Part shown: positions 1-64,000 of the stretch, piece by piece | How positions within the stretch are numbered: the stretch's first letter is position 1 | Layout: the number at the start of each line of letters is the position of its first letter | From: Bacteroidota bacterium | GTDB taxonomy: Bacteria; Bacteroidota; Rhodothermia; Rhodothermales; UBA10348 | DNA: 64,000 nucleotides | Assembly: GCA_027622005.1 (NCBI GenBank) | Contig: JAQBZH010000003.1 | Span: 41,532-105,531 of the forward strand | Direction of reading: 5' to 3' | Made by a program: the position numbers and the translations under genes | Notes under the pieces: generated by a model | Told to the model about the DNA's origin: nothing | The model's input: only the letters and a program-made list of their open reading frames with translations | Database searches by the model: none

Positions 1-1
1 G

Positions 2-415
2 AATACATACGAAGCACTAGAAGTAGGGCAGTCTTTTAAGGTAAATAGAGTCTTGACCGCTGAAGATGTTCAGATGTTCGCTGATCTTACTGGCGACGAC
101 AACCCTATACACGTAAACGCGGAATATGCCAGCGGAACGCGTTTTGGAGGCCCTATAGTCCACGGCATCTTTTTACTGGGAATCATTTCCAAAGCATTGG
201 GTCGCGACTTTCCTGGTCCCGGTTGCGTTGCCGTGTCGATTCAGGCCAAATTCCTGCGTCCCGTACCGGTGGGTTCTGAAATTACGGTCGAAGTTCAGGT
301 GGCTGAAAAAATCGAAAAATATCGCCACATCCGCATGAAGACCTACATTTACTTGGGCAAGAAAATGTGTGTCGGGGGAGAAGCGACATTGGTTCCTCCC
401 GGGGAAGCGATTTAA
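2..415 (+). CDS. MaoC-like (R)-specific enoyl-CoA hydratase / hotdog-fold dehydratase; 5' end lies outside the window
   Basis: The frame is open from position 2 to TAA at 413-415. The translation ...EALEVGQSFKVNRVLTAEDVQMFADLTGDDNPIHVN...PIVHGIFLLG carries the MaoC signature (GDxNPIH ... HG). The TTG at 53 used in the ORF track is probably internal. Confidence 0.8.
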   Translation, partial: NTYEALEVGQSFKVNRVLTAEDVQMFADLTGDDNPIHVNAEYASGTRFGGPIVHGIFLLGIISKALGRDFPGPGCVAVSIQAKFLRPVPVGSEITVEVQVAEKIEKYRHIRMKTYIYLGKKMCVGGEATLVPPGEAI

Positions 416-480
416 CGCTTGAGCCAGGCTCGCGTAATTCAAGATCGCATAGGAAGAGCTTATTGGGCCTCTTTAAGCCG

Positions 481-1995
481 TTATTGCACGATCTTATACG
501 CCGTCGATTTGGTGATTTGCTGGGCGCTTTCTACTTGATTCATAATAGCAAGCGTAATTAAATCAACCCCTTTTGTGCCAACGTAGGGTGCCACCAAAGC
601 GTCAAAACGGTTGTTATTAGCCGCCTTTTTTACTTCAACTCGGTTAGGCTGCTTATTGAGAATGGACGGATCCGTTTCGCGACGAAATCCCTGCATGGTA
701 TTAGCAAAATCGACCGCATAATCAGCATACTTTTCTTTGGATGTCAGACCGGTAAAAGCGAATACCATTCCATCAAAATCGATGAAATGAGCCCTTAGCT
801 TCAGTACCGTACCGTTTTGATCCGTTCCTTCGGCAATTACGTAGTTCGCCGAAAACCCCGCAGACTGTCCGATTCCGCTCTCCACTACCGTGATTCCTTC
901 TTGCTTCTTAAATGCCTCGGCAGCTTCGCGAGAAGTTTTGCTTTTTGAATCCACCTCCATGTAAAGAATCGCTTCCTGATTGTCCGTAATCATCACAACT
1001 CTTGTTGGTTGGTTGATCGTCTGAAAACCCCGAGGGACGGGAAAAGCAAACTTCATCTGTGGGTGATGAAACATATTGTTCTGGACAAAACCCTGACGCG
1101 GATCTTCGCCGTAAACCAAGCCCTGAACGTGCCTATATAGAGAGCCTTGGCCCACCTTATTCATCTGATACTCGGCGGTGTATCGGGCAGATCGTTGTTG
1201 GATGAATGCCTCACGATCGCCTGGATCGGGGTGCGAGGACAGTAAACTGGGAAGCGACTGTCCACTTTGCTCGCCCATTCGCTTGAGTGATCGGAAAAAA
1301 GCAGCTCCTTGAGATGCATCATAGCCGGTCATCGCGGCATATTCCACGCCCAATTGGTCTGATTCCGTTTCAGCATCCCGACCGTATTTTAAGAACAGCA
1401 ATTCCGTGGCTTGACTGCCCATGGTAAGCACATTTTCTGCCGCATTTCCACCAAAAACAGCTTGGCTTCCAAGGGCCCCGAGCAAAAGAGCCCCCATCCC
1501 AAACTGCTGTTTCCGGGTGGCTTGTGAACCGTGGCGTCCAACAACGTGACCAATTTCATGACCTAAAACGACAGCCAATTGGGCTTCGTTTTCCATATAG
1601 GCCAGTAGGCCTCTGGTCACATAGACATACCCGCCGGGTAACGCGAATGCGTTTACGACTGGACTGTCCAAAACACGAAAATGAAAGGTCATATTGGCCC
1701 AGACGGGATCTACACCACCACGCCTGAAATGGCTGACTTTGACCAACGCTTGACCCAAGGAGTCGATGTAGGCGGTTGTTTTGGGATTGTCGTACAACCC
1801 GTACTGCGCCACGACAGCGCCATCCGATTCTCGGCCGATTTGTACTTCCTCGGCCGGGGTCCATGCATAACCAAATGACTTCCTTCCCGAAATCGGATTA
1901 ATGGATGAAGTGCATCCCGCGGCGAATGCCGCGAACAAGAGAACGGCGGCGAAACGAGTGAGAGCTATTTTTGAAGCGAATGACTTGAAATACAT
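481..1995 (-). CDS. M48-family zinc metallopeptidase, lipoprotein
   Basis: HEIGHV zinc motif in LGHEIGHVVGRHG. The likely start is MYFKSFASKIALTRFAAVLLFAAFAAGC (ATG at 1995) with a lipobox Cys. The longer ORF to 2052 would overlap recF. Confidence 0.85.
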   Translation of the reverse strand: MYFKSFASKIALTRFAAVLLFAAFAAGCTSSINPISGRKSFGYAWTPAEEVQIGRESDGAVVAQYGLYDNPKTTAYIDSLGQALVKVSHFRRGGVDPVWANMTFHFRVLDSPVVNAFALPGGYVYVTRGLLAYMENEAQLAVVLGHEIGHVVGRHGSQATRKQQFGMGALLLGALGSQAVFGGNAAENVLTMGSQATELLFLKYGRDAETESDQLGVEYAAMTGYDASQGAAFFRSLKRMGEQSGQSLPSLLSSHPDPGDREAFIQQRSARYTAEYQMNKVGQGSLYRHVQGLVYGEDPRQGFVQNNMFHHPQMKFAFPVPRGFQTINQPTRVVMITDNQEAILYMEVDSKSKTSREAAEAFKKQEGITVVESGIGQSAGFSANYVIAEGTDQNGTVLKLRAHFIDFDGMVFAFTGLTSKEKYADYAVDFANTMQGFRRETDPSILNKQPNRVEVKKAANNNRFDALVAPYVGTKGVDLITLAIMNQVESAQQITKSTAYKIVQ

Positions 1996-1997
1996 GG

Positions 1998-3203
1998 TTA
2001 TAACTCTAAGGCTATCTCTAAAAGGGAAGGCTGGACATGTCCGCCAGAACAAACTTCAATGGTGTGGCAGGACATCCCATTTAAATGATCGTGTACAATT
2101 TCTTTGCGCGCCGCCGTAGTAATGCTCTGACCGATGGCGTTGGAGCCCAAAATATCCAGAAAAGCACCGATACGCATCGGGTCTAAGTTGTCGAAAACGT
2201 CATCCAGAAGCAAAATGGGCTTTTCTGAGTTTCGTTCTTTTAAGTATTCGTACTGCGCGAGTTTCATAGACATACCAAACGTTCTATGCTGGCCTTGGGA
2301 GGCAAATCTCCGCACGGGAAGAAGACCGAGGCTCATTTCTAGATCATCTCGGTGAGGTCCAACCAATGTTATCCCGCGATCGCGCTCAGATGCAGCTTTT
2401 CGGGCGATTTCGATGCGAAATAGATCTTGAATCCGATCAATAGACCAGACTATGTCCGCTCCTGATTGATCGGATTTAATGAGGTCTAGCTGCTGAAGGG
2501 ACGTGTCAGAAAATGGATCGTATGAGAGCGAAGGGCGCTCGACCACCGTGCCGATTTTTTGATATGCCGATTCGAGATGGTTCGAAAAGTCCGTTACAAA
2601 CTTATGTCTGGCCAATATCAGATGAGATCCGTGTCGAATTAACTCTTCCGTCCAGGATTCGGGGAGCATTGGATCTGGTGCCGTCCGTCGCTTTCGAGAT
2701 ATTTGAAGCAGTTCGTTTCGCTGTTTTAGTGCTTTCCCATAGCGAAGTAAGTGGTCCAGGTACACAGAACTGGTCTGCGAAATGATATTGTCCAGAAACC
2801 GGCGTCTAACCTCGGGGCCGTCCGAAGTAAGTTGCTGGTCTTCTGGTGAAAAAATGACCACCGGAAACCGTCCCACTAGCTCAGAAAATCGATCTAATGG
2901 TGCTCCACCAACAAAAATCTTTTTCCCTTCGCCAGGTACAAAAGCTACTCGAACCTTGATCGGGACCCTCTTTTCTGATTCAAAAACCCCCTCAATTTCA
3001 AAATGTGGGGCATCCTTTCGAAGGACATACCGATCGCTTGAAGTCAGGAATGATCTGGAAAGGCACATCATATAGATGGCTTCCAGAATATTGGTTTTGC
3101 CCGCGCCATTGGGACCAACTAGAAGATTGGCTCTATCGTCGAACTGAATTTCCGAATTTTCGTGGGCACGAAAGTTTCGAAGACGAATAGACTTTAAAAT
3201 CAC
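1998..3203 (-). CDS. recF: DNA replication and repair protein RecF
   Basis: N-terminus (GTG)ILKSIRLRNFRAHENSEIQFDDRANLLVGPNGAGKTNILEAIY contains the Walker A motif, and LLLDDVFDNLD is the Walker B/D-loop region. I chose the GTG at 3203; the ORF-track extension to 3464 has no RecF-like sequence. Confidence 0.85.
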   Translation of the reverse strand: MILKSIRLRNFRAHENSEIQFDDRANLLVGPNGAGKTNILEAIYMMCLSRSFLTSSDRYVLRKDAPHFEIEGVFESEKRVPIKVRVAFVPGEGKKIFVGGAPLDRFSELVGRFPVVIFSPEDQQLTSDGPEVRRRFLDNIISQTSSVYLDHLLRYGKALKQRNELLQISRKRRTAPDPMLPESWTEELIRHGSHLILARHKFVTDFSNHLESAYQKIGTVVERPSLSYDPFSDTSLQQLDLIKSDQSGADIVWSIDRIQDLFRIEIARKAASERDRGITLVGPHRDDLEMSLGLLPVRRFASQGQHRTFGMSMKLAQYEYLKERNSEKPILLLDDVFDNLDPMRIGAFLDILGSNAIGQSITTAARKEIVHDHLNGMSCHTIEVCSGGHVQPSLLEIALEL

Positions 3204-3336
3204 AGCGTAAATTGAGGCTTGCGGGCATGAACTCGTAATAGCGTTTGGATACGCTAGGATCTTTGTTTCGTTCACGCGGATGAACCCGCTGATCCTTACC
3301 TTTCGGACTTCCTTTCCCCCTACTATTCCAATAATC

Positions 3337-4272
3337 ATGAGCCAAGAGCCCTCGCTGTTTGCCGAAATCCAACGATTGGCTACCGAACAGCGTAATCCTC
3401 GTTCCTCCCAAATCGACACGGCATCGGTGCGCGAGATTTTGGAGATCATGAATGCGGAAGACAAACTGGTAGCCGAGGCGGTTCACAGTCAATTAGATCA
3501 AATTGAACAAGCGGTCACCATTTTAGAAGCTGCATTTCGGGCTGGTGGAAGATTGTTTTACGTGGGGGCTGGAACGAGTGGCCGCTTAGGAATTCTGGAT
3601 GCTTCGGAGTGTCCACCAACTTTTGGTACCGATCCAGAAATGGTTCAAGGACTCATTGCAGGAGGACCGCCCGCCGTTTTCCGGGCCCAAGAGGGAGCTG
3701 AAGATCAGGAAGAGGGCGGGATGCGGGCCCTGATTGAAGCGGGGGTTCGTCCGAACGATGTCGTGTGTGGTATTGCGGCAAGCTGTCGAACGCCGTTTGT
3801 GGTTGGAGCGGTCAGTTACGCTAAAACGTTGGGCTGCAAGACATTATTCGTGACCTGTACGCCCCGCCAAGATTTCAAGCTCAACGTAGACGTACCGATT
3901 TGCGCCGTAGTTGGACCGGAAGTCATCATGGGATCAACTCGAATGAAAAGCGGCACAGCTCAAAAGCTAATTTTGAATATGCTGACCACTGCTTCGATGA
4001 TACGGATGGGCAAAGTGTACGAGAATATGATGGTCGACCTTAAAATGACCAATGCCAAATTGGTGGAGCGTTCAAAACGTACCGTCATGACGGTAACAGG
4101 CTTGGATTACGCCGGGGCCACTGAATTACTCAACGCGTCTGGAGGCCACGTAAAGACCGCCATCGTAGTTCATTTGGCAGGAATTGACCAAGCCGAAGCA
4201 TTGGAGCGTCTTGAACGAGCGGGCGGATTTGTTCGCTTGGCCCTGCAGAATCAGTCCTACTCACCCTCTTGA
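3337..4272 (+). CDS. murQ: N-acetylmuramic acid 6-phosphate etherase
   Basis: ATG at 3337 (MSQEPSLF...). TEQRNPRSSQIDTASVREILEIMNAED, the SIS-domain GAGTSGRLGILDASECPPTFG and a C-terminal GGHVKTAIV are typical of MurQ. Confidence 0.85.
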   Translation: MSQEPSLFAEIQRLATEQRNPRSSQIDTASVREILEIMNAEDKLVAEAVHSQLDQIEQAVTILEAAFRAGGRLFYVGAGTSGRLGILDASECPPTFGTDPEMVQGLIAGGPPAVFRAQEGAEDQEEGGMRALIEAGVRPNDVVCGIAASCRTPFVVGAVSYAKTLGCKTLFVTCTPRQDFKLNVDVPICAVVGPEVIMGSTRMKSGTAQKLILNMLTTASMIRMGKVYENMMVDLKMTNAKLVERSKRTVMTVTGLDYAGATELLNASGGHVKTAIVVHLAGIDQAEALERLERAGGFVRLALQNQSYSPS

Positions 4273-4288
4273 AATTCTAGCCTCCTCC

Positions 4289-7200
4289 GTGTCCCTTTCC
4301 TCGATTCATCAGGCGATTGCAACGGCCAGTTTCTCTAAGAAACTGGCCGAATGGGTGCGTCGGCACCCCCCGACAAACGGAGGGGAAACCGGGGAGCTTC
4401 CGCCAAGTCGGGAGCACGGTTCGGCGTCCAATGGGGAGAAGCTTGTTAACCAAGCTCCGCATCTCCCGGGGGAGCATCTCTCCATACGGGGAGCCGCTGG
4501 GTCCCTTCCCGTTTTTCTTTGCGCCCAAGTTCATGAGGTCGCAGATCGACCCTTGCTTTGTGTGCTAGAAGACGGGGATGCCGCTGCCTTTTTCTGCAGT
4601 GACTTACAACAGGTGGTGGGTAGCGATGAGAATATTTTCTTGCTTCCGCCCTCCGACAGCCGCCCGTTTGACTCGGAACACGTATCCGACCCGGCACCCA
4701 TCATTCAGCGGGCCGACGTAATGCAGCGACTCGCGACTTCCTTCAGGGGCATTATTGTCACCTCGGTCGATGCGCTCACAGAAAAAGTATCGCCCTCGTC
4801 ACGGGTACTTGAGGCCTCTTTAGATATCGTTGTAGGTCAACTCGAGGATCCGGAATACCTCATAGAAAGCCTTGTGACACAAGGATTTACAAGAACTGAG
4901 TTCGTTGAGCAGCCCGGGGACCTGGCGCTTCGAGGTGGGATCTTGGATGTATTTCCATTTACCGGTGCCTTTCCCGTCCGAATTGAATTTTTTGGCGATG
5001 AGATCGATTCGATTCGCGAGTTTGATATCCATACACAGCGATCAGTTAGCCGGCGTACTTCCACAAGGATTGTCCCCAATTTGGACGCCCCTTCGGAGTC
5101 CAACGCACACCGCATCCCTTTAACTGATCATTTTGTCTCGACCGGGGGCCTTCTTGTTCTGGTAAACAGCGCCCAGCTTTTTGATGCTGCACGAGATTTA
5201 TTCGATCGACGGAGCGAAGCCCGAACGGCTCGAATTGAAAAAGGCGCCGATGCGGAAGACGTTTCCGCTTTTTACCTGGATGAATCGGCGCTTCGGGAGG
5301 CCTTGTACCCTTTTCATTGCCTGCATTTTGGCTCATTTCAGGAGGATGTCGAGGATCGAATTGAGCTGGATTCAAAGCCTCAACCTTCTTTTAACACCCG
5401 AATTGCCCAGCTTCGACATCGACTGCTCGAAAACCATCAAAAGGCCGTCCAAACGACCATTTTATGCGACAATGTGAGCCAGGAAGGGCGTTTGATGGAG
5501 CTATTGGAGGACGATGTTTTAGCCGGCAGAGCATCTCTTAAAGTAGAATCACTGCATCGGGGCTTTGAAATTCCCGAACTGAACCTTGCACTCTACACCG
5601 ATCATGAGATTTTCGATCGCTATCATCGTCCATCAGCCAGAAAACAAAAAAACCGCTATGGTGGGTTAAGCCTTCGAGAGCTTCAGCACCTAACCCCCGG
5701 CGATTTTGTTGTTCATATCGATTACGGCGTGGGTCGATTTGCGGGCCTTGAGCAGATCACAGTACGCGAACGGAAGCAGGAAGCAGTACGACTGCAATAT
5801 TTGAACGGCGATGTTCTCTTTGTGAATGTCAATGCGCTCCACAAGCTTCACAAATTCAAGGGGAAAGAAGGACACCAACCCGTTTTAACTAAGCTGGGGT
5901 CCGGTCAATGGGAGAAAGCCAAATCACGAACGAAATCCCGTGTTAAAGACATTGCCAGGGATCTAATACGGCTCTATGCCCAGCGTAAACATTCCGCTGG
6001 ATATGCATTTGGTCCGGACTCTGTTTGGCAACAGGAATTGGAGGCCTCGTTTCAGTTTGAGGATACGCCGGATCAGGCATCAACGATTGAGGCTGTAAAG
6101 GCTGACATGGAAAATGCCGTGCCTATGGATCGCCTTGTTTGTGGTGATGTCGGTTTCGGGAAAACAGAAATAGCCATCAGAGCGGCTTTCAAGGCGGTTC
6201 AAGACGGAAAACAAGTCGCGATTCTAGTTCCAACGACCGTCCTGGCTACCCAACACTATCGCACGTTTCAAAAAAGACTGGCCAACTTTCCGATCGAAGT
6301 CGGGGTTTTGTCTAGATTTCGGACGCCAGCACAGATCAAAGAAACCTTGGCGCGTCTACAGTCGGGGCAGATCGACATAATTATCGGAACGCATCGGCTG
6401 ATTTCAAAGGACGTCATCATCAAAGATTTGGGCCTGTTAGTCATTGATGAGGAGCAACGTTTTGGCGTAGCCATGAAGGAAAAGCTCAGAAAACTGCGCG
6501 TTTCGGTAGATACCCTTACTTTGACAGCCACTCCAATACCCCGGACTCTTCAATTTTCGTTGATGGGCGCCCGCGATTTGTCCATTATTTCGACCGCTCC
6601 GCCCAATCGACAGCCCATCAATACCGAAATCCACGCTTTTGACAAGGATCTGATTCGAGATGCTTTGTTGTACGAGGTCAATCGCGGAGGTCAAGTATTT
6701 TTCATTCACAATCGAGTCCAATCGATTGACGAAATTGGAGGGATGCTTCGCATGTTAGTGCCGGATATTCGTATCCAGGTAGCCCACGGCCAGATGAGCG
6801 GACCCACGCTAGAAAGGGTCATGATGGAGTTCGTGGAAGGTAAGTTTGATGTGTTGGTGAGCACCAATATCATTGAAAATGGACTCGACATTGCCAATGC
6901 CAACACTATAATAATTAACCGGGCCGACCATTTTGGTCTGGCAGAGCTGCATCAGCTGCGCGGGCGCGTGGGTAGATCCGATCGGAAGGCCTTTTGTTAC
7001 CTGCTCGTACCATCTATTCATGGGTTGACTCGGGAAGCAAAACAGCGCCTTCAGGCCGTAGAAGAGTTTAGCGATCTCGGGAGCGGATTTCATTTGGCGA
7101 TGCGCGACCTGGACATTCGGGGAGCAGGCAACATGCTAGGAGCAGAACAGAGCGGAATAATCGCGGAAGTTGGCTTTGAGACATACCATCGGATTCTGGA

Positions 7201-7756
7201 TGAAGCCGTCGAGGAACTACGGACTGAAGAATTCGCCGATCTCTTTGATAAACCGCATGCACCTCGCGCTGGAGAAACCGTTATTGAGGTTGATGCCGAT
7301 GCGCTGATTCCGGATACCTACTTGACCAACCGAATTGAACGGCTCAATCTGTATCGGAAGATATCGGACAGAGCGGATTCTGCGGCCTTGTCAGAAATCA
7401 GAGAGGAGTTGGCCGATCGATTTGGTGAGCCTCCCGCCGAAGTCGATAACTTGTTGACCTCAGCCGAAATAAAATTGGAAGGTCAGCAGATTCGACTGGC
7501 CAAAGTGGTCTTCAAAAATGAACGACTCTTTTTAAGCATACCGACCATGGAGGAAGATCCTTGGTTTTACAGCAATGTGTTTCACCCGTTGTTGGCAGCC
7601 CTTACCGAAATTCCCAATCGGTATGTTTTGAACGATACCAAGGGAAGTCGACTTCGAGCCATCATCCAGGAAGTATCCTCTTTGAAGGAGGCATTGGGTG
7701 TTTTAAAAGGACTCAATGAGAAGCTCCAAGTAGATACTCCCACTGGGCAAAGCTAG
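4289..7756 (+). CDS. mfd: Transcription-repair coupling factor Mfd
   Basis: CarD/TRCF domain (GDFVVHIDYGVGRFAGLE), superfamily-2 helicase motifs (GDVGFGKTEIA, DEEQRFG, TATPIPRT, QLRGRVGRS) and a TRCF C-terminal domain. The start is uncertain. I placed it at the first in-frame GTG after the murQ stop (4289); the ORF-track ATG at 4184 overlaps murQ by 89 nt. Confidence 0.9.
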   Translation: MSLSSIHQAIATASFSKKLAEWVRRHPPTNGGETGELPPSREHGSASNGEKLVNQAPHLPGEHLSIRGAAGSLPVFLCAQVHEVADRPLLCVLEDGDAAAFFCSDLQQVVGSDENIFLLPPSDSRPFDSEHVSDPAPIIQRADVMQRLATSFRGIIVTSVDALTEKVSPSSRVLEASLDIVVGQLEDPEYLIESLVTQGFTRTEFVEQPGDLALRGGILDVFPFTGAFPVRIEFFGDEIDSIREFDIHTQRSVSRRTSTRIVPNLDAPSESNAHRIPLTDHFVSTGGLLVLVNSAQLFDAARDLFDRRSEARTARIEKGADAEDVSAFYLDESALREALYPFHCLHFGSFQEDVEDRIELDSKPQPSFNTRIAQLRHRLLENHQKAVQTTILCDNVSQEGRLMELLEDDVLAGRASLKVESLHRGFEIPELNLALYTDHEIFDRYHRPSARKQKNRYGGLSLRELQHLTPGDFVVHIDYGVGRFAGLEQITVRERKQEAVRLQYLNGDVLFVNVNALHKLHKFKGKEGHQPVLTKLGSGQWEKAKSRTKSRVKDIARDLIRLYAQRKHSAGYAFGPDSVWQQELEASFQFEDTPDQASTIEAVKADMENAVPMDRLVCGDVGFGKTEIAIRAAFKAVQDGKQVAILVPTTVLATQHYRTFQKRLANFPIEVGVLSRFRTPAQIKETLARLQSGQIDIIIGTHRLISKDVIIKDLGLLVIDEEQRFGVAMKEKLRKLRVSVDTLTLTATPIPRTLQFSLMGARDLSIISTAPPNRQPINTEIHAFDKDLIRDALLYEVNRGGQVFFIHNRVQSIDEIGGMLRMLVPDIRIQVAHGQMSGPTLERVMMEFVEGKFDVLVSTNIIENGLDIANANTIIINRADHFGLAELHQLRGRVGRSDRKAFCYLLVPSIHGLTREAKQRLQAVEEFSDLGSGFHLAMRDLDIRGAGNMLGAEQSGIIAEVGFETYHRILDEAVEELRTEEFADLFDKPHAPRAGETVIEVDADALIPDTYLTNRIERLNLYRKISDRADSAALSEIREELADRFGEPPAEVDNLLTSAEIKLEGQQIRLAKVVFKNERLFLSIPTMEEDPWFYSNVFHPLLAALTEIPNRYVLNDTKGSRLRAIIQEVSSLKEALGVLKGLNEKLQVDTPTGQS

Positions 7757-7864
7757 TTTTTACTCGTCTCGCTCGGCCTGAATGACTGTATAATTTCGTG
7801 TAAGTGATTGCGCTGCAACGCTTTACGGAGTTGTGCAAAACGGCCGGTTTGAAGCCCAAAAAAA

Positions 7865-8836
7865 CTAGTATTGCTCGGCAATATTTAATGCTGCTTTTTT
7901 GTGCGCCATCTTGAGCGATTTCGGCTCGACCACTTTCACGGCGTTTCCAAACCGAAGTAACCACGACGTTAAATAACCTAGGTTATCAAATTGGAAAGTT
8001 ACCTGAACCCGTGTACCCTTTTTTTCCTCCTGGTCAATTTTGGCCGGGATGGAAGTTCGAGCCCTTGCATAAGCTTGTTCTGAAAAATCCAAAACTATGG
8101 TTTCAAATGTTGGTCGGCGTCCGTCCTCCTCAAGGTATCGAGCTAAGTCAAATCCTTTGGGTCGCTCAAATTTTTCAGATAAGACAAACATTTCTTCAAT
8201 TCGGTCGAGCCTGAAATTTCGGACTGTCTCGCGCAGGTGGTCAAAAGCAATTAGATTCCAGTGATCCTCATAGTAAACCAAGCCCAGGGGATCGACGCTT
8301 CGCTGCGTCACTTCGGATCTGCTTTCAACAAAGTATTCCATAATCACTTTCCGAGATCTTGCTACAGCCTCGGAAAGTTTGTACCAAACCCCCGTTTCAG
8401 CGCCTTCAGCTTGGACAGCATGCATCCAATACGGATCTAGGACGGTGTTTTCTGATAGACGATCGATATATTCTTTAATTTCGCGAGGTAGCACCGAACG
8501 TATTTTTAGCGATACGGCGTCGGCGTCTCCTCGAAGAGAGGCATCCGATTGTAGCTTCATAAAGGCCGTCCCAATAATAAGGGTAGCCGCTTCACGGGCC
8601 GTCAGCATAAGTGGAGGAAGCTGATAACCTTCCAATATTTCGTACCCGCCCCCTTCTGAATAGGTCAGGGGTACACCCGAATCAGTCAGGGCCCTCAGAT
8701 CCCGAAAGGTAGTCCGCCGGGAAACGTTGAAATGCTCGGCAAGGTCACGAGACGTCAAATGAGGTCTGTTTTGCAACAATAGAATCGTTGCAAATAGTCG
8801 CTCGGTCCGGGTGCCCTGCTTGTCTTCTTTTGCCAC
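7865..8836 (-). CDS. YafY-type HTH plus WYL domain transcriptional regulator
   Basis: N-terminal HTH (RTERLFATILLLQNRPHLTSRDLAEHFNVSRRTTFRDLRAL..GVPL), a central WYL-like region (VDPLGLVYYEDHWNLIAFD) and a C-terminal WCX-like tail. Confidence 0.8.
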   Translation of the reverse strand: MAKEDKQGTRTERLFATILLLQNRPHLTSRDLAEHFNVSRRTTFRDLRALTDSGVPLTYSEGGGYEILEGYQLPPLMLTAREAATLIIGTAFMKLQSDASLRGDADAVSLKIRSVLPREIKEYIDRLSENTVLDPYWMHAVQAEGAETGVWYKLSEAVARSRKVIMEYFVESRSEVTQRSVDPLGLVYYEDHWNLIAFDHLRETVRNFRLDRIEEMFVLSEKFERPKGFDLARYLEEDGRRPTFETIVLDFSEQAYARARTSIPAKIDQEEKKGTRVQVTFQFDNLGYLTSWLLRFGNAVKVVEPKSLKMAHKKAALNIAEQY

Positions 8837-8936
8837 TTAGCTTCCTTACGTCGTTTGCTGGAGTATTACCGATGGGCCCATGTTCGCCAATTCACTCGAC
8901 GGGGCCTTACTTTGTGCTTTTATGCTGCAGATTCCC

Positions 8937-9596
8937 TCAAGTTACGGGAGCCTTCTTTTTAATGTGAACGATGGATTTGGTCTGGAAAAATGCGTCTTTT
9001 CCCAATGAAATTAAGGGCTCAATCGTCGTTTCCAGACCCTCATACTTCTTGTTCATGGTCTGTACCTCCTCCCGCAAATCGCCGCCTTTGAGACAAATTA
9101 GACCGTTTTCCCAATGAGAGGATGGTATTTCATCGCTTGCCGGACTAGCTACTCGGTGGTGCCAATCCCATAAATTAACTAACGACGCCGTCGCGCGGGA
9201 TACCGAATACTGGAAACTTCCTTCCGTTTCTTCGGCACGACCATGGTGTGCTTTACAGTTTTTAATCCCAAGGCGCCGACAGAACAGTTCAATGGACATG
9301 GTCTTTTTTCCATTCGAGTCCACCGCTACGATTTGGGTGGAAGGCCAAACGATGGCTAATGGAATGGCGGGAAGCCCTCCCCCTGACCCCCAGTCTACGA
9401 TGCGTGCTCCGTCCATTACCCCCCGCTCCGCTAAAAAAAGGCAATGACCTATATGACGTTCTAAAATGTGATCGGTATCCTCTCTAGAAATCAAATTGAA
9501 CTGTTTGTTTACATCAAACAGCATCGCAGCATACTCTCGCAGAAGTCGATCTTGATCTTCAGTTAAGGCAATTGGAGAGTAGGACTTCGGATTCAT
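8937..9596 (-). CDS. rsmG: 16S rRNA (guanine527-N7)-methyltransferase RsmG (GidB)
   Basis: ATG at 9596 (MNPKSYSPIAL...). NLISREDTDHILERHIGHCL and the SAM motif VDWGSGGGLPAIPLAI are present, and the gene sits directly downstream of mnmG as is usual. Confidence 0.85.
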   Translation of the reverse strand: MNPKSYSPIALTEDQDRLLREYAAMLFDVNKQFNLISREDTDHILERHIGHCLFLAERGVMDGARIVDWGSGGGLPAIPLAIVWPSTQIVAVDSNGKKTMSIELFCRRLGIKNCKAHHGRAEETEGSFQYSVSRATASLVNLWDWHHRVASPASDEIPSSHWENGLICLKGGDLREEVQTMNKKYEGLETTIEPLISLGKDAFFQTKSIVHIKKKAPVT

Positions 9597-9657
9597 TAAC
9601 AGGGTTATTTCGATACGTTTATTCGGGAGCACCAGGTTTCCGCGCGTTTGGCTCAAA

Positions 9658-9675
9658 GTGTTCCACGTGAAACAC
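9658..9675. promoter_or_regulatory. Near-perfect palindrome GTGTTCCACGTGAAACAC upstream of rsmG
   Basis: It is centred on CACGTG, 62-79 nt upstream of the rsmG ATG. A related perfect copy lies at 9761-9776. Confidence 0.4.
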
Positions 9676-9760
9676 TTTCGCCACTTTAAGCAATGAGCTT
9701 GGCCAGTTCGGACCGTTAGCAAGGTGCCAATCGTCAGAAAATGGCCCTTTGTCCATCCAT

Positions 9761-9776
9761 TGTTTCACGTGAAACA
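9761..9776. promoter_or_regulatory. Perfect 16-bp palindrome TGTTTCACGTGAAACA just downstream of the mnmG stop
   Basis: Read directly from the sequence. It shares the TTCACGTGAAACA core with the site at 9658-9675. No U-tract follows, so it is not a classical terminator. Confidence 0.4.
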
Positions 9777-9799
9777 TCCTGAAAAGGCGGGAGGCGCGA

Positions 9800-11683
9800 T
9801 TATGACTTGGAGTACTTCTGGCCTCTTAAATATACCATCAATACTGATACATCAGAGGGGCTCACTCCAGAAATCCTGGACGCCTGTCCCAGGTTCTCCG
9901 GGCGTATTTTGGACAATTTTTGCCGTGCTTCAATGGTAATATTGGTTACCAAGACATAATTCAAGTCCTCTGGAATGCGGAGGGCTTCCATCTGATTCAC
10001 TTTGTGGATCAATTCGTTTTCGCGATCAATGTATCCCGCGTATTTGAGGTCGATTTCAACCATTTCGACTATCGATTCTAGGCCATCATGCTCCTCTACC
10101 AAGGAATTCATGGACGAGGTGTCTAAAATATCTTGTAGAGACACTTGTGGCCGCAAAGCAATCTTGGAAATGCGCTCTGATTGAGAAATCGGAGAGGTGC
10201 CCATGCGTTCCAGGTATTCGTTGATTACTTCAGGCCGGACGCTGGTAGAACGAACGTTTTTTGCCGTTACCTGTCGCGCATTCCGCCTGTTTTCCATCCG
10301 CTCTAAACGAGCGTTTGAAACCAGGCCTATCGCGTGGCCAATTTCTCCTAAACGCTCATCAGCATTGTCCTGTCGGAGCATCATCCGGTGCTCTGCTCGG
10401 GAAGTAAACATCCGATACGGCTCGTCGGTGCCTTTTGCCACCAAGTCGTCAATAAGTACTCCAATGTAGGCTTCGGAGCGCTTTAGAACGATTTGCTCCT
10501 CTCCTCTGACAAACAGGGCGGCATTCATTCCAGCAACCAACCCCTGGGCTCCGGCCTCTTCATAACCCGTCGTACCGTTAATTTGACCTGCAAAAAACAG
10601 CCCTTTAACGTATTTCGTTTCGAGCGAATACTTTAATTGATACGGCGGGAAATAGTCATATTCGATCGCGTATCCAGGTCTCAGCATGTGGGCTTTCTCA
10701 AGCCCCGCTATGGAATGAATGGCCGTGAGCTGAACATCCTCTGGCAGACTGGTAGAAAAACCGTTGACGTATACCTCGTCCGTTTTCCAACCTTCGGGTT
10801 CAAGAAAAAGCTGGTGGCTCTCCTTATCCGCAAAACGATCGATTTTGTCCTCGATGGAAGGACAATACCGTGGTCCGGTGCCTTGAATTCTACCAACAAA
10901 CATCGGACTGCGGTCAAATCCAGTCCGAAGGATGTCATGGACCTGCCTGCTGGTATACGTAAGCCAACAACTCCGTTGCTCGGAAGGCAGTTTATCCGTC
11001 ATATAACTGAAAGGCGTTGGGACCGGGTCGCCCTTTTGTTCTTCCAACCGGGAGTAATCAATGGTCCGCCCATCTAGCCTCGGAGGAGTACCCGTTTTCA
11101 ACCGTCCCGATTCAAACCCAAGTTTGTGAAGGGCGCCGGTCAAGCCCGTCGACGGACCCTCGCCCATTCGGCCACCGCCATACGATTTTTCGCCAATGTG
11201 TATTTGGCCATTCATAAACGTGCCGCTGGTTAGAACGATGGCCTTGGCAAAAATCTTTTGCCCCCACTGAGTGACTACACCTGTAACCGTCATCCCATCC
11301 ATTATGAGATCTACCGCCATATCGGCGCGCATAAACAGGTTTTCTTCTCTTTCCAGCAATAACCGGATATGCTCCCCGTACATATGACGATCACACTGCG
11401 CCCGCGGCGACCAAACGGCTGGGCCTTTCGATCGGTTCAGCATGCGAAACTGGATGCCTGAATGATCTGTCGCAAGCCCCATCAATCCTCCTAGGGCATC
11501 AATCTCTCGGGCAATCTGTCCTTTCCCAATACCACCGATTGCGGGATTACAAGACATCCGTCCAAGAGCTTCCAGACTCATCGAAATGAGTAGCGTGCGC
11601 GCACCCATTCTGGCGGCAGCCGCTGCGGCTTCACTGCCTGCGTGACCGCCCCCTACAACGATGATATCAAACGTGTTATGCAT
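9800..11683 (-). CDS. mnmG: tRNA uridine 5-carboxymethylaminomethyl modification enzyme MnmG (GidA)
   Basis: The N-terminal FAD motif [33 protein letters not shown] and a full length of 627 aa are typical of GidA. Confidence 0.95.
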
Positions 11684-11749
11684 GCTCTAAAGTCGATCTC
11701 TTAAAACTAATATATGTCTTTAACTCCTTGTCTCCCTTCGTATTACTGA

Positions 11750-13141
11750 CTATTTACCTATGCAGAAACTGGAGAATATTTTCCCCAGGACTTCCTCATT
11801 GGTAACCTCTCCTGTAATCGATCCAATATGTTCAATGATCGATCTGACATCCGCTGAAAGCATATCGCCTGATCCTCCCGACGTTAGTTGATGCATCGCT
11901 CGATCTGAGGCTTTTTTTGCCTGTTCTAAATGCGCCTGATGTCGTTGGCTGGTAACAACTTGCTGCTCATCCTCCAAAGCAACACTTCCGATGGTCTTAC
12001 GCTCAAGTAGTTGCATAAGATCTGAAACCGTCTCTTCACGCCTAAAAGTATCCGATGCCGATATAGTTAAATCGTAATTCCCAGACGCGGGTTGAGCCGT
12101 GGCAAGGTCAGCTTTGTTGCCGATAAACAACACGTCTAAATCGGGGCTTTGACTTCGAATGGACGTCACAAAAGCCGCTTCGACGTCCCTTTCAGAGGTA
12201 GTGATATCGGACAAATAAATCACGATATCGGCAGATGCAAATGACCTAAGCGACCTCCTAACTCCTTCCGCCTCAATAACATCCGACGTTTCCCGGATCC
12301 CAGCCGTATCGACAAATTGATACTGTATCCCGTGGTACGTTACAAGAGCCTCTATTTCATCGCGGGTGGTTCCTGGAATCTCACTCACAATCACCCGATC
12401 ATATCCCAGAAGGGCGTTCATCAGGGTAGACTTGCCCGCATTCGGTTTACCGGCAATTACCACACGAACCCCGTTTGTAAGGGCCTTTCCCAGACGATAG
12501 GAATCGAGCAGCATCCCAATTTTCAAGGAAGCTCCGGAAAGGAGATTTTCTAATCGTCCACGATCCGCAAACTCGACGTCTTCTTCTGAAAAATCGAGTT
12601 CCAATTCTATAAGCGCCAACAGCTCCAATAGCCCGGCCCTGATTCCCGAGAGCTCAATTGAATAGTCGCCGCGCAAATGACTAATAGAGATCCGGCCTGA
12701 ACGAGCGCTCCGAGCATGGATCATTTCGCCGATGGCTTCTGCCTGGGCTAGATCGACCTTTCCGTTCATAAACGAACGCAGGGTAAACTCTCCCGGCTCT
12801 GCCATCCTCGCTCCTGCGCGAATGAGCAACTGAAGGGCTTCATCGCTGGCCACATCTCCCCCGTGACAGGTAAACTCGACAATGTCTTCCCCGGTGGCCG
12901 TATTGGGCGCCTTAAAGACTAGTGCGACGACCTGGTCAATGGCTGATTCCTTTTCGGATCGTAAATATCCTACAGTCGCCGAGTGGGAGGCCGACTCCAA
13001 CAGGCTTTTGCCATCAAAAACGGTATCCGCAATGGCGATAGCCCCGTTTCCGGAAAGCCGGACAATGCTCAGGGCTGAAGCCCCCCGGGGTGTTGCGCGG
13101 GCTACGATGGTCTCAGAAGTGATGTATCCTCGGGGAGCCAT
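11750..13141 (-). CDS. mnmE: tRNA modification GTPase MnmE (TrmE)
   Basis: G-domain motifs GKPNAGKST and DTAGIR, plus the invariant C-terminal CIGK. Confidence 0.95.
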   Translation of the reverse strand: MAPRGYITSETIVARATPRGASALSIVRLSGNGAIAIADTVFDGKSLLESASHSATVGYLRSEKESAIDQVVALVFKAPNTATGEDIVEFTCHGGDVASDEALQLLIRAGARMAEPGEFTLRSFMNGKVDLAQAEAIGEMIHARSARSGRISISHLRGDYSIELSGIRAGLLELLALIELELDFSEEDVEFADRGRLENLLSGASLKIGMLLDSYRLGKALTNGVRVVIAGKPNAGKSTLMNALLGYDRVIVSEIPGTTRDEIEALVTYHGIQYQFVDTAGIRETSDVIEAEGVRRSLRSFASADIVIYLSDITTSERDVEAAFVTSIRSQSPDLDVLFIGNKADLATAQPASGNYDLTISASDTFRREETVSDLMQLLERKTIGSVALEDEQQVVTSQRHQAHLEQAKKASDRAMHQLTSGGSGDMLSADVRSIIEHIGSITGEVTNEEVLGKIFSSFCIGK

Positions 13142-13156
13142 TGATGCAGCCCCGAT

Positions 13157-15049
13157 TTACTTATTCTTGGCGAAACGCGAAGCTTTCCCGCTTACCTTCC
13201 CGGTGACCTTTCCGGTGACTTTCCCGGTAGCCTTTCCTTTTTTGGTATCGTCCACCTTAGCCTTTAGCTCTTCCGGATGCTCGTGTATCTGTTTGTTGAC
13301 AAACTTCTGCTGAAGGGCGGTCAACACATTGTAACACAAGTAATACAGGTTCAAGCCCGCTGCCAGTTTATTAAAGATGACGAAAATCATCACCGGAAAT
13401 ACGTACGTAAAAATCTTGGCCTGTAGATTATTCTGACTGGTCATCGAGACTTTCATCTGAAAGACCATCGAAATGCCCATCAAAAGCGTAAATCCAGCTA
13501 CGAAATTACCGAACATCGGGATCGAAAACGGCAAATTAAGGATGATATCGGGCGCTGAAAGGTCAGCTGCCCACAAAAATCCTTGCTGGCGAAGCTCTAT
13601 GGCCTGTGGTAAAAACTGCCAAAGCGCGATAATAATCGGGTATTGAAGAAGCATCGGAAGACAGCCGCCCAGCGGATTGACGCCCGTTTCCTTATACATC
13701 TTCATCATCGCTTCCTGCTGCTTTTGCGGGTTATCCGCAAACTTCTCCTTTATTGCTTCCATCCGAGGCTGCAATTCCCGCATCTTACCCATGCTCTTAA
13801 ACGAGGATTTGGTAAGCGGGTGTAGGACTATCTTCAGGAAGAGGGCAAGAAGGATGATTACGAGGCCATAACTAGGTATGACGTCGTGCATGTAGGTAAA
13901 TGCCGGGATGAAGATGAACTTGGCCAATGGACGGGTAAGGACTTCAAAGAAGTCCCATCCATAGTCCACCATGTCATATAGATCTCTATCGTAAGGGCTA
14001 AAATTGCTGTAAATAACCGGACCTATGTACAGCTTAAAAATATCTGGATTGACCCCAGGCGCCGCGACTTCTAGACTAGCTAGGTAGTCGTGTCGCATAT
14101 TCGCATCCGTGTCATCTCCGAATCGTTCACCAATTAGTTCGGATCCACGAGTCGGAACATCCGCCATGACCGCCACAGCGAAATACTTGTTTTTAACTGC
14201 TATCCAATCGACTGAGCCGTTAATCGACATTTCTTTGAAGGCATCGGACGCCAAACTGACCGATTCTACCTCACCACCGCTGCGAGCAAAAGCGCCGGAT
14301 TTCAACCCCTCGTCTTTATGATCTCCTTCCGTAAAAGGGACCCCGCCAATCCAGGTCAACTGATAGCCGTCCTGTGTTGCAAAGGAATTGTTATTGTTTT
14401 GTAGTACGGAAAGACCAACTTCATACGACCCAGGCGTAAAGGTGTATTGGAAGGACATGGACCCTTCTCCAATTCCAACGCTGTAGGTAAGGGTCTGCGC
14501 CTGTCCGGTCGCATCAACCAAATCCGTTGCCGTATCTGGTTTGAAAAAGAACGCCCGCGAATCATAGTTACGATTGCCCGGAGAAGTAAACATAACGGCC
14601 AGTGCACCACCTTTGGTGGTATCGACCATCTGAACGGCATCTTCGCTTTCAAACTTGTGGTATTCCTTCAACTCAAAAGAGATGAGCGTTCCCCCTTTGT
14701 TCGAAAAAATGGCCGTGTAAAGATCTGTTTCGACTCGAATGAAACTCTCAGACGCGTTTTGACCGCGAACAAAAGTCGAATCGTCAGCGGCTAAAGCTGC
14801 AATGGCACCAACAGCTGGAACCGGTGTCTGAAGCTCTTCCTGAGGCAATCCCGTTCCCGTGGAGTCAGAAATGGACTGAGGATCCTGAACCGGAGCAGTT
14901 TCCGGCGCCAGCCAAGTCAGCCAAACGACCATAATTAGGGCGATTAGCACGGTAGCTGTGAGGACGTTTCTATCCAAGGGGAGCCTCGCTGAGAATTGAA
15001 AAACGGGTGGGTGGTGTGGCGGTACGGAATCTGTTTGGTACAGTTCCAC
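13157..15049 (-). CDS. yidC: Membrane protein insertase YidC
   Basis: A long periplasmic P1 domain is followed by the conserved 60-kDa insertase core (GCLPMLLQYPIIIALW..) and a Lys-rich tail. The ORF-track start (GTG 15049) directly follows a stop codon. A TTG at 14977 would give the more typical N-terminus MDRNVLTATVLIALI. Confidence 0.9.
   Translation of the reverse strand: MELYQTDSVPPHHPPVFQFSARLPLDRNVLTATVLIALIMVVWLTWLAPETAPVQDPQSISDSTGTGLPQEELQTPVPAVGAIAALAADDSTFVRGQNASESFIRVETDLYTAIFSNKGGTLISFELKEYHKFESEDAVQMVDTTKGGALAVMFTSPGNRNYDSRAFFFKPDTATDLVDATGQAQTLTYSVGIGEGSMSFQYTFTPGSYEVGLSVLQNNNNSFATQDGYQLTWIGGVPFTEGDHKDEGLKSGAFARSGGEVESVSLASDAFKEMSINGSVDWIAVKNKYFAVAVMADVPTRGSELIGERFGDDTDANMRHDYLASLEVAAPGVNPDIFKLYIGPVIYSNFSPYDRDLYDMVDYGWDFFEVLTRPLAKFIFIPAFTYMHDVIPSYGLVIILLALFLKIVLHPLTKSSFKSMGKMRELQPRMEAIKEKFADNPQKQQEAMMKMYKETGVNPLGGCLPMLLQYPIIIALWQFLPQAIELRQQGFLWAADLSAPDIILNLPFSIPMFGNFVAGFTLLMGISMVFQMKVSMTSQNNLQAKIFTYVFPVMIFVIFNKLAAGLNLYYLCYNVLTALQQKFVNKQIHEHPEELKAKVDDTKKGKATGKVTGKVTGKVSGKASRFAKNK
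13178..13237 (-). repeat. In-frame 12-nt tandem repeat encoding (GKxx)x5 in the YidC C-terminal tail
   Basis: The protein tail reads GKATGKVTGKVTGKVSGKAS. The plus-strand DNA shows the reiterated ...cttaccttcccggtgacctttccggtgactttcccggtagcctttcc... Confidence 0.9.
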
Positions 15050-15169
15050 TTAGAGCCAGAGGAACGCCTTGTGAACGACTTGCCTTATCTACTGGTGCAC
15101 AGCTCAGAAAACGAGCTGCTTCTAGACACATCGAGGACGGGTTAAAGAATGTAAGGCGCTTTTCGAGGG

Positions 15170-15607
15170 TCATTTATTGAGCTCCCTGTTCAAGTTCTCA
15201 AGACACTTGGCCACATCAAAAGGCGTTTCTGCTAAATCTGCAGCCTTCCCTCTAAATATGACCATGGCGGTTAAGACCTTATCCTGGTTGTTCGCCCGTT
15301 CGCGTAAAACGTTTTGGTTTAATCGGATCGATTCCAGAATGACCCTCTTAACTCGGTTGCGAACGACGGCCGATCCGGCGGATCTGCCAACGGCAACACC
15401 TATTTGAAACGAGGTATAATTCTCGACTTCGGAGGGCTGAACAAATCGATAAACCATGCGAACAGATCCTACCGCCACAGAACGAACACTTCGATCATTC
15501 CGATTAAAAAGCGGCTCTATCAGTCGTTTCCGTTTCAGATGGTGGGATCTGGGAAAGGACCATCGTTCTTGCCCCGAACGATTAATTTCCGGGGTGTTGG
15601 GCACCAT
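15170..15607 (-). CDS. rnpA: Ribonuclease P protein component
   Basis: FPRSHHLKRKRLIEPLF.. and VRNRVKRVILESIR resemble RnpA, and the gene starts 6 nt downstream of the rpmH stop, the canonical rpmH-rnpA arrangement. Confidence 0.85.
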   Translation of the reverse strand: MVPNTPEINRSGQERWSFPRSHHLKRKRLIEPLFNRNDRSVRSVAVGSVRMVYRFVQPSEVENYTSFQIGVAVGRSAGSAVVRNRVKRVILESIRLNQNVLRERANNQDKVLTAMVIFRGKAADLAETPFDVAKCLENLNRELNK

Positions 15608-15612
15608 TCAGA

Positions 15613-15768
15613 CTATTTTCCCGGCTTGATATCGCTAACCGTTAGCTTAAGTCTTCCTTTAGCGCGGCGTCTTGCTAATACACGTCGACCATTCTTGGTC
15701 GCCATACGAGAGCGGAATCCGTGTTTGTTTGCGCGTTTTCTGCGGCTTGGCTGATACGTACGTTTCAT
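15613..15768 (-). CDS. rpmH: 50S ribosomal protein L34
   Basis: It is not in the ORF track because it is under 60 aa. My reverse-strand translation is [51 protein letters not shown], which is unmistakably L34. Confidence 0.95.
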
Positions 15769-15916
15769 TTTTATTCTTACTAGAAATCCCGGCCAGGATT
15801 CAAACTACTTGAATGCTTATAAAGCTCATTTCTCAGGAAAACGACACGGGGGTATCGTTTCTAAATGGCATAGACGGCAAAGATACGCAAACCAACAGAG
15901 ATATCAACAACCCAAG

Positions 15917-15945
15917 TTGACATTCATAAAATACTAGCGTAATTT
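15917..15945 (+). promoter_or_regulatory. Possible sigma-70-like promoter (TTGACA-17 nt-TAATTT) upstream of tRNA-Val
   Basis: TTGACA lies at 15917-15922, followed by a 17-nt spacer and TAATTT at 15940-15945. This is only a motif match, about 135 nt upstream of the tRNA. FCB-group promoters may follow a different consensus. Confidence 0.3.
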
Positions 15946-16080
15946 TGTGGGTTCTTCTAAATGTAGAATTTGGCGCGTTTTTAGGAAACTCAGGTGCTCA
16001 TTCTGTATTAAAAGGGACCCGTAGAAATTACCCGGAAATTACGGTATAGGCGTCGATATCAAAGCGACGTCACGGATCGA

Positions 16081-16154
16081 GGGCGATTAGCTCAGTTGGT
16101 TAGAGCATCTGCCTTACAAGCAGAGGGTCACTGGTTCGAGTCCAGTATTGCCCA
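16081..16154 (+). tRNA. tRNA-Val (anticodon TAC)
   Basis: Folded by hand into a 74-nt cloverleaf: acceptor GGGCGAT/ATTGCCC, D-arm GCTC-AGTTGGTTA-GAGC, anticodon arm TCTGC-CTTACAA-GCAGA, variable loop GGGTC, T-arm ACTGG-TTCGAGT-CCAGT and discriminator A. CCA is not encoded. Confidence 0.9.
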
Positions 16155-16158
16155 CAAA

Positions 16159-16190
16159 ACCCGTTTCAGTTTACTGGAACGGGTTTTTTT
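16159..16190 (+). terminator. Rho-independent terminator after tRNA-Val
   Basis: A 7-bp stem ACCCGTT/AACGGGT with a 12-nt loop is followed directly by a run of seven T. Confidence 0.75.
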
Positions 16191-16303
16191 ATGCCGTTTG
16201 AGTTGGAGGGGAGCGTTCTTCTTGGGTTGCTTACCACAGACTTTTAGATGCATCTTGACCTTACCAAGGGGTGGCGCTACCTTTGAGATCGTAGCCCAAT
16301 AAC

Positions 16304-16540
16304 GTGCTGGTGAACGACTCAAACTGTAATAGTACGATGACGAACGAACCCGCTGCCGCCTCAGCAAAATTAAAATCCCATACTCTTCTTTCATGGATAA
16401 TGATGGGTTTGGGGCTACTACTGCTAATCTATATGGTCACAGTAGAAGATGAGCCGGGCGCCGTTCCTCTTGCTCTCCTTGCGGGGGGTGCCATTTGGAA
16501 CCGATTGACCCACCGACGCAGAAAAGCACTCAAAGGTTAA
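16304..16540 (+). CDS. Hypothetical small membrane protein
   Basis: A 78-aa ORF with two hydrophobic segments (LLSWIMMGLGLLLLIYMV, VPLALLAGGAIW) and a basic tail. I recognise no family, and the start may be the internal MTNEP. Confidence 0.35.
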   Translation: MLVNDSNCNSTMTNEPAAASAKLKSHTLLSWIMMGLGLLLLIYMVTVEDEPGAVPLALLAGGAIWNRLTHRRRKALKG

Positions 16541-16607
16541 GTTGTAGCGCCGGACGTGTAGTATACTGGGTGAAATTGTTTTCACCATCGCGAATCAGGC
16601 TGTCTAG

Positions 16608-17327
16608 ATGTCGACCGATAACAAACAAGGCGCGCTTATTCTGGGCGCAGCAATCGTTTTGGGCCTCAGTTTTCTTGGTTTTATACTTGGAACCTCGGCC
16701 CTCAAAATCAAAAATTTAGAACGAACGGTTTCAGTAAAAGGACTCTCGGAAAGGGAGTTTCCGGCTGATATCGTGATCTGGCCTATTCAATTTACCGATG
16801 CTGGAAACAGTCTCGAGGGATTGTATGACACGGTTGATAAAAGCACCGGTAAGATTGTCGCTTTCCTGGAATCTAAGGGAATCGATAAGGCCGATATTTC
16901 TTCTGCCATCCCATCTATCACGGATAAATCGGCGCAACAGTATGGGGGCCAGGACAATGCAGCTTTCCGCTATACGGCCATACAAACCGTAACCGTGTAC
17001 TCTAAAAATGTTGATGCCGTGCGAAAAGTGATGGGAGAGATTTCCGACCTTGGCAAGGAGGGCATTGTGATCACGGGGGGTGGATACGAAGCGTTAACCG
17101 AGTATCTCTTCACCCGACTCAATGAGATCAAGCCCGAAATGATTGAAGAGGCCACACGCAATGCACGCGAAACGGCCGAAAAATTTGCTACTGACTCGCA
17201 GAGTTCTCTCGGCAAGATCAAGCAGGCTAATCAGGGTCAGTTCAGCATTGAGGCCCGGGACGCCAACAATCCACATATCAAGACGATACGAGTTGTCTCG
17301 ACGGTGGAGTATTATTTGTCAGACTGA
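16608..17327 (+). CDS. SIMPL (DUF541) domain protein
   Basis: An N-terminal signal-anchor (ALILGAAIVLGLSFLGFILG) is followed by the pattern typical of SIMPL/YggE-like proteins (RTVSVKGLSE... ending VVSTVEYYL). Confidence 0.75.
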   Translation: MSTDNKQGALILGAAIVLGLSFLGFILGTSALKIKNLERTVSVKGLSEREFPADIVIWPIQFTDAGNSLEGLYDTVDKSTGKIVAFLESKGIDKADISSAIPSITDKSAQQYGGQDNAAFRYTAIQTVTVYSKNVDAVRKVMGEISDLGKEGIVITGGGYEALTEYLFTRLNEIKPEMIEEATRNARETAEKFATDSQSSLGKIKQANQGQFSIEARDANNPHIKTIRVVSTVEYYLSD

Positions 17328-17347
17328 CCCATAACGAAGGAAAACGT

Positions 17348-17860
17348 ATGATGCTCTCCCACCTTCAAAGCCAATATCTCCACCTGGAGTGGGCGGACGC
17401 GCTTGTTTGGCGCTCGGTTACAGTGTCCCCAACGGCCGCAGCGGATCCATATTGTTTGGACACCTTCTTTCATATCCATGAGGCGCAACATGCGTTTCTG
17501 AATGCGTGGACGGAGCGACCATTTGCCCGAAGAAAACGGGAGGAATTTGAAACGCCTGCTGCTATTTGCGCTTGGGGAAATAGTTTTCATCGGAGTGTGC
17601 ACGCCTATTTGGACACGGTCAACGAATCGGATTTGAGTCAGCCCAAAATCCTTCCCTGGGCCCGTTATTTCGCACGAACGCTGGGGTTTGAACCCCAGGA
17701 CACTACGTTGTTGGAAACGCTGCACCAGTTGGCCTCCCACAGTATGCATCATCGCGGTCAAATTATCCGACGGCTTCGGGAATTGGGCGAAACCCCGCCT
17801 ACCGCGGACTATATCGCGTGGGTGTGGAGTAAAAAACCAGACGCGAATTGGCCGGGCTGA
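17348..17860 (+). CDS. DinB-family (DinB/YfiT-like) protein
   Basis: Four-helix-bundle DinB hallmarks are present: LEWADALVW, HIHEAQHAFL and HSMHHRGQIIRRLRELG. Confidence 0.75.
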   Translation: MMLSHLQSQYLHLEWADALVWRSVTVSPTAAADPYCLDTFFHIHEAQHAFLNAWTERPFARRKREEFETPAAICAWGNSFHRSVHAYLDTVNESDLSQPKILPWARYFARTLGFEPQDTTLLETLHQLASHSMHHRGQIIRRLRELGETPPTADYIAWVWSKKPDANWPG

Positions 17861-18043
17861 CGAATGTAGCTCTGTCCGTTATTTCTGAGGGTGATATTGA
17901 TCGGTTTGGTCGATGGCCTCGTTGGGAGGCTTGAAGGGTATAGTTTTTACAAGAAGTGAAACAATCCCCACGCGCGCCGTAAAGGGCACTTTTACGCTGA
18001 TCTACCGATCACGAACAAAAATGTCCTTCAACCCCCGGTTTCG

Positions 18044-18373
18044 ATGAATCACCTGACCCGTTCTGAAGAGTATATCTTACTCGCCGTTTGGAAACTTCAA
18101 GAAGAAGCGTATACCCTTCCGATTCAAGCGCGATTGGAAGAAATTACGGGACGAGATTGGTCTTTAAGCTCGGTTTACGCTCCGCTGGAGCGCTTGGTCA
18201 GTCAAAACCTGATTAATTCCGACCTGACGGATCCTTTACCGGAGCGCGGTGGACGACCAAAACGCATTTACCGGCTGACCAATGGTGGACGTAAAGCCCT
18301 TCTTGAAATTCAGGCTGTAGGACAGTCTATGTGGTCCGGCGTAACGGCCGCCGCTTTGGAGCGAGGTCACTAA
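18044..18373 (+). CDS. PadR-family transcriptional regulator
   Basis: Winged-HTH PadR pattern: EEYILLAVWKLQEEAYTLPIQARLEEITGRDWSLSSVYAPLERLVSQNLI...RIYRLTNGGRKAL. Confidence 0.85.
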   Translation: MNHLTRSEEYILLAVWKLQEEAYTLPIQARLEEITGRDWSLSSVYAPLERLVSQNLINSDLTDPLPERGGRPKRIYRLTNGGRKALLEIQAVGQSMWSGVTAAALERGH

Positions 18374-20946
18374 TGAAACCGTACAAGCATACACCGCCGC
18401 CTCGATGGGCCACTTTTGTGCTCAATCTGCTGCTTCCGGACGAAGTTCAAACTCCGGCCGGAGATTATGAAGAGTATTACAGCTCCATCGCCCACGAAAA
18501 AGGCTCTGCGGCTGCCAAACGGTGGTATGCCATGCAGCTGTTTAGACTCATCCCCGAAATAATTATTGCCAAACTGTATTGGAGTCTTGTCATGTGGAAA
18601 AACTACCTATTAGTCGGCCGACGTAATCTTCTGAAAAACAAAGTCGCGGCCTCCATCAACCTGTTCGGACTTTCCGTGGCCATTGCGGCCTGTGTAGCTG
18701 TTTTTCTATTCGTAAAGGACTTTGCTACGGTCGATCGATTCCAGGAAAACGGGGATCGGATCTATATGATTACGCACGATGTGCCCGAAAACGACGGGTT
18801 TGCTACCTGGGGAACCTCTCCTATACCTCTCGGCCCGGCCCTCAAAGCGGAATTTCCTCAGGTCGAGGAGTTTACCCGGATTAAATACCGCAGAGCCATG
18901 TTCGAATACAGTGGAAAATCTCTGTCGGAAAACATTGTTTTTGCGGATGATGGATTTTTCAACATGCTCACGTTTCCGCTTCGTTTAGGGCGTCCGGAAG
19001 CCCTGAAGGACGAATCTACGGTCATCATCAGTGAATCCATTGCCGAGAAATACTTCGGAAGCAAAGACCCGCTGGGCGAGGTCATCACGCTATCTTTTGA
19101 GGGTAATAATACCCAAGCGTTTGTAGTCGGAGGCGTGGCCGAAAAAATTCCATCTAATTCTGGATTCCGTTTCAACGTCCTGATTTCCGCCAACAACCCT
19201 AATGCCCTGCCCACAGAAGCCAGAAACGATTGGGGGCAGTTTGTAGAGGCCACGCTTATCCAATTGGTGCCGGGTTCAAGTCTCGAATCCATTCAAGCAG
19301 CGATGCCGCGCTTTATTGCCCTTCAAAATGCAGCGAACGTGGATTGGCCCATCTCATCGTTTGGGTTCGAAAACCTGCGACACAAAGGCATTATGGCGTT
19401 TATGGTCCGAAATCGGGTCATTTACGCCGTAGAATGGCCATTCATGATTGTTTTTGCGCTTATTCCACTGTTTATGCTCGCTTTGTCGTGCATCAACTAC
19501 GTCAATATTACGCTTGCGAGCGCACTGCGGCGACTAAAGGAAATCGGCATACGAAAAGTGGTTGGCGGAAGCCGGAAACAGCTAATCATGCAGTTTTTGG
19601 CTGAAAACATGATTCTTTGCTTCATTTCGCTCATCATGGGCGCAATCCTAGCGATCGCGTTTTTAGTACCTGTATTCAACAATCTTTTTGTTGAGCAGAT
19701 CGATTTGCGGGTAGCAGGGGACTGGGGGCTTTGGATCTTTTTATTCGTGTTGCTGATTTTTGTCGGCTTCGTTTCTGGAGCTTATCCCGCCTTTTATATC
19801 TCGTCATTTGAGCCCTCTTCTATTCTTCGGGGTCAGGAAAAAGTCAACCGAACCGCCTGGTTGACCAAAACGCTAATGACCATACAATTCGCGCTAGCGT
19901 TTATCACGGTAGTCGTCTCGGTCTATTTGGCCCAAAATAACGAACATTTGATGACGGTTGACTGGGGGTACAAGCCTGACAACACCATGGTCGTTCGGCT
20001 ATCCGGACAAGACCAATTCGGCCTTTTGGCTGCCGACCTTCAGCAATATCCGCAAATTGAAGTGATTTCAGGCGCCCAGCACCATATCGGGGAAGGAGGT
20101 GACGCCTCGAGAGTCAATATTGAAGGCGCGGAGTCGACCGTCAGAAGAATTGCTGTGGGGGACAATTACTTTCAATCCATGGGAATTACGATTCGCGATG
20201 GCCGCGAGTTTACCGAAAACTATTCGCAGCCCGATAGCGCAAATGTGTTGGTCAATCAGGCGTTTCTGGATGACGCCGGTTGGACTGATATCACGGACAA
20301 ATCGTTTCGCTTGGACGGACGGAACGTGGCAATCATCGGATTGATTGACAATATTCTGACGACTCCCATAGGAGCAACTTTCCCCATCGTTTTTACGAAC
20401 GCAGCGCCTTCCCACTACTCTGTAGCGACCTTAAAAGTACCAGGCGGTTTTGATCCATCAGTTACTGAAAGTAGCTGGAAGCGGCTTTATCCAACCGCTG
20501 ACTTCTCGTATTACTTTCAAAATGAAGTCTTTGACAGTAGCTACAACTCCATGCGCAAGATGAACAAGATGTTCTTGTTGATTGCGCTGCTCTCGTTGGT
20601 TATAGCAAGTATGGGACTTTTTGGACTGGCTTCTCAAAACGCTGTGACCCGAATGAAGGAAATGGCGGTTCGAAAATCGTTGGGAGCAAGCTCGGCAAAC
20701 CTCGCCTACGAACTCAATCGCAAATTTGGATTCCGATTGGTATTGGCTGCCTCCATTTCTTCCGTTTTGTGCTTTACTGGAGTCAATTGGCTGTTGAGCC
20801 AGTTTCCATCGGAGAACATCGCGCTGGGTCCAATACCACTTACAGCGGCCTTTGTGTTGGTTTTCGTGACAGCAGCCGTCGCGGTCTTTTTCCAATCCAG
20901 AAAAATCGCGCTTATCAATCCCGCCGAAGTGTTGAAGACGGACTAA
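18373..20946 (+). CDS. FtsX/MacB-type ABC-transporter permease with an N-terminal permease-prefix region
   Basis: The ATG at 18373 shares its A with the PadR stop (TAATG). There are two FtsX-type four-TM modules (IGIRKVVGGSRKQLIMQFLAENM.. and MAVRKSLGASSANLAYEL..) separated by large extracytoplasmic MacB-like domains. No ATPase gene is adjacent. Confidence 0.85.
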   Translation: MKPYKHTPPPRWATFVLNLLLPDEVQTPAGDYEEYYSSIAHEKGSAAAKRWYAMQLFRLIPEIIIAKLYWSLVMWKNYLLVGRRNLLKNKVAASINLFGLSVAIAACVAVFLFVKDFATVDRFQENGDRIYMITHDVPENDGFATWGTSPIPLGPALKAEFPQVEEFTRIKYRRAMFEYSGKSLSENIVFADDGFFNMLTFPLRLGRPEALKDESTVIISESIAEKYFGSKDPLGEVITLSFEGNNTQAFVVGGVAEKIPSNSGFRFNVLISANNPNALPTEARNDWGQFVEATLIQLVPGSSLESIQAAMPRFIALQNAANVDWPISSFGFENLRHKGIMAFMVRNRVIYAVEWPFMIVFALIPLFMLALSCINYVNITLASALRRLKEIGIRKVVGGSRKQLIMQFLAENMILCFISLIMGAILAIAFLVPVFNNLFVEQIDLRVAGDWGLWIFLFVLLIFVGFVSGAYPAFYISSFEPSSILRGQEKVNRTAWLTKTLMTIQFALAFITVVVSVYLAQNNEHLMTVDWGYKPDNTMVVRLSGQDQFGLLAADLQQYPQIEVISGAQHHIGEGGDASRVNIEGAESTVRRIAVGDNYFQSMGITIRDGREFTENYSQPDSANVLVNQAFLDDAGWTDITDKSFRLDGRNVAIIGLIDNILTTPIGATFPIVFTNAAPSHYSVATLKVPGGFDPSVTESSWKRLYPTADFSYYFQNEVFDSSYNSMRKMNKMFLLIALLSLVIASMGLFGLASQNAVTRMKEMAVRKSLGASSANLAYELNRKFGFRLVLAASISSVLCFTGVNWLLSQFPSENIALGPIPLTAAFVLVFVTAAVAVFFQSRKIALINPAEVLKTD

Positions 20947-21070
20947 ATCTGTATCCTGGGTGCCGATTTCGGCGGTGTCTGTTCGAATTGAACGCAACTT
21001 CAACAGTTCGGGTGTTTAATACCTGAATCGTCCTCCCTATCTTGCCGAGGTAATCAATTAGACACACAAG

Positions 21071-21247
21071 ATGAAGTACGAAACGAAAGCCATTATTGGA
21101 TGGGCTCTCCCTATGTTCACCATTCCGGCGATGCCAGCGATGGCCGCTTCGGTCGCTGAACCAACCGTCCCACTTATTTTAGGCGTTGCCTTTGTCATTG
21201 GCAGCGTTTCTTATTTTATCGGGACTATGTTTAAGGACGAAGAATAG
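21071..21247 (+). CDS. Hypothetical 58-aa membrane peptide
   Basis: An ATG-initiated ORF below the track cutoff: MKYETKAIIGWALPMFTIPAMPAMAASVAEPTVPLILGVAFVIGSVSYFIGTMFKDEE, with two hydrophobic stretches. No family is recognised. Confidence 0.3.
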   Translation: MKYETKAIIGWALPMFTIPAMPAMAASVAEPTVPLILGVAFVIGSVSYFIGTMFKDEE

Positions 21248-21267
21248 GGTTTAAGGACGAAGAATAG
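21229..21267 (+). repeat. Perfect tandem duplication of a 19-mer (period 20) spanning the stop codon of the 58-aa ORF
   Basis: GTTTAAGGACGAAGAATAG occurs at 21229-21247 and again at 21249-21267, separated by one G. Confidence 0.95.
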
Positions 21268-21320
21268 TCCGGCGTTTTCTGGGGATATTTCGCGCCTAAT
21301 AGATCCGGGTGGCTCAGGCC

Positions 21321-22994
21321 CTAGATCCAAAAACTGAAGTAGAGATAAATACCGGCAACAAGGCCAAGTACGACCGCGGTTCCGACGACTTCTTTCCAAC
21401 CCCAACTTGCCCGATTTTCAGCTTTTTGGGCATCCGTAACCGTTCCGAACACGAGCCCTTCCACCTTCGCTGCAGTCGGCGCGACCGTCAAATAGGAAAT
21501 GATGACGATCAAGATGACCGAAAACAAGAATAAGACCCCAGCGAAGTAATACCCATTGAATGCTCCAATGGCGCCGAGCAAGGTTTCTCGGTCGATAGAT
21601 CCGCTCTGAAGCAAGGTCTGGACGGTTAATTTGAACATGCCGACCACAAATCCGACTACTAAGCCATAAAACGCGCCTGAAGAGTTGATCCGTTTGTTAA
21701 AAATGCCCAATAGGAATACGGCCGTAATAGGAGGGGCTAGGAAGCCTTGAACGTTTTGTAAGTAGTCATAGAGTCCGTTATTTCCCTCCGAAATCTCCTT
21801 CATGATCGGAATCCAGAGTAACCCAAACCCAACGACCACGCCCGTTGCGATGCGTCCAACCTTGACCAAATGACTTTGCTGTTTGCCCGGACGCAGCTTT
21901 TCATATATATCAACGGTAAATAGCGTGGCGCAGGAATTAAAGAGTGATGCCAGCGAACTCATGAGAGCTGATAGCAATCCGCCTACTACGAGTCCGCGCA
22001 GTCCGACGGGCAATAAATTGGCTACCATCGATGGGAAAACCATGTCTCCCATCACCTTTCCGTTTTCGTCAAGTGGAATTGGAAGCAGCCCTTTGGATTG
22101 AAGCGCATAACCGATCATCCCGGGAATCAAAAAAATGAACACCGGCCAGACCTTTAGAAAGCCACCAAAAATGGCGCCGCGACGGGCGTCTTGAAGCGTC
22201 CTCGCCGAAAGAGTTCGCTGGACGATGTACTGGTCCGTACACCAATACCATATTCCTATAATGGGCGACGCAATCATAACCCCCAACCATGGAAAATTGG
22301 GGTCACTATTAGGGCGCCAGAGGGCAAACTGGTCGGCATTCGCCGCGATAGAAAGCTTCAATTCCCCCCATCCGCCAAGCAAAGACAGCCCGAAATACGT
22401 AATAAATACCGAGCCAATCAGGAGCAACCCCGTCTGCATGACTTCGGTGTAAACCACCGCACGCAGGCCTCCAAAAACCGTGTAAATGCCCGTTAAAACG
22501 ACGGTAGTGATGGCTCCTACCCAAAACGCATTGTCCGGAGTGCCAAACGTAAAGGGAAGTAGCGTCCGAAACACCAATGCCCCCGCGTACACCGTGACGG
22601 ACACTTTTGTTAGCACATACGCGATCAACGACACAATCGAAAGGACCCAGCGAGAACGTGCGTCAAACCGTTTTTCGAGAAACTCGGGCATCGTAAAAAC
22701 GCCCGCTCGGTAGTAAAAAGGCACAAACACCCACGCGAGCATGATCATTATCCATGCGTGGAGTTCCCAATGTGCCTGTGCCATCCCGTTCGTAGCCCCG
22801 CTGCCAGCAAGTCCTACAATGTGTTCCGACCCAATGTTGGAAGCAAAAAGGGATGCTCCAACAGCAAACCACCCAATGTCGCGCCCGGCTAAAAAGTAGT
22901 CCGTTGTGGTGGCCTGTCGCCGCGACGACCACCACACAATGGCCACAATAACCAGAAAGTACGCTCCAATAATAATCCAGTCGATGGGTGCCAT
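21321..22994 (-). CDS. Sodium:solute symporter (SSS/SGLT family)
   Basis: YFLAGRDIGWFAVGASLFASNIGSEHIVGLAGSG, about 14 hydrophobic segments and an SGLT-like length of 557 aa. Confidence 0.9.
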   Translation of the reverse strand: MAPIDWIIIGAYFLVIVAIVWWSSRRQATTTDYFLAGRDIGWFAVGASLFASNIGSEHIVGLAGSGATNGMAQAHWELHAWIMIMLAWVFVPFYYRAGVFTMPEFLEKRFDARSRWVLSIVSLIAYVLTKVSVTVYAGALVFRTLLPFTFGTPDNAFWVGAITTVVLTGIYTVFGGLRAVVYTEVMQTGLLLIGSVFITYFGLSLLGGWGELKLSIAANADQFALWRPNSDPNFPWLGVMIASPIIGIWYWCTDQYIVQRTLSARTLQDARRGAIFGGFLKVWPVFIFLIPGMIGYALQSKGLLPIPLDENGKVMGDMVFPSMVANLLPVGLRGLVVGGLLSALMSSLASLFNSCATLFTVDIYEKLRPGKQQSHLVKVGRIATGVVVGFGLLWIPIMKEISEGNNGLYDYLQNVQGFLAPPITAVFLLGIFNKRINSSGAFYGLVVGFVVGMFKLTVQTLLQSGSIDRETLLGAIGAFNGYYFAGVLFLFSVILIVIISYLTVAPTAAKVEGLVFGTVTDAQKAENRASWGWKEVVGTAVVLGLVAGIYLYFSFWI

Positions 22995-23058
22995 GTTAGT
23001 CGGATTTATGGATGATGCAGGAATCTAGGCCGAGAAGGCGATGACCAAGGAATAGCTC

Positions 23059-24507
23059 TCAGGCATGGTGGTAGACTTCCCAGTCCAGATACTTTTCAAA
23101 CGCTTCTTTGAGAACGCCCGCTACATTGGCTCTCGTGGCCGCTACGTGATGCTCAAAACCCTCGTTGCAGATGTATTGAAGCAGTTTTTGAAGATTATTG
23201 ACTTGGAAAACACCGTATCCACCAAAGGTCTTGAGGGTGTCCTCGGTGAAATGGGCTTCGCCCACATAGGCCCGGATGCGGCCCTGAAGATCGTCGGTAG
23301 TGACCCTAGCATACGAAAACGGACCCGCGGCGACGCGGCCCACAATCGTCCCATACGTGTTTTCTTTGCCTACCGACCCAGCAATGATCTCCTGATAATC
23401 CATTTTATGATCTGCAAAGAAGGCCTTGGGGAGATTTGAACAGTGGAAAACGACCCCTTTGTTCGGATCATCACCAAAGTTGTTGTTCCAATCGAGAAGT
23501 GCGGCGGGCTTGAGAGCCGCTTGTTGAAGAGCAAACATACTTAATACGCCGGCCACATCGGCCTCGCAGGCGCTAGCCATCAAGTTGTTACTCATCATGC
23601 TCATGCACGTGCATGGGACTACGCCATAGAACTCTTGAAGCGCGGTCCAGCACTGGATGGCGGTGGCGTCGAGTTGGTGTTCATTGACAAACCGGTCGAT
23701 GGCAACGGCCAACTTAGCCTGCATCAACAGCCGATCTTCCGGTATGCGGGACGTTTCCGTATATGCCCGTATCTCTTCTAATTTCGTTTTTACCGGGACG
23801 TCGGTCAGGGTCATAGGCCGAATCCAGCCCAAAAGCTCCGACAGGTCAAGGGTCTCGACGCTGATTCCTGAACGCTCCAGCAGCTTTTCGCTGTATCGAA
23901 CCGTGTTGAAGGCAGCAGGACGAGCCCCAATCTGTCCAAATCGCGCCCCTTTTATCGACTTCACCACACGACAAGTGGCTGCAAAGTCCGATAGGTCTCT
24001 TTTGAATTCGGGTGATGAAGGGTCCATGGTGTGCTCCGACGTCAGCGAATATCGAATGCCGTACTGTCGGAGGTTGTTACACGCCGACATCTTGCCACAA
24101 AAGCTATCCCTGCGGAATGCAATGGACATTTCGGTCGTTATATCTTTAAAAGCGTGCACGAGGACCGGCACGTCTAGGCCCGAAAACCGGATGGTATTGG
24201 CCACGGCGCGTTCATCACCAAAATTAGGAAGGGTCACCAAAATACCGTCAATCGCGTCCCGGTTGGCCTTAAACAGATCCGCACAGATGCGCGACTCATT
24301 TAGGCTTTCGACGGCGCCGTGCGAGGTATCCTCGACGGGGACAATAACCACATTTATGCCAAGTTCTTTCAGCGTTGCCAAAATCTGCTCCCGCCCGGAA
24401 ACGCAAAGGTGTTTCGGAAAGAAACCGCGGTTGCCCACAATAACCCCTAAAGTTACCGGGCGATTGGGCGCCGAGCGTGGGGCGCTGGGGTGAACGAGCT
24501 GTGTCAT
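23059..24507 (-). CDS. L-fucose isomerase-family sugar isomerase
   Basis: ATG at 24507 (MTQLVHPS..). VTLGVIVGNRGFFPKHLC..., ILVTLPNFGDERA and a C-terminal FEHHVAATRANV resemble the FucI/AraA-like superfamily. The substrate is unknown. Confidence 0.75.
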   Translation of the reverse strand: MTQLVHPSAPRSAPNRPVTLGVIVGNRGFFPKHLCVSGREQILATLKELGINVVIVPVEDTSHGAVESLNESRICADLFKANRDAIDGILVTLPNFGDERAVANTIRFSGLDVPVLVHAFKDITTEMSIAFRRDSFCGKMSACNNLRQYGIRYSLTSEHTMDPSSPEFKRDLSDFAATCRVVKSIKGARFGQIGARPAAFNTVRYSEKLLERSGISVETLDLSELLGWIRPMTLTDVPVKTKLEEIRAYTETSRIPEDRLLMQAKLAVAIDRFVNEHQLDATAIQCWTALQEFYGVVPCTCMSMMSNNLMASACEADVAGVLSMFALQQAALKPAALLDWNNNFGDDPNKGVVFHCSNLPKAFFADHKMDYQEIIAGSVGKENTYGTIVGRVAAGPFSYARVTTDDLQGRIRAYVGEAHFTEDTLKTFGGYGVFQVNNLQKLLQYICNEGFEHHVAATRANVAGVLKEAFEKYLDWEVYHHA

Positions 24508-24651
24508 ACGATTACTATGATCTGGTACTGGATTGCACGACAAGTTCGGCGTCAAACACGACCCGTTTACTGTGTGAATCGGTGAGTGATAAAATTTGTT
24601 TGGCCGAGGAAGACGGCTCAATAATTGCAGGCATTATGGGCTCAAGAGTGG

Positions 24652-25446
24652 TCAAAAAGCGTCTTGAGAAAGCGTTCTTTCATTGAGCGGTTGGACCGGT
24701 CGATTCGTCCCAGGAAACAACGCAACGTATTGGGCAATTTGTTCGGCTGAAAGTTGAATTTTCTGGGTCATTACTAACCAGGTTACTCCCTCCGAGCAAG
24801 GCGGAGTAGTTAGTGATCCGTCGTACCGATAAGTCGTGCGCCGGGTTGGAAGGAAATCGTTTGCGTTTACCGTGATTCCTTCTGGGCTAACGGTAGCCCC
24901 CTCTTCCACGGGAATTGCCGCAAGAACAGCATCGAACGCGGGATGGCTGGATCCTTCCTCTACTAAGAGCCCCACAACGGCCAGCGAGCCATCGGCAGCT
25001 TGGTGAACGAGATGCACTTCAAGGGGTGTATGTGCGCCGTCAATGGTGTGTTCGGACGCGCTGTGAAAATGAAATTGAAGCAATTGATAGATTTTGCCAT
25101 CCACTTGAAGACTGCTCCCCGCGGCGTAACTAGCCTGTGCGGTGTGCCCGTTATTCGTCTCATGTAGGGGCGAAGATTGATATATGAAAACAGGGTCTTC
25201 GAGGTCCGATAAGGCGGCGGCTGTTAGGTTGATGGGGGACTGGGCCCTCCCCGCGGAGCAGGCCGCCCACTCGGTATTTAAACCGCCCCAATGGGTAGAC
25301 CCTGTTTCTCCCTCATAGGTCCAGGAATGAGCACCGGAGTCTGCAGCGGGCTCATGGTCGGTTTTTGAAGCGCACCCCAGGAAAGTCAAACAGCCTAAAA
25401 AAAGCAGCGTAGATCCAATTCTGTACGTAACGGTCGTTGGTATCAT
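24652..25446 (-). CDS. Alpha-class carbonic anhydrase, lipoprotein or periplasmic
   Basis: WTYEG..HWG, QSPINL, zinc ligands in QFHFHSASEH and LEVHLVH, and LTTPPCSEGVTWLV. The signal peptide carries the lipobox FLGC. Confidence 0.9.
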   Translation of the reverse strand: MIPTTVTYRIGSTLLFLGCLTFLGCASKTDHEPAADSGAHSWTYEGETGSTHWGGLNTEWAACSAGRAQSPINLTAAALSDLEDPVFIYQSSPLHETNNGHTAQASYAAGSSLQVDGKIYQLLQFHFHSASEHTIDGAHTPLEVHLVHQAADGSLAVVGLLVEEGSSHPAFDAVLAAIPVEEGATVSPEGITVNANDFLPTRRTTYRYDGSLTTPPCSEGVTWLVMTQKIQLSAEQIAQYVALFPGTNRPVQPLNERTLSQDAF

Positions 25447-25461
25447 AAAAATTAGTCCTGT

Positions 25462-26538
25462 TTATCGGCTATCAGAATTAGTAGAAAACGAGTACACGGT
25501 TCTAGTGGAATAAACGTCTCCCGGCCTCAGGATAATAGAAGGAAACGTCGGTTGATTGGGCGAATCGGGAAAATGCTGCGTTTCCAAACAAAATCCCGAT
25601 CGGTGGGCGTAGGGGCGACCAGCTTTTCCCATCAAGGTACCGTCTAGAAAGTTACCCGCGTAAAACTGTATGCCCGGCTCTGTCGTGGTCACTTCCATGA
25701 TGCGACCACTTTGCCTCTCAAACACCCGTGCGGCCAGTTTGAGATGAGTGCCTTGTTCGGTAAGAACAAAATTATGGTCGTAGCCCAGTCCGTTTATGAT
25801 CTGTTGATCTTCCGCGTCAATTCGCAACCCAATCGAAATCGGTGAACGAAAATCCATTGGCGTGCCTTGAACGGACTGAATTTGCCCCGTTGGAATAAAC
25901 TCGCTGTCGATGGGGGTGAAATGATCCGCTGGAATCATCAGTTCGTGGTCCAGAATAGAGTCGGACAATGGACCCGCAAGATTGAAATACGAATGATGCG
26001 TCAGATTGACGGGTGTGGCTTTGTCAGTGGTCGCTTCGTAGGTAATGCTCAGTTGATTAGTGGCCGAAAGCACATAGGTTACCGTTACCGACAACGTACC
26101 TGGGTAGCCTTCTTCACCGTCAGGACTGGTATAGGTAAACACCAGGCCCAAATCATCACCCGAAGAAAAAGGAAGCGCATTCCACAGCACTTTGTCAAAG
26201 CCGGTAATGCCTCCGTGGAGATGGTTTTCCCCAGTGTTGGCTGCTAAATGGTACGTTTCACCGTCCAAGCTAAACTCCGCTTTCCCGATACGATTGCCAC
26301 ATCGTCCGATAATCGACCCAAAATAGGGGCTTGCAGTCAGATAGGCGTCCAAGTGGCTGAAGCCCAACACCACGTCTTCCTGAACGCCATTTCGATCCGG
26401 GGCCGTCAATGAAACGATGATACCGCCGTAGTTCGTCACGCGCATTTCTATTCCAGAGGCACTTTGGATGGTGAAAAGCGACACCATTCGCCCATCCGGC
26501 AATTCACCAAAATCCGAAACGGTAATACCTGGAGTCAT
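25462..26538 (-). CDS. galM: Aldose 1-epimerase (galactose mutarotase)
   Basis: ATG at 26538. GGIIVSLTAPDRNG...DVVLGF, GRCGNRI..F.LDG..Y.L..N.G.N.LHGG and THHSYFNL are the mutarotase hallmarks. Confidence 0.85.
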   Translation of the reverse strand: MTPGITVSDFGELPDGRMVSLFTIQSASGIEMRVTNYGGIIVSLTAPDRNGVQEDVVLGFSHLDAYLTASPYFGSIIGRCGNRIGKAEFSLDGETYHLAANTGENHLHGGITGFDKVLWNALPFSSGDDLGLVFTYTSPDGEEGYPGTLSVTVTYVLSATNQLSITYEATTDKATPVNLTHHSYFNLAGPLSDSILDHELMIPADHFTPIDSEFIPTGQIQSVQGTPMDFRSPISIGLRIDAEDQQIINGLGYDHNFVLTEQGTHLKLAARVFERQSGRIMEVTTTEPGIQFYAGNFLDGTLMGKAGRPYAHRSGFCLETQHFPDSPNQPTFPSIILRPGDVYSTRTVYSFSTNSDSR

Positions 26539-26652
26539 TCTTTTTGACCGACAATGTAGCAACGTCTTTGTGGGCAATCGAGCCGTTGTAACCATTTTCT
26601 TACTAGTGCGCTATACAATTGCATTGATTCCCCCCTTAATTGGTTAAAATAG

Positions 26653-27096
26653 ATGAAATCTGCCATTCTGTCTCTGCTTCTCCTCGCCACGTTGGCCTCC
26701 ACGGCTACGGCTCAAAAAAAGATCAATCCAAAAGATTTGGAAGGCACGACCTGGGAAATGGTTTTTGACCTGAAGAAAGAGGCGAACAACGCCATCGAAC
26801 GCATTGCCCTGAGCGCTGTTGGCGGATTTATGGAAGAAATTGATATTCGATTTGATTTTAGAAAGGACGGAGCTCTGCGTGTTCGGGTCGACGCGTTTGG
26901 TGAAAAGGATGATGAAGTCGACTATTCAACGTGGGAAGTTAATAGTAAGGGTCAGCTCCGGATGGGCAAAACCGAAACGTTTGGTTCAGAGGATACCCTC
27001 TTTATGCGCGATGGCGACCGCCTCATGGCATACGAGCGAAATAATGGCAAACTCGAACGCAAACACAGCTTTTATTTGGTTCGCGTAGACAACTAA
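26653..27096 (+). CDS. Hypothetical secreted protein (lipocalin-like size)
   Basis: It has a cleavable signal peptide (MKSAILSLLLLATLASTATAQ) and coding-like composition. No family is recognised. Confidence 0.55.
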   Translation: MKSAILSLLLLATLASTATAQKKINPKDLEGTTWEMVFDLKKEANNAIERIALSAVGGFMEEIDIRFDFRKDGALRVRVDAFGEKDDEVDYSTWEVNSKGQLRMGKTETFGSEDTLFMRDGDRLMAYERNNGKLERKHSFYLVRVDN

Positions 27097-27198
27097 AACG
27101 CTGAAAGCTAGTCCCTCGAACGGGTCGATCTTTTCTAATCCCTAAAGACAATTTCAACGAATATCGTAGATTGGTTATCACATCAGCCTACCGATTCA

Positions 27199-30105
27199 AT
27201 GAAATCTATCGTTCCCCGTTCGTCTTTTAGGGCGTTCCTATTTCTTGTGCTCGTTTTAGGCGGATGCGGATCTCCTAAAGGTGAATCTTCGGAATCGGAT
27301 GATGCTCCGATGGATGTCGATGTCGTACACCCTGACTCCATTCCCGAAGCACCCGTCCGATCTCCGCAGGAAGCATTAGCCGACTTCGAGGTCGAAGATG
27401 GCTTTGAAATTCAATTGGTAGCTGCCGAGCCGGATGTCGTCGACCCCGTGGCCCTTTCTTTCGACGAAGACGGCGCGATGTGGGTGGTTGAAATGCGCGA
27501 CTATATGGTCGGGCCGGAGGGAGACAAGACCGACAATCCTTCCGGGCGCATAGTGGTACTTCGAGACACCAATGGCGATGGATCGTACGAAACTTCGTCG
27601 GTGTTTATGGACCGCCTTTTTCTTCCCCGCGCGGTCGCGGTGTATGGGAAAGGCATTTTAGTGGCGGTACCCCCCAACCTTTTATTCGTGGAGCGGAAAG
27701 GATACGAAGCAGGGACAATCACGGTAGTGGACTCAGCCTACGCCATTGGAGGCAATCCGGAGCATCAACCCAACGGTTTGCTGGTTGCCATGGATAACTG
27801 GATTTATAGTGCCAAATCGGACCAAAGGTACCGTTTCCAAAATGGAAAATGGCTCAAGGAAACCACCCAGTACAGGGGTCAATGGGGCATTTCGCAGGAC
27901 GATTGGGGACGACTATTTTACAACAATAACAGCCAGACCCTGCTCGGCGATGATGTTCGGCCGAATACCACCCAGCTCAATCCGCATCACGATGTGGGGG
28001 ACAGGCAGCCGTATGGTCCAAGTAAGGCCACCAATAAAACGTACCCTCGAAGGGTAACGCCAGGCGTAAATCGAGCTTACCGACCAGGAGTTTTGGATGA
28101 AACGGGCCGACTGGTCGACGTGACTTCTGCGGCAGGACCTGTAATTTATCGTGGCGACCAATTTCCAGCAGCTTTTCGAGGAACGGCTTTCGTTCAGGAA
28201 ACGGCCGCCAACCTAGTTAAAAGGGTGGTTTTGGAAGATGTTGAAGGGAAAGTGGTCGGAAGCGAACCCTACGTTGGAAAAGAATTCTTGACCGCCACCG
28301 ATGAGCGATTTAGACCCGTCAACGGATATACGGCTCCTGATGGCAGCCTGTATTTGATCGATATGTATCGGGGAATTATTCAACACTCGACCTATTTGAC
28401 TGATTACCTGAAACGCCAAATCGAAAGCCGGGGACTGGCACAACCTCTTGGTCTTGGACGGATTTATCGGGTGAAGTGGGGTGCGACTCCGGTAGGGCCC
28501 ATGCCTCGGCTCAGTACGGCTAGTAACGAGGAACTTGTAAGGCATCTGACTCATCCGAATGGATGGTGGCGCGACGCCGCTCAGCGACTGCTGATCGAGC
28601 GGCGCGCCACGCGTATGGAAACCGCTTTGGCTGCTTTGGCGACCGGCGCACCGGACCCACGAACGCGAATCCATGCCTTGTGGACCCTTGAAGGACTGGG
28701 TAAACTGACCCCCACGACGCTCGAGCTGGCGTCCGGGTCTACCCATGCGAAAGTACAGGGATTGGTTGCGCAGTTGGCAGGTGCTACCGGAGGCGACCGA
28801 ATGTTAACCCTCCTGGAAATGATGGCTAAAAACAGTTCGACGGAGGTTTCTGCTTACGTGGCGGCGGCACTATCCAGATTTTATTCGAGCCACGAAAAGC
28901 GTGCGTATGCCGCCCAGTGGGCCATGGCGTTGCGTTTTCCTGAGTCCGGCCCGGTCGCAGACGTCATTGTCGGTTCTTTGGAAGATAAAGAGCAACACTT
29001 TTTGGACGTGGCGACTACTCGGCCCATCGGAACAGAGCGCTTTACAAACTCCCTCACGCAAGCTGCTGGAATGGCGCTGGTCAAGAATTTGGATGATGTT
29101 CGCCTGCTACCCGCCTCGTTCAATCCAAGTTTTGCTCGTGGGGAGGGTATTTATGCCAATTTCTGCGCAACTTGCCACGGACAAAACGGCGAAGGATTAC
29201 CGGCCACGGCGCCCCCACTTTTGCAGTCCCAATGGGTCCTTCAAGACGAAAAACGCCTGGTACGATTGACGCTTGATGGTCTTACCGGACCCATCGAGGT
29301 TCACGGTAAACGGTACGGCCCGCCCGAAATGCCCGGTGAAATGCCCGGGGTCCGTGATATGGCCTTCACGGATGTTCAATTGGCGGATGTGTTGACTTTC
29401 GTCCGAAACGCGTGGGGTAACCAGTCAGGAGGAATAACGCCTCCCACGGTTACTGAAGTTCGAAATTCGTCTCGGCGTGAACCCTGGACCGCAAAGGCAT
29501 TAATCGAGAGCGAAAAAGGATGGGCCCCGCTGTTCGACGGAAAGACGCTTTCCGGTTGGAAACAGCTTGGTGGAAAGGCCACGTATCGAGTTAGAAGGGG
29601 GGTGATCGAAGGAAAGACGGTTAAAGATTCTCCCAACTCATTCCTGGCAACCGAAAAAAAATACGAACATTTTATCCTCGAACTAGAGTTTTTGGTCGAT
29701 CCGCTACTGAATTCAGGTATTCAGATACGAAGCGAAAGTCGGCCTGACTACAAAAACGGCCAGGTCCACGGATATCAGGTCGAGATCGACCCCTCTGAGC
29801 GTGCGTGGACGGCAGGGATTTACGAAGAGGGTCGGCGAGGTTGGCTATTTAATCTGCAAGGCCGCGGTGCCGCCCAAAAAGCTTTCCGTCAGAACGAATG
29901 GAATCATGTTCGCATAGAGGCCCGTGGAGCCCATCTCCGAACCTGGCTCAACGGGGTGTTAGCAGCTGACCTCATTGATACCATGACACCCAGTGGTTTT
30001 ATCGCCCTGCAAGTTCATTCAATTAGTGATCCGAAACTCGAAGGGAAAGGGGTAAGCTGGCGCAATATTCGGATCAGGGAAATACCCGATTCCAAGAAGA
30101 ACTAG
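27199..30105 (+). CDS. PVC-type haem-binding CxxCH protein: membrane-bound-dehydrogenase-like domain, HEAT repeats, cytochrome c and a DUF1080 (3-keto-disaccharide hydrolase-like) domain
   Basis: It has a lipoprotein signal (LVLGGC) and the N-terminal block FEVEDGFEIQLVAAEPDVVDPVALSFDEDGAMWVVEMRDY. Further features are HPNGWWRDAAQRLL, the haem motif CATCHG, and a C-terminal WAPLFDGKTLSGWKQLG...GYQVEID...WNHVRIEARG..L..WLNG, which is a DUF1080 jelly-roll. Confidence 0.85.
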   Translation: MKSIVPRSSFRAFLFLVLVLGGCGSPKGESSESDDAPMDVDVVHPDSIPEAPVRSPQEALADFEVEDGFEIQLVAAEPDVVDPVALSFDEDGAMWVVEMRDYMVGPEGDKTDNPSGRIVVLRDTNGDGSYETSSVFMDRLFLPRAVAVYGKGILVAVPPNLLFVERKGYEAGTITVVDSAYAIGGNPEHQPNGLLVAMDNWIYSAKSDQRYRFQNGKWLKETTQYRGQWGISQDDWGRLFYNNNSQTLLGDDVRPNTTQLNPHHDVGDRQPYGPSKATNKTYPRRVTPGVNRAYRPGVLDETGRLVDVTSAAGPVIYRGDQFPAAFRGTAFVQETAANLVKRVVLEDVEGKVVGSEPYVGKEFLTATDERFRPVNGYTAPDGSLYLIDMYRGIIQHSTYLTDYLKRQIESRGLAQPLGLGRIYRVKWGATPVGPMPRLSTASNEELVRHLTHPNGWWRDAAQRLLIERRATRMETALAALATGAPDPRTRIHALWTLEGLGKLTPTTLELASGSTHAKVQGLVAQLAGATGGDRMLTLLEMMAKNSSTEVSAYVAAALSRFYSSHEKRAYAAQWAMALRFPESGPVADVIVGSLEDKEQHFLDVATTRPIGTERFTNSLTQAAGMALVKNLDDVRLLPASFNPSFARGEGIYANFCATCHGQNGEGLPATAPPLLQSQWVLQDEKRLVRLTLDGLTGPIEVHGKRYGPPEMPGEMPGVRDMAFTDVQLADVLTFVRNAWGNQSGGITPPTVTEVRNSSRREPWTAKALIESEKGWAPLFDGKTLSGWKQLGGKATYRVRRGVIEGKTVKDSPNSFLATEKKYEHFILELEFLVDPLLNSGIQIRSESRPDYKNGQVHGYQVEIDPSERAWTAGIYEEGRRGWLFNLQGRGAAQKAFRQNEWNHVRIEARGAHLRTWLNGVLAADLIDTMTPSGFIALQVHSISDPKLEGKGVSWRNIRIREIPDSKKN

Positions 30106-31598
30106 CGCTCCGGTACCTTGTAGAGCTCCAGGTTTGCGATCGTCAGCGCTGCTTTGCCCTTCAGTTCTACCGAAATGGCATCCGCTTCTACGGTCGGCCA
30201 CCGCACGATTCGGCGGTTTCCAATGGTTGTACCGCTGGCTACCTCCGTCCATTCATCGCCCTGGAGTACCCGGACCACAAACCCGGTAACTCGTTGTCCC
30301 AGAGGGATATACTCCTGAAGGAGAATCGTATTAACGGCGGTTGGCGAGTTGAATTCCACGCCCAGGCTGGCTTCGAGAGCATCATCTTTTGAGGCCCAAT
30401 AGGTATCCAAATCATCATCGACAACAAAACTTTCCAAAAACCGGAAGCTTCGGGTATGAGTCGCGACCAGATTACCAGCCGGAGCCAGGTTTTCGGCAAA
30501 CGCCTCATCCAAATAGGCTTTCAATTCGAGAAGGCGTTCTTCATCGTTCTCGTGGATGAGTCCACGGGCATCCACCGGAATATTCAACAGGAAATTTCCA
30601 TTCCTGCCGACAGAGGAATACCAGTTGTCTATTAGCCTGTCGAGGCTTTTTACTTTGTCGTCCTGGTCCGCGTGGTAAAACCATCCCGGACGAATGGACG
30701 TGTTGACCTCAGTTGGGAGCCATGCCTCGCCGTCCTCGTGACCGTGTTGGAGTTGGTCATTAACCCCGCCAATTCCCGGAAAAAACTCGCTGACATTCAG
30801 TGTGCTCCAATTGGTTTCCGCGGCATACCCCCTCTCGTTCCCAACCCAGCGGATATCGGGGCCCGCATCGCTAAAAATGACGGCATTGGGCTGGTGCTCG
30901 CGAACTACCGCTGCAAATCCAGGAAAATCATACTCTTGTTTCCTTCCATCCGGCCCTTCCCCATTCGCACCGTCAAACCATACTTCGAAGATGTCTCCGT
31001 AACCCGTCAACACTTCAGTCAACATCGATTTGAACACGTTGTTATATTCATCCGTCCCATATTTCGGGTGATTTCGATCCCAAGGCGACAGGTAAACGCC
31101 AAGTTTTAGGCCGAACTCTTCGCAGGCATCGGCTAATTCCCTTAGAACATCGCCCTGACCCTCTTTCCAAGCGCTCTCTCGAACGGTGTGAGTCGAGAAT
31201 GCGGACGGCCACAAAGCGAACCCGTCATGGTGCTTGGCTGTGATGATAACTCCTTCCATCCCTGCGGCCTTAATAACCCTGGCCCATTGCCGCGCATCGA
31301 ATTCAGTCGGATTGAAAACCTGCGGATCCTCGCTCCCTTGCCCCCATTCTACATCGGTAAACGTGTTGGGTCCAAAATGGATAAATGCGTAGTACTGCAG
31401 CTTGTGCCAATCGAGTTGACGCTCGCTTGGGAGGGCTCCTATGGGCGTTGGCGCGCCGACAGGTTCGCAAGCGCTGATCACCAAAAACAACATGGCCAAG
31501 GACCCCATCAGCCAACGTGACGACCCAATCGACCCATGTACGTGTTTCAGTATTTGATGAGACGGACCGGCGCTCGACATAGACATAAACGAAAACAA
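30102..31598 (-). CDS. GH29 alpha-L-fucosidase with a C-terminal F5/8-type-C-like domain
   Basis: YYAFIHFGPNTFTDVEWG, ITAKHHDGFALWPS, EVWFDGANGEG and a C-terminal discoidin-like region. Several in-frame Met precede the lipobox LVISAC, so the start is uncertain. Confidence 0.85.
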   Translation of the reverse strand: MFSFMSMSSAGPSHQILKHVHGSIGSSRWLMGSLAMLFLVISACEPVGAPTPIGALPSERQLDWHKLQYYAFIHFGPNTFTDVEWGQGSEDPQVFNPTEFDARQWARVIKAAGMEGVIITAKHHDGFALWPSAFSTHTVRESAWKEGQGDVLRELADACEEFGLKLGVYLSPWDRNHPKYGTDEYNNVFKSMLTEVLTGYGDIFEVWFDGANGEGPDGRKQEYDFPGFAAVVREHQPNAVIFSDAGPDIRWVGNERGYAAETNWSTLNVSEFFPGIGGVNDQLQHGHEDGEAWLPTEVNTSIRPGWFYHADQDDKVKSLDRLIDNWYSSVGRNGNFLLNIPVDARGLIHENDEERLLELKAYLDEAFAENLAPAGNLVATHTRSFRFLESFVVDDDLDTYWASKDDALEASLGVEFNSPTAVNTILLQEYIPLGQRVTGFVVRVLQGDEWTEVASGTTIGNRRIVRWPTVEADAISVELKGKAALTIANLELYKVPER

Positions 31599-31795
31599 AG
31601 GCGTAAATAAATGAATCGCTCAAGATACATATTTCGACGGTGTCTGTTGAAAAATAGGCTACATTTACACCTCCTTTTGACACCGTTATGTGCTTGGTGT
31701 CTTTGGCCCGCTGATTAAGAGGCCGGTAGCTGTATTCAAATGGATCGAATCGACGTGATCACGCCCTTAACCTTTGCCCGTAGGATGATAGAATT

Positions 31796-32260
31796 ATGGT
31801 AAACGGATTAAACTTGAAGGTGCCGCCTGTTTTGGTTGGCGTAGTGGTAGGATGCTTACAATGGGGCGTAACACGCCTAATACCTCAGCTGGCGATCGAC
31901 GTCAGATTTCAACTTCCGCTAGCCCTTTTCGTGACTTTGACGGGGTGTGCACTAATTTTCCTGGGTACCTGGACGTTTAAAAAACACGCGACCACATTAA
32001 ATCCTCTGACGCCTCGCGATGCGAGTGCCCTGGTCACATCGGGCGTGTATAGATGGACTCGCAACCCAATGTATTTGGGGATGATGATAATACTCGTCGG
32101 TTGGTCCATCGGGCTCGGAAATATCGGTGCGACTGCCCTGGTCCTTGTCTTTGGAGCGTACATCACCCAATTCCAAATCAAGCCAGAAGAAGCCATTCTT
32201 ACGGACCTTTTTCCGGATGATTATCCCGTGTTTTGCGACCGAACCAACCGGTGGTTGTAG
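31796..32260 (+). CDS. Isoprenylcysteine carboxyl / phospholipid methyltransferase-family membrane protein
   Basis: Four TM segments and the ICMT/PEMT motif TSGVYRWTRNPMYLGMMIILVGW ... EE..L...F..Y..F. Confidence 0.75.
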   Translation: MVNGLNLKVPPVLVGVVVGCLQWGVTRLIPQLAIDVRFQLPLALFVTLTGCALIFLGTWTFKKHATTLNPLTPRDASALVTSGVYRWTRNPMYLGMMIILVGWSIGLGNIGATALVLVFGAYITQFQIKPEEAILTDLFPDDYPVFCDRTNRWL

Positions 32261-32264
32261 GACG

Positions 32265-34352
32265 TTAGGCCGTTGCCGGAAGTCCTTTCTTAACTGCTTT
32301 CCCTTTCGGTGCTGATGGCGAATGGGCACACGGAAAATAAACCGTGAAAGTGGTACCCCGTTCGGGTATGCTATCAACTTCGATCCTACCGCCCTGCCTA
32401 ACAATCAGTTTATGGGCAATAGTCAGCCCCAAACCTGAGCCTTCGTGGGAGCGATCGGCTTCCATATGCTCCTGCCTGAATTCATCGTAGAGAAACGGAA
32501 TAAAGTTCTTCGAAATCCCAACGCCGGTGTCTTCGACTTTGAGACAGACCTCGTTTTCGACCCGGCTTACGCTGACTTCGACATGCCCTTGTTCGGTAAA
32601 TTTGATCGCATTTCCGACCAAATTGTTCACAATTCCCTGCAAACCGTTCTTATCTAGGTTACAGAATTGCCGCGGCTGTGTCTGAACTCTGAGGTCGATT
32701 CCTTTTTTGACCGCCAGCGAAGTTAATATGTGCAGGCTATCTCGCACTACCGAAGAGACGTCCACTTCTTCTAACCGAAATGATTCTTTGTTGGCTTCCA
32801 GCTTGGACAGATCCAGCACCGAGTTGATGGTGTTGAGCAACCGATTAGACGCGTCCTGAATCAATCCGGTAAACTCTCTTAGGTCTTCATGCACTTCCTC
32901 GTGCAATACTTGAGCAAAACCGATAATACCACTTAGAGGGGTGCGAATTTCATGGCTCATGTTGGCCAAAAAGGCCGTTTTTAACCGCGCCATTTCTTCA
33001 GCTCGATCGCGTTCTGTGATCAGTTCTTGTTCATATCTCTCCTGATCCTCTCGGTGTTTATGCTGTCCGAGCGCGATGGAAATAAGGTCGGCCACGTCTC
33101 GTACGGACGTAATATCGCCGTCCGAAAAAGCCTCCGGTTTATCTTCAGAAACGATTATTGCGCCGACAATGGTATCCCCAATGGTCAGCATGGCTCGGCC
33201 ATAGCTGACCATCCCTTCTTTAACAAGCTTGGCTTCGGCCTCTGTTTGGTCGTTTAGACTTCGAAGATCCGCGATATAGAGCCAGGGGGTGGAAGCCTGT
33301 CGCATGCTAGAAAGCTGATAAGCGTGCCCCATGGAAACGGCGCCCTTAGGAGTTCCAATTGAGCCAAGTATTTTTAATTCTTGTGACTCAGGAACCACTT
33401 GTAGTATTTCAACGCGGTCGCATCCCAAAAGCTTTTTTGTTTGTTCGAGCGCCGTTCTCACAACGGAGTCCAGCGTGTCTTCGGAGACCAACAGGCGCTC
33501 AATCACGTTTAGAGCCGTTAGGCGGTCCGCGTACTTGGCGAGGGAGATTTGCGCTTTAGTGCGTTCTTCGACCTCGATTTCCAAGGCGCTTTTTTGCCGT
33601 TCCAAGTTCTTATTCAGGGCTTCTAGATCCGCAAATGCGGACTCCATAGCATTTTCCAGCAAATAGCGATAGCGTTGCTCGCTTTCCTTGAGCTCTGCCT
33701 CCGTTTTCTGCTGTTCATTCACTTTAGATTCGAGCGTCCCCTTCTGCTGAGAAAGATCTTGCTGAAGTTTCTTAAGCCGAGATACCCGGCCTTCTGTCTG
33801 ATTTATTTGATGTATGGAGACAAATATCCCAACTGATAGCAATACTAGTACGAACCCTATCCACAGAAAAAATTGGCGATTTTTGCGAATATTGGATTTA
33901 AACGACGCGTCAGTCATTCCCAGATGAATGATCGCTGTCGTAGAATCTGTCAAATCGGCCAGTAGCCTTGTTTGTACAAAACCCCCGTCCTCTATATCGG
34001 GGCTGTTCAAAGTGGGGGCCTCATATCCTAATCGAACGGCACCTGCTTCATTGATTCCGCCAAGCGGCGCACCAGACTCGTCTGTAATGACCAGATACGT
34101 TAGATTTTTTAGCCCTTTAGCTAAGTCAACGGCTTCGTTTATTCGAATGGAGGAGGATGTTGAAAAATCATCCTTTAATCGGCTTGCCAGAATATTCGCG
34201 GCCAGGGTCGTTGACGCATCGAGATGGGCCAATTCCCTTTTTGCCAGCCTATTTGGCACGATCATAATGATCGCTGACGCTACAATAGGCATCAAAACCC
34301 CAACAATAATTAGGGTCCATGTGTGTCCGTGATACTTAAAAATGCGTGACAA
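32265..34352 (-). CDS. Membrane sensor histidine kinase with GAF domain (no cognate response regulator adjacent)
   Basis: Two TM segments flank a periplasmic region of about 150 aa. A coiled coil and a GAF-like region follow, then the H-box FLANMSHEIRTPLSGIIGF, the N-box NLVGNAIKFT and the G-boxes EDTGVGI / GSGLGLTI. Confidence 0.85.
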   Translation of the reverse strand: MSRIFKYHGHTWTLIIVGVLMPIVASAIIMIVPNRLAKRELAHLDASTTLAANILASRLKDDFSTSSSIRINEAVDLAKGLKNLTYLVITDESGAPLGGINEAGAVRLGYEAPTLNSPDIEDGGFVQTRLLADLTDSTTAIIHLGMTDASFKSNIRKNRQFFLWIGFVLVLLSVGIFVSIHQINQTEGRVSRLKKLQQDLSQQKGTLESKVNEQQKTEAELKESEQRYRYLLENAMESAFADLEALNKNLERQKSALEIEVEERTKAQISLAKYADRLTALNVIERLLVSEDTLDSVVRTALEQTKKLLGCDRVEILQVVPESQELKILGSIGTPKGAVSMGHAYQLSSMRQASTPWLYIADLRSLNDQTEAEAKLVKEGMVSYGRAMLTIGDTIVGAIIVSEDKPEAFSDGDITSVRDVADLISIALGQHKHREDQERYEQELITERDRAEEMARLKTAFLANMSHEIRTPLSGIIGFAQVLHEEVHEDLREFTGLIQDASNRLLNTINSVLDLSKLEANKESFRLEEVDVSSVVRDSLHILTSLAVKKGIDLRVQTQPRQFCNLDKNGLQGIVNNLVGNAIKFTEQGHVEVSVSRVENEVCLKVEDTGVGISKNFIPFLYDEFRQEHMEADRSHEGSGLGLTIAHKLIVRQGGRIEVDSIPERGTTFTVYFPCAHSPSAPKGKAVKKGLPATA

Positions 34353-34489
34353 AGAGATTTCGAGGGTTTTACAGAAACGAGTTAGGAAGGGTATCGGACA
34401 GACTATTGAAATAGTTAATCTGCACAGGGGCCGTTATCTCCGTTATATTGCATTTTTATTACAGGCAAGCCTCGGTAAGACCGGAAACT

Positions 34490-36229
34490 ATGAGCAATAA
34501 GCGTTGGCAACTGAGAAAGGTAGAGGAAGAGGCACTTGTCGAAAGGCTTCAGGAGGCCCTAAACGACCTTCCGCTGCCTCTAGCTCGGGCATTGGCACTG
34601 AGAGGTGTGGATTCAATGGACGGAGCCAAAGATTTTTTCCGTTCAGGAATCGATCGTTTGCATGACCCTTTCCTTATGGTTGATATGGAGTTGGCGGCAA
34701 ACCGGATTGTCGCGGCCGTGAAGTCCTCGGAGCGAATCGTGGTCTACGGCGATTATGATGTAGACGGTACAACCTCAACGGCATTGCTGACGCATTTTCT
34801 TTCTGGCCTCGGAGCGGACGTTCAATTTTTCATCCCCGATCGATTCAAACACGGCTACGGTCTCAGTGAAATGGGCCTGAATGACGTAAAGGAGATGGGT
34901 GCGAGTTTGGTAATCGCGCTCGATTGCGGAGTGACATCGGTGCGTGAAGCGCGTTTTGCCAAAACGCTAGGCCTCGATTTGATCATTTGTGACCATCATA
35001 CGCCTGCTGACGAATTGCCGGATGCGGTGGCCGTATTAGACGCCAAACGAAGCGATTGTCCTTACCCATTTAAAGAGCTGTGTGGATGCGCCGTCACCAT
35101 GAAACTGGCTCAAGCCGTGCAGACTAGGCTCAGTCTCGACCCAAACGAGCTCTATGAGTACCTGGATCTAGTTGGGATAGCTACGGCAAGCGATGTGGTG
35201 TCCCTGACAGGGGAAAATCGGATTTTGCTGCGAGAGGGCATTTTAAAGTTGCGCTCAAATCCTCGCATTGGTCTTCGAATGTTGGCCGAACAGGCCGATG
35301 TCCGACTCAGCGATTGCGACGCGAGAATGATCGTTTTTAACCTGGGGCCCCGAATAAATGCGGCCGGAAGACTGGGGGATGCGGCGCGCGCCGTCACGCT
35401 GTTACTGTCGGACTCCGAACTCGAAGCGGTGGCGCGCGCGCGCCAGCTCGAACGCCTCAACGACGAGCGGCGCGAGCTAGATCGCCAAACGCAGGACGAA
35501 GCGTTCAAAATGGCTGATCTATTGCTGGCGAAAGGACAACGGCACACCGTTGTCCTGCATCACCCAGAATGGCATTTGGGGGTAATCGGAATCGTAGCGA
35601 GCCGACTTGTTGATCGTCATTTCCGACCCGCCGTAATGTTGGCAAATTCCGGTGATTTAGTCAAAGGCAGTGCGCGTTCTATCAGTGGAATAAACATTCA
35701 TCAAGCCCTTCAATCTTGTAGCGACCTTTTGGTCGAGTTTGGGGGACACGATTACGCCGCCGGCGTCACTCTCCGCCCTGAAAATGTGTCGGCTTTCATC
35801 GAACGATTCGATCAAGCCGTAGCCGGATCCGTTACCCCGGATATTCTTGAGCCCATTATTGAAGTCGATTCTATGATGGATTTGTCTGTATTGGACAAAC
35901 GGTTTTGGGCCGTGTTAAAACAATTTGAACCGTTTGGAGCCAACAATTCAGAGCCGATTTTCTGGTCTGAACACCTCGAAGTGGTTGGTCCCGTGGCCAC
36001 AGTCGGGCGAGATCGATCCCATTTAAAGTTTGCCGTCCGAAATCCAGCTAATGGAGAGCCTGCACGTGATGTGATCGGCTTTGGGCTCGGAAAGCATTTG
36101 GACAAAGTGGTCGAAAGCCAGCAGCGGGGTAAATCGCTTGACTTACTGTTTAGTATTCAGGAAAATACCTTTAACGGTCGTACCAAGTTACAATTGCTAG
36201 CCAAGGACCTCCGTCTAACCGAAAATTGA
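34490..36229 (+). CDS. recJ: Single-stranded-DNA-specific exonuclease RecJ
   Basis: ATG at 34490 (MSNKRWQL..). DHH motifs are present (VVYGDYDVDGTTS, ALDCG, ICDHH), together with the DHHA1 motif GGHDYAAG. Confidence 0.9.
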   Translation: MSNKRWQLRKVEEEALVERLQEALNDLPLPLARALALRGVDSMDGAKDFFRSGIDRLHDPFLMVDMELAANRIVAAVKSSERIVVYGDYDVDGTTSTALLTHFLSGLGADVQFFIPDRFKHGYGLSEMGLNDVKEMGASLVIALDCGVTSVREARFAKTLGLDLIICDHHTPADELPDAVAVLDAKRSDCPYPFKELCGCAVTMKLAQAVQTRLSLDPNELYEYLDLVGIATASDVVSLTGENRILLREGILKLRSNPRIGLRMLAEQADVRLSDCDARMIVFNLGPRINAAGRLGDAARAVTLLLSDSELEAVARARQLERLNDERRELDRQTQDEAFKMADLLLAKGQRHTVVLHHPEWHLGVIGIVASRLVDRHFRPAVMLANSGDLVKGSARSISGINIHQALQSCSDLLVEFGGHDYAAGVTLRPENVSAFIERFDQAVAGSVTPDILEPIIEVDSMMDLSVLDKRFWAVLKQFEPFGANNSEPIFWSEHLEVVGPVATVGRDRSHLKFAVRNPANGEPARDVIGFGLGKHLDKVVESQQRGKSLDLLFSIQENTFNGRTKLQLLAKDLRLTEN

Positions 36230-36262
36230 TCCTCAGATTTTTTTCCCAAAGCCTTTGGGAAC

Positions 36263-36278
36263 ACTTGTTATTACAAGT
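36263..36278. promoter_or_regulatory. 16-bp palindrome ACTTGTTATTACAAGT, 32 nt upstream of the YeeE start; candidate operator
   Basis: Read directly from the sequence. The identical 16-mer recurs at 57407-57422, and a same-arm variant lies at 47975-47990. The sequence is certain; the confidence value refers to the operator function. Confidence 0.55.
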
Positions 36279-36309
36279 AAGTACAAGACGCCAAAACAAC
36301 TGAGTCTAT

Positions 36310-36864
36310 ATGATTGAATTCCTTTCTCAACCGTGGCCATGGTACGTCGCAGGGCCTCTAATCGGTATCGTTGTGCCGGCTTTGCTCCTTCTAGGCGGCA
36401 AACAGTTCGGTATTTCGGAAAATCTACGCCATATGTGCGCCATGATTCCGTCCAAAGTCGAGTTATTTCAGTACGACTGGAAAAGCGGGCTGTGGAATTT
36501 GACCCTTATTTTTGGAGTCGTTCTGGGTGGGTGGATTGGAGTGACTTGGCTCGAAAATCCCGATCCGGTTGCCATTTCTGAAGCCACTCGTAGCGATCTG
36601 GCAGCGCTCGGAATCTCCAATTTTAGCGGTCTTGTGCCTTCCGAACTCTTTTCTTGGGAGAGTCTAACGAGTGGGCCTGGAATCATATTAATCGTCGTGG
36701 GCGGTTTCTTGGTCGGTTTTGGTACGCGATATGCTGGCGGATGTACCTCTGGCCACGCCATTTCGGGCCTAGCCGACCTTCAGTTGCCTTCGCTCATCGC
36801 AGTCATCGGCTTCTTTGCTGGTGGATTGATTGCGACGTATTTCCTTTTACCGATTATTCTGTGA
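36310..36864 (+). CDS. YeeE/YedE-family sulfur-compound transport protein, first half-size paralogue
   Basis: A four-to-five-TM protein with the conserved Cys motif YAGGCTSGHAISG that is typical of YeeE/YedE. Confidence 0.8.
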   Translation: MIEFLSQPWPWYVAGPLIGIVVPALLLLGGKQFGISENLRHMCAMIPSKVELFQYDWKSGLWNLTLIFGVVLGGWIGVTWLENPDPVAISEATRSDLAALGISNFSGLVPSELFSWESLTSGPGIILIVVGGFLVGFGTRYAGGCTSGHAISGLADLQLPSLIAVIGFFAGGLIATYFLLPIIL

Positions 36865-36871
36865 GGACCCA

Positions 36872-37315
36872 ATGAGCGATAAGAAACCCAACAGACCAAT
36901 GTATTTGCTGCCCTATCTGCTGATAGGCATCTATTTTGGAATCGTTTTTACCAAATCGGAAGTCATTTCCTGGTTTAGAATCCAAGAAATGTTTCGATTC
37001 CAGTCTTTTCACATGTACGGGATTATCGGAAGCGCCGTCCTAGTCGCTTTGCTTTCCGTGCAGTGGATAAAACGGACAAAGAAAAGAGATCTGGATGGCG
37101 TGGAAATCGTCATCCCACCGAAGGACATGGGCACAGGTACCCGATACTGGATGGGAGGAACCATCTTTGGACTGGGCTGGGCGCTGACGGGGGCTTGTCC
37201 CGGACCCATGTTTGCTCTCGTGGGAAATGGCATTACCGTTATGGTAGTAGCGATTGTGTCCGCCGTGGCAGGAACGTTTACGTACGGTGTGCTTCGATCC
37301 AGATTACCCCATTAA
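36872..37315 (+). CDS. YeeE/YedE-family sulfur-compound transport protein, second half-size paralogue
   Basis: ATG at 36872 (MSDKKPNRPMYLL..), 8 nt after the preceding stop. Four TM segments and the motif GWALTGACPGPMF. Confidence 0.8.
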   Translation: MSDKKPNRPMYLLPYLLIGIYFGIVFTKSEVISWFRIQEMFRFQSFHMYGIIGSAVLVALLSVQWIKRTKKRDLDGVEIVIPPKDMGTGTRYWMGGTIFGLGWALTGACPGPMFALVGNGITVMVVAIVSAVAGTFTYGVLRSRLPH

Positions 37316-37329
37316 ACAACCGACTTACT

Positions 37330-38781
37330 ATGTTATTTCGACAAATTTGGGACCCCAAGCTGGCCCAGTACGCTTACTTAATCGGATGCCAGAAAACGGG
37401 CGAAGCCATCGTTATCGATCCCGAAAGAGACATTGACACGTATCTGAAGATCGCCGCAAAAGAAGGGCTAACGATAACAGCCGCCGTAGATACGCATATC
37501 CACGCCGACTACCTTTCGGGGCTTCGAGAGTTTGCTGAGCGGGGCGTCAAAGTGTATGCCTCGGACGAAGGCGACGAGGACTGGAAATATGAATGGCTAT
37601 TGGGATCGACTTACCATCATACGTTAGTAAAACATGGAAATGTCTTTTCGATTGGAAACATCAAGTTTACCGTAGTGCATTCGCCGGGCCACACGCCAGA
37701 GCACATCGCACTGCTCGTTACCGACCTCGGAGGAGGGGCAGATCGGCCGATGGGGCTACTGAGCGGAGATTTTGTCTTTGTTGGAGATCTTGGTCGCCCC
37801 GACCTCTTGGAATCAGCTGCGGGTGTGAAGGGTGTCATGGAACCCTCAGCGCGCCGCCTTTACCACTCGGTCCAAGAGTTTTTAAAACTGGACGATTTTA
37901 TCCAGGTTTGGCCGGCACACGGGGCCGGATCAGCCTGTGGGAAAGCTTTAGGTGCCATTCCACAGTCAACTGTCGGATACGAGAGAGCGTTTAACGGCGC
38001 AATCGGAGCCGCATTGCGCGGCGAAAACGAATTTGTGGAGGCCATTCTTGACGGACAACCCGAACCACCGATGTACTTCGCACGGATGAAACGCGATAAC
38101 AAGGTGGGTCCCAAAGTGTTGGGGACCATCCCCCAGCCGAAGCACCTTTTCTGGGAAGATCTCAAAGAGCTCTCGGGTAATACATCAGTGGCCGTTTTGG
38201 ACACTCGTTTGGATCGGTCCGCCTTTATGGCTCGGCACCTTCCGGGATCGCTATACGCAGGTTTTAACAAGTCATTTAATACCGCGGCGGGCTCCGTCAT
38301 CGAAGAGGGCATGCCCATCTATTTGATTATCGAAGAAGAAAATTTGGAAGAGGCCGTACGGGATCTGATTCGCGTTGGGCTCGACAACATTGTAGGATAC
38401 GCCACTCCTTCCACCCTTGAGGCCTACGCTGATCACGGACACGAAATGGCTAGCATCCGGGAAATTCATTTTAGCGACTTGAACCAAGTCGTTGCAGCCG
38501 AAGAGGATGTGGTGATTCTGGATGTGCGTAACAAATCAGAACACGATGCGGCCCATGTGCCCGGTTGCTGCAACATCGCGTATACCCGATTGTGTCTTCG
38601 AAAAGAAGATGTGCCATCTGGTACAAAGGCGGTTCACTGCGTGTCGGGGGGCCGTTCTGCAGTTTCTGCAGCACTTCTCGCACGGTTGGGGCACGACGTT
38701 ATCTACATAAATGGAGAATTCGCCGGATGGTCCGCAAATCCGGAAAACACGATTGCTAGCACAGAAGTCGCCCATGCGTAA
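37330..38781 (+). CDS. MBL-fold persulfide-dioxygenase-like enzyme fused to two rhodanese domains (CstB/PRF-like architecture)
   Basis: ATG at 37330 (MLFRQIWDPKLAQYAYLIGC..). The MBL metal motif is VDTHIHADYLSG, with HSPGHTPEH and a later FVGD. A Cys-less rhodanese-like domain follows, then a second one with the active-site loop HCVSGGRS. The ORF-track extension back to 37063 overlaps the YeeE paralogue and was discarded. Confidence 0.8.
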   Translation: MLFRQIWDPKLAQYAYLIGCQKTGEAIVIDPERDIDTYLKIAAKEGLTITAAVDTHIHADYLSGLREFAERGVKVYASDEGDEDWKYEWLLGSTYHHTLVKHGNVFSIGNIKFTVVHSPGHTPEHIALLVTDLGGGADRPMGLLSGDFVFVGDLGRPDLLESAAGVKGVMEPSARRLYHSVQEFLKLDDFIQVWPAHGAGSACGKALGAIPQSTVGYERAFNGAIGAALRGENEFVEAILDGQPEPPMYFARMKRDNKVGPKVLGTIPQPKHLFWEDLKELSGNTSVAVLDTRLDRSAFMARHLPGSLYAGFNKSFNTAAGSVIEEGMPIYLIIEEENLEEAVRDLIRVGLDNIVGYATPSTLEAYADHGHEMASIREIHFSDLNQVVAAEEDVVILDVRNKSEHDAAHVPGCCNIAYTRLCLRKEDVPSGTKAVHCVSGGRSAVSAALLARLGHDVIYINGEFAGWSANPENTIASTEVAHA

Positions 38782-38811
38782 TTCGACGTACCGGGTACCT
38801 CGCAAAACCGT

Positions 38812-40509
38812 ATGAAGGCGTTTCCCATCACCGTTGCCCGATGGTTTCGGCCCTATGACAAGGTAAACTTTGCCGGAGATTTGAATGCCGGCATTACCGT
38901 AGGAGTCATGCTCATCCCACAAGGCATGGCATACGCCTTGATTGCTGGCCTCCCGCCCATTTACGGGCTATATGCAGCCTTTATTCCCCTTATAGTGTAT
39001 GCACTGTTAGGGACTTCCGGACAATTGGCGGTAGGACCCGCAGCGATGGTCTCGTTGTTGGTGGCAGCAAGCGTCGGCCAAATGGCTGAACCCGGCTCAA
39101 ACGCTTATCTCGAAATTGCGATTCTACTCTCGTTTTTGGTTGGAATCATTCAATTAGTCCTTGGCCTTCTGCGATTTGGATTTGTAACCAATTTCCTGTC
39201 CCATCCTGTTCTTAGTGGATTTACGAGTGCCGCTGCGATTATGATCGGAATGGCGCAGCTCAAGCATTTGTTCGGTATTCCGATTCCTGGAGATGGTACA
39301 ATCTTTGAAACCGGTTATTACGCCGTGCAAAACGTGATGTCGGTACATCCGCTCACATTGGGAATCGGTATCGGAGGCATTTTGGTCATTTGGGGGGCCA
39401 AACGAATCTCTCCCCGGGTTCCGGGAAGTATCGTAGCTGTTGCCTTGGCCACCGTCCTTGTCTATTGGGCCGGTCTCGACGAACTAGGCGTTGCCATCGT
39501 AGGAACGGTTCCCGCCGGTTTACCAAGCCCGTCGCTATCGTTTTTGTCATTTGAAAACGCACGAGATCTGTTTCCGACAGCGCTAGCTATCGCACTGGTA
39601 GGGTTTTTGGAGTCCATTGCGATCGCAAAATCATTTGCATCCAAGAATGGGTCTACCATTGACCCCAGTGCGGAGCTCGTTGCGCTAGGTCTCGCCAACG
39701 TATTCGGTTCCTTTTTCAGGTCATTTCCGGCGGCAGGAGGTTTTGCTCGATCGGCTGTCAATCAACAATCTGGCGCTAAAACAGGCTTGGCTAGCTTAAT
39801 GAGTGCCTTTGTTGTCGTACTGACCTTGCTGTTCTTTACGCCCCTGTTCACCTTTCTTCCTAAGGCTCTTTTGGCCAGCATCGTTCTCGTAGCCGTAATT
39901 AGCTTGATAGATGTGAAGGAAGTCAAATATCTTTGGCGTGTTAATCGGACCGATCTTGCGCTATTAGTTATTACCTTCGCCTCGACGCTGATTCTGGGTG
40001 TTGAAGAGGGCATATTTACGGGTTTAGTTCTTTCCCTTTTGTCGTTTGTAAACCAAGCTTCAAGACCTCATATGGCAGTGCTGGGCAAACTGCCGAACCA
40101 ACTCGTCTTCCGTAATGTCGATCGCTTTCCAGAAGCGGAGATTATTCCCGGCGTGCTCCTTTTTCGCGTGGATGCATCTCTCTTTTTTGGAAACGTGGAT
40201 GTAGTTCGAGAGGCCATCGAAAGCGCGATAGAAGGTTCGGATGATACGCGAGTTTTGGTCCTCGACCTGTATCCTGTAAATCGTATCGACTCAACAGCGT
40301 TGAATTCACTTTCCAAATTGCACGACTGGCTCGATTTGCGTCATATTTCGTTGTTTTTGTCTGGGGTCAAGGGCCCCATTCGGGATGTGTTTTCTAAAGC
40401 AGGATTGACAGATAAACTAGGCGCGGATCACTTTTTTGATCACCTGGATGCGGCATGCCAGTCTGCCAAACGAGTCCGGGATGCCTATCTTGAAAGGGAT
40501 ACTAAATGA
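38812..40509 (+). CDS. SulP-family anion (sulfate) permease with C-terminal STAS domain, copy 1
   Basis: GDLNAGITVGVMLIPQGMAYALIAGLPPIYGLYA, about 11 TM segments and a STAS region (VLLFRVDASLFFGNVD...VLDLYPVNRIDSTAL). Confidence 0.9.
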   Translation: MKAFPITVARWFRPYDKVNFAGDLNAGITVGVMLIPQGMAYALIAGLPPIYGLYAAFIPLIVYALLGTSGQLAVGPAAMVSLLVAASVGQMAEPGSNAYLEIAILLSFLVGIIQLVLGLLRFGFVTNFLSHPVLSGFTSAAAIMIGMAQLKHLFGIPIPGDGTIFETGYYAVQNVMSVHPLTLGIGIGGILVIWGAKRISPRVPGSIVAVALATVLVYWAGLDELGVAIVGTVPAGLPSPSLSFLSFENARDLFPTALAIALVGFLESIAIAKSFASKNGSTIDPSAELVALGLANVFGSFFRSFPAAGGFARSAVNQQSGAKTGLASLMSAFVVVLTLLFFTPLFTFLPKALLASIVLVAVISLIDVKEVKYLWRVNRTDLALLVITFASTLILGVEEGIFTGLVLSLLSFVNQASRPHMAVLGKLPNQLVFRNVDRFPEAEIIPGVLLFRVDASLFFGNVDVVREAIESAIEGSDDTRVLVLDLYPVNRIDSTALNSLSKLHDWLDLRHISLFLSGVKGPIRDVFSKAGLTDKLGADHFFDHLDAACQSAKRVRDAYLERDTK

Positions 40510-40539
40510 TAGGGCGTAGAAAATCGGCCAAATGAAACC

Positions 40540-42273
40540 ATGATTGCTGGAGACACGGCTAGTTCATTCTTATTGACCTGGCGCCATGGCTACAATCGGT
40601 CGCTTTTTAAGGGTGATTTATTGGCTGGGTTAACGGTTGGAGTGGTGCTAATTCCACAAGGAATGGCTTACGCATTGTTGGCTGGAGTTCCCCCTGTTTA
40701 TGGCTTGTATGCGTCGCTGGTACCGCTGATTGTTTACGTCCTGATAGGGACCTCTCGCCAGTTGGCCGTTGGGGTAGTAGCCATCGATTCCCTAGTGGTC
40801 GCAGCCGGGGTAGGCGCAATAGCACCAATCGGCTCAGATTCCTATCTGGGATACGTTATGCTTTTGGCCCTTATGGTGGGGGCCATTCAGCTGATTTTGG
40901 GCTTTTTGCGGTTTGGTTTTATGGTTAGTCTCTTGTCAAAGCCGGTGATTACCGGATTTACGGCGGCGGTAGCCATTATCATCGGAATGAGCCAATTGCA
41001 GCATTTAATGGGCTTATCGCTTGGTAGCAACTTGAATGTCTTCATTTTGCTATCGGAGGCAGCGGCCCGTCTCCAGGAAATACAACCGGCGAGCCTGATG
41101 ATTGGTGTGGGCGGAATAGTCCTGTTGATAGCGATCATGAAATGGCTGCCGCGGGTGCCGGGCCCTCTGGTTATCGTTTTGCTTTCTGCCGTATTGGTCT
41201 ATTTCGCAGACCTCGAATCCAAAGGAGTAGCTATTGTTGGAAATATTCCATCAGGACTACCAACCCCTTCATTCCCCTTGTTTTCGTATGAGGCTATTCG
41301 AGAGCTATTTCCCACGGCCGTTACGCTTTCACTGATCCAGTTCATGGGAATTATATCGTTGGGGAAAATGTTTGGGGTGAAACACGGGTACCGGGTGAAT
41401 CCAAATCGAGAACTGATGGCCCTTGGTGCCATGAATTTTGCTGGATCGGTGTTTCGCAGTATTCCGGTTTCCGTGAGCTATTCGAGAAGTGCTGTAAATG
41501 ATCTGTCCGGAGCAAAATCACCGCTGGCAAACGGCATTTCTGCCCTGCTCGTTCTGTGTACGTTGCTTTTTCTTACGCCCCTCTTTTACTACCTGCCGAT
41601 TCCCATATTCGCTTCAATCATCATGGTTGCGGCCTTTGGCCTGGTCAATTTTACTGAAGTACGATTTCTGCTCCGCACCAAGGCTGTCGATGGGATTATC
41701 GCACTTTCTACCTTTTTTGCGACCCTTGTGCTCGGTATCGAACAAGGCATGTTAGTGGGGATCGGCCTTTCGTTCGTCGCAATCATTTACCGAATTGGAA
41801 GACCTAACGTTGCCATTTTAGGCCATTTACCCAATTCAAGATCATTCCGCGACTTGGATAAACGCGGCACAGCGCATCAATTTGAGGGAATTGTGCTTAT
41901 CCGTATTGATGCATCGCTCTCGTTTGCCAACGCTGACCTTCTTCGCGATGTCATTGAGGAGCATACAGCAGATAAGAAGGTGCGAGCCGTAATTCTGGAT
42001 GCTTCTAGCGTGAATGATCTGGACACTACGGCTTTGTCGGCTTTAGCCGAAGTCAACCAGGTGCTTCGAAGGGCGGGCACCTTGTTTTATTTTGCCGGAC
42101 TCCGTCAAAAATCGCTCGATATGCTCGACTCTTCGGGGCTCATGGCAGAAGTCGGCCCTTCGCATTTTTGTTTAAGCTTGGATCAGGCAGTACTGGAAGT
42201 GCTCTCATTGTGGGGGCGGGAGAGCGAATATTTGGATCGATTAGTCGATCAGGCGTCGGCCGACTCAGCTTGA
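40540..42273 (+). CDS. SulP-family anion (sulfate) permease with C-terminal STAS domain, copy 2
   Basis: It is a paralogue of the preceding gene (GDLLAGLTVGVVLIPQGMAYALLAGVPPVYGLYA; STAS region IVLIRIDASLSFANAD...ILDASSVNDLDTTAL). Confidence 0.9.
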   Translation: MIAGDTASSFLLTWRHGYNRSLFKGDLLAGLTVGVVLIPQGMAYALLAGVPPVYGLYASLVPLIVYVLIGTSRQLAVGVVAIDSLVVAAGVGAIAPIGSDSYLGYVMLLALMVGAIQLILGFLRFGFMVSLLSKPVITGFTAAVAIIIGMSQLQHLMGLSLGSNLNVFILLSEAAARLQEIQPASLMIGVGGIVLLIAIMKWLPRVPGPLVIVLLSAVLVYFADLESKGVAIVGNIPSGLPTPSFPLFSYEAIRELFPTAVTLSLIQFMGIISLGKMFGVKHGYRVNPNRELMALGAMNFAGSVFRSIPVSVSYSRSAVNDLSGAKSPLANGISALLVLCTLLFLTPLFYYLPIPIFASIIMVAAFGLVNFTEVRFLLRTKAVDGIIALSTFFATLVLGIEQGMLVGIGLSFVAIIYRIGRPNVAILGHLPNSRSFRDLDKRGTAHQFEGIVLIRIDASLSFANADLLRDVIEEHTADKKVRAVILDASSVNDLDTTALSALAEVNQVLRRAGTLFYFAGLRQKSLDMLDSSGLMAEVGPSHFCLSLDQAVLEVLSLWGRESEYLDRLVDQASADSA

Positions 42274-43163
42274 CGCAGCTGTCGGACTACTTCGCTCGTA
42301 ATGTTCAGTTTTTTCGACCATTCGGCCGCCCAGTACGATGCGCCTTTTGATGCCCAACGATCCCACGTAGCCCGGTGCGTAGTAATTTCAGAATCCAAAA
42401 AGTCACAAACCGGGCCTAAGGCGTCATACTGCGCCGCCGATCGCAGCAAGCCCTCAATAGAACGCGATCGCGAACCAAATCCGATGGGAATTCGGTGCCG
42501 CCGGGCCTCGACGGCAAGGCTCGATTTAGTGACAAACAGGCCACTCGCTGCATGACTTGCTAGATATTCGGCAATAGCGGCAAGGTTGGTTCGTTCGTCT
42601 TCGAGGTGAAGGCCTGATTCGGGCAGCGACGGAAAGGGGGTCTGCGGTGGTAGTGGCCCACCCACCGCTTTTGGCGCGTCCAAAATGTAATCCACGACCT
42701 CTTCCAACAACAAGGCAATATGGGTCATTTCCGGAAGATCGAACGTTCCGAGTCGATCCAAAAAAGGAGGCATCCAAATCAATAACTCTTGTTTCAAATA
42801 GTCCCCAGCTTCCTGGATTCGACCATTTTCAATCAAAAAAGCTACAAATCGAAGAGAAGAGGAGAGGTGATCGGCTAATACGGACGAGGTGTCGGGTTCA
42901 AATCCTGCGGTCCACATCTTAGTCCAAACGCGCTCCGAGACGACGCTCCCCATTACGGAACCCGGCTCCAGAAAAACGGAGGCCGCGGGCATTAGTTCGT
43001 GACACAGTACCTGATAATGTGCTGCCGCGAAGTCGTCGGAAGGCTCGAAGGAAACGGTGGAACCCGATTCTTGAATCGATTTCAATTCGATCAAAGAGCG
43101 CGGAGGTCGCTCAATCAGGTCTGCTAGAACGATGAGTCTAATAGCTATGTCTTTTTCTGTCAC
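42249..43163 (-). CDS. TorD/DmsD/NarJ-like redox-enzyme maturation chaperone with an unrecognised C-terminal extension of about 120 aa
   Basis: The N-terminal ~180 aa show the TorD-family pattern (AAHYQVLCHELMPAASVFLE...FEPDTSSVLADHLSSSLRFVAFLIENG). It is the last gene of the Mo-enzyme operon. The C-terminal part matches nothing I recognise. Confidence 0.55.
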   Translation of the reverse strand: MTEKDIAIRLIVLADLIERPPRSLIELKSIQESGSTVSFEPSDDFAAAHYQVLCHELMPAASVFLEPGSVMGSVVSERVWTKMWTAGFEPDTSSVLADHLSSSLRFVAFLIENGRIQEAGDYLKQELLIWMPPFLDRLGTFDLPEMTHIALLLEEVVDYILDAPKAVGGPLPPQTPFPSLPESGLHLEDERTNLAAIAEYLASHAASGLFVTKSSLAVEARRHRIPIGFGSRSRSIEGLLRSAAQYDALGPVCDFLDSEITTHRATWDRWASKGASYWAAEWSKKLNITSEVVRQLRQAESADA

Positions 43164-43211
43164 CTTACCGGTTTTTAACGAGGCTGTCCCGTGAAATTAC
43201 AGGATCGCAGG

Positions 43212-46199
43212 CTATCGTCCGAAAGGTTTTTCGGGCAACTTGTACGCTTCTTTTACTGGCTTTAACGGCCGCTTGAGCCAATCTGGGCGCCGCGTACCGT
43301 CTGGCGAATGGTCAACGGCGCTGCGAGATAATTTTACCCATTCGTTATAGTTTTCCATAGACGCATTCGTGTCGACATAGACGTCTCCGTGCTTATCCCC
43401 TGGGGGCGCTTTCTCGACTTGATAAGCTTTTTGAAGCCAACAATGGTGCCCGGAAACCGGGTCCGGCTGGACCGCGTGAGTCAAGTTCTGGTGGACGCCT
43501 ACATCTTCCCACCAAATGCGCGAGGTATCTGGGTCAAACGATTTCCACGGCCCTGCGCCGTGATTCACCCGAAGCTTGTTTCCCTCGTCCCGGCTCTCGG
43601 TGATGGATACAAAATTTGATGCCCCGCGGCTCACTCCTTCTTCCTCTTTCAGTCTCCATCGGCCCAGGTGATGGCTCATGGCAATAACGCCCGGCTTAAT
43701 CCCTTCAGTAATCCATATTTTATCCACAAAATAGCCGATTCGGGTTGTGACTCGGATCAATTCACCCGTTTTGACACCAATTCGGGCGGCATCGACGGGG
43801 TGCATCCATACCGGATTTTTGTGACTCAACTCGTAGAGCCACTTCGCGTTGGCGCTTCGTGTGTGGATCAGCGTTGGTAGCCTAAAATTAGGTAGGAGTA
43901 ACATTTCCCCTTTCGCGCGGTCGATATTATCCGGATGGACATGGCTCTTGAGCGTCCAGGGCAGGGTGTATTCTTTCTCAGGCCAACCCCAGTCCTTCAT
44001 GGTGGAGCTGAAAAACTCCATCTTTCGACTTGGGGTAGTGAATCCGACTTTGACCTCGCCATCAATCATTACCCCGACAACCGACCCGTTTTTCAGCACG
44101 CGATCGTGCTTGTCCGTCGTTGTGCCCGCGGCATCAATCTTCTTTTCGTAGGGCACATAGTGGTCCTTCGTAATCTCAAACGCGGCGTACTTGCGCATAT
44201 ACTCGAGGGGGGTAATCCCTTCTTTCGCCGCCGCGGCAGGAAGTCCCGGCACACTGTTTTCAAAAATCCACCGGTAATATTCTTCAACGGTAATGACCTC
44301 ACCTTCGCGATAAGGACTATTGAAGTGTTTGCGGATACCAAGCGATCCGTCAGGGTCCATCGCCACCGATAGGTCAATCCAGAATTCGTTTTCCTCCCAG
44401 ACCTCGCCGGGATTGGCCTGCCAGGTAAAATCAACTTTCTTACCGAGCCGTTCCATGGCCACCCGACGAACGGGCTGTCTGAACGCAATCCATTGCCCCG
44501 CATGGGTTTCCTGGCTCATAAGGTCGTGCCGCTCGTTGGCGTGGCCCATCGGCAGGACATAGTCAGCAAACCATGCGGACTCGTTCCAGGTAGGCGTCAG
44601 CGCCACATGGCACTTCATTTTTTCCTCGTCTTGAAGCGCTCGCATCCACATAAACCCGTCCGGATTGATCCAGAGAGGGTTATAGACCCGGGTGAAATAC
44701 ACATCGATGTCACCGCGCCCTTCTTCCAGAAAGTGAGGCAAGAGGAAGCTCATTTCATAGTGCGCCAGGGGCCATTCGTGCGGCAGTTGGAGCTCATTCC
44801 AGGCATTGAACGGGGGCGGTTCTTCAAACGGTTTCGGGACAAATTTATTCCAACTGTTTCCCGACGTACCGCCCTCGGTGCCAATACTTCCGGTCAACAC
44901 ATTCAGAAATAACAGGCATCTCGCAACTTGCCAGCCTCCTAAATTGCCCACGGAAGCGCTTCGCCAGGTGTGCGTTGCGAGGCGGCCCTGGCAATTAGCA
45001 ATGGACTCGGCGGCTTCCCTGATTCGTTCGATAGGTACTTGAGACTCTTCTGCTGCCCGCTCAAACGTAAACTCGGCGTATAAGTCCTTAAGTAGCCGGT
45101 CAAAAGTCGCATAATCAGATCGATCGGCGTCTAGGTCAAACGATGACATCGAAAGTCTTTCCTTTAGTTTGTCCCAAAGCCCTTCACCGGGCAAGTCGAT
45201 CTTTACGCCGTCGTAGTTCTGGGCCTTAATTAGCTCCAGAGCATCCCTCCAATTCACCCATTTTCGGACAAATTCGCGGTCGTACAGGTCGTTTTGTATC
45301 AGATGGTTGGCAATGGCCAACAAAACGGTCTGTTCGGATCCGGGCCACGTAGGAAGCCAGGTGTCCGATTTGGAGGCCGTGTTCGAAAGGCGTGGATCAA
45401 ACGTGATTAGTTTGGCTCCGTTCTGTTTCGCCTCCATGATCCGCTGCGCGTGTGGATTGAAGTAGTGCCCCGTTTCGAGGTGGCTGGAAATGAGCAGAAT
45501 GACATTCGCTTTGGCGTGGTCGGGGCTCGGGCGGTCAAAGCCGGACCACAAATAATAGCCCGCCCTCGCCCCTGCGGAGCAAATGTTGGTGTGCGAATTG
45601 TGCCCGTCTACGCCCCATGCCTCGATCACCCGATTAGTAAAGCCGTCTTCGCCGGGACGCCCGACGTGGTACATAATACCATCCAGCCGCTTTTTGCGCG
45701 AAGCGCTCATTTTTTCGGCTATTTCCGAAACGGCTTCGTCCCAGGAAATCCTCTTCCACTTGCCCTCTCCACGTTTACCAACGCGTTTCAGCGGGTAAAG
45801 AATGCGTTCTGGATCGTAGACCTGGTTGATAGTGGCAGGGCCTTTCGCACAGTTCCTTCCTCGGCTTCCCGGGTGTTTGGGATTGCCTTCAAATTTTTTG
45901 ATCTCCAGCGTTTCCCGGTCCACGTAGGCCAGTAGACCGCAGGCACTTTCGCAATTGAAGCAGACGGTCGGGACCAACGTGTAATGACGGGCGACTTTCT
46001 TGGGCCAGGCTTTCCCATCCCACTCCACCCAGTCATTCCACAATTCGACGGGAGGATACTGACTCATCCGGCCGTCGGGATGGGTCACCGACGTCATTTC
46101 AATTTTTTGTGGCTTTTTATCCGAAATCGCAAATCGAGGTAAACCAAACGGCTGTCCGCCCACAGTAGCTTCTGGAATATCGGTGTTTTTCGTTGGCAT
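43212..46199 (-). CDS. Molybdopterin (bis-MGD) oxidoreductase catalytic subunit without a Tat signal; SoeA-like candidate
   Basis: FS0 cluster motif CFNCESACGLL-x-C (C-x2-C-x3-C-x29-C), a candidate Mo-ligand Cys in HTNICSAGARAG, and molybdopterin-binding domains throughout its 995 aa. The N-terminus MPTKNTDIPEATVGG... has no RR motif. Only 48 nt separate it from the upstream stop. Confidence 0.9.
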   Translation of the reverse strand: MPTKNTDIPEATVGGQPFGLPRFAISDKKPQKIEMTSVTHPDGRMSQYPPVELWNDWVEWDGKAWPKKVARHYTLVPTVCFNCESACGLLAYVDRETLEIKKFEGNPKHPGSRGRNCAKGPATINQVYDPERILYPLKRVGKRGEGKWKRISWDEAVSEIAEKMSASRKKRLDGIMYHVGRPGEDGFTNRVIEAWGVDGHNSHTNICSAGARAGYYLWSGFDRPSPDHAKANVILLISSHLETGHYFNPHAQRIMEAKQNGAKLITFDPRLSNTASKSDTWLPTWPGSEQTVLLAIANHLIQNDLYDREFVRKWVNWRDALELIKAQNYDGVKIDLPGEGLWDKLKERLSMSSFDLDADRSDYATFDRLLKDLYAEFTFERAAEESQVPIERIREAAESIANCQGRLATHTWRSASVGNLGGWQVARCLLFLNVLTGSIGTEGGTSGNSWNKFVPKPFEEPPPFNAWNELQLPHEWPLAHYEMSFLLPHFLEEGRGDIDVYFTRVYNPLWINPDGFMWMRALQDEEKMKCHVALTPTWNESAWFADYVLPMGHANERHDLMSQETHAGQWIAFRQPVRRVAMERLGKKVDFTWQANPGEVWEENEFWIDLSVAMDPDGSLGIRKHFNSPYREGEVITVEEYYRWIFENSVPGLPAAAAKEGITPLEYMRKYAAFEITKDHYVPYEKKIDAAGTTTDKHDRVLKNGSVVGVMIDGEVKVGFTTPSRKMEFFSSTMKDWGWPEKEYTLPWTLKSHVHPDNIDRAKGEMLLLPNFRLPTLIHTRSANAKWLYELSHKNPVWMHPVDAARIGVKTGELIRVTTRIGYFVDKIWITEGIKPGVIAMSHHLGRWRLKEEEGVSRGASNFVSITESRDEGNKLRVNHGAGPWKSFDPDTSRIWWEDVGVHQNLTHAVQPDPVSGHHCWLQKAYQVEKAPPGDKHGDVYVDTNASMENYNEWVKLSRSAVDHSPDGTRRPDWLKRPLKPVKEAYKLPEKPFGR

Positions 46200-46247
46200 G
46201 ATGTTGTCGAAGAGGGGATTGTCGGAGGCGTTTGGGGGTTAGCTGTT

Positions 46248-47897
46248 CTAGCTGTTGGGTATCTCTTGAGGAGCGTTTACAAATGCTCTTTCGTACAAAA
46301 AGAGGCCTATCAGGGCAAGAATTCCTGCCACCAAACCGGGCACGGCGGTAAACATCAGCGCTAATGGCACCACATGGCCCATCACCGTACTTCCGATCCA
46401 AAACGAGCGGGCATAGCGGCCTTTTACGATCATGTGAGCAGCTCTTGTAGCCGATTCCGAGGCGTGAGACATACCGAACTCGCCGAGAAAAGTGATCAAT
46501 AGGTCAATTATCAGGGATCCGATAAACGTGGCGTGTCCTGTAGCTACGAGTCCTTCTCCCAGGTCCATAACAGACCCCATCATCAGCAACATGGCGCTAC
46601 CTGCGACCGCCGATTGAACGATGAGGTGAATAGGGAGAAGAGGGCTTTGCCAAAGATCCCGACCTTCGGCTTGCCCAAACAAATAAGCAGTATATATCGC
46701 TGTACCAAGGCCTAGAGGCCACCCAATTAACAGCAGGGGACTTCGAAAAGAAGCCATACTCGATTCAGATATCCAGCCCATCCAAACGGAAAACTCTCCG
46801 AGGCTCCAGAGTCCAACCAAACTGGTGAATCCGATCAATATAAAGGCGCCTCGAACCAACCAGCTCCGCCACTGTGGGCGGGTTATGATCCGCAAGAAGC
46901 GCTCAGGGCGCTCTAAATCGAATACTAATAGAGCCGTGGTGGCCGCTAAAAACGCCAGTGTTACGACGGATGTGACTAAAAACACCGGATTGTTGGCCTC
47001 GACCAATCCAAACAAAAACGCAGTCCCTAGAATCAAAAACAGTCCGGCCGCGATCCCTTTCGTGACGAGATAAGCCGGAACGGGCCAGTGCCAGGGCACT
47101 TTGTGCTGGGCATTCCAAACGACCTGAGTCATTTGTTCGGCCATTCGGCCTTCGCCGATCTGAATAATCCCTCCTTTGGGGTCTCCTTGAGCCTCGGGTC
47201 GCCTCAGAGACGAGCCGGATGCCGATTTTTTGCCATAATTCGTTAGATCGGCAGGTGGCGCCCCGCGGTGCCCGTCTCCTTCGTGAAGCGAAAGGACGTC
47301 TGCCCAAGCGAAAGAATCAGGTGTTCGTTCAACGGCCGTGGGGTGCATAGCTACATCGTCGCCTCCGATGTAATACAATTTCGGAGCCGTCCCCTGCTCG
47401 GGTTTTCTAACCGTAACCTTATTGCGCGCAACGGCTTGGGCGATTTCCGTAGTAGGATCGTCCAGATCCCCAGCAAGGATGGCATGCTCCGGACAAACCA
47501 CCACACAAGCGGGCTCGAGGCCTAAATCGACTTTATGCGCGCAATAGTGGCATTTTGCGGCCGTCCCTGAGTCTGGGTCGATGTATATAGCATCGTACGG
47601 GCACGCCTGCATACACGCCTTACACCCGATACAGACATCCGGATCAAATTCTACGATTCCGTCGGTGCGCTGGTACATGGCTGTCACCGGACAAATGCGA
47701 ACACAGGGTGGATTGGCGCAGTGATTACACCGGGTAACCTGAAAATTCCGGGTCACATTGGGATACTGACCCGTCTCTACACTCTTAACCCAAGTTCGCT
47801 GTACGCCTAACGGGACTTCGTTTTCGCTTTTACAAGCTGTTGAACAGGCGTGACACCCTATGCAGGTGTCATTGTTAATTACAAAGCCGTAATTCAT
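46248..47897 (-). CDS. Fusion protein: four-cluster 4Fe-4S ferredoxin subunit (DmsB/PsrB/SoeB-like) joined to an NrfD/PsrC-type eight-TM quinone-interacting membrane subunit
   Basis: The N-terminal ~200 aa carry four Cys groups (CIGCHACSTAC, CNHCANPPC, CIGCKACMQAC, CHYCAHK..C..VCP). From about residue 270 I count eight hydrophobic helices, which is NrfD-like. There is no signal peptide. Confidence 0.85.
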   Translation of the reverse strand: MNYGFVINNDTCIGCHACSTACKSENEVPLGVQRTWVKSVETGQYPNVTRNFQVTRCNHCANPPCVRICPVTAMYQRTDGIVEFDPDVCIGCKACMQACPYDAIYIDPDSGTAAKCHYCAHKVDLGLEPACVVVCPEHAILAGDLDDPTTEIAQAVARNKVTVRKPEQGTAPKLYYIGGDDVAMHPTAVERTPDSFAWADVLSLHEGDGHRGAPPADLTNYGKKSASGSSLRRPEAQGDPKGGIIQIGEGRMAEQMTQVVWNAQHKVPWHWPVPAYLVTKGIAAGLFLILGTAFLFGLVEANNPVFLVTSVVTLAFLAATTALLVFDLERPERFLRIITRPQWRSWLVRGAFILIGFTSLVGLWSLGEFSVWMGWISESSMASFRSPLLLIGWPLGLGTAIYTAYLFGQAEGRDLWQSPLLPIHLIVQSAVAGSAMLLMMGSVMDLGEGLVATGHATFIGSLIIDLLITFLGEFGMSHASESATRAAHMIVKGRYARSFWIGSTVMGHVVPLALMFTAVPGLVAGILALIGLFLYERAFVNAPQEIPNS

Positions 47898-47913
47898 AGC
47901 TGTTCAGCCCAAA

Positions 47914-47960
47914 ATGTAGCAAAACCGTGATGTAGCAAAACCGTCATTTGGCAAAAATGT
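47914..47960. repeat. Three 15-nt direct repeats at 16-nt period, 17-63 nt upstream of the Fe-S/NrfD start codon
   Basis: ATGTAGCAAAACCGT is at 47914-47928 and 47930-47944 (both perfect), with a degenerate third copy ATTTGGCAAAAATGT at 47946-47960. On the coding strand this reads ACGGTTTTGCTACAT x2. Confidence 0.9.
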
Positions 47961-47972
47961 CGCCGAAATAGT

Positions 47973-47992
47973 CAACTTGTAATATCAAGTTG
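47973..47992. promoter_or_regulatory. Palindrome CAACTTG-TAATAT-CAAGTTG between mobA and the Mo-enzyme operon; candidate operator
   Basis: The 7-bp arms are perfect. The core ACTTG-N6-CAAGT (47975-47990) shares its arms with the 16-mers at 36263 and 57407. The sequence is certain; the function is inferred. Confidence 0.5.
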
Positions 47993-48012
47993 CATCGTCA
48001 AAAGAGCAACCT

Positions 48013-48609
48013 CTAATCGCCTCTGGAAGTAGGTAAATCGCTCTTAAAATTTACATTGATGAGCCGGCCATCACCGACATCCACTTTTGAATTAGAATGA
48101 GATGAAATAAATCCCATCACAGATCGATTCCCCTCGTTTAAATAGGTGCTTAGCGGCGATTGCAGGCTTCGATGCCAAATGGAGCATAGCGGTTGATCGC
48201 GGCCGGTCTGTGTGTCCCGAGCATAGGTCAGTGGATAGTGGAATTGATTTACTATTTCCTTTAGATCTCGCATCTCGACGAGAGGAAGATCTACCGCCAA
48301 CACGAACAGCCTTTCGGCCGTTGTGGCTTCAAATGCGGCCTCAATGCCTGCCAAAGGACCTGCATCCATCCTTTTATCGGGGATTTGAAGGGCGTTCACT
48401 TCATATGTTCGACCCAGCGGCCCGACGGCTATCACGATGTCATCGACCACTGTGGCCAGTACGCGGTGAGCTCGGCGAATGAGAGGTTCACCATCGATCA
48501 AAATCAACGCCTTATCCGAGCCATACCGATGGCTCTGACCACCGCACAAAATCACCCCACATAAAGAGTCCGTTTTGCCTTTCCCCGCACCTATTCGGTC
48601 GTTTTTCAT
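48013..48609 (-). CDS. mobA: Molybdenum cofactor guanylyltransferase MobA
   Basis: GVILCGGQSHRYGSDKALILIDGEPL, DAGPLAGIEAA and LAVDLPLV match the MobA nucleotide-binding motifs. Confidence 0.8.
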   Translation of the reverse strand: MKNDRIGAGKGKTDSLCGVILCGGQSHRYGSDKALILIDGEPLIRRAHRVLATVVDDIVIAVGPLGRTYEVNALQIPDKRMDAGPLAGIEAAFEATTAERLFVLAVDLPLVEMRDLKEIVNQFHYPLTYARDTQTGRDQPLCSIWHRSLQSPLSTYLNEGNRSVMGFISSHSNSKVDVGDGRLINVNFKSDLPTSRGD

Positions 48610-48801
48610 TCGTTTTTAAGTGGGTTCTGTCACTTATTGAGGTAAATAAACTCGGATTATGGTACGAAACCATCCAATACTCTTTTGTGGTTTATATTGA
48701 TTGGTAACCGCCGCGCCCCACCTGTCCGAATCGACTAGCAAACCTCTTTTGATCCGATTGTAGACGACTGAATCGGGCAAAAAGCACTCTCTAGAGAATT
48801 T

Positions 48802-49449
48802 ATGCTTTATTTCTATGTTGATTCCGAAGAAAAGGCGTTGACCGGGGTATCGCGTCTCAAATTTGATGAAAGCCGCCTGTATCGCGACCTCAAACAGGCC
48901 AAAAAGGATTCCCGCGGCCTTGTGTTAGTGGTAGACGCTGCGAAAACCCCCGCAAGCCTGAGTGGCGAGGTTAAGAAAATTCCCGCTTCCGCTTTCTTAA
49001 ACGCTAATCCTTATAGAAAGCCCAAAGAAGTGACGGCCGGTGGCGGCATCGTAACGAGAGAAGGAAAAAATGGATTGAAGGTGCTCCTGATTTACCGTAA
49101 AAAGTTGTGGGATTTACCCAAGGGCAAGTTGGACAAGGGTGAAAGCATCAAGTCTTGCGCCGAACGAGAAGTCAAAGAGGAATTAGGCATCTCCGAGGTA
49201 ACCGTTTTGGACCTGTTGGACACCACGGTACACGGCTATGTTGAACGGAAAAACTTTATGGTTAAAACGACGCACTGGTATCACATGAAGGTGTCTACCC
49301 GTGAGTTCGTACCGCAAGCCAAGGAAAAAATCACGGCCGTGCAGTGGTTTTCCCTAGCAAAAGCCAAGTCAAAATTGGCCCACAAAACGCTATCCCAGTT
49401 GCTAAATCGGGTGGAACATCAAATTCTATACACCCACGACCACATTTGA
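48802..49449 (+). CDS. NUDIX hydrolase with an unrecognised N-terminal extension of about 75 aa
   Basis: The Nudix box is GKLDKGESIKSCAEREVKEELGI (G-x5-E-x7-REvxEExGi). The N-terminal 75 residues have no motif I recognise. Confidence 0.8.
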   Translation: MLYFYVDSEEKALTGVSRLKFDESRLYRDLKQAKKDSRGLVLVVDAAKTPASLSGEVKKIPASAFLNANPYRKPKEVTAGGGIVTREGKNGLKVLLIYRKKLWDLPKGKLDKGESIKSCAEREVKEELGISEVTVLDLLDTTVHGYVERKNFMVKTTHWYHMKVSTREFVPQAKEKITAVQWFSLAKAKSKLAHKTLSQLLNRVEHQILYTHDHI

Positions 49450-49546
49450 TGGGTTTATCAGCTTCAAAGAAATTCTAACGCACTTTACTTAGAGATCGAA
49501 TACCGTTCCTATATTTGCGCTCCGATCTACCGATTATTAAAGCACT

Positions 49547-49927
49547 ATGGCTGAAGCCACTTTAGATACCAAACTAGCGCGCCGGGCCGAAAAGCGCATC
49601 CATGGAAAGAAGCGTCGCTCTGACAAAAAGCGCGGTCTTCCGGCCATAGTCGTGTTCTGGTTGATAGCTCCGATTGGTGCCGCGGGGGTCGCAATGCCAG
49701 TCGTTATGGACGTTCAGTGGGTTTGGCTTACGGCCGCAGCCATCGTACTTCAGATCTGGATGCTGCTCATTAATGATCGGAAAGGGTTCATTCGGTCACG
49801 CGAAATGAGGCGCGCGTATGAGGCGCGCCGTCACTTCTCCATTTTGGAGACCATCGTTTTATTCTTGTTGATTATGGCAGATATGTTAGCTGCTGCCTAC
49901 GCCCTGTTAATGGCCGCAGCTCCCTGA
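49547..49927 (+). CDS. Hypothetical membrane protein
   Basis: A basic N-terminus (KRIHGKKRRSDKKRG) is followed by three hydrophobic segments. No family is recognised. Confidence 0.5.
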   Translation: MAEATLDTKLARRAEKRIHGKKRRSDKKRGLPAIVVFWLIAPIGAAGVAMPVVMDVQWVWLTAAAIVLQIWMLLINDRKGFIRSREMRRAYEARRHFSILETIVLFLLIMADMLAAAYALLMAAAP

Positions 49928-49940
49928 GCGCGAACAAGGT

Positions 49941-52505
49941 TTATTGACCTACCAAAAACACAGCGTTTGCGAATAACAGTTTTCCACTAGTCCAAAATCC
50001 GCGATAGAGCGGATTGTCCAACAAGTAGGTTACGGATCCCGAACCCATTCCCTGAACCCCGAACGCCAATGATCCTTCGATGCGTTGTTCGGCAATATGG
50101 CCTGTAAATCCGCTGACTCGCCCATTTTTTTCGACAACTCCCACGTTCCAGTCGCTGCCGCCCTGCATAATCGCGGGGTGATCGGCGCGCGAACGTAAGA
50201 CAAAGGATTCATTCCCGAATCCAAAACCCAGCGGATGACTGTTGTCTACCCGCACTCGGTAAATGGCTCCAGGATTACTCTCCGGGGCACGGTCGCGACT
50301 GCGATCTTCGAAACGTTTGTTTGTCGCTATATGGATGGCCGTACTATCGGCCGTTTTATCTGCCGGCTTCAGCGTCAATGAAAACCCTTTTTTATCGGCC
50401 AACGCGGATGCTCCGCCTCCAGAGGCAACAAGCCGTCCTCCACTCTGAATCCACCCCGAAAGTTTTTCAAGACCGGATTCCGAGAGCATCGAAGAAACGG
50501 CCGAAGGCATTATGAGGACGTCGTAATCCCCGAGATCGATCGAGGAAAATTGATCGGCAGAAAATCGTGTTAGAGGATAATCAATCACCTGGTCGAACCA
50601 GTGCCAGACCTCGCCCGTAGCGGAGGAACTTGTTCCATCTCCAAAGGCCATTCCCGCTCGGGGGGCTTTGATGTACTGGACATCGGATGAACCCAGATCG
50701 GAGCCTTCATCGACATAGCCTGTCGCTATTCCAGTCACTTGCTGTCCGTGGGCCTTCGCAAGGCGCGCCAAGAGATCTGGCAGAGTTGACCCAAACTTTT
50801 GGTTTGAGGTCCTGGTTACAATGAGCGATCCGGAGGGAAATTTCTGGCCATGGACAGAAAAAGGTTTGGTCGTATATCTTACACGGATATCAGCATTCAA
50901 AAGACTAGCTAGAAAGGCTGCATCCTGCGCATCGTCCCATGCGATTACATACGCATAGGGGTTTTCCGAGTGATTTTCGGACTTTGGACCCACGGGCATC
51001 CATTTCTCGGTCGCAATAGTCGTTTTTGAAGCAACGGCCTCCAAATCATAGGCGTACGGAAGCGCCCAGGCCGTTATGTCGTAGGTTAAAGAGTCTGAAA
51101 TGGGCGTAAGCGGATTGAAAAGAACACGCGTCAAGACGGCTCTTGGCTGCGCGGCCGGAACGACCAGATCCCCGGCCGTGACGTCGAAACGGCCATTCTT
51201 TGCCGAACGGTAGTCGTACCCATCGACCTTGGAGGCCGTCTTGGCCTGACCATACGAAATCCCCAACTTGTCCAAATGAGCAACTAGCTGTGAAATCCGG
51301 TCTCCAGGCGTACTTTTTTTGATGACGTACGCCCAATAGTTCGGGGTTGCGGATTTGCTGGAAACGCCCGATTTCGCCGGAAAAACGCCCGAAACAGCTT
51401 GCTCGAAGTAAGCGGAGAATTCAGCCAGCAGCTTTTTATTATGAACGGAAGCCATCTCGACCGTCGAAAGTCCAGTCGTTGTATGGTGGGTGAGTCGATC
51501 AAGCAGGGTCAGCGTGTCGCCTTCGGCGGTTTTAATACCCAAACCGGCACCACCCCCTCCAGCCTGCTCATAGGTCATGCCGATGGCGCCGTTAAACATT
51601 GGAAAACTGTCCCCATACCCGGGGTAGTAAATGTCAAAAGACTGTTTGGTGAAATAAAGCCAGCCGAAACGGTCAAAATATTTTGCGTTGTTTCTACCAA
51701 CAACCTCTTCAAAAGCGCGCTGCCAGGGGGTGACTTCTTCATGGATCGGTTCGGCAGCTGGGGCGAAGTAATACGGGCTGTTTACGCCCTGCTCGTGAAA
51801 ATCGACGTGGACATGGGGTAACCACCGCTTATACAAATCCATCCGTTGCTGTGACTCCACCTGCGTCTGCCAGGACCAGTCCCGGTTCAAGTCAAAATAG
51901 TAATGATTAGTACGACCACCTGGCCAGGGTTCGTGATGCTCAATCGCGTCTTCGCTTACGTTCATTTTGGTGCCAACGACCATGTTGTACCAGTTCGCAT
52001 AGCGGTCGCGGCCATCGGGATTGATGGCGGGATCCAGAACGACAACCGTGTTTTTCAGCCATTCGGAAGAGGATTGATTGGAAGGATCAGCCAAAGCAAA
52101 TAACGTGGCCATTGAGGCTTCCGTGCTGTTGGATTCGTTGCCGTGTACGTTGTAGCTCAGCCAAACAATGGCCACGGATTCGTTTCCGGGGTTTCCGTCT
52201 TCTAATTTGGCGCGCTTGAGGTTATCATGCCGAATTTGCTCCAATCGCGAGATGTTTTCGGGTGAACTCACAAAGGCAACCATCAGAGGCCGACCTTCGT
52301 TGGTCTGTCCGTAAACGCTGGTTTGGACGCGGTCACTGGCCTCAGCCACGTGGTTGAAATAGTCCACTACGGCGCTATGGCGGCTAAATCGGGATCCTAA
52401 CTCGTATCCTAAAAATGTGCTGGGGTCCTTTAGGGTCTCTTGGGCAAAAGCGGGGATGGAGACTAAGAAGAGACTTACAAAAAGGGACGCGATTTGAAAA
52501 CGCAT
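49941..52505 (-). CDS. M14-family zinc carboxypeptidase with a large C-terminal extension
   Basis: It has a signal peptide. The M14 zinc-binding region is VWLSYNVHGNESNSTEA (HxxE), with DPAINPDGRD and a later HVDFHE. About 450 further residues are of unknown function. Confidence 0.8.
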   Translation of the reverse strand: MRFQIASLFVSLFLVSIPAFAQETLKDPSTFLGYELGSRFSRHSAVVDYFNHVAEASDRVQTSVYGQTNEGRPLMVAFVSSPENISRLEQIRHDNLKRAKLEDGNPGNESVAIVWLSYNVHGNESNSTEASMATLFALADPSNQSSSEWLKNTVVVLDPAINPDGRDRYANWYNMVVGTKMNVSEDAIEHHEPWPGGRTNHYYFDLNRDWSWQTQVESQQRMDLYKRWLPHVHVDFHEQGVNSPYYFAPAAEPIHEEVTPWQRAFEEVVGRNNAKYFDRFGWLYFTKQSFDIYYPGYGDSFPMFNGAIGMTYEQAGGGGAGLGIKTAEGDTLTLLDRLTHHTTTGLSTVEMASVHNKKLLAEFSAYFEQAVSGVFPAKSGVSSKSATPNYWAYVIKKSTPGDRISQLVAHLDKLGISYGQAKTASKVDGYDYRSAKNGRFDVTAGDLVVPAAQPRAVLTRVLFNPLTPISDSLTYDITAWALPYAYDLEAVASKTTIATEKWMPVGPKSENHSENPYAYVIAWDDAQDAAFLASLLNADIRVRYTTKPFSVHGQKFPSGSLIVTRTSNQKFGSTLPDLLARLAKAHGQQVTGIATGYVDEGSDLGSSDVQYIKAPRAGMAFGDGTSSSATGEVWHWFDQVIDYPLTRFSADQFSSIDLGDYDVLIMPSAVSSMLSESGLEKLSGWIQSGGRLVASGGGASALADKKGFSLTLKPADKTADSTAIHIATNKRFEDRSRDRAPESNPGAIYRVRVDNSHPLGFGFGNESFVLRSRADHPAIMQGGSDWNVGVVEKNGRVSGFTGHIAEQRIEGSLAFGVQGMGSGSVTYLLDNPLYRGFWTSGKLLFANAVFLVGQ

Positions 52506-52592
52506 GATTTTAGACGTAGATTTAGGCGGTCATAACTTTTAAGACGAACAACCAAGTTAGGCCCTCAACCCAACCACGCGCAACGACAGAGA

Positions 52593-55500
52593 ATGGAATT
52601 CGAGACTAAGACCTTGTTGAGGCCTTCGATCGCTCTCTGGTTGGGCGCGTTTGCGATTATTTTGTTCATTGCCTTAGACACGTCCTCGGATGTCGGTCCG
52701 TTGGCAACCTCTTGGCCACAAGACTCTCCGGACGAGTTTGCCGCGTATTTCCAAGGTATTCGGACCGCCGAAGGGGAATCCGCCCCTTCGTATGGGCCGG
52801 GGTATCGTTTGTCTGCGTATGAGCAGCTTCAGTCGGCGGCAAAAGGCCAGTCCGCGACCATTTTACCCTGGTTGGAACGCGGACCGGGTAACGTGGCTGG
52901 GCGAACTCGAGCCATTTTGGTGGACATGCTTGATGCCACTCGGTCCACGTGGATTGTTGGGTCGGTTGCTGGTGGGATCTGGCGAACGACCGACAAAGGG
53001 TTAAGCTGGGCCTCTATGACCGATCACCTTCCTCGGTTGTCCATTGGCGCATTGGCACAAGCCGCCTCTAAACCGGCGGTTATGTATGCCGGAACTGGGG
53101 AGGGATATCCCAACGGAGACGCGGCCGTTGGGGACGGAATATTCAAATCAGTGAACGGCGGCCTGACTTGGGTTCCTTTGGCGTCTACCGTGGGGTCGTA
53201 TAATTTCCTTTTTGTTAACCGCATCATCGTTTCCCCAACCGACGACCAGTTCGTGATCGCCGCGACGAATGATGGAATTTATCGCTCCGGAAATGGGGGT
53301 GTAAGTTGGACCGCTGTAAAAGCTGCCGGCACTTCCAGCGGTTTTTATCAGGTATTGTTCAAACCTGGCGATTTTTCTACCCAATACGCAGTCGAAAAGG
53401 CCCGAGGAATTTGGAAGTCGATTGATTCCGGATCTACGTGGGTATTGATGAATACTGGTCTGCCGGAATCCACTTCGAATGTGCGCATAGAGCTTGACAT
53501 CTCTATTACGAATCCAAATCGCCTAGTGGCATTGGTTGAGAATAAAACGGGCCCAGATCCCCTTTATTTTTCAGATAACGGCGCGGCCAATTGGTCCTTG
53601 TTTTCTCCCACCAACACCGGTACAGCTATCGACATAGCTGGGGACCAAGGCTGGTATGACCTGGCGGTAAAGATCCACCCGTTCAATCCGGATATTGTGT
53701 TTCTTGGTGGGGTTAATCTGTACCGGGCAAACGTTACGGGCTCTTCAATTCAGAGCCAGTTTACCGTCAATCAAAATGGAACCACTTCCTTTTTGTCGTT
53801 CATCAATTTCGGTGGAGGTCAACTGGGCGGCGGCCTTCGATTGGGTACGGACGAACCTGAATCGACCATTACTCCCGAAAAAATGGTGCCCGTTGGAGTC
53901 CGATTCGGACCAGGAAAGTCTCAGATGGCCCATCGTTTTGTACCGCCTGATCAAGCCGGCGTAGCCTTTTCTACCTATCCGTATCGTAATTATGTGGCCG
54001 TACCGTTTGAGGTCTGGGACACCAAAAACAACCGCCAGTTGATGGTTTCATTCCGTGACCGAAATGACAACGGTCGTTTCGATCTGATCGCAAATACGAC
54101 CGAAAATGTCGGTCGTGAATATGTCATTATTCACGCCGTTCCCTACGAGCCGGAGACACCTCATCCATCAATCGCTCGGAATGGAGGCATTGTAACGGAT
54201 CTAGCTTACTTTTTTTGGCCAACCTTAGCTCCCGGAGCCATTTGGGATCCAACTTCTCTACCCGTTTCCAAACTGGAATTTTTCTGGGTTAATGTTCCCA
54301 GCCTATCGGGGAGTATTACTCAGATCGGAACCGGTGTTCACGCCGACCAACATATAATTATAGCCTCGCCTTCCGCAGGAACCGAGTTTGAGCTGTTGGT
54401 TGGTAACGACGGCGGTATCTCCTATTCGGGTGATGGAGGAGCGAATTGGATAGATCGGGACCGCGGTTACAATACGACACAATATTACGGCATCGATAAA
54501 AAGCCCGGTTTGAGCGTGTACGTGGGCGGTACGCAGGACAATGGCTCCTGGAGATCGTTCGGCGATCCTACCCCCTCTCAATTCTGGCAAAATGCCGGGA
54601 GTGGCGACGGTTTCGATGCTGTTTGGCACAAACAGAATGATCAGAAAATCCTGACCACCTCGCAATGGAACTGGATTCAGCGCTCCGTCAATGGAGGACA
54701 AAGCTGGACGTCCGCTTCCTCCGGAATAACGGATACCGGTACGTCAGTAGCCGGGGCTCAGTTTTTGACTATTCTGGCTCAGGATCCCACGAATTCCGAG
54801 AATGTCTATACCGTTGGTCGGTCGGGCGTTTGGCGGACGACCGATTTTGCTTCCTCCTGGTCTTTGTCGTCCATTGCGCCCGAGTCCTGGGGATTTGACG
54901 AAGTGGTCAGATCAGCAAAAATAACCGTGTCCCTAAAATCACCGAACGTTGTTTGGGCTGGAGCTGAAATGGACGCCGTTCCCAGTTCGGGCACCGACAA
55001 GGATGGCAAATTGCAGCTTTCGACTGACAAAGGGGTAACCTTTTCATCCGTACCAACGCCTTCGATTGCGCCCGGGCGACTTTCGGGTCTCGCTACCAGT
55101 TTTGAAGGCGCTGAAACGGTCTACGTACTGTTTTCGGCTTCCAATCGGGCCAAAATTTTGCGCAGTACAGACTCAGGCCAATCTTGGAAAGACTTGTCTG
55201 GCTTTGACCCCGGTCCGGATGGCCTAATAAGTCAAAACGGATTCCCGGACGTGTCCGTCTACGATCTGTTAGATTTCCCTAATTCTACGCGCCTTTGGGC
55301 TGCAACTGAAATAGGCCTGATTGAATCGCTCAATGATGGCGCGACGTGGTCCATCGCCAACAACGGTCTTCCAGCCGTTTCAATTTGGCAAATTCGGAAG
55401 CTGGATGATGAAATTGTACTCGCTACGCACGGTCGGGGGATTTGGACGGTACCCGCGAGCTCTATCCCGCCTGTTTCAGAGATTTTTACCAATGTTGAGC

Positions 55501-55778
55501 CCGTTGAAGCGCCCATCATCACTTCTTTAGAAACCATCTTCCCAAATCCAGTTCAGTCACGAGCCGTATTAAAATGGAACTCGGCTGAGTCTTCCCGTGC
55601 ACGCGTATCCATTGTGAATATTCAAGGGCGGGAAGTGGCCACCGTTTTTGACGGCACAGTGGGCTCGGGACCGCAAGAAACGGTGATTGATGCCGTCACC
55701 TTGCCAGCCGGCGCATATTTCATCCGAATGGAGGTAGGCAATAGGATTTTGACGAAATCCTTTGTTCGAATGAGATAA
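52593..55778 (+). CDS. BNR/Asp-box repeat beta-propeller protein (sortilin-VPS10/GH74-like) with a T9SS C-terminal sorting domain
   Basis: S-x-D-x-G-x-T/S-W type repeats recur (TTDKGLSWASM, SVNGGLTWVPL, SGNGGVSWTAV, SIDSGSTWVLM, STDSGQSWKDL, LNDGATWSIA). The last ~80 aa (FPNPVQSRAVLKW....YFIRMEVGNRILTKSFVRMR) look like a type-A T9SS CTD. Confidence 0.8.
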   Translation: MEFETKTLLRPSIALWLGAFAIILFIALDTSSDVGPLATSWPQDSPDEFAAYFQGIRTAEGESAPSYGPGYRLSAYEQLQSAAKGQSATILPWLERGPGNVAGRTRAILVDMLDATRSTWIVGSVAGGIWRTTDKGLSWASMTDHLPRLSIGALAQAASKPAVMYAGTGEGYPNGDAAVGDGIFKSVNGGLTWVPLASTVGSYNFLFVNRIIVSPTDDQFVIAATNDGIYRSGNGGVSWTAVKAAGTSSGFYQVLFKPGDFSTQYAVEKARGIWKSIDSGSTWVLMNTGLPESTSNVRIELDISITNPNRLVALVENKTGPDPLYFSDNGAANWSLFSPTNTGTAIDIAGDQGWYDLAVKIHPFNPDIVFLGGVNLYRANVTGSSIQSQFTVNQNGTTSFLSFINFGGGQLGGGLRLGTDEPESTITPEKMVPVGVRFGPGKSQMAHRFVPPDQAGVAFSTYPYRNYVAVPFEVWDTKNNRQLMVSFRDRNDNGRFDLIANTTENVGREYVIIHAVPYEPETPHPSIARNGGIVTDLAYFFWPTLAPGAIWDPTSLPVSKLEFFWVNVPSLSGSITQIGTGVHADQHIIIASPSAGTEFELLVGNDGGISYSGDGGANWIDRDRGYNTTQYYGIDKKPGLSVYVGGTQDNGSWRSFGDPTPSQFWQNAGSGDGFDAVWHKQNDQKILTTSQWNWIQRSVNGGQSWTSASSGITDTGTSVAGAQFLTILAQDPTNSENVYTVGRSGVWRTTDFASSWSLSSIAPESWGFDEVVRSAKITVSLKSPNVVWAGAEMDAVPSSGTDKDGKLQLSTDKGVTFSSVPTPSIAPGRLSGLATSFEGAETVYVLFSASNRAKILRSTDSGQSWKDLSGFDPGPDGLISQNGFPDVSVYDLLDFPNSTRLWAATEIGLIESLNDGATWSIANNGLPAVSIWQIRKLDDEIVLATHGRGIWTVPASSIPPVSEIFTNVEPVEAPIITSLETIFPNPVQSRAVLKWNSAESSRARVSIVNIQGREVATVFDGTVGSGPQETVIDAVTLPAGAYFIRMEVGNRILTKSFVRMR

Positions 55779-55857
55779 CGCAAAAAAAGGGAATTTATTC
55801 GTAATTGAGAGCAGGACCTGTCGACGAGCCGCCGCTTCTCACTTTCGTCCAGAATTT

Positions 55858-56889
55858 TTGGAGTCCCTCGCTCCATATAGCCACGTGCTCGACAAAATCA
55901 TTTCTATTGTTTCTGCTTCTACGCGCTTGACAGCCTCGCGGAGCCGAATACTGGCCATTTGGGCCCTTTTCCTGTTTTCATCCGCCCATTTCGCATCCAC
56001 GGCCCGGGCGCAGGACGTTCGTGTCGTTCACGCTATCGAACTCAATCGGGACGGCCGCTATACAGCGAACGTGATGGTCACCAATATGACCAGTACGACC
56101 ATTCGGAATTGGACTATGACCTTTCGGATGACCACGTCCGTTGAATCCATCAATCACGTCGGTTGGAGTCAATTTCAAGGCGCTTTTACCGTCAATGGGC
56201 GCGGATGGACTAAGGAAATCGCTCCTGGTGACGTGGTTTGGTTCACCATTAGTGGACTTTCATACAATAATGTGGTTGAGGTCCCTAGAAACTGCTTTTT
56301 TAATGGAACGGCTTGCGTCGTTTCTGGAGCACCTCAGCCAGTCCTGGCAGCCGCGAGGCCTGACCAGATGATAGTCTCGGCATGGATCGATAAATCCGAC
56401 GCCACTACGTATTCGGGCTACATTGCCATCCTCAATCCTACGGCCTTGAAGTTTCCCGCTTTGTGGGACCTAAAGTTTTCGACTCCATCGCTATTGGTGG
56501 AATTAAAGGAGGTTATCTGGTCGAGATCCGGCTCAGATTATCAAGTTTATGGACATGCCCACACGGATTATATCGATGCGGGCGATTTTGTATTGATTCC
56601 CATCAGAGGGGTCCATACTGGTACGCCTGCCCTTCCCTCGAATTGCCGACTAAACGGGGTAGCATGTACCTTTAAAACGCCCGATAGCCTTATTGAAACG
56701 CCCTGGATCAATGTGGATATCAAGATGGCAGAGTTTACCAAGTCCATTTGGGAAGGGTACATCCGCATTGAAAATCCAACCAATTACGAACTCGATTCAT
56801 GGACCTTACGGTTTGACCTCGCTGAGACCATCACCGAAATGGCTGGGCGCCATCATGCAAGGAACGGCGTCCATGAAGCAAATGCTTGA
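55858..56889 (+). CDS. Secreted protein with two complete CBM2-like modules and a truncated third
   Basis: The signal peptide is RILAIWALFLFSSAHFASTARA; the start is TTG at 55858 or, more likely, TTG at 55927. Each module runs ...V.V.N.T...I..WT..F... and ends PRNCFFNGTACV / PSNCRLNGVACT, as in carbohydrate-binding module family 2. The third module stops mid-domain. Confidence 0.55.
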   Translation: MESLAPYSHVLDKIISIVSASTRLTASRSRILAIWALFLFSSAHFASTARAQDVRVVHAIELNRDGRYTANVMVTNMTSTTIRNWTMTFRMTTSVESINHVGWSQFQGAFTVNGRGWTKEIAPGDVVWFTISGLSYNNVVEVPRNCFFNGTACVVSGAPQPVLAAARPDQMIVSAWIDKSDATTYSGYIAILNPTALKFPALWDLKFSTPSLLVELKEVIWSRSGSDYQVYGHAHTDYIDAGDFVLIPIRGVHTGTPALPSNCRLNGVACTFKTPDSLIETPWINVDIKMAEFTKSIWEGYIRIENPTNYELDSWTLRFDLAETITEMAGRHHARNGVHEANA

Positions 56890-57397
56890 TCAGATTAAGA
56901 AACTGCAGGAATTTGAGCGGGGCGGCCATGCTCTTCGACTCATGCCGGTATCGATCGTAGGTGTTTTATCAGACGTCATTGGGGACGTTGCCACGTACTT
57001 CAAAGGTGCGGTGCCGATCTATTTTGACCCTCAACCCTGCATGAACGCCAAAGTCCAAGTGGATCTAGCGTTTTTGCCCGGAGTCTTTAAGAATCTGCTG
57101 AAAAATGCTGTTGAACACATTATTTCGCTGGACGACTCCGCCCGTAGAGTCGATGTGTATTGCAGCAGTGAACCCGGTTTTGTGGTCATTTCGGTACATA
57201 ACGGCGGAGAAACCGTGCCTCCCGAGCGAATTGCGACCTTTTTCGACAAGTTCAATACCACCAAGGCGAACGACGGGGGAACGGGACTCGGTACCACCTA
57301 TGCACGACTGGTAACTGAAGCGCGCGGCGGATCGATATCCGCTTGGTCAAGCGCAGAAAGAGGGACGCTCGTCTCTGTTCGATTACCATTGGTCTAA
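56855..57397 (+). CDS. Histidine-kinase catalytic (HATPase_c) fragment lacking the H-box; possible gene remnant
   Basis: N-box FKNLLKNAVEH, the region VHNGGETVPPERIATFFDKFNTTK and G2-box GGTGLGTTYARLV are preceded only by the distal part of a DHp helix (MLDQIKKLQEFERGGHALRLMPVSIV). No phospho-acceptor His region is present. Its 5' end overlaps the preceding ORF by 35 nt in another frame. Confidence 0.45.
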   Translation: MQGTASMKQMLDQIKKLQEFERGGHALRLMPVSIVGVLSDVIGDVATYFKGAVPIYFDPQPCMNAKVQVDLAFLPGVFKNLLKNAVEHIISLDDSARRVDVYCSSEPGFVVISVHNGGETVPPERIATFFDKFNTTKANDGGTGLGTTYARLVTEARGGSISAWSSAERGTLVSVRLPLV

Positions 57398-57406
57398 CAG
57401 CATCGT

Positions 57407-57422
57407 ACTTGTTATTACAAGT
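57407..57422. promoter_or_regulatory. 16-bp palindrome ACTTGTTATTACAAGT upstream of the GntR gene; candidate auto-operator
   Basis: It is identical to the 16-mer at 36263-36278. A half-conserved second copy, ACTTGTCATCACACGT, lies at 57483-57498, 65 nt before the GntR ATG. Confidence 0.55.
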
Positions 57423-57562
57423 CACACCATCACCCCGCATATTCGGGAGTTAATATGGCAACATTTCCGTTGGTTGCGTAGTACTTGTCATCACACGTAG
57501 TGGTTTATGTTTTAACCCTACTTTGTTGACAAAAGGACCCCGAAATAAGTCCGATACTGATT

Positions 57563-58372
57563 ATGGCATCCGTAAGACCACGACACGAACATGTTAGCCA
57601 ATGGCTACGCGAGCGCATTGAATCCGGTACTCTCGCTGAGGACGATCAACTTCCCTCTGAAAATCAACTCGGATCACGGTTCGGAGTAAGTCGAATTACG
57701 GTTCGGCGCGCGCTCCAGACGCTGGAGGCCGACGGGCTCATTTATCGTAAACAGGGTATGGGGTCGTTTGTCAAGGACAATCGTATCCACCAGGGTTTAG
57801 TACGTTTGACCGATTTCGTTGAGGATATGGAGGCGGCTGGCTTAATACCGCAGTCTATTATCTTGCACCAGGGAATGGAGCCAGCGGGTGTTCGGGTTGC
57901 CGAAGCGCTCGGAGTGGCTGAAGGAGCGTTGGTTTACCGGGTTGACCGTCTTAGAAAAGGCGATGGCGACCCAATGGCATTTGACCGAACCTGGCTGCCC
58001 CCTTTTTATGGCCATTTAATTGAAAAGCACGACCTTCGAACAAGCTCCATTTATTCAATTCTAGAGGATAACTACGACATTTGTGTATGCCGGGGTCGCT
58101 TTCGAATTGAGGCAGTGAATGCGCCAAACGACGTTGCCCAGCATCTTGATGTACCCTGGGGCCGAGCGCTGCTCCTGATTGAACGGACCTCTTTTACCGA
58201 GGCGGATCAGCGTTTTTATTATCAGCAACGCTTTTACCGATCAGATCGTGTGGCCTACGAATTGGAACTCTTTCGGGGATCCTCAAGAAATCAACGCTCG
58301 GGACTGCCATTGAAAGAATTCGAGCCCATTTTTAAGAAAGATGGAGATCCCCCCAGGGGAGCCGCTCAATAA
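57563..58372 (+). CDS. GntR-family transcriptional regulator, HutC subfamily (winged HTH plus UTRA effector domain)
   Basis: LPSENQLGSRFGVSRITVRRALQTLEADGLIYRKQGMGSFV is the GntR HTH. The C-terminal ~170 aa are UTRA-like (..YRVDRLR..DG.P.A....W.P...). The 3' end overlaps moeA by 41 nt on the opposite strand. Confidence 0.85.
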   Translation: MASVRPRHEHVSQWLRERIESGTLAEDDQLPSENQLGSRFGVSRITVRRALQTLEADGLIYRKQGMGSFVKDNRIHQGLVRLTDFVEDMEAAGLIPQSIILHQGMEPAGVRVAEALGVAEGALVYRVDRLRKGDGDPMAFDRTWLPPFYGHLIEKHDLRTSSIYSILEDNYDICVCRGRFRIEAVNAPNDVAQHLDVPWGRALLLIERTSFTEADQRFYYQQRFYRSDRVAYELELFRGSSRNQRSGLPLKEFEPIFKKDGDPPRGAAQ

Positions 58373-59627
58373 AGACCTCCGCGCCTTCGGGGAGGATGTC
58401 CGTTCCGGCCGGTAGATGCAAAATACAATTCGCTCGCGCGACCGATCCATATAGGTTTGAGCCCTGCGCACCCTTCAAAGAAACGGAATAGACGCCCGTG
58501 TCTTCCTGAAAAGCTACTGCTCTCGAGAAATAGTAAAGGTCCTTTACTTTGGGGATTTCATCTGTCAAAAAGGCCTTAATCAGTGGTTCGGTAGGCTTTC
58601 GTCCCAAAAATCGTCTGATTAATGGGCGCGCATACATGGCAAAACACATTGCAGCGCTCACGGGATTACCCGGTAGTCCTAAAACCAGGGTGGGGCCAAG
58701 TTTCCCAAACAATAGCGGCTTACCGGGGCGTTGTTTTACTTTCCAAAACAGCGGTTCAAAACCCATGGCCTCGAGGGCCGATTTGACGTAGTCATGATCT
58801 CCGACAGAAACACCGCCTGCCAATAAGAGGAGGTCCGATCCGGCATTTTTTTGTATCGCCCGACGAATGTCTTCCGGGTCGTCCTTGGCGTGGTCGTATG
58901 CGTCACACGTTCCGCCCTCATAGAGAACCTGGGCCCGAAGACCCGGGCCGTTGGAGTTTCTAATTTGGGCAGGGCCCGGGCTGTGGTCTGGGGCAACGAT
59001 TTCGTCTCCTGTGGTGATGATTCCGACCAAGGGTTTTCTTATCACCGCGGGACTATGAAAGCCGAGGCTGGCCAACATCCCAAGTACCGGTGGCGAAATG
59101 ACCGTTCCCGCTGGAAACACTTTATCCCCGACTTTTACATCTTCTCCGGCTGGTCGGATGTGCTTTCCAGCTTCCCGATTCCCAGCTAAATCATATGGCG
59201 CCCAAAAAGTGGCCCAGCCATCTTCCTCTTGGGCATATTCGCGCGGAATAATGGTGTCCGCGCCTAGAGGAATTACGGCTCCAGTCATTATTCGTGCACA
59301 CGTTCCCGGCTGAATTGACACCAGCGGCTTCGCTCCCGCAGCAACGTGCTCAACTATCCGGAATCGGGACATGGGTGCCGGGCGGCTCTCGTTTTCTTGG
59401 TTGGCCCAAACCCCTAAATCGACGTCGTTCCCTTTCTGTTGGGTAAACTGAGTCGCAAACCCATCCATCGCGGAACTTGCAAAGGGGGGGAGGTTTTCTG
59501 AACTGATAATCGGCAGACTGAGTGTTCGGCCCAATGCATCTGACAATTGACACTTTTCTGACTCTAGGACGCGGGATTCACCCAAAACAATCAGTTTCGC
59601 CTCTTCAAATGAAATGAATGTTCGCAT
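58332..59627 (-). CDS. moeA: Molybdopterin molybdenumtransferase MoeA
   Basis: SSAMDGFA, the MoCF-binding domain (VGIITTGDEIV....IRNSNG, LLLLAGGVSVGDHDYV), GLPGNPVSA and a MoeA C-terminal domain. Confidence 0.9.
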   Translation of the reverse strand: MRTFISFEEAKLIVLGESRVLESEKCQLSDALGRTLSLPIISSENLPPFASSAMDGFATQFTQQKGNDVDLGVWANQENESRPAPMSRFRIVEHVAAGAKPLVSIQPGTCARIMTGAVIPLGADTIIPREYAQEEDGWATFWAPYDLAGNREAGKHIRPAGEDVKVGDKVFPAGTVISPPVLGMLASLGFHSPAVIRKPLVGIITTGDEIVAPDHSPGPAQIRNSNGPGLRAQVLYEGGTCDAYDHAKDDPEDIRRAIQKNAGSDLLLLAGGVSVGDHDYVKSALEAMGFEPLFWKVKQRPGKPLLFGKLGPTLVLGLPGNPVSAAMCFAMYARPLIRRFLGRKPTEPLIKAFLTDEIPKVKDLYYFSRAVAFQEDTGVYSVSLKGAQGSNLYGSVARANCILHLPAGTDILPEGAEVFIERLPWGDLHLS

Positions 59628-59701
59628 TTATCCGGGTCTGCTTTAGTAGATTTTAGACAAGCCAAAGATAGGCCCTTTCATTCCTTCTTTCTCGACCCAT
59701 T

Positions 59702-60997
59702 ATGATTCGATTTGACTTTACGGGAACGGACCCGTTCTTAGACAAAAGCCAATGGGACGGCGTTGTGCGTCGAGCCCAGGCAGCCCACCGGGCCGTTCTT
59801 TCGGGCACGGGCCCAGGCAACGAGTGGCTAGGCTGGCGGCGCATTCTGCAACAGCCCAACGATGCTCTTTTGGAAGATATTTCGGCGGTTGGCAAAGAAA
59901 TATCGGAGCGGGCCGACGTCCTTCTTTGTATTGGAATCGGTGGATCGTTTTTAGGTTCGGAAGCCATAATTCGGGCGCTTTCACCCTATTTCCGCTCTAA
60001 TTCGTCGAAAGAAGGGGTTGAAACCAAGGCTTTAGAGGTGATTTATGCGGGTCACCACCTCTCTTCTACCTATTTGTCTGAGCTGTTGGCCTACCTCGAG
60101 GGAAAGTCGGTTTACGTCAATGTGATTTCTAAGAGTGGGACGACACTTGAGCCAGCGGTTGCATTTAGAATCATTCGATCCTGGATGGAAGACCGATTCG
60201 ACGACTGCGAACGCCGAATTATTGCGACAACGGACCAATCTAAGGGGGCCCTTCGGCAACTCTCTGAAAAAATGGGCTACCGTACTTATATCATTCCTGA
60301 TGATGTGGGCGGGCGGTTTTCCGTTCTTACGCCGGTCGGCCTATTGCCCATTGCTGCCGCTGGATTTGATATCCGATCCTTGTTCTACGGCGCCGTCGCT
60401 ATGATGGCAGAACTAGCCGAAACCGAAGGAAATCCGGCAATCGAATACGCGTTGCGTAGATACGCCCTGCATGAGCGGGGATTCACAACAGAGGTGTTGT
60501 CCGTATTTGAACCACGGTTGGCGGGTGTAGGCGCTTGGTGGCAACAGCTTTTTGGAGAGAGCGAAGGAAAAGAAGGAAAGGGACTATTTCCCGCTGTTTG
60601 CACGTTTTCCACCGACCTGCACTCGCTGGGCCAGTACCTTCAGGCAGGTCGCAGAAATTTATTGGAAACGTTTTTGGTCGCGGAGAAGGAGCGGTCCACG
60701 TTGCTTATTCCAGCAGATCCGGCAAACCTGGATGGGTTGAATTATTTGAGTGGTTCTACGCTTTCTCGGATTAACCAAGCGGCATTTGAGGGTACTTCTA
60801 AAGCGCATCTCCAAGGTGGTGTACCGATTCAACAGATAACCCTTTCCATGGTGAATGAGGAAGCACTGGGCCGGCTGATTTACTTTTTCGAACACGCGGT
60901 TTCGGTTGGAGGCTACCTCCTTGGAGTGAATCCCTTTGACCAACCCGGTGTTGAGGCGTACAAAATGGAAATGTTCGGTCTTCTCGGAAAAAGTTGA
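59702..60997 (+). CDS. pgi: Glucose-6-phosphate isomerase (short ~430-aa type)
   Basis: IGIGGSFLGSEA, ISKSGTTLEPA, DDVGGRFSVLTPVGLLP and the QLFGESEGK region are the PGI signatures. Confidence 0.9.
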   Translation: MIRFDFTGTDPFLDKSQWDGVVRRAQAAHRAVLSGTGPGNEWLGWRRILQQPNDALLEDISAVGKEISERADVLLCIGIGGSFLGSEAIIRALSPYFRSNSSKEGVETKALEVIYAGHHLSSTYLSELLAYLEGKSVYVNVISKSGTTLEPAVAFRIIRSWMEDRFDDCERRIIATTDQSKGALRQLSEKMGYRTYIIPDDVGGRFSVLTPVGLLPIAAAGFDIRSLFYGAVAMMAELAETEGNPAIEYALRRYALHERGFTTEVLSVFEPRLAGVGAWWQQLFGESEGKEGKGLFPAVCTFSTDLHSLGQYLQAGRRNLLETFLVAEKERSTLLIPADPANLDGLNYLSGSTLSRINQAAFEGTSKAHLQGGVPIQQITLSMVNEEALGRLIYFFEHAVSVGGYLLGVNPFDQPGVEAYKMEMFGLLGKS

Positions 60998-61483
60998 TTT
61001 TTTCTTTCAACGCTTCCGGGTGGAAAACGCGTTGAAACGTTGTGTCTAGAATGAAATGAACGCACTCTCTGTGGAAGAGCGTTGACAACCGACCAATTAA
61101 CATCGAACGACCAACGCAAAACCCACATGGAAATTCTTGTTAATAGAAAAAAGCGCTTATTAACAATTTTAGTGTGAATAGGTGTGGATATGTTGGAAGG
61201 TCGTTTTTCTAGCCTTTCTAAATAAAAAAAACCCAACTGCTTTTCTAAGGATCTGCGGAAAAGATTTAACAATCAAATTAACAACACCGTGTCAAGTCTG
61301 GTTCGTAAGTAGGTTGCAAACAAATCCACACGACCTATTACTATGTTCTACTATTTAATATTTCTTTTAATTATTAATAGTTAGAACATGCCTATGTGAG
61401 TAACTGGAATCCTCTCACATTTACCACGTTGCAGAGTGTTTTCCCTTCGGTTACCTTGCAGTCGTTGAAAAAGGATCCGATGG

Positions 61484-63634
61484 TTATTTCCAGTCTAACC
61501 GCTTCGTCCGTATTCCGTCCATGTGGATGATGATGGCTCCTTCTTTTGATGTTTCCAACACGTCGGTTTGATGTTTTTCTAATCGATTTAAAACTTCCAC
61601 ATGAGGATGCCCAAACCTATTTTTAGCTCCGACCGATAGTACACTTATACCCGGTTTAACCGTTGTCAATAACGAATTTGAAGTACTCGTTTTAGATCCG
61701 TGGTGTCCAACTTTGAGCAAATCAGCGTCTAAAAAAGGACCAAATCGTTTTAATATTTGGCTTTCAGCTTCAGCTTCGGCATCACCCATTAAGAGTACTT
61801 TTGATTGGCCATATTGCAGCAAAAGAACAACAGAATCGTTGTTTTCAGCCCCTGGTGAAGTCGGATGCAGCACATAGAGACGTAGACTTTCATCCACGTC
61901 AATGGTCCGACCTTTCAAAATTTGGGTGATTTGGGCATCGTTTGTTTGAATCCATCCCCCATGATAAACAAGCTCTGGTAGCTCATCTGTTTTTAATATG
62001 GGGGTTGAACGAGCTTGTTTTAGGAAGGTGGGTAGTCCGCCTATATGGTCCTGGTGTCCGTGACTGAGTAGTACCGAATAAGACCCCGTCAACGCCCGCG
62101 CTTTGAGGTGATTAAAGACCGTTCGACCACTAGATGAACCGGGCCCAAGATCAACTACTAAGGCCTGTCTATTATTACCCTCAATTACGATCGCGTCACC
62201 TTGACCAACATCTAAAAAAGTGAGGGTCGTTCCCTTTCTCGAAGTAAAACACAGGCCTATGGAGAACGCTGCCATCAACCCTAAAATCAGCATTCGAGGG
62301 ACGGATTTCTTGCCATATATCCACATCAAAAATCCAGCGGTAGGTAGCCAAACCACAACTGGAAAAGAGTACAAAGGGCCTACCCAACTAGGTATCCAGG
62401 TTATGTTTGACCCCGCCTCGCTAAATCGAATCAAGAGGATTAGTAGACCCTCTGCCACGGTCGAAAAAGGGGTGTATCCACCGGGTAGAAAGACGGCAAA
62501 AAGAGCAATTGGTAGAAGAATCGTAAGCAGTAGAACGGCGATTGGACTGAAAATCAATGCCCCTACAGGTACAAACCCAAAGTAGTAAGCTAAAATTGGA
62601 GCGGTCCCTACAGAAGCGGCACAAGTTACCGAAAGGGACGAATAGGCGGCTTTTTTAAAAGAATTTATCCCGGCTTTGGTTGATGGCCGACCCATAATCA
62701 ACAAAATGAAGACCACGGCCGAAAAGGATAACTGGAAGCCAGGAGCAAAGATGTCCCTTGGACGCAGCAGTAGAATGAAAAAGCAAGCTACGCCAACCGA
62801 CCAAAGTGGATGACCGGATCCGAAGCGTCGGTCAGAGAAGTCGGAGACGATAAAAATGGAGAGCATAATCGTCGCCCTAACGACCGACGCGGACATCCCA
62901 ACCATTCCGGCAAATACCCATATTCCAAGGAGACTCAAACAGGCAATTAACTGTCGTCTGAGCTCTGGTTTAACGGGCAATCGAAGCGCCATAGTCCGAA
63001 TCAAAAACCGGATGAGTCCGGCAATTATCCCAACATGCAGTCCAGAAATGGCCAGAAGATGCCCCAAACCCGTCCGTTGAAAATCAGATTGAATGGACTG
63101 GGTGATGCCCGACCGATCTCCCAGAAACAGCGCCACAATCAAATGTTGGCTTTCCAAAGACTCAAATCGCTGCTGGATAAGGGTTAAAAAGGTGTGACGG
63201 ATTTGGTAAAAATCATAGGAAAGACTTCCCGCGTGCGTGCGGTGATCGATGACCAATGAAGTAACACTTTCGATGGACCCGAGCCAGTTTTTTGATTGTA
63301 AATAGGCCCTTTCGTCAAAATCATAGGGGTTTCTGCGCAGCTCTGGGGCAGAGAAGCGGCCATTCATGACGACCCGGTCGCCGGGGTGAAGGGTGACTTT
63401 TATTTCTGACAAATCAACCCTAAAAAGCGAACCAATCGCTCCTTTGATCACGGCGGACTTTCGAGGGATAACCTCTGTTATCACCCCGGAAAGCAGAAAG
63501 GGGCGGTCTGGCCACGCTTTTCGAACGACTTGTTGGCGCGACTCAATGAGGTAAGACGTAGTTACAGATGAAACCAAAACAAAGACCAGAACAACGATGT
63601 GCCAGGAATTTCTGCGTGGTTTCGCCCGCTCCAT
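61484..63634 (-). CDS. comEC: ComEC/Rec2 DNA-internalisation competence protein with a C-terminal MBL domain
   Basis: A multi-TM competence domain (GLGHLLAISGLHVGI) is followed by an MBL domain (FLDVGQGDAIVIE ... LLSHGHQDHIGG ... VGHHGS). Confidence 0.85.
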   Translation of the reverse strand: MERAKPRRNSWHIVVLVFVLVSSVTTSYLIESRQQVVRKAWPDRPFLLSGVITEVIPRKSAVIKGAIGSLFRVDLSEIKVTLHPGDRVVMNGRFSAPELRRNPYDFDERAYLQSKNWLGSIESVTSLVIDHRTHAGSLSYDFYQIRHTFLTLIQQRFESLESQHLIVALFLGDRSGITQSIQSDFQRTGLGHLLAISGLHVGIIAGLIRFLIRTMALRLPVKPELRRQLIACLSLLGIWVFAGMVGMSASVVRATIMLSIFIVSDFSDRRFGSGHPLWSVGVACFFILLLRPRDIFAPGFQLSFSAVVFILLIMGRPSTKAGINSFKKAAYSSLSVTCAASVGTAPILAYYFGFVPVGALIFSPIAVLLLTILLPIALFAVFLPGGYTPFSTVAEGLLILLIRFSEAGSNITWIPSWVGPLYSFPVVVWLPTAGFLMWIYGKKSVPRMLILGLMAAFSIGLCFTSRKGTTLTFLDVGQGDAIVIEGNNRQALVVDLGPGSSSGRTVFNHLKARALTGSYSVLLSHGHQDHIGGLPTFLKQARSTPILKTDELPELVYHGGWIQTNDAQITQILKGRTIDVDESLRLYVLHPTSPGAENNDSVVLLLQYGQSKVLLMGDAEAEAESQILKRFGPFLDADLLKVGHHGSKTSTSNSLLTTVKPGISVLSVGAKNRFGHPHVEVLNRLEKHQTDVLETSKEGAIIIHMDGIRTKRLDWK

Positions 63635-63675
63635 GCTCGCCCTTCTTTACCATAAGACCCTTCGGGCGCGCCACT

Positions 63676-63701
63676 GTAACCACCACATGTAACCACCACA
63701 T
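63676..63701. repeat. Perfect tandem duplication of a 13-mer, GTAACCACCACAT x2, in the comEC/nusB divergent intergenic region
   Basis: Read directly from the sequence: copies at 63676-63688 and 63689-63701. Confidence 0.95.
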
Positions 63702-63819
63702 GTTAAAGCTCCGCTAATTAGCACGATGGCATTGGAAAAGATCAGGATGTCGAGGTATTTTGTATCCCTGTCCACGAATGTAAAAATGTGTAACCCGTTT
63801 TTTGACACGTTGCTAATCA

Positions 63820-64000
63820 ATGAGCAGTAGAAGAGAAGCTCGCGAGAGGGCGATGCAAGCGGTTTATGCGTTTACCGTAGGTGGGGACGAGGCGGAGCAT
63901 GTCATATCAACCGTCATTGATTCGCAGCTCGGGACAGACAAAGAAGCCAAAGCTTTTGCGGCCAAATTGTTTTTGAAAACGGTGGACATCTCTGATGAAG
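63820..64000 (+). CDS. nusB: Transcription antitermination factor NusB; 3' end lies outside the window
   Basis: From the ATG at 63820 the translation is MSSRREAREGAMQAVYAFTVGGDEAEHVISTVIDSQLGTDKEAKAFAAKLFLKTVD..., the characteristic NusB N-terminus (RR.ARE.A.Q.LY). The frame stays open to the window edge. Confidence 0.8.
   Translation, partial: MSSRREARERAMQAVYAFTVGGDEAEHVISTVIDSQLGTDKEAKAFAAKLFLKTVDISDE

What the first reader, a model, noticed from the sequence alone, without database searches (positions are those of the whole stretch)
36263..48609. A 12-kb neighbourhood that reads as a persulfide/thiosulfate to sulfite to sulfate route
On the plus strand lie two half-size YeeE/YedE paralogues (Cys motifs GGCTSGH and GACPGP), an MBL-fold persulfide-dioxygenase-like enzyme fused to two rhodanese domains (active loop HCVSGGRS), and two tandem SulP-STAS permeases. 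They converge on a minus-strand operon encoding an Fe-S/NrfD fusion, a Tat-less bis-MGD molybdoenzyme and a TorD-like chaperone, with mobA immediately upstream and moeA about 10 kb away. YeeE/YedE proteins are known to move thiosulfate or other sulfur species. PDO-rhodanese fusions are known to oxidise persulfide sulfur to sulfite or thiosulfate. The only well-described cytoplasm-facing membrane Mo-enzyme acting on sulfite is SoeABC of Allochromatium vinosum and Ruegeria pomeroyi. My inference is that sulfite made in the cytoplasm by the PDO fusion is oxidised by this Mo complex with electrons passed to quinone, and that sulfate leaves through the SulP pair. The window contains no SQR, Sox or SorAB/SUOX gene, so the entry point of reduced sulfur is unknown. 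I do not recall this combination being described as a unit in FCB-group heterotrophs.
Basis: partly seen in the sequence, partly recalled or inferred. Interest (0 to 1): 0.72.

Follow-up and report, generated by a model that had tools for sequence, protein, structure and literature searches.

The report
Co-regulated sulfur-to-sulfate oxidation gene set
A Rhodothermales bacterium carries one co-regulated gene set that most likely imports reactive sulfur and oxidises it to sulfite and then sulfate, using an inward-facing molybdenum enzyme that occurs in hundreds of species but has never been characterised and is not the known SoeABC enzyme.

Summary
The two convergent operons belong together. 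A 16-bp palindrome (ACTTG-N6-CAAGT) sits upstream of the yedE operon, the Fe-S/NrfD gene and a GntR/UTRA regulator gene (3 exact sites, 0.01 expected), and relatives conserve it. The Mo genes also lie next to persulfide-dioxygenase, YedE, SulP, TusA or SQR genes in Rhodothermota, Chloroflexota, Myxococcota and Actinomycetota.

The Mo subunit is not a SoeA orthologue. It is 26-29% identical to true SoeA over the N-terminal part only. With Tat-exported Sre-like relatives it forms a separate clade with 100% bootstrap support, next to Psr-like enzymes.

The complex faces the cytoplasm. None of 79 family members has a Tat motif, and loop charges on the membrane domain are inverted relative to Tat-type relatives.

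In Anaerolineae the same genes follow a type II sHdr/LbpA cluster, a second cytoplasmic sulfite source. Close Rhodothermales relatives carry a type II SQR inside the Mo operon.

Best reading (about 0.55): a non-orthologous functional analogue of SoeABC, a sulfite:quinone oxidoreductase. It may be the family of green-sulfur-bacterial PSRLC3; I could not test that. No member has been assayed.

The parts
36263..36278 (.). Operator-like palindrome O1 (ACTTGTTATTACAAGT), 32 nt upstream of yedE1
   Evidence: There are 3 exact ACTTG-N6-CAAGT sites in 64 kb against 0.01 expected. The site is conserved upstream of yedE1 in L003, L010 and L012.
36310..36864 (+). YedE1-type half-size YeeE/YedE membrane protein (Cys motif GGCTSGH)
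   Evidence: PF04143, 5.8e-15. Split YedE1E2 pairs import zero-valent sulfur for PDO (PMC10812762).
36872..37315 (+). YedE2-type half (DUF6691/Sulf_transp; Cys motif GACPGP). The alternative start is 36899.
   Evidence: PF20398, 1.6e-9, and PF04143, 5.3e-9.
37330..38781 (+). CstB-type persulfide dioxygenase-rhodanese fusion: MBL domain, degenerate middle domain and C-terminal rhodanese with loop HCVSGGRS
   Evidence: Full-length match to PDB 3tp9 (4.6e-118) and 3r2u (1.6e-95). Pfam Lactamase_B plus Rhodanese.
38812..40509 (+). SulP-STAS anion permease 1
   Evidence: PF00916 1.5e-113, PF01740, and TIGR00815 502 bits
40540..42273 (+). SulP-STAS anion permease 2. Its 3' end overlaps the 3' end of the convergent TorD-like gene by 25 nt.
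   Evidence: PF00916 1.3e-102 and TIGR00815 441 bits
42249..43163 (-). NarJ/TorD/DmsD-like maturation chaperone (304 aa)
   Evidence: PF02613, 5.9e-5, and DmsD, 3e-4. It is syntenic downstream of the Mo gene in about 35 related loci.
43212..46199 (-). Catalytic bis-MGD subunit (995 aa): Tat-less, FS0 motif CxxCxxxC...C, predicted Mo ligand Cys207 in HTNICSAGAR
   Evidence: Pfam domains. No NCBIfam cut-off is reached (best PhsA, 212 against 694 bits). Clade placement is, the ligand column, and the absence of a Tat motif.
46248..47897 (-). Fusion of a four-cluster ferredoxin domain (residues about 1-190) with an 8-helix NrfD-type quinone-site membrane domain (about 260-549)
   Evidence: PF13247 and PF03916. 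The fusion is present in 62 of 82 related loci. The positive-inside bias places the Fe-S domain in the cytoplasm.
47975..47990 (.). Operator-like palindrome O2 (ACTTGATATTACAAGT on the minus strand), 78 nt upstream of the Fe-S/NrfD start codon
   Evidence: It is conserved at the same place in L002, L003, L010, L011, L012 and L014.
48013..48609 (-). mobA (molybdenum cofactor guanylyltransferase), the first gene of the minus-strand cluster
   Evidence: PF12804, 3.6e-29, and TIGR02665, 108 bits, which is below its cut-off
57407..57498 (.). Two operator-like palindromes upstream of the regulator gene: O3 at 57407-57422 (exact) and O4 at 57483-57498 (1 arm mismatch)
   Evidence: All 4 sites in the window with at most 1 arm mismatch fall in these three promoter regions.
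57563..58372 (+). GntR/HutC-subfamily regulator (HTH plus UTRA effector domain), the candidate repressor of the regulon
   Evidence: PF00392 and PF07702. It matches NagR/YvoA and DasR structures at 1e-33 to 1e-27. Orthologues of 57-62% identity lie directly upstream of Fe-S/NrfD in L011 and L014.
58332..59627 (-). moeA (molybdopterin molybdenumtransferase), convergent with the regulator gene
   Evidence: PF03453, PF00994 and PF03454

Best explanation
The region is one regulon for cytoplasmic oxidation of sulfane sulfur, and possibly thiosulfate, to sulfate.

Proposed steps:
1. The split YedE1/YedE2 pair brings zero-valent sulfur (polysulfide or S8; thiosulfate is possible) across the membrane onto a low-molecular-weight thiol. 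This is inferred from experiments on homologues.
2. The CstB-type enzyme oxidises the persulfide with O2 to sulfite in its MBL domain. Its rhodanese domain shuttles sulfane sulfur between persulfide and thiosulfate. This is inferred from homology.
3. The Mo complex sits on the cytoplasmic face of the membrane. This orientation is shown by sequence. The complex consists of the Tat-less bis-MGD subunit and the Fe-S/NrfD fusion, matured by MobA, MoeA and the TorD-like chaperone. It oxidises sulfite to sulfate and passes two electrons through FS0 and four [4Fe-4S] clusters to menaquinone in the inverted NrfD domain. The substrate is inferred from gene context only.
4. The SulP pair moves the anion, most simply exporting sulfate. 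This is inferred, and the direction is unknown.
5. A HutC-type GntR regulator binds the 16-bp palindromes in front of both operons and of its own gene. This is inferred from comparative genomics, and the effector is unknown.

The Mo complex is a functional analogue of SoeABC, not an orthologue. It belongs to a separate, uncharacterised clade that also holds Tat-exported Sre/Psr-like enzymes. The direction of change between the two forms is not resolved. The cytoplasmic form differs in lacking the Tat signal, having the B and C subunits fused, and having its membrane orientation inverted.
For: (1) One regulon.
- ACTTG-N6-CAAGT occurs exactly 3 times in 64 kb against 0.01 expected. The sites lie upstream of yedE1, Fe-S/NrfD and the GntR gene, and a fourth site with 1 mismatch lies upstream of GntR.
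- The palindrome is conserved upstream of Fe-S/NrfD in 6 other Rhodothermales loci, upstream of sqr in 2 and upstream of yedE1 in 3.
- GntR orthologues abut the Mo operon in L011 and L014.

(2) Conserved association.
- Among loci with at least 5 kb on both flanks and Mo identity of 64% or more, 27 of 33 have a sulfur-trafficking neighbour and 21 of 33 have a PDO-like MBL gene.
- Ardenticatenaceae (L004) has a single co-directional operon: TusA, FeS/NrfD, Mo, MBL, Rhd, YeeE, DUF6691, TorD-like, SulP-Rhd.
- Myxococcota (L005), at only 39% BLASTP identity (43% by phmmer), has a sigma54 activator followed by PDO-Rhd, YeeE, DUF6691, FeS/NrfD and Mo.
- R. jostii RHA1 pRHL3 has two MBL genes, a BigR-like ArsR regulator, DsrE2-like, TusA, FeS/NrfD and Mo.

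(3) A second, independent cytoplasmic sulfite source.
- In Anaerolineae the Mo genes directly follow sHdrB3-like, EtfBA, EMO-like, two LbpA genes and sLpl.
- This matches the type II sHdr cluster, whose product is sulfite (PMC11094781).

(4) SQR inside the operon.
- A type II SQR lies between the Mo and TorD-like genes in close relatives (1e-111 to human SQOR).

(5) Cytoplasmic orientation.
- 0 of 79 family members have a Tat motif, against 14 of 14 Tat controls.
- In 56 fusions, K+R averages 10.8 on the Fe-S-side loops and 1.1 on the opposite loops. In 3 Tat-type relatives the counts are 3-6 against 5-8.

(6) Literature.
- GSB PSRLC3, reported as two genes, has been inferred to be a sulfite oxidase (PMC5473276, PMC6338057, PMC9324843).
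- The known sulfite oxidisers were rare or absent in a sediment metagenome survey in which type III PDOs were found mainly in Gemmatimonadota and Bacteroidota (PMC12345210).
Against: - No member of the clade has been assayed.
- The catalytic subunit is not in the SoeA clade. Its nearest relatives are Tat-type enzymes in Sre-like gene contexts, and next nearest are Psr-like proteins, which handle sulfane sulfur rather than sulfite.
- CstB-type fusions in S. aureus release thiosulfate, not free sulfite (my knowledge of the published enzymology).
- Only 13 of the 33 loci with Mo identity below 64% show a sulfur neighbour.
- In T. roseum the Mo gene (trd_A0628) is expressed but unchanged (1.01-fold) under the condition that induces the sHdr cluster 45-fold.
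- One PDO-linked relative (P0122) lacks the predicted Cys ligand.
- A SulP-rhodanese fusion in L004 hints at thiosulfate import rather than sulfate export.
Confidence: 0.55

Rival explanations
1. The Mo complex is a cytoplasm-facing member of the Psr/Phs/Sre kind that acts on thiosulfate or polysulfide, not on sulfite. For example, it could cleave the thiosulfate made by the CstB-type enzyme or imported by YedE/SulP into sulfite plus sulfide. SQR and PDO would then re-oxidise the sulfide, and sulfite or sulfate would leave through SulP.
For: - The best NCBIfam and PDB matches are PhsA (212 bits) and T. thermophilus PsrA (2.5e-41).
- The clade contains Tat-type enzymes in Sre-like gene contexts and is sister to Psr-like proteins.
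- It has an NrfD-type anchor, not a DmsC-type one.
- CstB enzymes produce thiosulfate, and YeeE-family proteins carry thiosulfate (established knowledge; PMC10812762).
- L004 has a SulP-rhodanese fusion.
Against: - True SoeA scores just as high against the PhsA model (227 bits), so that similarity does not discriminate between the two readings.
- Thiosulfate reduction by menaquinol is endergonic. In Salmonella it depends on a periplasm-facing, pmf-driven enzyme (established knowledge). An inverted enzyme in an aerobe has no obvious driving force.
- Polysulfide reduction would undo the SQR encoded in the same operon.
- Association with two different sulfite-producing systems, PDO and type II sHdr, points to their common product.
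Confidence: 0.2
2. The Mo complex is an O2-independent sulfane-sulfur dehydrogenase. It would oxidise persulfide sulfur delivered on TusA or DsrE directly to sulfite or sulfate with quinone as the acceptor, working in parallel with the O2-dependent PDO.
For: - TusA lies immediately upstream of Fe-S/NrfD in Chloroflexota loci (6 loci).
- DsrE2-like and TusA lie immediately upstream in R. jostii.
- The nearest relatives are sulfane-sulfur enzymes.
Against: - No bis-MGD enzyme is known to carry out a six-electron oxidation of sulfane sulfur.
- TusA and DsrE also accompany the Dsr and sHdr systems, which need a separate sulfite oxidiser (PMC11094781).
- PDO would be redundant in most loci.
Confidence: 0.1
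3. The complex is a formate:quinone oxidoreductase. This follows the tentative 'FqoABC' label that a survey of NrfD-like subunits gave to an uncharacterised complex found in Chlorobi, Actinobacteria, Chloroflexi, Crenarchaeota and Deltaproteobacteria.
For: - The phylum distribution of 'FqoC' (PMC8076601) resembles that of this family.
- Some database records call members 'formate dehydrogenase'.
Against: - The residue after the predicted Mo-ligand Cys is Ser, not the His of the Sec/Cys-His pair seen in FdnG.
- The Fdh-alpha model scores 149 bits against a cut-off of 666.
- No formate-related neighbour appeared in 86 loci.
- I could not show that this family is the 'Fqo' group. A residue-fingerprint test had no power.
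Confidence: 0.03
4. The complex is an orthologue of SoeABC, and merely has fused B and C subunits.
For: It shares three features with SoeABC: it is Tat-less and cytoplasm-facing, the catalytic subunit is about 1000 aa with a Cys ligand, and it lies next to sulfite-producing enzymes.
Against: - Identity to SoeA is 26-29%, and only over the N-terminal part (residues about 72-444), at 120-170 bits.
- SoeA forms a separate clade with 100% bootstrap support.
- SoeC is a DmsC/YnfH-family protein, not an NrfD-family one.
- JGI names the Azospirillum-type proteins SoeA and none of the window family.
Confidence: 0.03

Closest known systems
SoeABC sulfite:quinone oxidoreductase (Allochromatium vinosum, Ruegeria pomeroyi, Aquifex aeolicus)
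   Same: Both are Tat-less, cytoplasm-facing complex iron-sulfur molybdoenzymes with a catalytic subunit of about 1000 aa and a Cys ligand. Both pass electrons through a four-cluster ferredoxin to a quinone site in an inverted membrane subunit. Both are encoded next to cytoplasmic sulfite producers.
   Different: The catalytic subunit belongs to a different clade (26-29% identity, partial alignment). The anchor is NrfD-type rather than DmsC-type, and the B and C subunits are fused. The taxonomic range is Rhodothermota, Chloroflexota, Myxococcota, Actinomycetota, Acidobacteriota and haloarchaea rather than Proteobacteria and Aquificae (PMC8076601).
PSRLC3 of green sulfur bacteria (polysulfide-reductase-like complex 3; inferred sulfite oxidase, never assayed)
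   Same: PSRLC3 is reported as two genes (PMC5473276). It has been proposed to oxidise sulfite (PMC6338057, PMC9324843). It also occurs in the FCB group.
   Different: I obtained no Chlorobi sequence, so orthology is untested. In green sulfur bacteria the partner is Dsr, not PDO or sHdr, and no link to YedE, SulP or a GntR regulator has been described in the papers I could search.
PsrABC / PhsABC / SreABCDE (periplasmic polysulfide, thiosulfate and sulfur reductases)
   Same: These are the closest solved structure (PsrA, 2vpw) and the closest named model (PhsA). They share the NrfD-type anchor, the Cys ligand and the Fe-S, NrfD, Mo, TorD gene order seen in the Tat-type clade members.
   Different: The window enzyme has no Tat signal, an inverted membrane domain and fused B and C subunits. 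Its scores are far below the family cut-offs (212 against 694 bits), and its gene context is oxidative.
cst operon of Staphylococcus aureus (CstR, TauE, CstA, CstB, SQR) and the BigR-blh-yedE1E2 operons of Proteobacteria
   Same: All have a CstB-type PDO-rhodanese fusion, split YedE1E2 next to a PDO (PMC10812762), an SQR in relatives and an anion exporter gene. Relatives carry persulfide-sensor-type regulators (BigR-like, CsoR-like, sigma54).
   Different: Those operons stop at thiosulfate or sulfite and export it through TauE. Here a membrane Mo enzyme is added, SulP replaces TauE, and the regulator is a HutC-type GntR protein.
Mitochondrial sulfide oxidation unit (SQOR, ETHE1, TST, SUOX)
   Same: The chemistry follows the same order: a type II SQR (1e-111 to human SQOR), a persulfide dioxygenase, a rhodanese and a molybdenum sulfite oxidiser.
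   Different: The sulfite step would use a bis-MGD membrane enzyme that reduces quinone, not a SUOX-fold enzyme that reduces cytochrome c.

Membership tests
SoeABC | The catalytic subunit falls in the SoeA clade (KEGG K21307-type proteins) | tested here: not met
   Against Azospirillum SoeA and four proteins that JGI names SoeA, identity is 26-29% over the N-terminal part only (residues about 72-444), at 120-170 bits. The two groups form separate clades with 100% bootstrap support.
SoeABC | The Mo and Fe-S subunits lack export signals and face the cytoplasm | tested here: met
   0 of 79 family members have a Tat motif, against 14 of 14 Tat controls. K+R on the Fe-S-side loops averages 10.8 against 1.1 on the opposite loops in 56 fusions, and the bias is reversed in Tat-type relatives.
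SoeABC | Three separate subunits with a DmsC/YnfH-family membrane anchor | tested here: not met
   The window has one Fe-S/NrfD fusion protein (PF13247 plus PF03916). Azospirillum soeC is annotated as DmsC/YnfH family.
SoeABC | Sulfite-dependent quinone reduction | not testable with these tools
   This needs enzymology or genetics.
Psr/Phs/Sre periplasmic sulfur-compound reductases | A Tat signal on the catalytic subunit, with the active site in the periplasm | tested here: not met
Psr/Phs/Sre periplasmic sulfur-compound reductases | A score above the curated PhsA model cut-off | tested here: not met
   212.6 bits against a cut-off of 694. TtrA scores 117 against 1750 and ArrA 112 against 1600.
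Psr/Phs/Sre periplasmic sulfur-compound reductases | An NrfD-type anchor and a Cys ligand to Mo | tested here: met
   PF03916, 8.6e-27. Cys207 aligns with the ligand column of the PhsA, NapA and FdnG references. The ligand role is inferred from the alignment.
PSRLC3 (green sulfur bacteria) | A two-gene architecture, as reported for Prosthecochloris | tested here: met
   The window has a two-gene core, and the B-C fusion is present in 62 of 82 related loci. PSRLC3 is described as '2 genes' in PMC5473276. That PSRLC3 is Tat-less with fused B and C subunits is my recollection and was not verified.
PSRLC3 (green sulfur bacteria) | Sequence orthology to the Chlorobi proteins | not tested
   No Chlorobi sequence could be retrieved. 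Chlorobi are absent from the 80 best genome loci (56% identity or more) and from the plasmid hits.
Formate dehydrogenase / 'FqoABC' | A Sec/Cys-His catalytic pair and a score above the Fdh model cut-off | tested here: not met
   The motif is ICSAG, with Ser after the Cys. Fdh-alpha scores 148.6 bits against a cut-off of 666.
CstB-type persulfide dioxygenase-sulfurtransferase | An MBL domain with the HxHxD motif, a middle degenerate domain and a C-terminal rhodanese with a catalytic Cys, alignable over the full length | tested here: met
   Residues 1-468 align to 3tp9 (4.6e-118) and residues 1-462 to 3r2u (1.6e-95). THIHAD and HCVSGGRS are both present. Activity was not tested.
YedE1E2 split sulfur transporter | Two adjacent half-size YeeE/YedE genes, each with a conserved Cys, next to a PDO gene | tested here: met
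   The functional definition comes from PMC10812762. The transported species was not tested here.
GntR/HutC regulators | An N-terminal GntR winged helix plus a C-terminal UTRA domain, with a palindromic operator of about 16 bp | tested here: met
   PF00392 and PF07702. Matches NagR and DasR structures. Binding was not tested.

The most novel reading that the evidence does not exclude
This clade is an independently evolved cytoplasmic sulfite:quinone oxidoreductase. It is related to periplasmic Sre/Psr-like enzymes and differs from them in lacking the Tat signal, having the B and C subunits fused, and having its membrane orientation inverted. On this reading it is the missing sulfite-oxidising step for PDO-based and type II sHdr-based sulfur oxidation in hundreds of non-proteobacterial species: Rhodothermota, Chloroflexota, Myxococcota, Actinomycetota, Acidobacteriota, haloarchaea and possibly the PSRLC3 of green sulfur bacteria. 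KO-based annotation does not label the listed homologues of the window protein as SoeA. In Rhodothermales the whole route would be one regulon under a HutC-type GntR regulator.
Probability: 0.5. Interest if true: 0.75.

Novelty: new variant of a known kind. Interest (0 to 1): 0.62.

Why it matters
Sulfide and persulfide detoxification by SQR and PDO is widespread in heterotrophs. What happens to the toxic sulfite is unclear outside Proteobacteria. A sediment metagenome survey reported SoeABC, SorAB and SUOX as rare or absent while PDO genes were widespread (PMC12345210). The same question applies to type II sHdr systems in Chloroflexota and Actinomycetota.

If this clade oxidises sulfite, it closes those pathways. 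It adds a quinone-level energy gain to them and gives a new marker gene for sulfur-cycle surveys. It would also be a clear case of convergent recruitment of a molybdoenzyme, with a documented flip in membrane orientation.

Several cultured organisms carry it, one of them genetically tractable: R. jostii RHA1 (on pRHL3), Thermomicrobium roseum, Enhygromyxa salina and Rhodocaloribacter litoris. The question can therefore be tested directly.

Tried and rejected
(1) Retrieving reference SoeA by name. The papers hold no sequences. I solved this indirectly through an Azospirillum plasmid carrying soeABC next to xsc, whose relatives JGI names SoeA.

(2) Retrieving Chlorobi PSRLC3 (CT049x). The representative search and cluster look-up gave unnamed metagenome proteins. 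The single genome scan kept only the 80 closest loci, with no Chlorobi among them. Gregersen 2011 and Dahl 2013 are not held in the library.

(3) A residue-fingerprint test of the NrfD domain against the CT0494, SoeC, TtrC, MccD and NrfD residue lists printed in PMC8076601. No target exceeded shuffled controls. Azospirillum SoeC against Aquifex SoeC also failed, so the test has no power.

(4) T. roseum transcriptome supplement. The Mo gene trd_A0628 is expressed but unchanged (1.01-fold). The Fe-S/NrfD gene trd_A0629 rises 1.56-fold and the regulator trd_A0630 rises 2.27-fold in stationary phase. No sulfur condition was tested, so this is uninformative on substrate.

(5) The Azoarcus KH32C (30%) and Sulfurovum (38%) plasmid hits. 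The Azoarcus protein is Tat-type and Psr/Sre-like; the Sulfurovum locus has the same Sre-like gene context, but its N-terminus was not checked. I used the Azoarcus protein and both NrfD subunits only as outgroup and Tat-type comparison sequences.

(6) Phaeobacter plasmid hits. These are an unrelated 1142-aa oxidoreductase without partner subunits.

(7) Structure prediction and fold search were not run. They would confirm the DMSO-reductase fold but not the substrate.

Full report
**Observation.**
The window is a Rhodothermales-type metagenome contig (ENA ERZ23495043, scaffold_795). Named homologues of the Mo subunit come from Rhodothermales, 'Bacteroidetes Order II' and Chloroflexota.

- Two half-size YeeE/YedE proteins: 36310-36864 and 36872-37315.
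- A 483-aa MBL-rhodanese fusion: 37330-38781.
- Two SulP-STAS permeases: 38812-40509 and 40540-42273.
- On the other strand: mobA (48013-48609), an Fe-S/NrfD fusion (46248-47897), a 995-aa bis-MGD subunit (43212-46199) and a weak NarJ/TorD-family protein (42249-43163).
- moeA at 58332-59627.

The quoted Cys motifs are in the translations. The remaining genes of the window are housekeeping or polysaccharide-related. None is an SQR, Sox or SUOX gene.

**The plus-strand half is a known kind of module.**
The fusion protein aligns over its full length with PDB 3tp9 (4.6e-118) and 3r2u (1.6e-95). I recognise 3r2u as S. aureus CstB, so this is a CstB-type persulfide dioxygenase-sulfurtransferase. Pfam sees only the C-terminal rhodanese domain. 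The middle domain is the degenerate one of that architecture. Split YedE1/YedE2 pairs next to PDO genes have been shown to speed up import of zero-valent sulfur for PDO, and this depends on the conserved cysteines (PMC10812762).

**The Mo enzyme is not SoeABC.**
No NCBIfam model reaches its cut-off. The best is PhsA at 212 bits against a cut-off of 694. The best solved structure is Thermus PsrA.

I found a true SoeABC reference on an Azospirillum brasilense plasmid. It encodes a 1000-aa Mo subunit, a 251-aa ferredoxin and a DmsC/YnfH-type anchor next to xsc. JGI names homologues of its Mo subunit (70-72% identical) 'sulfite dehydrogenase (quinone) subunit SoeA'. JGI gives none of the listed homologues of the window protein that name.

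BLASTP of the window protein gave the following.

| Group | Identity | Extent and score |
|---|---|---|
| Tat-less relatives: T. roseum, R. jostii RHA1, Natrinema, a Myxococcota MAG | 39-57% | full length |
| Tat-type relatives | 30-38% | near full length |
| Tat-type Psr-like proteins | 28-30% | full length, 276-405 bits |
| SoeA | 26-29% | N-terminal part only, 120-170 bits |

A neighbour-joining tree (717 columns, 200 bootstraps) supports four points.

- The window family and its Tat-type relatives form one clade with 100% support.
- The Psr-like group is sister to that clade with 65% support.
- SoeA is a separate clade with 100% support.
- The position of the SoeA clade is unresolved.

The tree is distance-based and has few curated references, so only the well-supported splits should be trusted.

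The Tat-type clade members have Sre-like contexts: Fe-S, NrfD, Mo, TorD and a polyferredoxin. The predicted Mo ligand is Cys207 in HTNICSAGAR. The next residue is Ser, not the His of formate dehydrogenases.

**Orientation.**
A twin-arginine regex that detects all 14 Tat-type controls finds none in 79 full-length family members. I aligned the NrfD domains and counted K+R in the loops.

| Proteins | K+R, loops on the Fe-S-domain side | K+R, opposite loops |
|---|---|---|
| 56 Tat-less fusions (mean) | 10.8 | 1.1 |
| 3 Tat-type relatives (range) | 3-6 | 5-8 |

The smallest difference among the 56 fusions is 4. By the positive-inside rule, the membrane domain is inverted and the Fe-S and Mo modules face the cytoplasm. 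This agrees with what has been proposed for SoeC (PMC8076601).

**The two halves are linked: comparative evidence.**
The 80 best loci (56-82% identity) come from Rhodothermales, Chloroflexota, Myxococcota, Acidobacteriota, Planctomycetota, Saprospiraceae and Nitrospinota. Plasmid records add Thermomicrobium, Rhodococcus and haloarchaea.

I made an unbiased census of ORF clusters within 7 kb of the Mo gene.

- The most frequent neighbour after Fe-S/NrfD is a PDO-like MBL protein, in 42 of 86 loci.
- SulP follows in 17 loci.
- Smaller numbers of loci have TusA, YedE halves, or SQR with DUF1641.
- Among loci with at least 5 kb on both flanks and Mo identity of 64% or more, 27 of 33 have a sulfur neighbour.
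- The association is weaker below 64% identity: 13 of 33 loci.

Several individual loci are striking.

- Ardenticatenaceae has a single operon: TusA, FeS/NrfD, Mo, MBL, Rhd, YeeE, DUF6691, TorD-like and SulP-Rhd.
- A Myxococcota MAG at only 39% BLASTP identity (43% by phmmer) has a sigma54 activator, PDO-Rhd, YeeE, DUF6691, FeS/NrfD and Mo.
- R. jostii RHA1 pRHL3 has two MBL genes, a BigR-like ArsR regulator, DsrE2-like, TusA, FeS/NrfD, Mo and Mrp/NBP35.
- T. roseum has a CsoR-family regulator directly upstream.
- Close Rhodothermales relatives keep the window's layout and add a type II SQR (1e-111 to human SQOR) between the Mo and TorD-like genes.
- In Anaerolineae the Mo genes directly follow sHdrB3-like, EtfB, EtfA, EMO-like, two LbpA genes and sLpl. 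This is the 3' part of a type II sHdr cluster, a system that oxidises sulfane sulfur to sulfite in the cytoplasm (PMC11094781).

Two unrelated sulfite-producing systems therefore share this neighbour.

**The two halves are linked: evidence inside the window.**
I compared the promoter regions and found a 16-bp palindrome, ACTTG-N6-CAAGT.

- It occurs exactly three times in the 64 kb, against 0.01 expected: at 36263-36278 (32 nt upstream of yedE1), at 47975-47990 (78 nt upstream of Fe-S/NrfD) and at 57407-57422.
- A fourth site with one mismatch lies at 57483-57498.
- The last two sites lie upstream of a GntR/HutC-type regulator gene (57563-58372; GntR plus UTRA domains, similar to NagR and DasR).
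- In relatives the palindrome is conserved upstream of Fe-S/NrfD (L002, L003, L010, L011, L012, L014), upstream of sqr (L003, L009) and upstream of yedE1 (L003, L010, L012).
- Orthologues of the regulator (57-62% identity) sit directly upstream of the Mo operon in L011 and L014.
- The consensus is ACTTGWNATNACAAGT.

I infer a single regulon under this regulator. Binding and the effector are untested.

**Mechanism.**
The shown and inferred steps are as follows.

- Shown by sequence: the gene content, the cytoplasmic orientation, the separate clade, the conserved association and the shared operator.
- Inferred from homologues: sulfur import by YedE1E2, and persulfide oxidation by the CstB-type enzyme.
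- Inferred from context only: sulfite as the Mo enzyme's substrate, menaquinone as the acceptor, and sulfate export by SulP.

Several points weigh against the sulfite reading.

- The sulfane-sulfur chemistry of the nearest relatives points away from sulfite.
- S. aureus CstB releases thiosulfate rather than free sulfite (my knowledge of the published enzymology).
- L004 has a SulP-rhodanese fusion, which hints at thiosulfate import.
- The T. roseum Mo gene is not induced under the condition that induces sHdr 45-fold.
- Many loci in the more distant part of the family lack sulfur neighbours.

I put sulfite:quinone oxidoreductase at about 0.55. A cytoplasmic thiosulfate- or polysulfide-acting enzyme gets 0.2. 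A sulfane-sulfur dehydrogenase fed by TusA/DsrE gets 0.1. Formate oxidation and true SoeA orthology get about 0.03 each.

**Comparison with what is known, and novelty.**
The plus-strand half is an ordinary cst/BigR-type module. The Mo complex works like SoeABC but fails two of SoeABC's sequence-level defining features.

The closest described entity is PSRLC3 of green sulfur bacteria. It is reported as two genes and has been inferred, never shown, to oxidise sulfite (PMC5473276, PMC6338057, PMC9324843). I could not obtain a Chlorobi sequence, so that membership is open.

A survey of NrfD-like subunits tentatively called a complex with a similar phylum distribution 'formate:quinone oxidoreductase' (PMC8076601). 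The active-site motif and the gene contexts found here argue against that label for this family.

In the library I could search, I found no description of three things: the pairing of this clade with PDO/YedE/SulP, its adjacency to type II sHdr, or the GntR regulon.

I rate it a new variant of a known kind, with interest 0.62. It is not a new principle. It is a widespread, unassayed enzyme family with a specific, testable function and cultured carriers, one of them genetically tractable.

Noticed in passing
window 42249-42273: The 3' ends of sulP2 (plus strand) and the TorD-like gene (minus strand) overlap by 25 nt. The two convergent operons therefore have no intergenic space for terminators.
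   Followed up: no
L005 5604-8480 (protein P0122, Myxococcota UBA796): This PDO-linked, Tat-less relative (39% BLASTP identity, 43% by phmmer) lacks the conserved HTNICS motif. It has NDPHADTPATR at the predicted Mo-ligand position, so it may use another ligand or be catalytically different.
   Followed up: partly
L088 10802-11971 and L092 10993-12153: In Rhodococcus jostii pRHL3 and in Natrinema, an Mrp/NBP35-family ATPase gene directly follows the Mo gene (overlapping it by a few nt), in the position the TorD-like gene occupies elsewhere. It may be an alternative maturation factor.
   Followed up: no
L026-L034, e.g. L034 12992-14050: In seven Anaerolineae loci a DUF2270 plus DUF2179 membrane protein directly follows the Mo gene. 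Its function is unknown, and it may be a transporter that replaces SulP.
   Followed up: no
L004 16586-18739: The SulP-STAS permease of the Ardenticatenaceae operon carries a C-terminal rhodanese domain. This suggests the transported anion could be thiosulfate rather than sulfate.
   Followed up: no
L002 8100-9787 (Rhodocaloribacter litoris): The public gene call splits the Fe-S (212 aa) and NrfD (346 aa) genes. My ORF scan found a long ORF (8276-9787) that clusters with the fusions. Either the split is real or it is a frameshift or gene-calling artefact.
   Followed up: no
window 27199-30105: A 968-aa protein combines DUF7133, a cytochrome c domain and a 3-keto-disaccharide hydrolase domain. 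It is adjacent to fucosidase, aldose epimerase and an SSF transporter, and may be a sugar-oxidising cytochrome fusion.
   Followed up: no
window 24652-25446: A eukaryotic-type (alpha) carbonic anhydrase gene lies among the sugar-utilisation genes.
   Followed up: no
L101 1-4220 (Sulfolobaceae MAG): The Tat-type 1277-aa clade member of Sulfolobaceae lies next to two LplA-like ligases and two radical-SAM genes (lipoate assembly genes of the sHdr type). The link between this clade and lipoate-dependent sulfur oxidation therefore extends to archaea.
   Followed up: no
window 49547-49927: A 126-aa ORF with no Pfam match lies between the NUDIX gene and the M14 peptidase gene. A gene is called at the same position in the relative L003.
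   Followed up: no

Follow-up and report, generated by a model that had tools for sequence, protein, structure and literature searches.

Gene content and palindromic sites at the locus

The window, i.e. the whole 64 kb stretch of DNA analysed here, contains a regulator gene and two putative target operons, one encoding sulfur-handling proteins and the other a molybdoenzyme (Table 1). The regulator combines an N-terminal winged helix-turn-helix (PF00392 GntR, residues 9-70, E = 2.5e-20) with a C-terminal UTRA effector domain of the chorismate-lyase fold (PF07702, residues 92-230, E = 1.7e-34), and by its sequence it is placed in the HutC subfamily of the GntR family. The solved structures closest to it are NagR/YvoA (2e-33) and DasR, with alignment over the full length. 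The best score against NCBIfam equivalog models was about 130 bits, far under every curated cut-off. At E ≤1e-20 the regulator has 1221 homologs, and orthologs with 50-86% identity are found in Rhodothermales, Salinibacteraceae, Balneolaceae and Gemmatimonadota. The gene is convergent with moeA, as described in the initial annotation, and the overlap is 41 nt (58332-58372).

Table 1 Coordinates of the regulator gene, its predicted operators and the putative target operons in the window
Feature	Position	Strand	Description
Operator 1 (predicted)	36263..36278	.	ACTTGTTATTACAAGT, perfect consensus
Putative target operon 1	36310..42273	+	Pfam and NCBIfam matches
YeeE/YedE half-protein, first	36310-36864	+	Pfam/NCBIfam
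YeeE/YedE half-protein, second (ORF)	36830-37315	+	Pfam/NCBIfam
Persulfide dioxygenase (PDO)-rhodanese fusion	37330-38781	+	Pfam/NCBIfam; start codon read from sequence
SulP/STAS permeases, two	38812-40509, 40540-42273	+	Pfam/NCBIfam
Putative target operon 2	42249..47897	-	FeS-NrfD, Mo subunit, chaperone
TorD/NarJ-like chaperone	43163-42249	-	Profile matches
Mo-bisPGD catalytic subunit	46199-43212	-	Pfam Molybdop_Fe4S4, Molybdopterin, Molydop_binding; no Tat signal
FeS-NrfD fusion protein	47897-46248	-	N-terminal FeS domain, then NrfD helices
Operator 2 (predicted)	47975..47990	-	ACTTGTAATATCAAGT; ACTTGATATTACAAGT in gene orientation
Operator 3 (predicted distal autoregulatory site)	57407..57422	.	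ACTTGTTATTACAAGT; 140 nt before regulator start codon
Operator 3b (predicted proximal autoregulatory site)	57483..57498	.	ACTTGTCATCACACGT, one mismatch; 64 nt before regulator start
GntR/HutC-family regulator gene	57563..58372	+	269 aa; Pfam GntR + UTRA

The pattern ACTTG-N6-CAAGT is matched exactly three times in the window; 100 dinucleotide-preserving shuffles give an expectation of 0.01, and none of them (0/100) contained three. Across relatives the refined consensus of the palindrome is ACTTGTnATnACAAGT. When the window was scanned with a position weight matrix (PWM) derived from 60 related sites, only four positions (36263, 47975, 57407 and 57483) scored above 15 bits, and as the next-best score was 11.4 bits, in a coding region, the window holds no further copy. 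The initial annotation had reported an identical 16-mer at the first and third of these positions, a variant at the second and another copy at the fourth, had seen no other in the intergenic regions that were read, and had placed them ahead of the YeeE/PDO-rhodanese/SulP, molybdoenzyme and GntR genes; positions, number and gene context all agree with the present scan, with one refinement at operator 2.

Operator 1 is situated 33 nt past the recJ stop and 31 nt ahead of the yeeE-like start codon (36310). Operator 2, which in gene orientation departs from the consensus only at position 6 (the A6 variant), lies 77 nt ahead of the FeS-NrfD start (47897, minus strand) and 22 nt past the mobA stop. 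Since mobA (48609-48013) is on the same strand as FeS-NrfD and operator 2 falls downstream of it, the site would mark an internal promoter of the FeS-NrfD/Mo/TorD genes rather than the mobA promoter. Operator 3 lies only 10 nt beyond the stop of a histidine-kinase gene upstream of it, and a conserved CTACTTTGTT block is found just downstream of operator 3b.

Conservation of the sites across related loci

In a survey of the window and related loci (1.35 Mb), 62 sites were found at ≤2 mismatches, versus 1.6 expected from Markov-randomised sequence, and 55 of them were located ≤350 nt upstream of genes for GntR (25), FeS-NrfD (13), YeeE (13), SQR-like proteins (3) or PDO (1). For control genes of these loci (MoeA, PGI, MobA, NUDIX, Mo subunit, TorD, SulP), the upstream regions contained nothing better than 4 mismatches, a level reached by one TorD and one PGI region, with almost all others at 5-7. 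The only copy inside an annotated gene is an orphan with 2 mismatches (L015:6091), which falls within a 1581-codon ORF and was taken as a chance match. A dispersed repeat with copies inside genes, the outcome that the initial annotation had named as contrary to its proposal, is therefore not what these loci contain; the sites cluster at the promoters of target genes. In alignments of orthologous promoters, the comparative footprinting that had been suggested, the operator forms a conserved block that is kept while the flanks diverge. Because the site set and the PWM were gathered by similarity to the consensus, per-position conservation is inflated.

Each target shows its own pattern of retention. 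The gene order of target operon 1 is repeated in four loci, in which the position of operator 1 is also kept (L006, 21439; L007, 21088; L008, 11960; L095, 21184), and 13 of 21 YeeE upstream regions in the related loci carry a site at ≤2 mismatches. For FeS-NrfD the corresponding figure is 14 of 19; the misses include both Chloroflexi loci. A few target upstream regions, such as those of FeS-NrfD in L021 and L024, showed no recognisable site. The A6 variant of operator 2 recurs ahead of FeS-NrfD in L007, L010, L016, L020, L022, L025, L042, L091 and L095. In the FeS-NrfD alignment the operator centre occupies the position of a -10 element relative to a conserved GGTTGC, a placement that favours repression. 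Upstream of the regulator gene itself, 41 of 79 regions have a site at ≤3 mismatches (background 5-7) and 23 of 79 have no recognisable site. This region often holds two sites in relatives, with orthologs of the distal autoregulatory site in L001 (9823), L009 (9821), L010 (9841), L012 (9809) and L043 (9787), and of the proximal one in L001 (9900), L009 (9916), L010 (9917), L013 (4323), L043 (9936) and L004 (108). Relatives also carry a site ahead of an SQR-like gene that is deleted in the window genome.

Linkage between regulator and target genes

The 79 genome loci were selected by regulator homology alone. A target homolog lies ≤10 kb from the regulator in 37 of them and ≤400 nt away in 17, mostly with a site in between. 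The arrangement GntR-site-FeSNrfD-Mo-TorD is found in L022, L025, L026, L039 and L042, and GntR adjoins yeeE-PDO in L033, L038, L046 and L070. Across four phylum-level groups the HutC gene is the sole regulator that travels with the target operons. In more distant genomes it leaves moeA and is found beside yeeE/PDO, SQR or Mo-enzyme genes. A regulon for molybdenum cofactor biosynthesis (moeA, mobA) was considered and rejected, as the best matches upstream of these genes have 5-7 mismatches.

In the Chloroflexi loci, where the same Mo enzyme and sulfur genes are present and a two-component system replaces GntR, no site was detected even at 3 mismatches, and Rhodocaloribacter litoris has both the regulator ortholog and the site. 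The Mo-enzyme module adjoins a CsoR/CstR-like regulator in Thermomicrobium and ArsR/SmtB regulators in Rhodococcus. This pattern fits a swapping of regulators between lineages around what may be one sulfur-responsive regulon. Homologs from verrucomicrobial methanotrophs (L063, L068, L072 and L076; 51-55% identical) have neither the motif nor target genes ≤10 kb away; their function may be paralogous, and the proposed regulon does not include them. The central proposal of the initial annotation, an autoregulated HutC-type regulator co-controlling the sulfur and molybdoenzyme operons, thus gains support from conservation, enrichment, linkage, phyletic pattern and a NagR-like architecture, all of which point to a predicted regulon.

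Proposed regulation and alternative explanations

What the computational analysis shows is the motif, together with its conservation, its enrichment and the linkage to the regulator gene. These findings make it probable that the palindrome serves the HutC-subfamily regulator as operator, with a proposed repression of three units and release by a sulfur metabolite. From here we infer binding, repression rather than activation, and the nature of the effector. A regulator dimer would occupy each operator with one winged-helix domain per half-site; Arg44 would recognise the invariant G in every TTGT half-site, and the wing at Gly65 would enter the minor groove. If the operators are placed over or immediately beside core promoters, binding would repress (i) the yeeE-yeeE'-PDO/rhodanese-sulP-sulP unit, (ii) the operon for the cytoplasm-facing FeS-NrfD/Mo-bisPGD/TorD-like enzyme and (iii) the gene of the regulator itself, which has two operators spaced 76 bp apart. 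A fourth operator, present in relatives, would control the SQR-like gene lost from the window genome. A small anionic sulfur-derived metabolite, bound in the conserved Arg-rich UTRA pocket, would then release the repressor and induce a module that handles sulfide via persulfide and sulfite/thiosulfate to sulfate.

A sigma-70 promoter scan of the three regions returned no match beside a site in target orientation and a single match on the opposite strand, as would be expected in a Bacteroidota-like lineage. Promoter overlap is therefore judged from the conserved blocks and the distances to start codons, and repression by occlusion is deduced only from the latter.

The palindromes could in principle have arisen by chance, belong to a dispersed repeat, or form hairpins in RNA or at terminators that bind no protein, and operator 3, with a 5-bp stem that could fold, does lie only 10 nt past the histidine-kinase stop. 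The arms are AT-rich, however, span only 5-6 bp and are not followed by a T-run; just 0.01 copies are expected in the window, annotated genes contain no copy other than the one in L015 with 2 mismatches, and sites are kept between diverging flanks at orthologous promoters. This explanation is effectively refuted and its probability negligible. Alternatively, a different transcription factor, encoded elsewhere, might bind the palindrome, and the HutC gene would be just another member of its regulon. A site ahead of the regulator gene would be expected for a mere target as well and does not imply autoregulation, and the roughly 23 of 79 regulator upstream regions without a recognisable site would also be understandable. 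Yet about 90 loci show no second DNA-binding protein conserved close to the sites, only the HutC gene accompanies the target operons across the four groups, the motif is gone where other regulators replace it, and the 16-bp layout with G at -4 matches recognition by NagR-type winged helices. This makes a foreign factor very unlikely.

Also unlikely is a HutC protein that binds the sites as an activator or with a dual role, or one whose cue is unrelated to sulfur, such as molybdenum cofactor status or anaerobiosis. What invites this thought is the convergence of the regulator with moeA in the window and in close relatives, and the position of mobA directly before operator 2. However, the upstream regions of moeA and mobA are devoid of sites, distant genomes place the regulator beside sulfur or Mo-enzyme genes and not moeA, and the operators are typically 13-77 nt from start codons, which is where repressor sites are found. 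Characterised members of the HutC family (NagR, DasR, HutC, PhnF and TreR) are repressors.

Comparison with known systems

The product of target operon 2 resembles SoeABC, the sulfite:quinone oxidoreductase of Allochromatium vinosum and Aquifex aeolicus, which likewise combines three modules into a complex iron-sulfur molybdoenzyme anchored by an NrfD-type subunit; the characterised SoeA proteins are Alvin_2491 and aq_1234. In the window enzyme the Mo-bisPGD subunit has an N-terminal FeS4 cluster motif, the NrfD-type anchor is present, the N-terminus of the Mo subunit (MPTKNTDIPEATVGG...) has no twin-arginine motif and the FeS subunit has no signal. Because export signals are absent, the Mo and FeS modules would face the cytoplasm, as proposed for SoeAB, and a sulfite-producing PDO is encoded nearby, a context similar to that of SoeABC. 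By this analogy, we infer a cytoplasm-facing SoeABC-like enzyme with a possible sulfite-oxidising role. It differs from SoeABC in that FeS and NrfD are fused in the window protein, whereas they are separate in R. litoris. The Mo subunit reached no NCBIfam equivalog (the top match, PhsA, was far under its cut-off, and NCBIfam holds no SoeA model). A specific name for the enzyme was sought and dropped, since NCBIfam, source names and a plasmid annotation yield generic names only; the single proteobacterial plasmid match to the enzyme has only about 30% identity, although the gene neighbourhoods of the plasmid matches were informative. Between Rhodothermales and Chloroflexi the Mo subunit is ≥70% identical, and in other phyla the enzyme sits inside TusA/DsrE/PDO/rhodanese/YeeE/SulP clusters. 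Bacteroidota and Rhodothermota are not listed in a published survey of SoeC (PMC8076601).

The regulator shares its two-domain fold with two GntR/HutC repressors that act on palindromic dre operators, NagR (YvoA) from Bacillus subtilis and DasR from Streptomyces, and the window operator is a 16-bp palindrome in the same register as the dre site. NagR binds half-sites six nucleotides apart, Arg48 reading G-4, Arg38 reading G-5 and Gly69 lying in the wing (PMC4333415). Arg48 and Gly69 correspond to Arg44 and Gly65, which all of the 80 orthologs share, and 119 of 120 operator half-sites have G at -4. In contrast, Arg38 corresponds to Asn34, a position that is never Arg in the 80 orthologs (Asn/Lys/Ser/His), and the base at -5 is T, the half-site being CTTGT where dre has GTGGT. 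No clear pattern of covariation was seen between residue 34 (N/K/S/H/A) and operator positions 3-4. The GT...AC core that the initial annotation expected of a GntR-type palindrome is contained in the consensus as GT-nATn-AC, consistent with an operator of this family. The regulons differ as well, sulfur oxidation being the predicted theme here and amino-sugar catabolism that of NagR/DasR. A GlcNAc-6-P-responsive NagR/DasR was rejected as an identity for the regulator, given equivalog scores under the cut-offs, the missing Arg38 and the sulfur-gene targets.

In the effector domain, the residues with which NagR binds phosphate or sulfate (Arg133, Arg135, Ser165, Ile166 and Tyr167) correspond to Arg129, Arg131, Ser/Thr162, Ile163 and Tyr164. 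Of 80 orthologs, 79-80 retain the two arginines and 75-76 have Ile163 and Tyr164; at position 162 every one has Thr or Ser. The sugar contacts differ, Glu222, Ala224 and Ser226 of NagR being replaced by Tyr219, an invariant Gln221 and an invariant Arg223. No conserved cysteine was found in alignments of 30 or 80 orthologs, the top column reaching 13 of 80. Cysteine sensing through a CxC at 174/176 was rejected, as just 9-11 of the 80 orthologs have this motif and the 86%-identical P0002 lacks it. If the regulator senses sulfur status, it must thus use a ligand bound by the UTRA domain. Organosulfonates, named as candidates in the initial annotation, look less likely as effectors than inorganic sulfur species because the predicted regulon comprises SQR, PDO-rhodanese, YeeE and the SoeABC-like enzyme.

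The established persulfide sensors CstR, SqrR/BigR and FisR rely on pairs of conserved cysteines that become joined by di- to tetrasulfide links (review PMC9774590). The folds of the repressors CstR (CsoR family) and SqrR/BigR (ArsR family) and of the activator FisR are unrelated to that of the HutC regulator. All of them control SQR, persulfide dioxygenase, rhodanese and YeeE/TauE-type transporters, and the window regulon would be of the same kind by functional analogy only. Searches of open-access papers and preprints yielded no regulator of the GntR/HutC type for the metabolism of sulfide, sulfite or persulfide. Tentatively, and with somewhat less than even confidence, the HutC protein could be a cysteine-independent sensor of sulfur status, with an inorganic sulfur oxyanion or a small sulfur metabolite (sulfite, thiosulfate or a persulfide-bearing cofactor) bound in its UTRA pocket, that in Rhodothermota, Salinibacteraceae, Balneolaceae and Gemmatimonadota has taken over from the thiol-based CstR/SqrR as master regulator of sulfide/sulfite oxidation and also controls an uncharacterised clade of cytoplasm-facing molybdoenzymes completing the oxidation to sulfate. 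Shared control would tie this very conserved and unannotated clade, with >70% identity between phyla, to the oxidation of sulfur. Together with its operator and the candidate ligands, the regulator would offer a biochemical handle on the sulfur species monitored by these widespread marine, hypersaline and soil bacteria. The regulator-operator logic is conventional for a HutC repressor, and the predicted regulon appears new and coherent. To our knowledge, every bacterial regulator of sulfide oxidation that has been well characterised (CstR, SqrR/BigR and FisR) senses persulfides by cysteine chemistry; a ligand-binding HutC protein in control of SQR, PDO-rhodanese, YeeE, SulP and an enzyme resembling SoeABC would, if true, represent a mechanistically different sensor.

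Operator copies and gene organization

The initial annotation had placed the palindrome ACTTG-N6-CAAGT at three promoters, with a half-conserved fourth copy before a gene for a GntR/HutC-family regulator, and re-reading of the window returned these sequences and coordinates exactly. The palindrome has the form ACTTGTTATTACAAGT, with the variant ACTTGATATTACAAGT at the Mo operon and ACTTGTCATCACACGT at the proximal regulator site (operator 3b). Three exact copies were found in 64 kb where 0.01 would be expected, none of 100 dinucleotide-preserving shuffles reached three, and allowing one mismatch added only operator 3b. Other intergenic regions had been read as free of copies, and this held: a weight matrix, which overstates per-position conservation as its source sites were gathered by consensus similarity, scored above 15 bits at the four known positions only, with the runner-up at 11.4 bits. 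The gene map is based on the ORF listing and on Pfam/NCBIfam scans.

Operators and mapped genes, in window coordinates
Feature	Position	Strand	Placement
recJ	34448-36229	+	5' of operator 1
Operator 1	36263-36278		
Two YeeE/YedE half-proteins	36310-37315	+	3' of operator 1
Persulfide dioxygenase (PDO, MBL fold)-rhodanese fusion	37330-38781	+	
Two SulP/STAS permeases	38812-42273	+	
TorD/NarJ-like chaperone	43163-42249	-	
Mo-bisPGD subunit, 995 aa	46199-43212	-	
FeS-NrfD fusion	47897-46248	-	3' of operator 2
Operator 2	47975-47990		
mobA	48609-48013	-	5' of operator 2; minus-strand group converges on sulP genes
Histidine-kinase gene fragment	~10 kb beyond Mo/sulfur block		before operators 3 and 3b
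Operator 3 (distal)	57407-57422		
Operator 3b (proximal)	57483-57498		
GntR+UTRA regulator, 269 aa	57563-58372	+	after operators 3 and 3b
moeA	59627-58332	-	41-nt overlap with regulator gene; then pgi

The assignment of operator 2 to the Mo-enzyme operon stood for the enzyme genes and needed refinement with respect to mobA: the site lies downstream of that gene, so that the promoter it marks is an internal one serving the enzyme genes. A hairpin, TTCCCAAAGCCTTTGGGAA, terminator-like in a simple scan, occupies 36243-36261 between the recJ stop codon and operator 1, abutting the operator, and may shield the yeeE promoter from transcription running through recJ.

Conservation and enrichment of the operator

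Regulator homologs named in public sources belong to Rhodothermales. At loci whose regulators are 86% and 70% identical to that of the window, both upstream sites were kept while their surroundings had diverged. The regulator sites of the related locus L001 read GCTTGTTATCACAAGC, with both outer bases changed and the palindrome preserved, and ACTTGTCATAACACGT; those of L004 read CTTGTAATGACAAGT (at the contig edge) and CCTGTCATTACACGT. Based on these variants, the consensus was refined to ACTTGTnATnACAAGT. Further loci, fetched via the Mo subunit at 83-97% identity and with unchanged synteny, carry the site at the three known kinds of position and at a fourth. Sites were found 5' of yeeE (L006:21439, L007:21088, L008:11960, L095:21184), of the FeS-NrfD gene (L006:8195, L007:8306, L095:8124) and of an SQR-like flavoprotein gene that in relatives separates the Mo-subunit gene from the TorD-like gene (L006:13064, L007:13074, L008:3664, L095:12946). 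The comparison of related genomes proposed with the initial annotation shows sites kept at orthologous promoters of the regulator, yeeE and FeS-NrfD loci, with diverged flanks.

A search of GTDB species genomes, with aligned regulator orthologs as query, gave 80 loci, which belong to Rhodothermales, Salinibacter/Salinivenus/Longibacter, Balneolaceae, Gemmatimonadota and, in a few cases, Verrucomicrobia. These loci, taken with 10-kb flanks, were annotated by tblastn with the window proteins and then scanned for the consensus. In the window and the non-redundant loci (1.35 Mb), 62 sites with at most two mismatches were observed against 1.6 expected in Markov-randomised sequence. Of these, 55 lie at most 350 nt ahead of a start codon: GntR (25), FeS-NrfD (13), YeeE (13), SQR-like (3) and PDO (1). 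Counted by upstream region, sites with at most two mismatches occur at 13/21 YeeE and 14/19 FeS-NrfD genes, and sites with at most three at 41 of 79 regulator genes. Control regions upstream of MoeA, PGI, MobA, NUDIX, Mo subunit, TorD and SulP genes gave best matches with nearly always 5-7 mismatches and a minimum of 4 (one TorD, one PGI).

The other seven sites comprise three before Tll0287-like-DUF1641-SQR operons in Salinivenus, one before an unknown gene with a COX1 gene behind it, one before the FeS gene of Rhodocaloribacter litoris (L091, CP076718), one (L052:268) that is 389 nt upstream of the regulator gene and so just past the 350-nt cut-off, and one within a long ORF that is probably a chance match. 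Among the four Salinivenus sites (L041:10981, L062:7512, L050:8044, L049:9768), the one that does not precede the SQR operon stands before an unknown 201-aa gene and then COX1 (haem-copper oxidase subunit I), a hint of a regulon that perhaps includes a terminal oxidase.

Linkage of the regulator to its putative targets

Among 79 loci chosen by the regulator alone, a target homolog was found within 10 kb of it in 37 and within 400 nt in 17. The neighbour varies with lineage: it is the FeS-NrfD/Mo operon in L022, L025, L026, L039 and L042, yeeE/PDO in L033, L038, L046, L048, L070 and L081, and SQR in L041, L050, L060 and L062, and the gap between regulator and adjoining target usually holds a site. 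Locus L048 comes from the cultivable Roseithermus sacchariphilus (CP030158). No other DNA-binding protein was found to be conserved around the sites in the related loci.

The same module also occurs beside other regulators. Chloroflexi Mo subunits are more than 73% identical to that of the window, and in Chloroflexi L090 a single operon, TusA-FeS/NrfD-Mo-PDO-rhodanese-YeeE-TorD-SulP, adjoins a HisKA_3/GerE two-component pair rather than a GntR gene; the palindrome was absent from Chloroflexi loci even at three mismatches. Upstream of the FeS-NrfD/Mo operon of Thermomicrobium roseum stands a CsoR-family gene whose product, having two Cys and no metal-ligand His, was called CstR-like. On plasmid pRHL3 of Rhodococcus jostii, the surroundings of a DsrE-TusA-FeS/NrfD-Mo operon include PDO-like MBL genes as well as ArsR/SmtB regulators. 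The regulator type has thus been exchanged around a common module, and the palindrome tracks the HutC type. In the verrucomicrobial loci L063, L068, L072 and L076, neither a recognisable palindrome nor target homologs within 10 kb were found. These loci come from acidophilic methanotrophs (Methylacidiphilum, Methylacidimicrobium and relatives), with regulator homologs 51-55% identical.

Probable recognition of the operator and direction of control

A full-length alignment of the regulator with NagR/YvoA gave E = 2e-33. In NagR-DNA structures six nucleotides separate the half-sites, Arg48 reads G-4, Arg38 reads G-5 and wing Gly69 touches position -7 in the minor groove, while T is common at -5 of natural half-sites (PMC4333415). 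The equivalents of Arg48 and Gly69, Arg44 and Gly65, are invariant in 80/80 orthologs, and G-4 is present in 119 of 120 operator half-sites. Asn34, equivalent to Arg38, is replaced by K, S, H or A in other orthologs and never by Arg, and the operator has T at -5. No residue-base covariation was found across clades. By analogy, a NagR-like reading of the operator is structurally consistent, short of proof, and the HutC protein is the likely binder of the palindrome.

In typical cases, 13-77 nt separate the operator from the target start codon. At yeeE, the operator is flanked by conserved GGGAAC and TAnTACAAG blocks, the latter repeating the right half-site one helical turn downstream. In the window, TACAAG lies at 36283-36288, exactly 10 bp past the right arm of operator 1, and TAnTACAAG is conserved in L006-L008; this extra element might serve as a third half-site in cooperative binding, or it might belong to the promoter. 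At FeS-NrfD, GGTTGC is conserved ~20 nt upstream of the operator (window 47996-48012, minus strand; window, L007, L010, L016), which puts the operator centre, GATATT, where a -10 element is expected. The proximal regulator operator precedes a conserved CTACTTTGTT block. No sigma-70 consensus promoter in target orientation was found at any target gene, as expected for this lineage. Characterised HutC members act as repressors. Operator positions and this precedent favour repression by promoter occlusion, and the two operators 76 bp apart before the regulator gene would provide negative autoregulation.

The leader that joins operator 2 to the FeS-NrfD start codon contains a 16-nt tandem repeat, ATGTAGCAAAACCGTC (47914-47956; 2.7 copies, 88% matches). 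The related locus L010 lacks this repeat, which looks like a recent local duplication.

The regulon as a proposed sulfur pathway

Taken as a pathway, SQR would convert sulfide to sulfane sulfur and PDO-rhodanese would yield sulfite and thiosulfate from persulfide; sulfur anions would be moved by transporters of the YeeE/YedE and SulP types, and the Mo enzyme would carry out the final oxidative step. This enzyme lacks a Tat signal, and its FeS domain precedes the NrfD helices in the protein chain, so both should face the cytoplasm. The same face has been proposed for the sulfite:quinone oxidoreductase SoeABC, whose published SoeC survey does not include this phylum (PMC8076601). No curated model (NCBIfam) recognises the Mo enzyme. 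Across phyla it is constantly associated with TusA, DsrE, PDO, rhodanese and YeeE, which supports a sulfur substrate; the enzyme is described here as SoeABC-like, not as SoeABC.

This Tat-less Mo-bisPGD enzyme with fused FeS-NrfD (window 42249-47897; L090, L092, L094) shows more than 70% identity between Rhodothermales and Chloroflexi; against proteins of Thermomicrobium, Rhodococcus and haloarchaeal plasmids its identity is 50-57%. It has no curated family. The regulator beside it varies by phylum (CsoR/CstR-like, ArsR/SmtB, two-component, HutC). The window genome carries a clean ~1.37-kb deletion at 43163-43212 (compare L095:12892-14298), whose flanks can be aligned to the exact base across the junction. 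Lost with it are the SQR-like flavoprotein gene (Pyr_redox_2, 400 aa) and its own operator; all relatives examined have both, placed between the Mo-subunit and TorD-like genes. L095, with a 97% identical Mo subunit, keeps this operator at 12946 (ACTTGTCATTACATGT). No SQR-like gene was found elsewhere in the 64-kb window.

The signal

CstR, SqrR and FisR use a thiol-crosslink mechanism (PMC9774590). Such sensing is excluded as a general mechanism here by the lack of conserved Cys in 80 regulator orthologs, in which no cysteine column exceeds 13/80. The C-V-C motif (C174, C176) in the UTRA domain of the window regulator is confined to the closest clade (9-11/80), is missing in the 86%-identical ortholog, and is therefore not a general sensing element; a clade-specific redox input via these residues may exist.

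The oxyanion site of NagR (Arg133, Arg135, Ser165-Ile166-Tyr167), which binds a sugar phosphate or, in one crystal form, a sulfate ion, corresponds to Arg129, Arg131 and Ser/Thr162-Ile163-Tyr164 in the regulator. Of 80 orthologs, 79-80 retain the two arginines and 75-76 retain Ile163/Tyr164; position 162 is Thr or Ser throughout. The sugar and acetyl contacts Glu222, Ala224 and Ser226 of NagR are replaced by Tyr219, invariant Gln221 and invariant Arg223. By this analogy we infer a small anion as ligand. Perhaps, sulfite or thiosulfate, as products of PDO-rhodanese, are the obvious candidates to hypothesise.

Comparison with known systems

Conservation and enrichment of the sites, the gene neighbourhood, the phyletic pattern and analogy to known structures all support the proposal that the HutC regulator co-controls both operons. 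That it binds the palindrome and controls the two operons together with its own gene is very probable. Repression relieved by a sulfur-derived anion is a somewhat favoured mode of action, and a cysteine-independent ligand sensor of sulfur status is a tentative description of the protein. No GntR/HutC regulator of sulfide, persulfide or sulfite oxidation was found in the open-access papers and preprints searched. We rate the system as a conventional HutC repressor-operator pair whose regulon is new, coherent and spread widely across the phylogeny. It is of use in the annotation of a widespread molybdoenzyme that lacks an assignment; the mechanism is conventional unless the effector proves to be an inorganic sulfur species. 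The regulator differs from NagR and DasR in its equivalog score, which is below cut-off, in the loss of the Arg38 equivalent and in its targets. Although the sensing cysteines that define CstR and SqrR are missing, it would control genes comparable to theirs.
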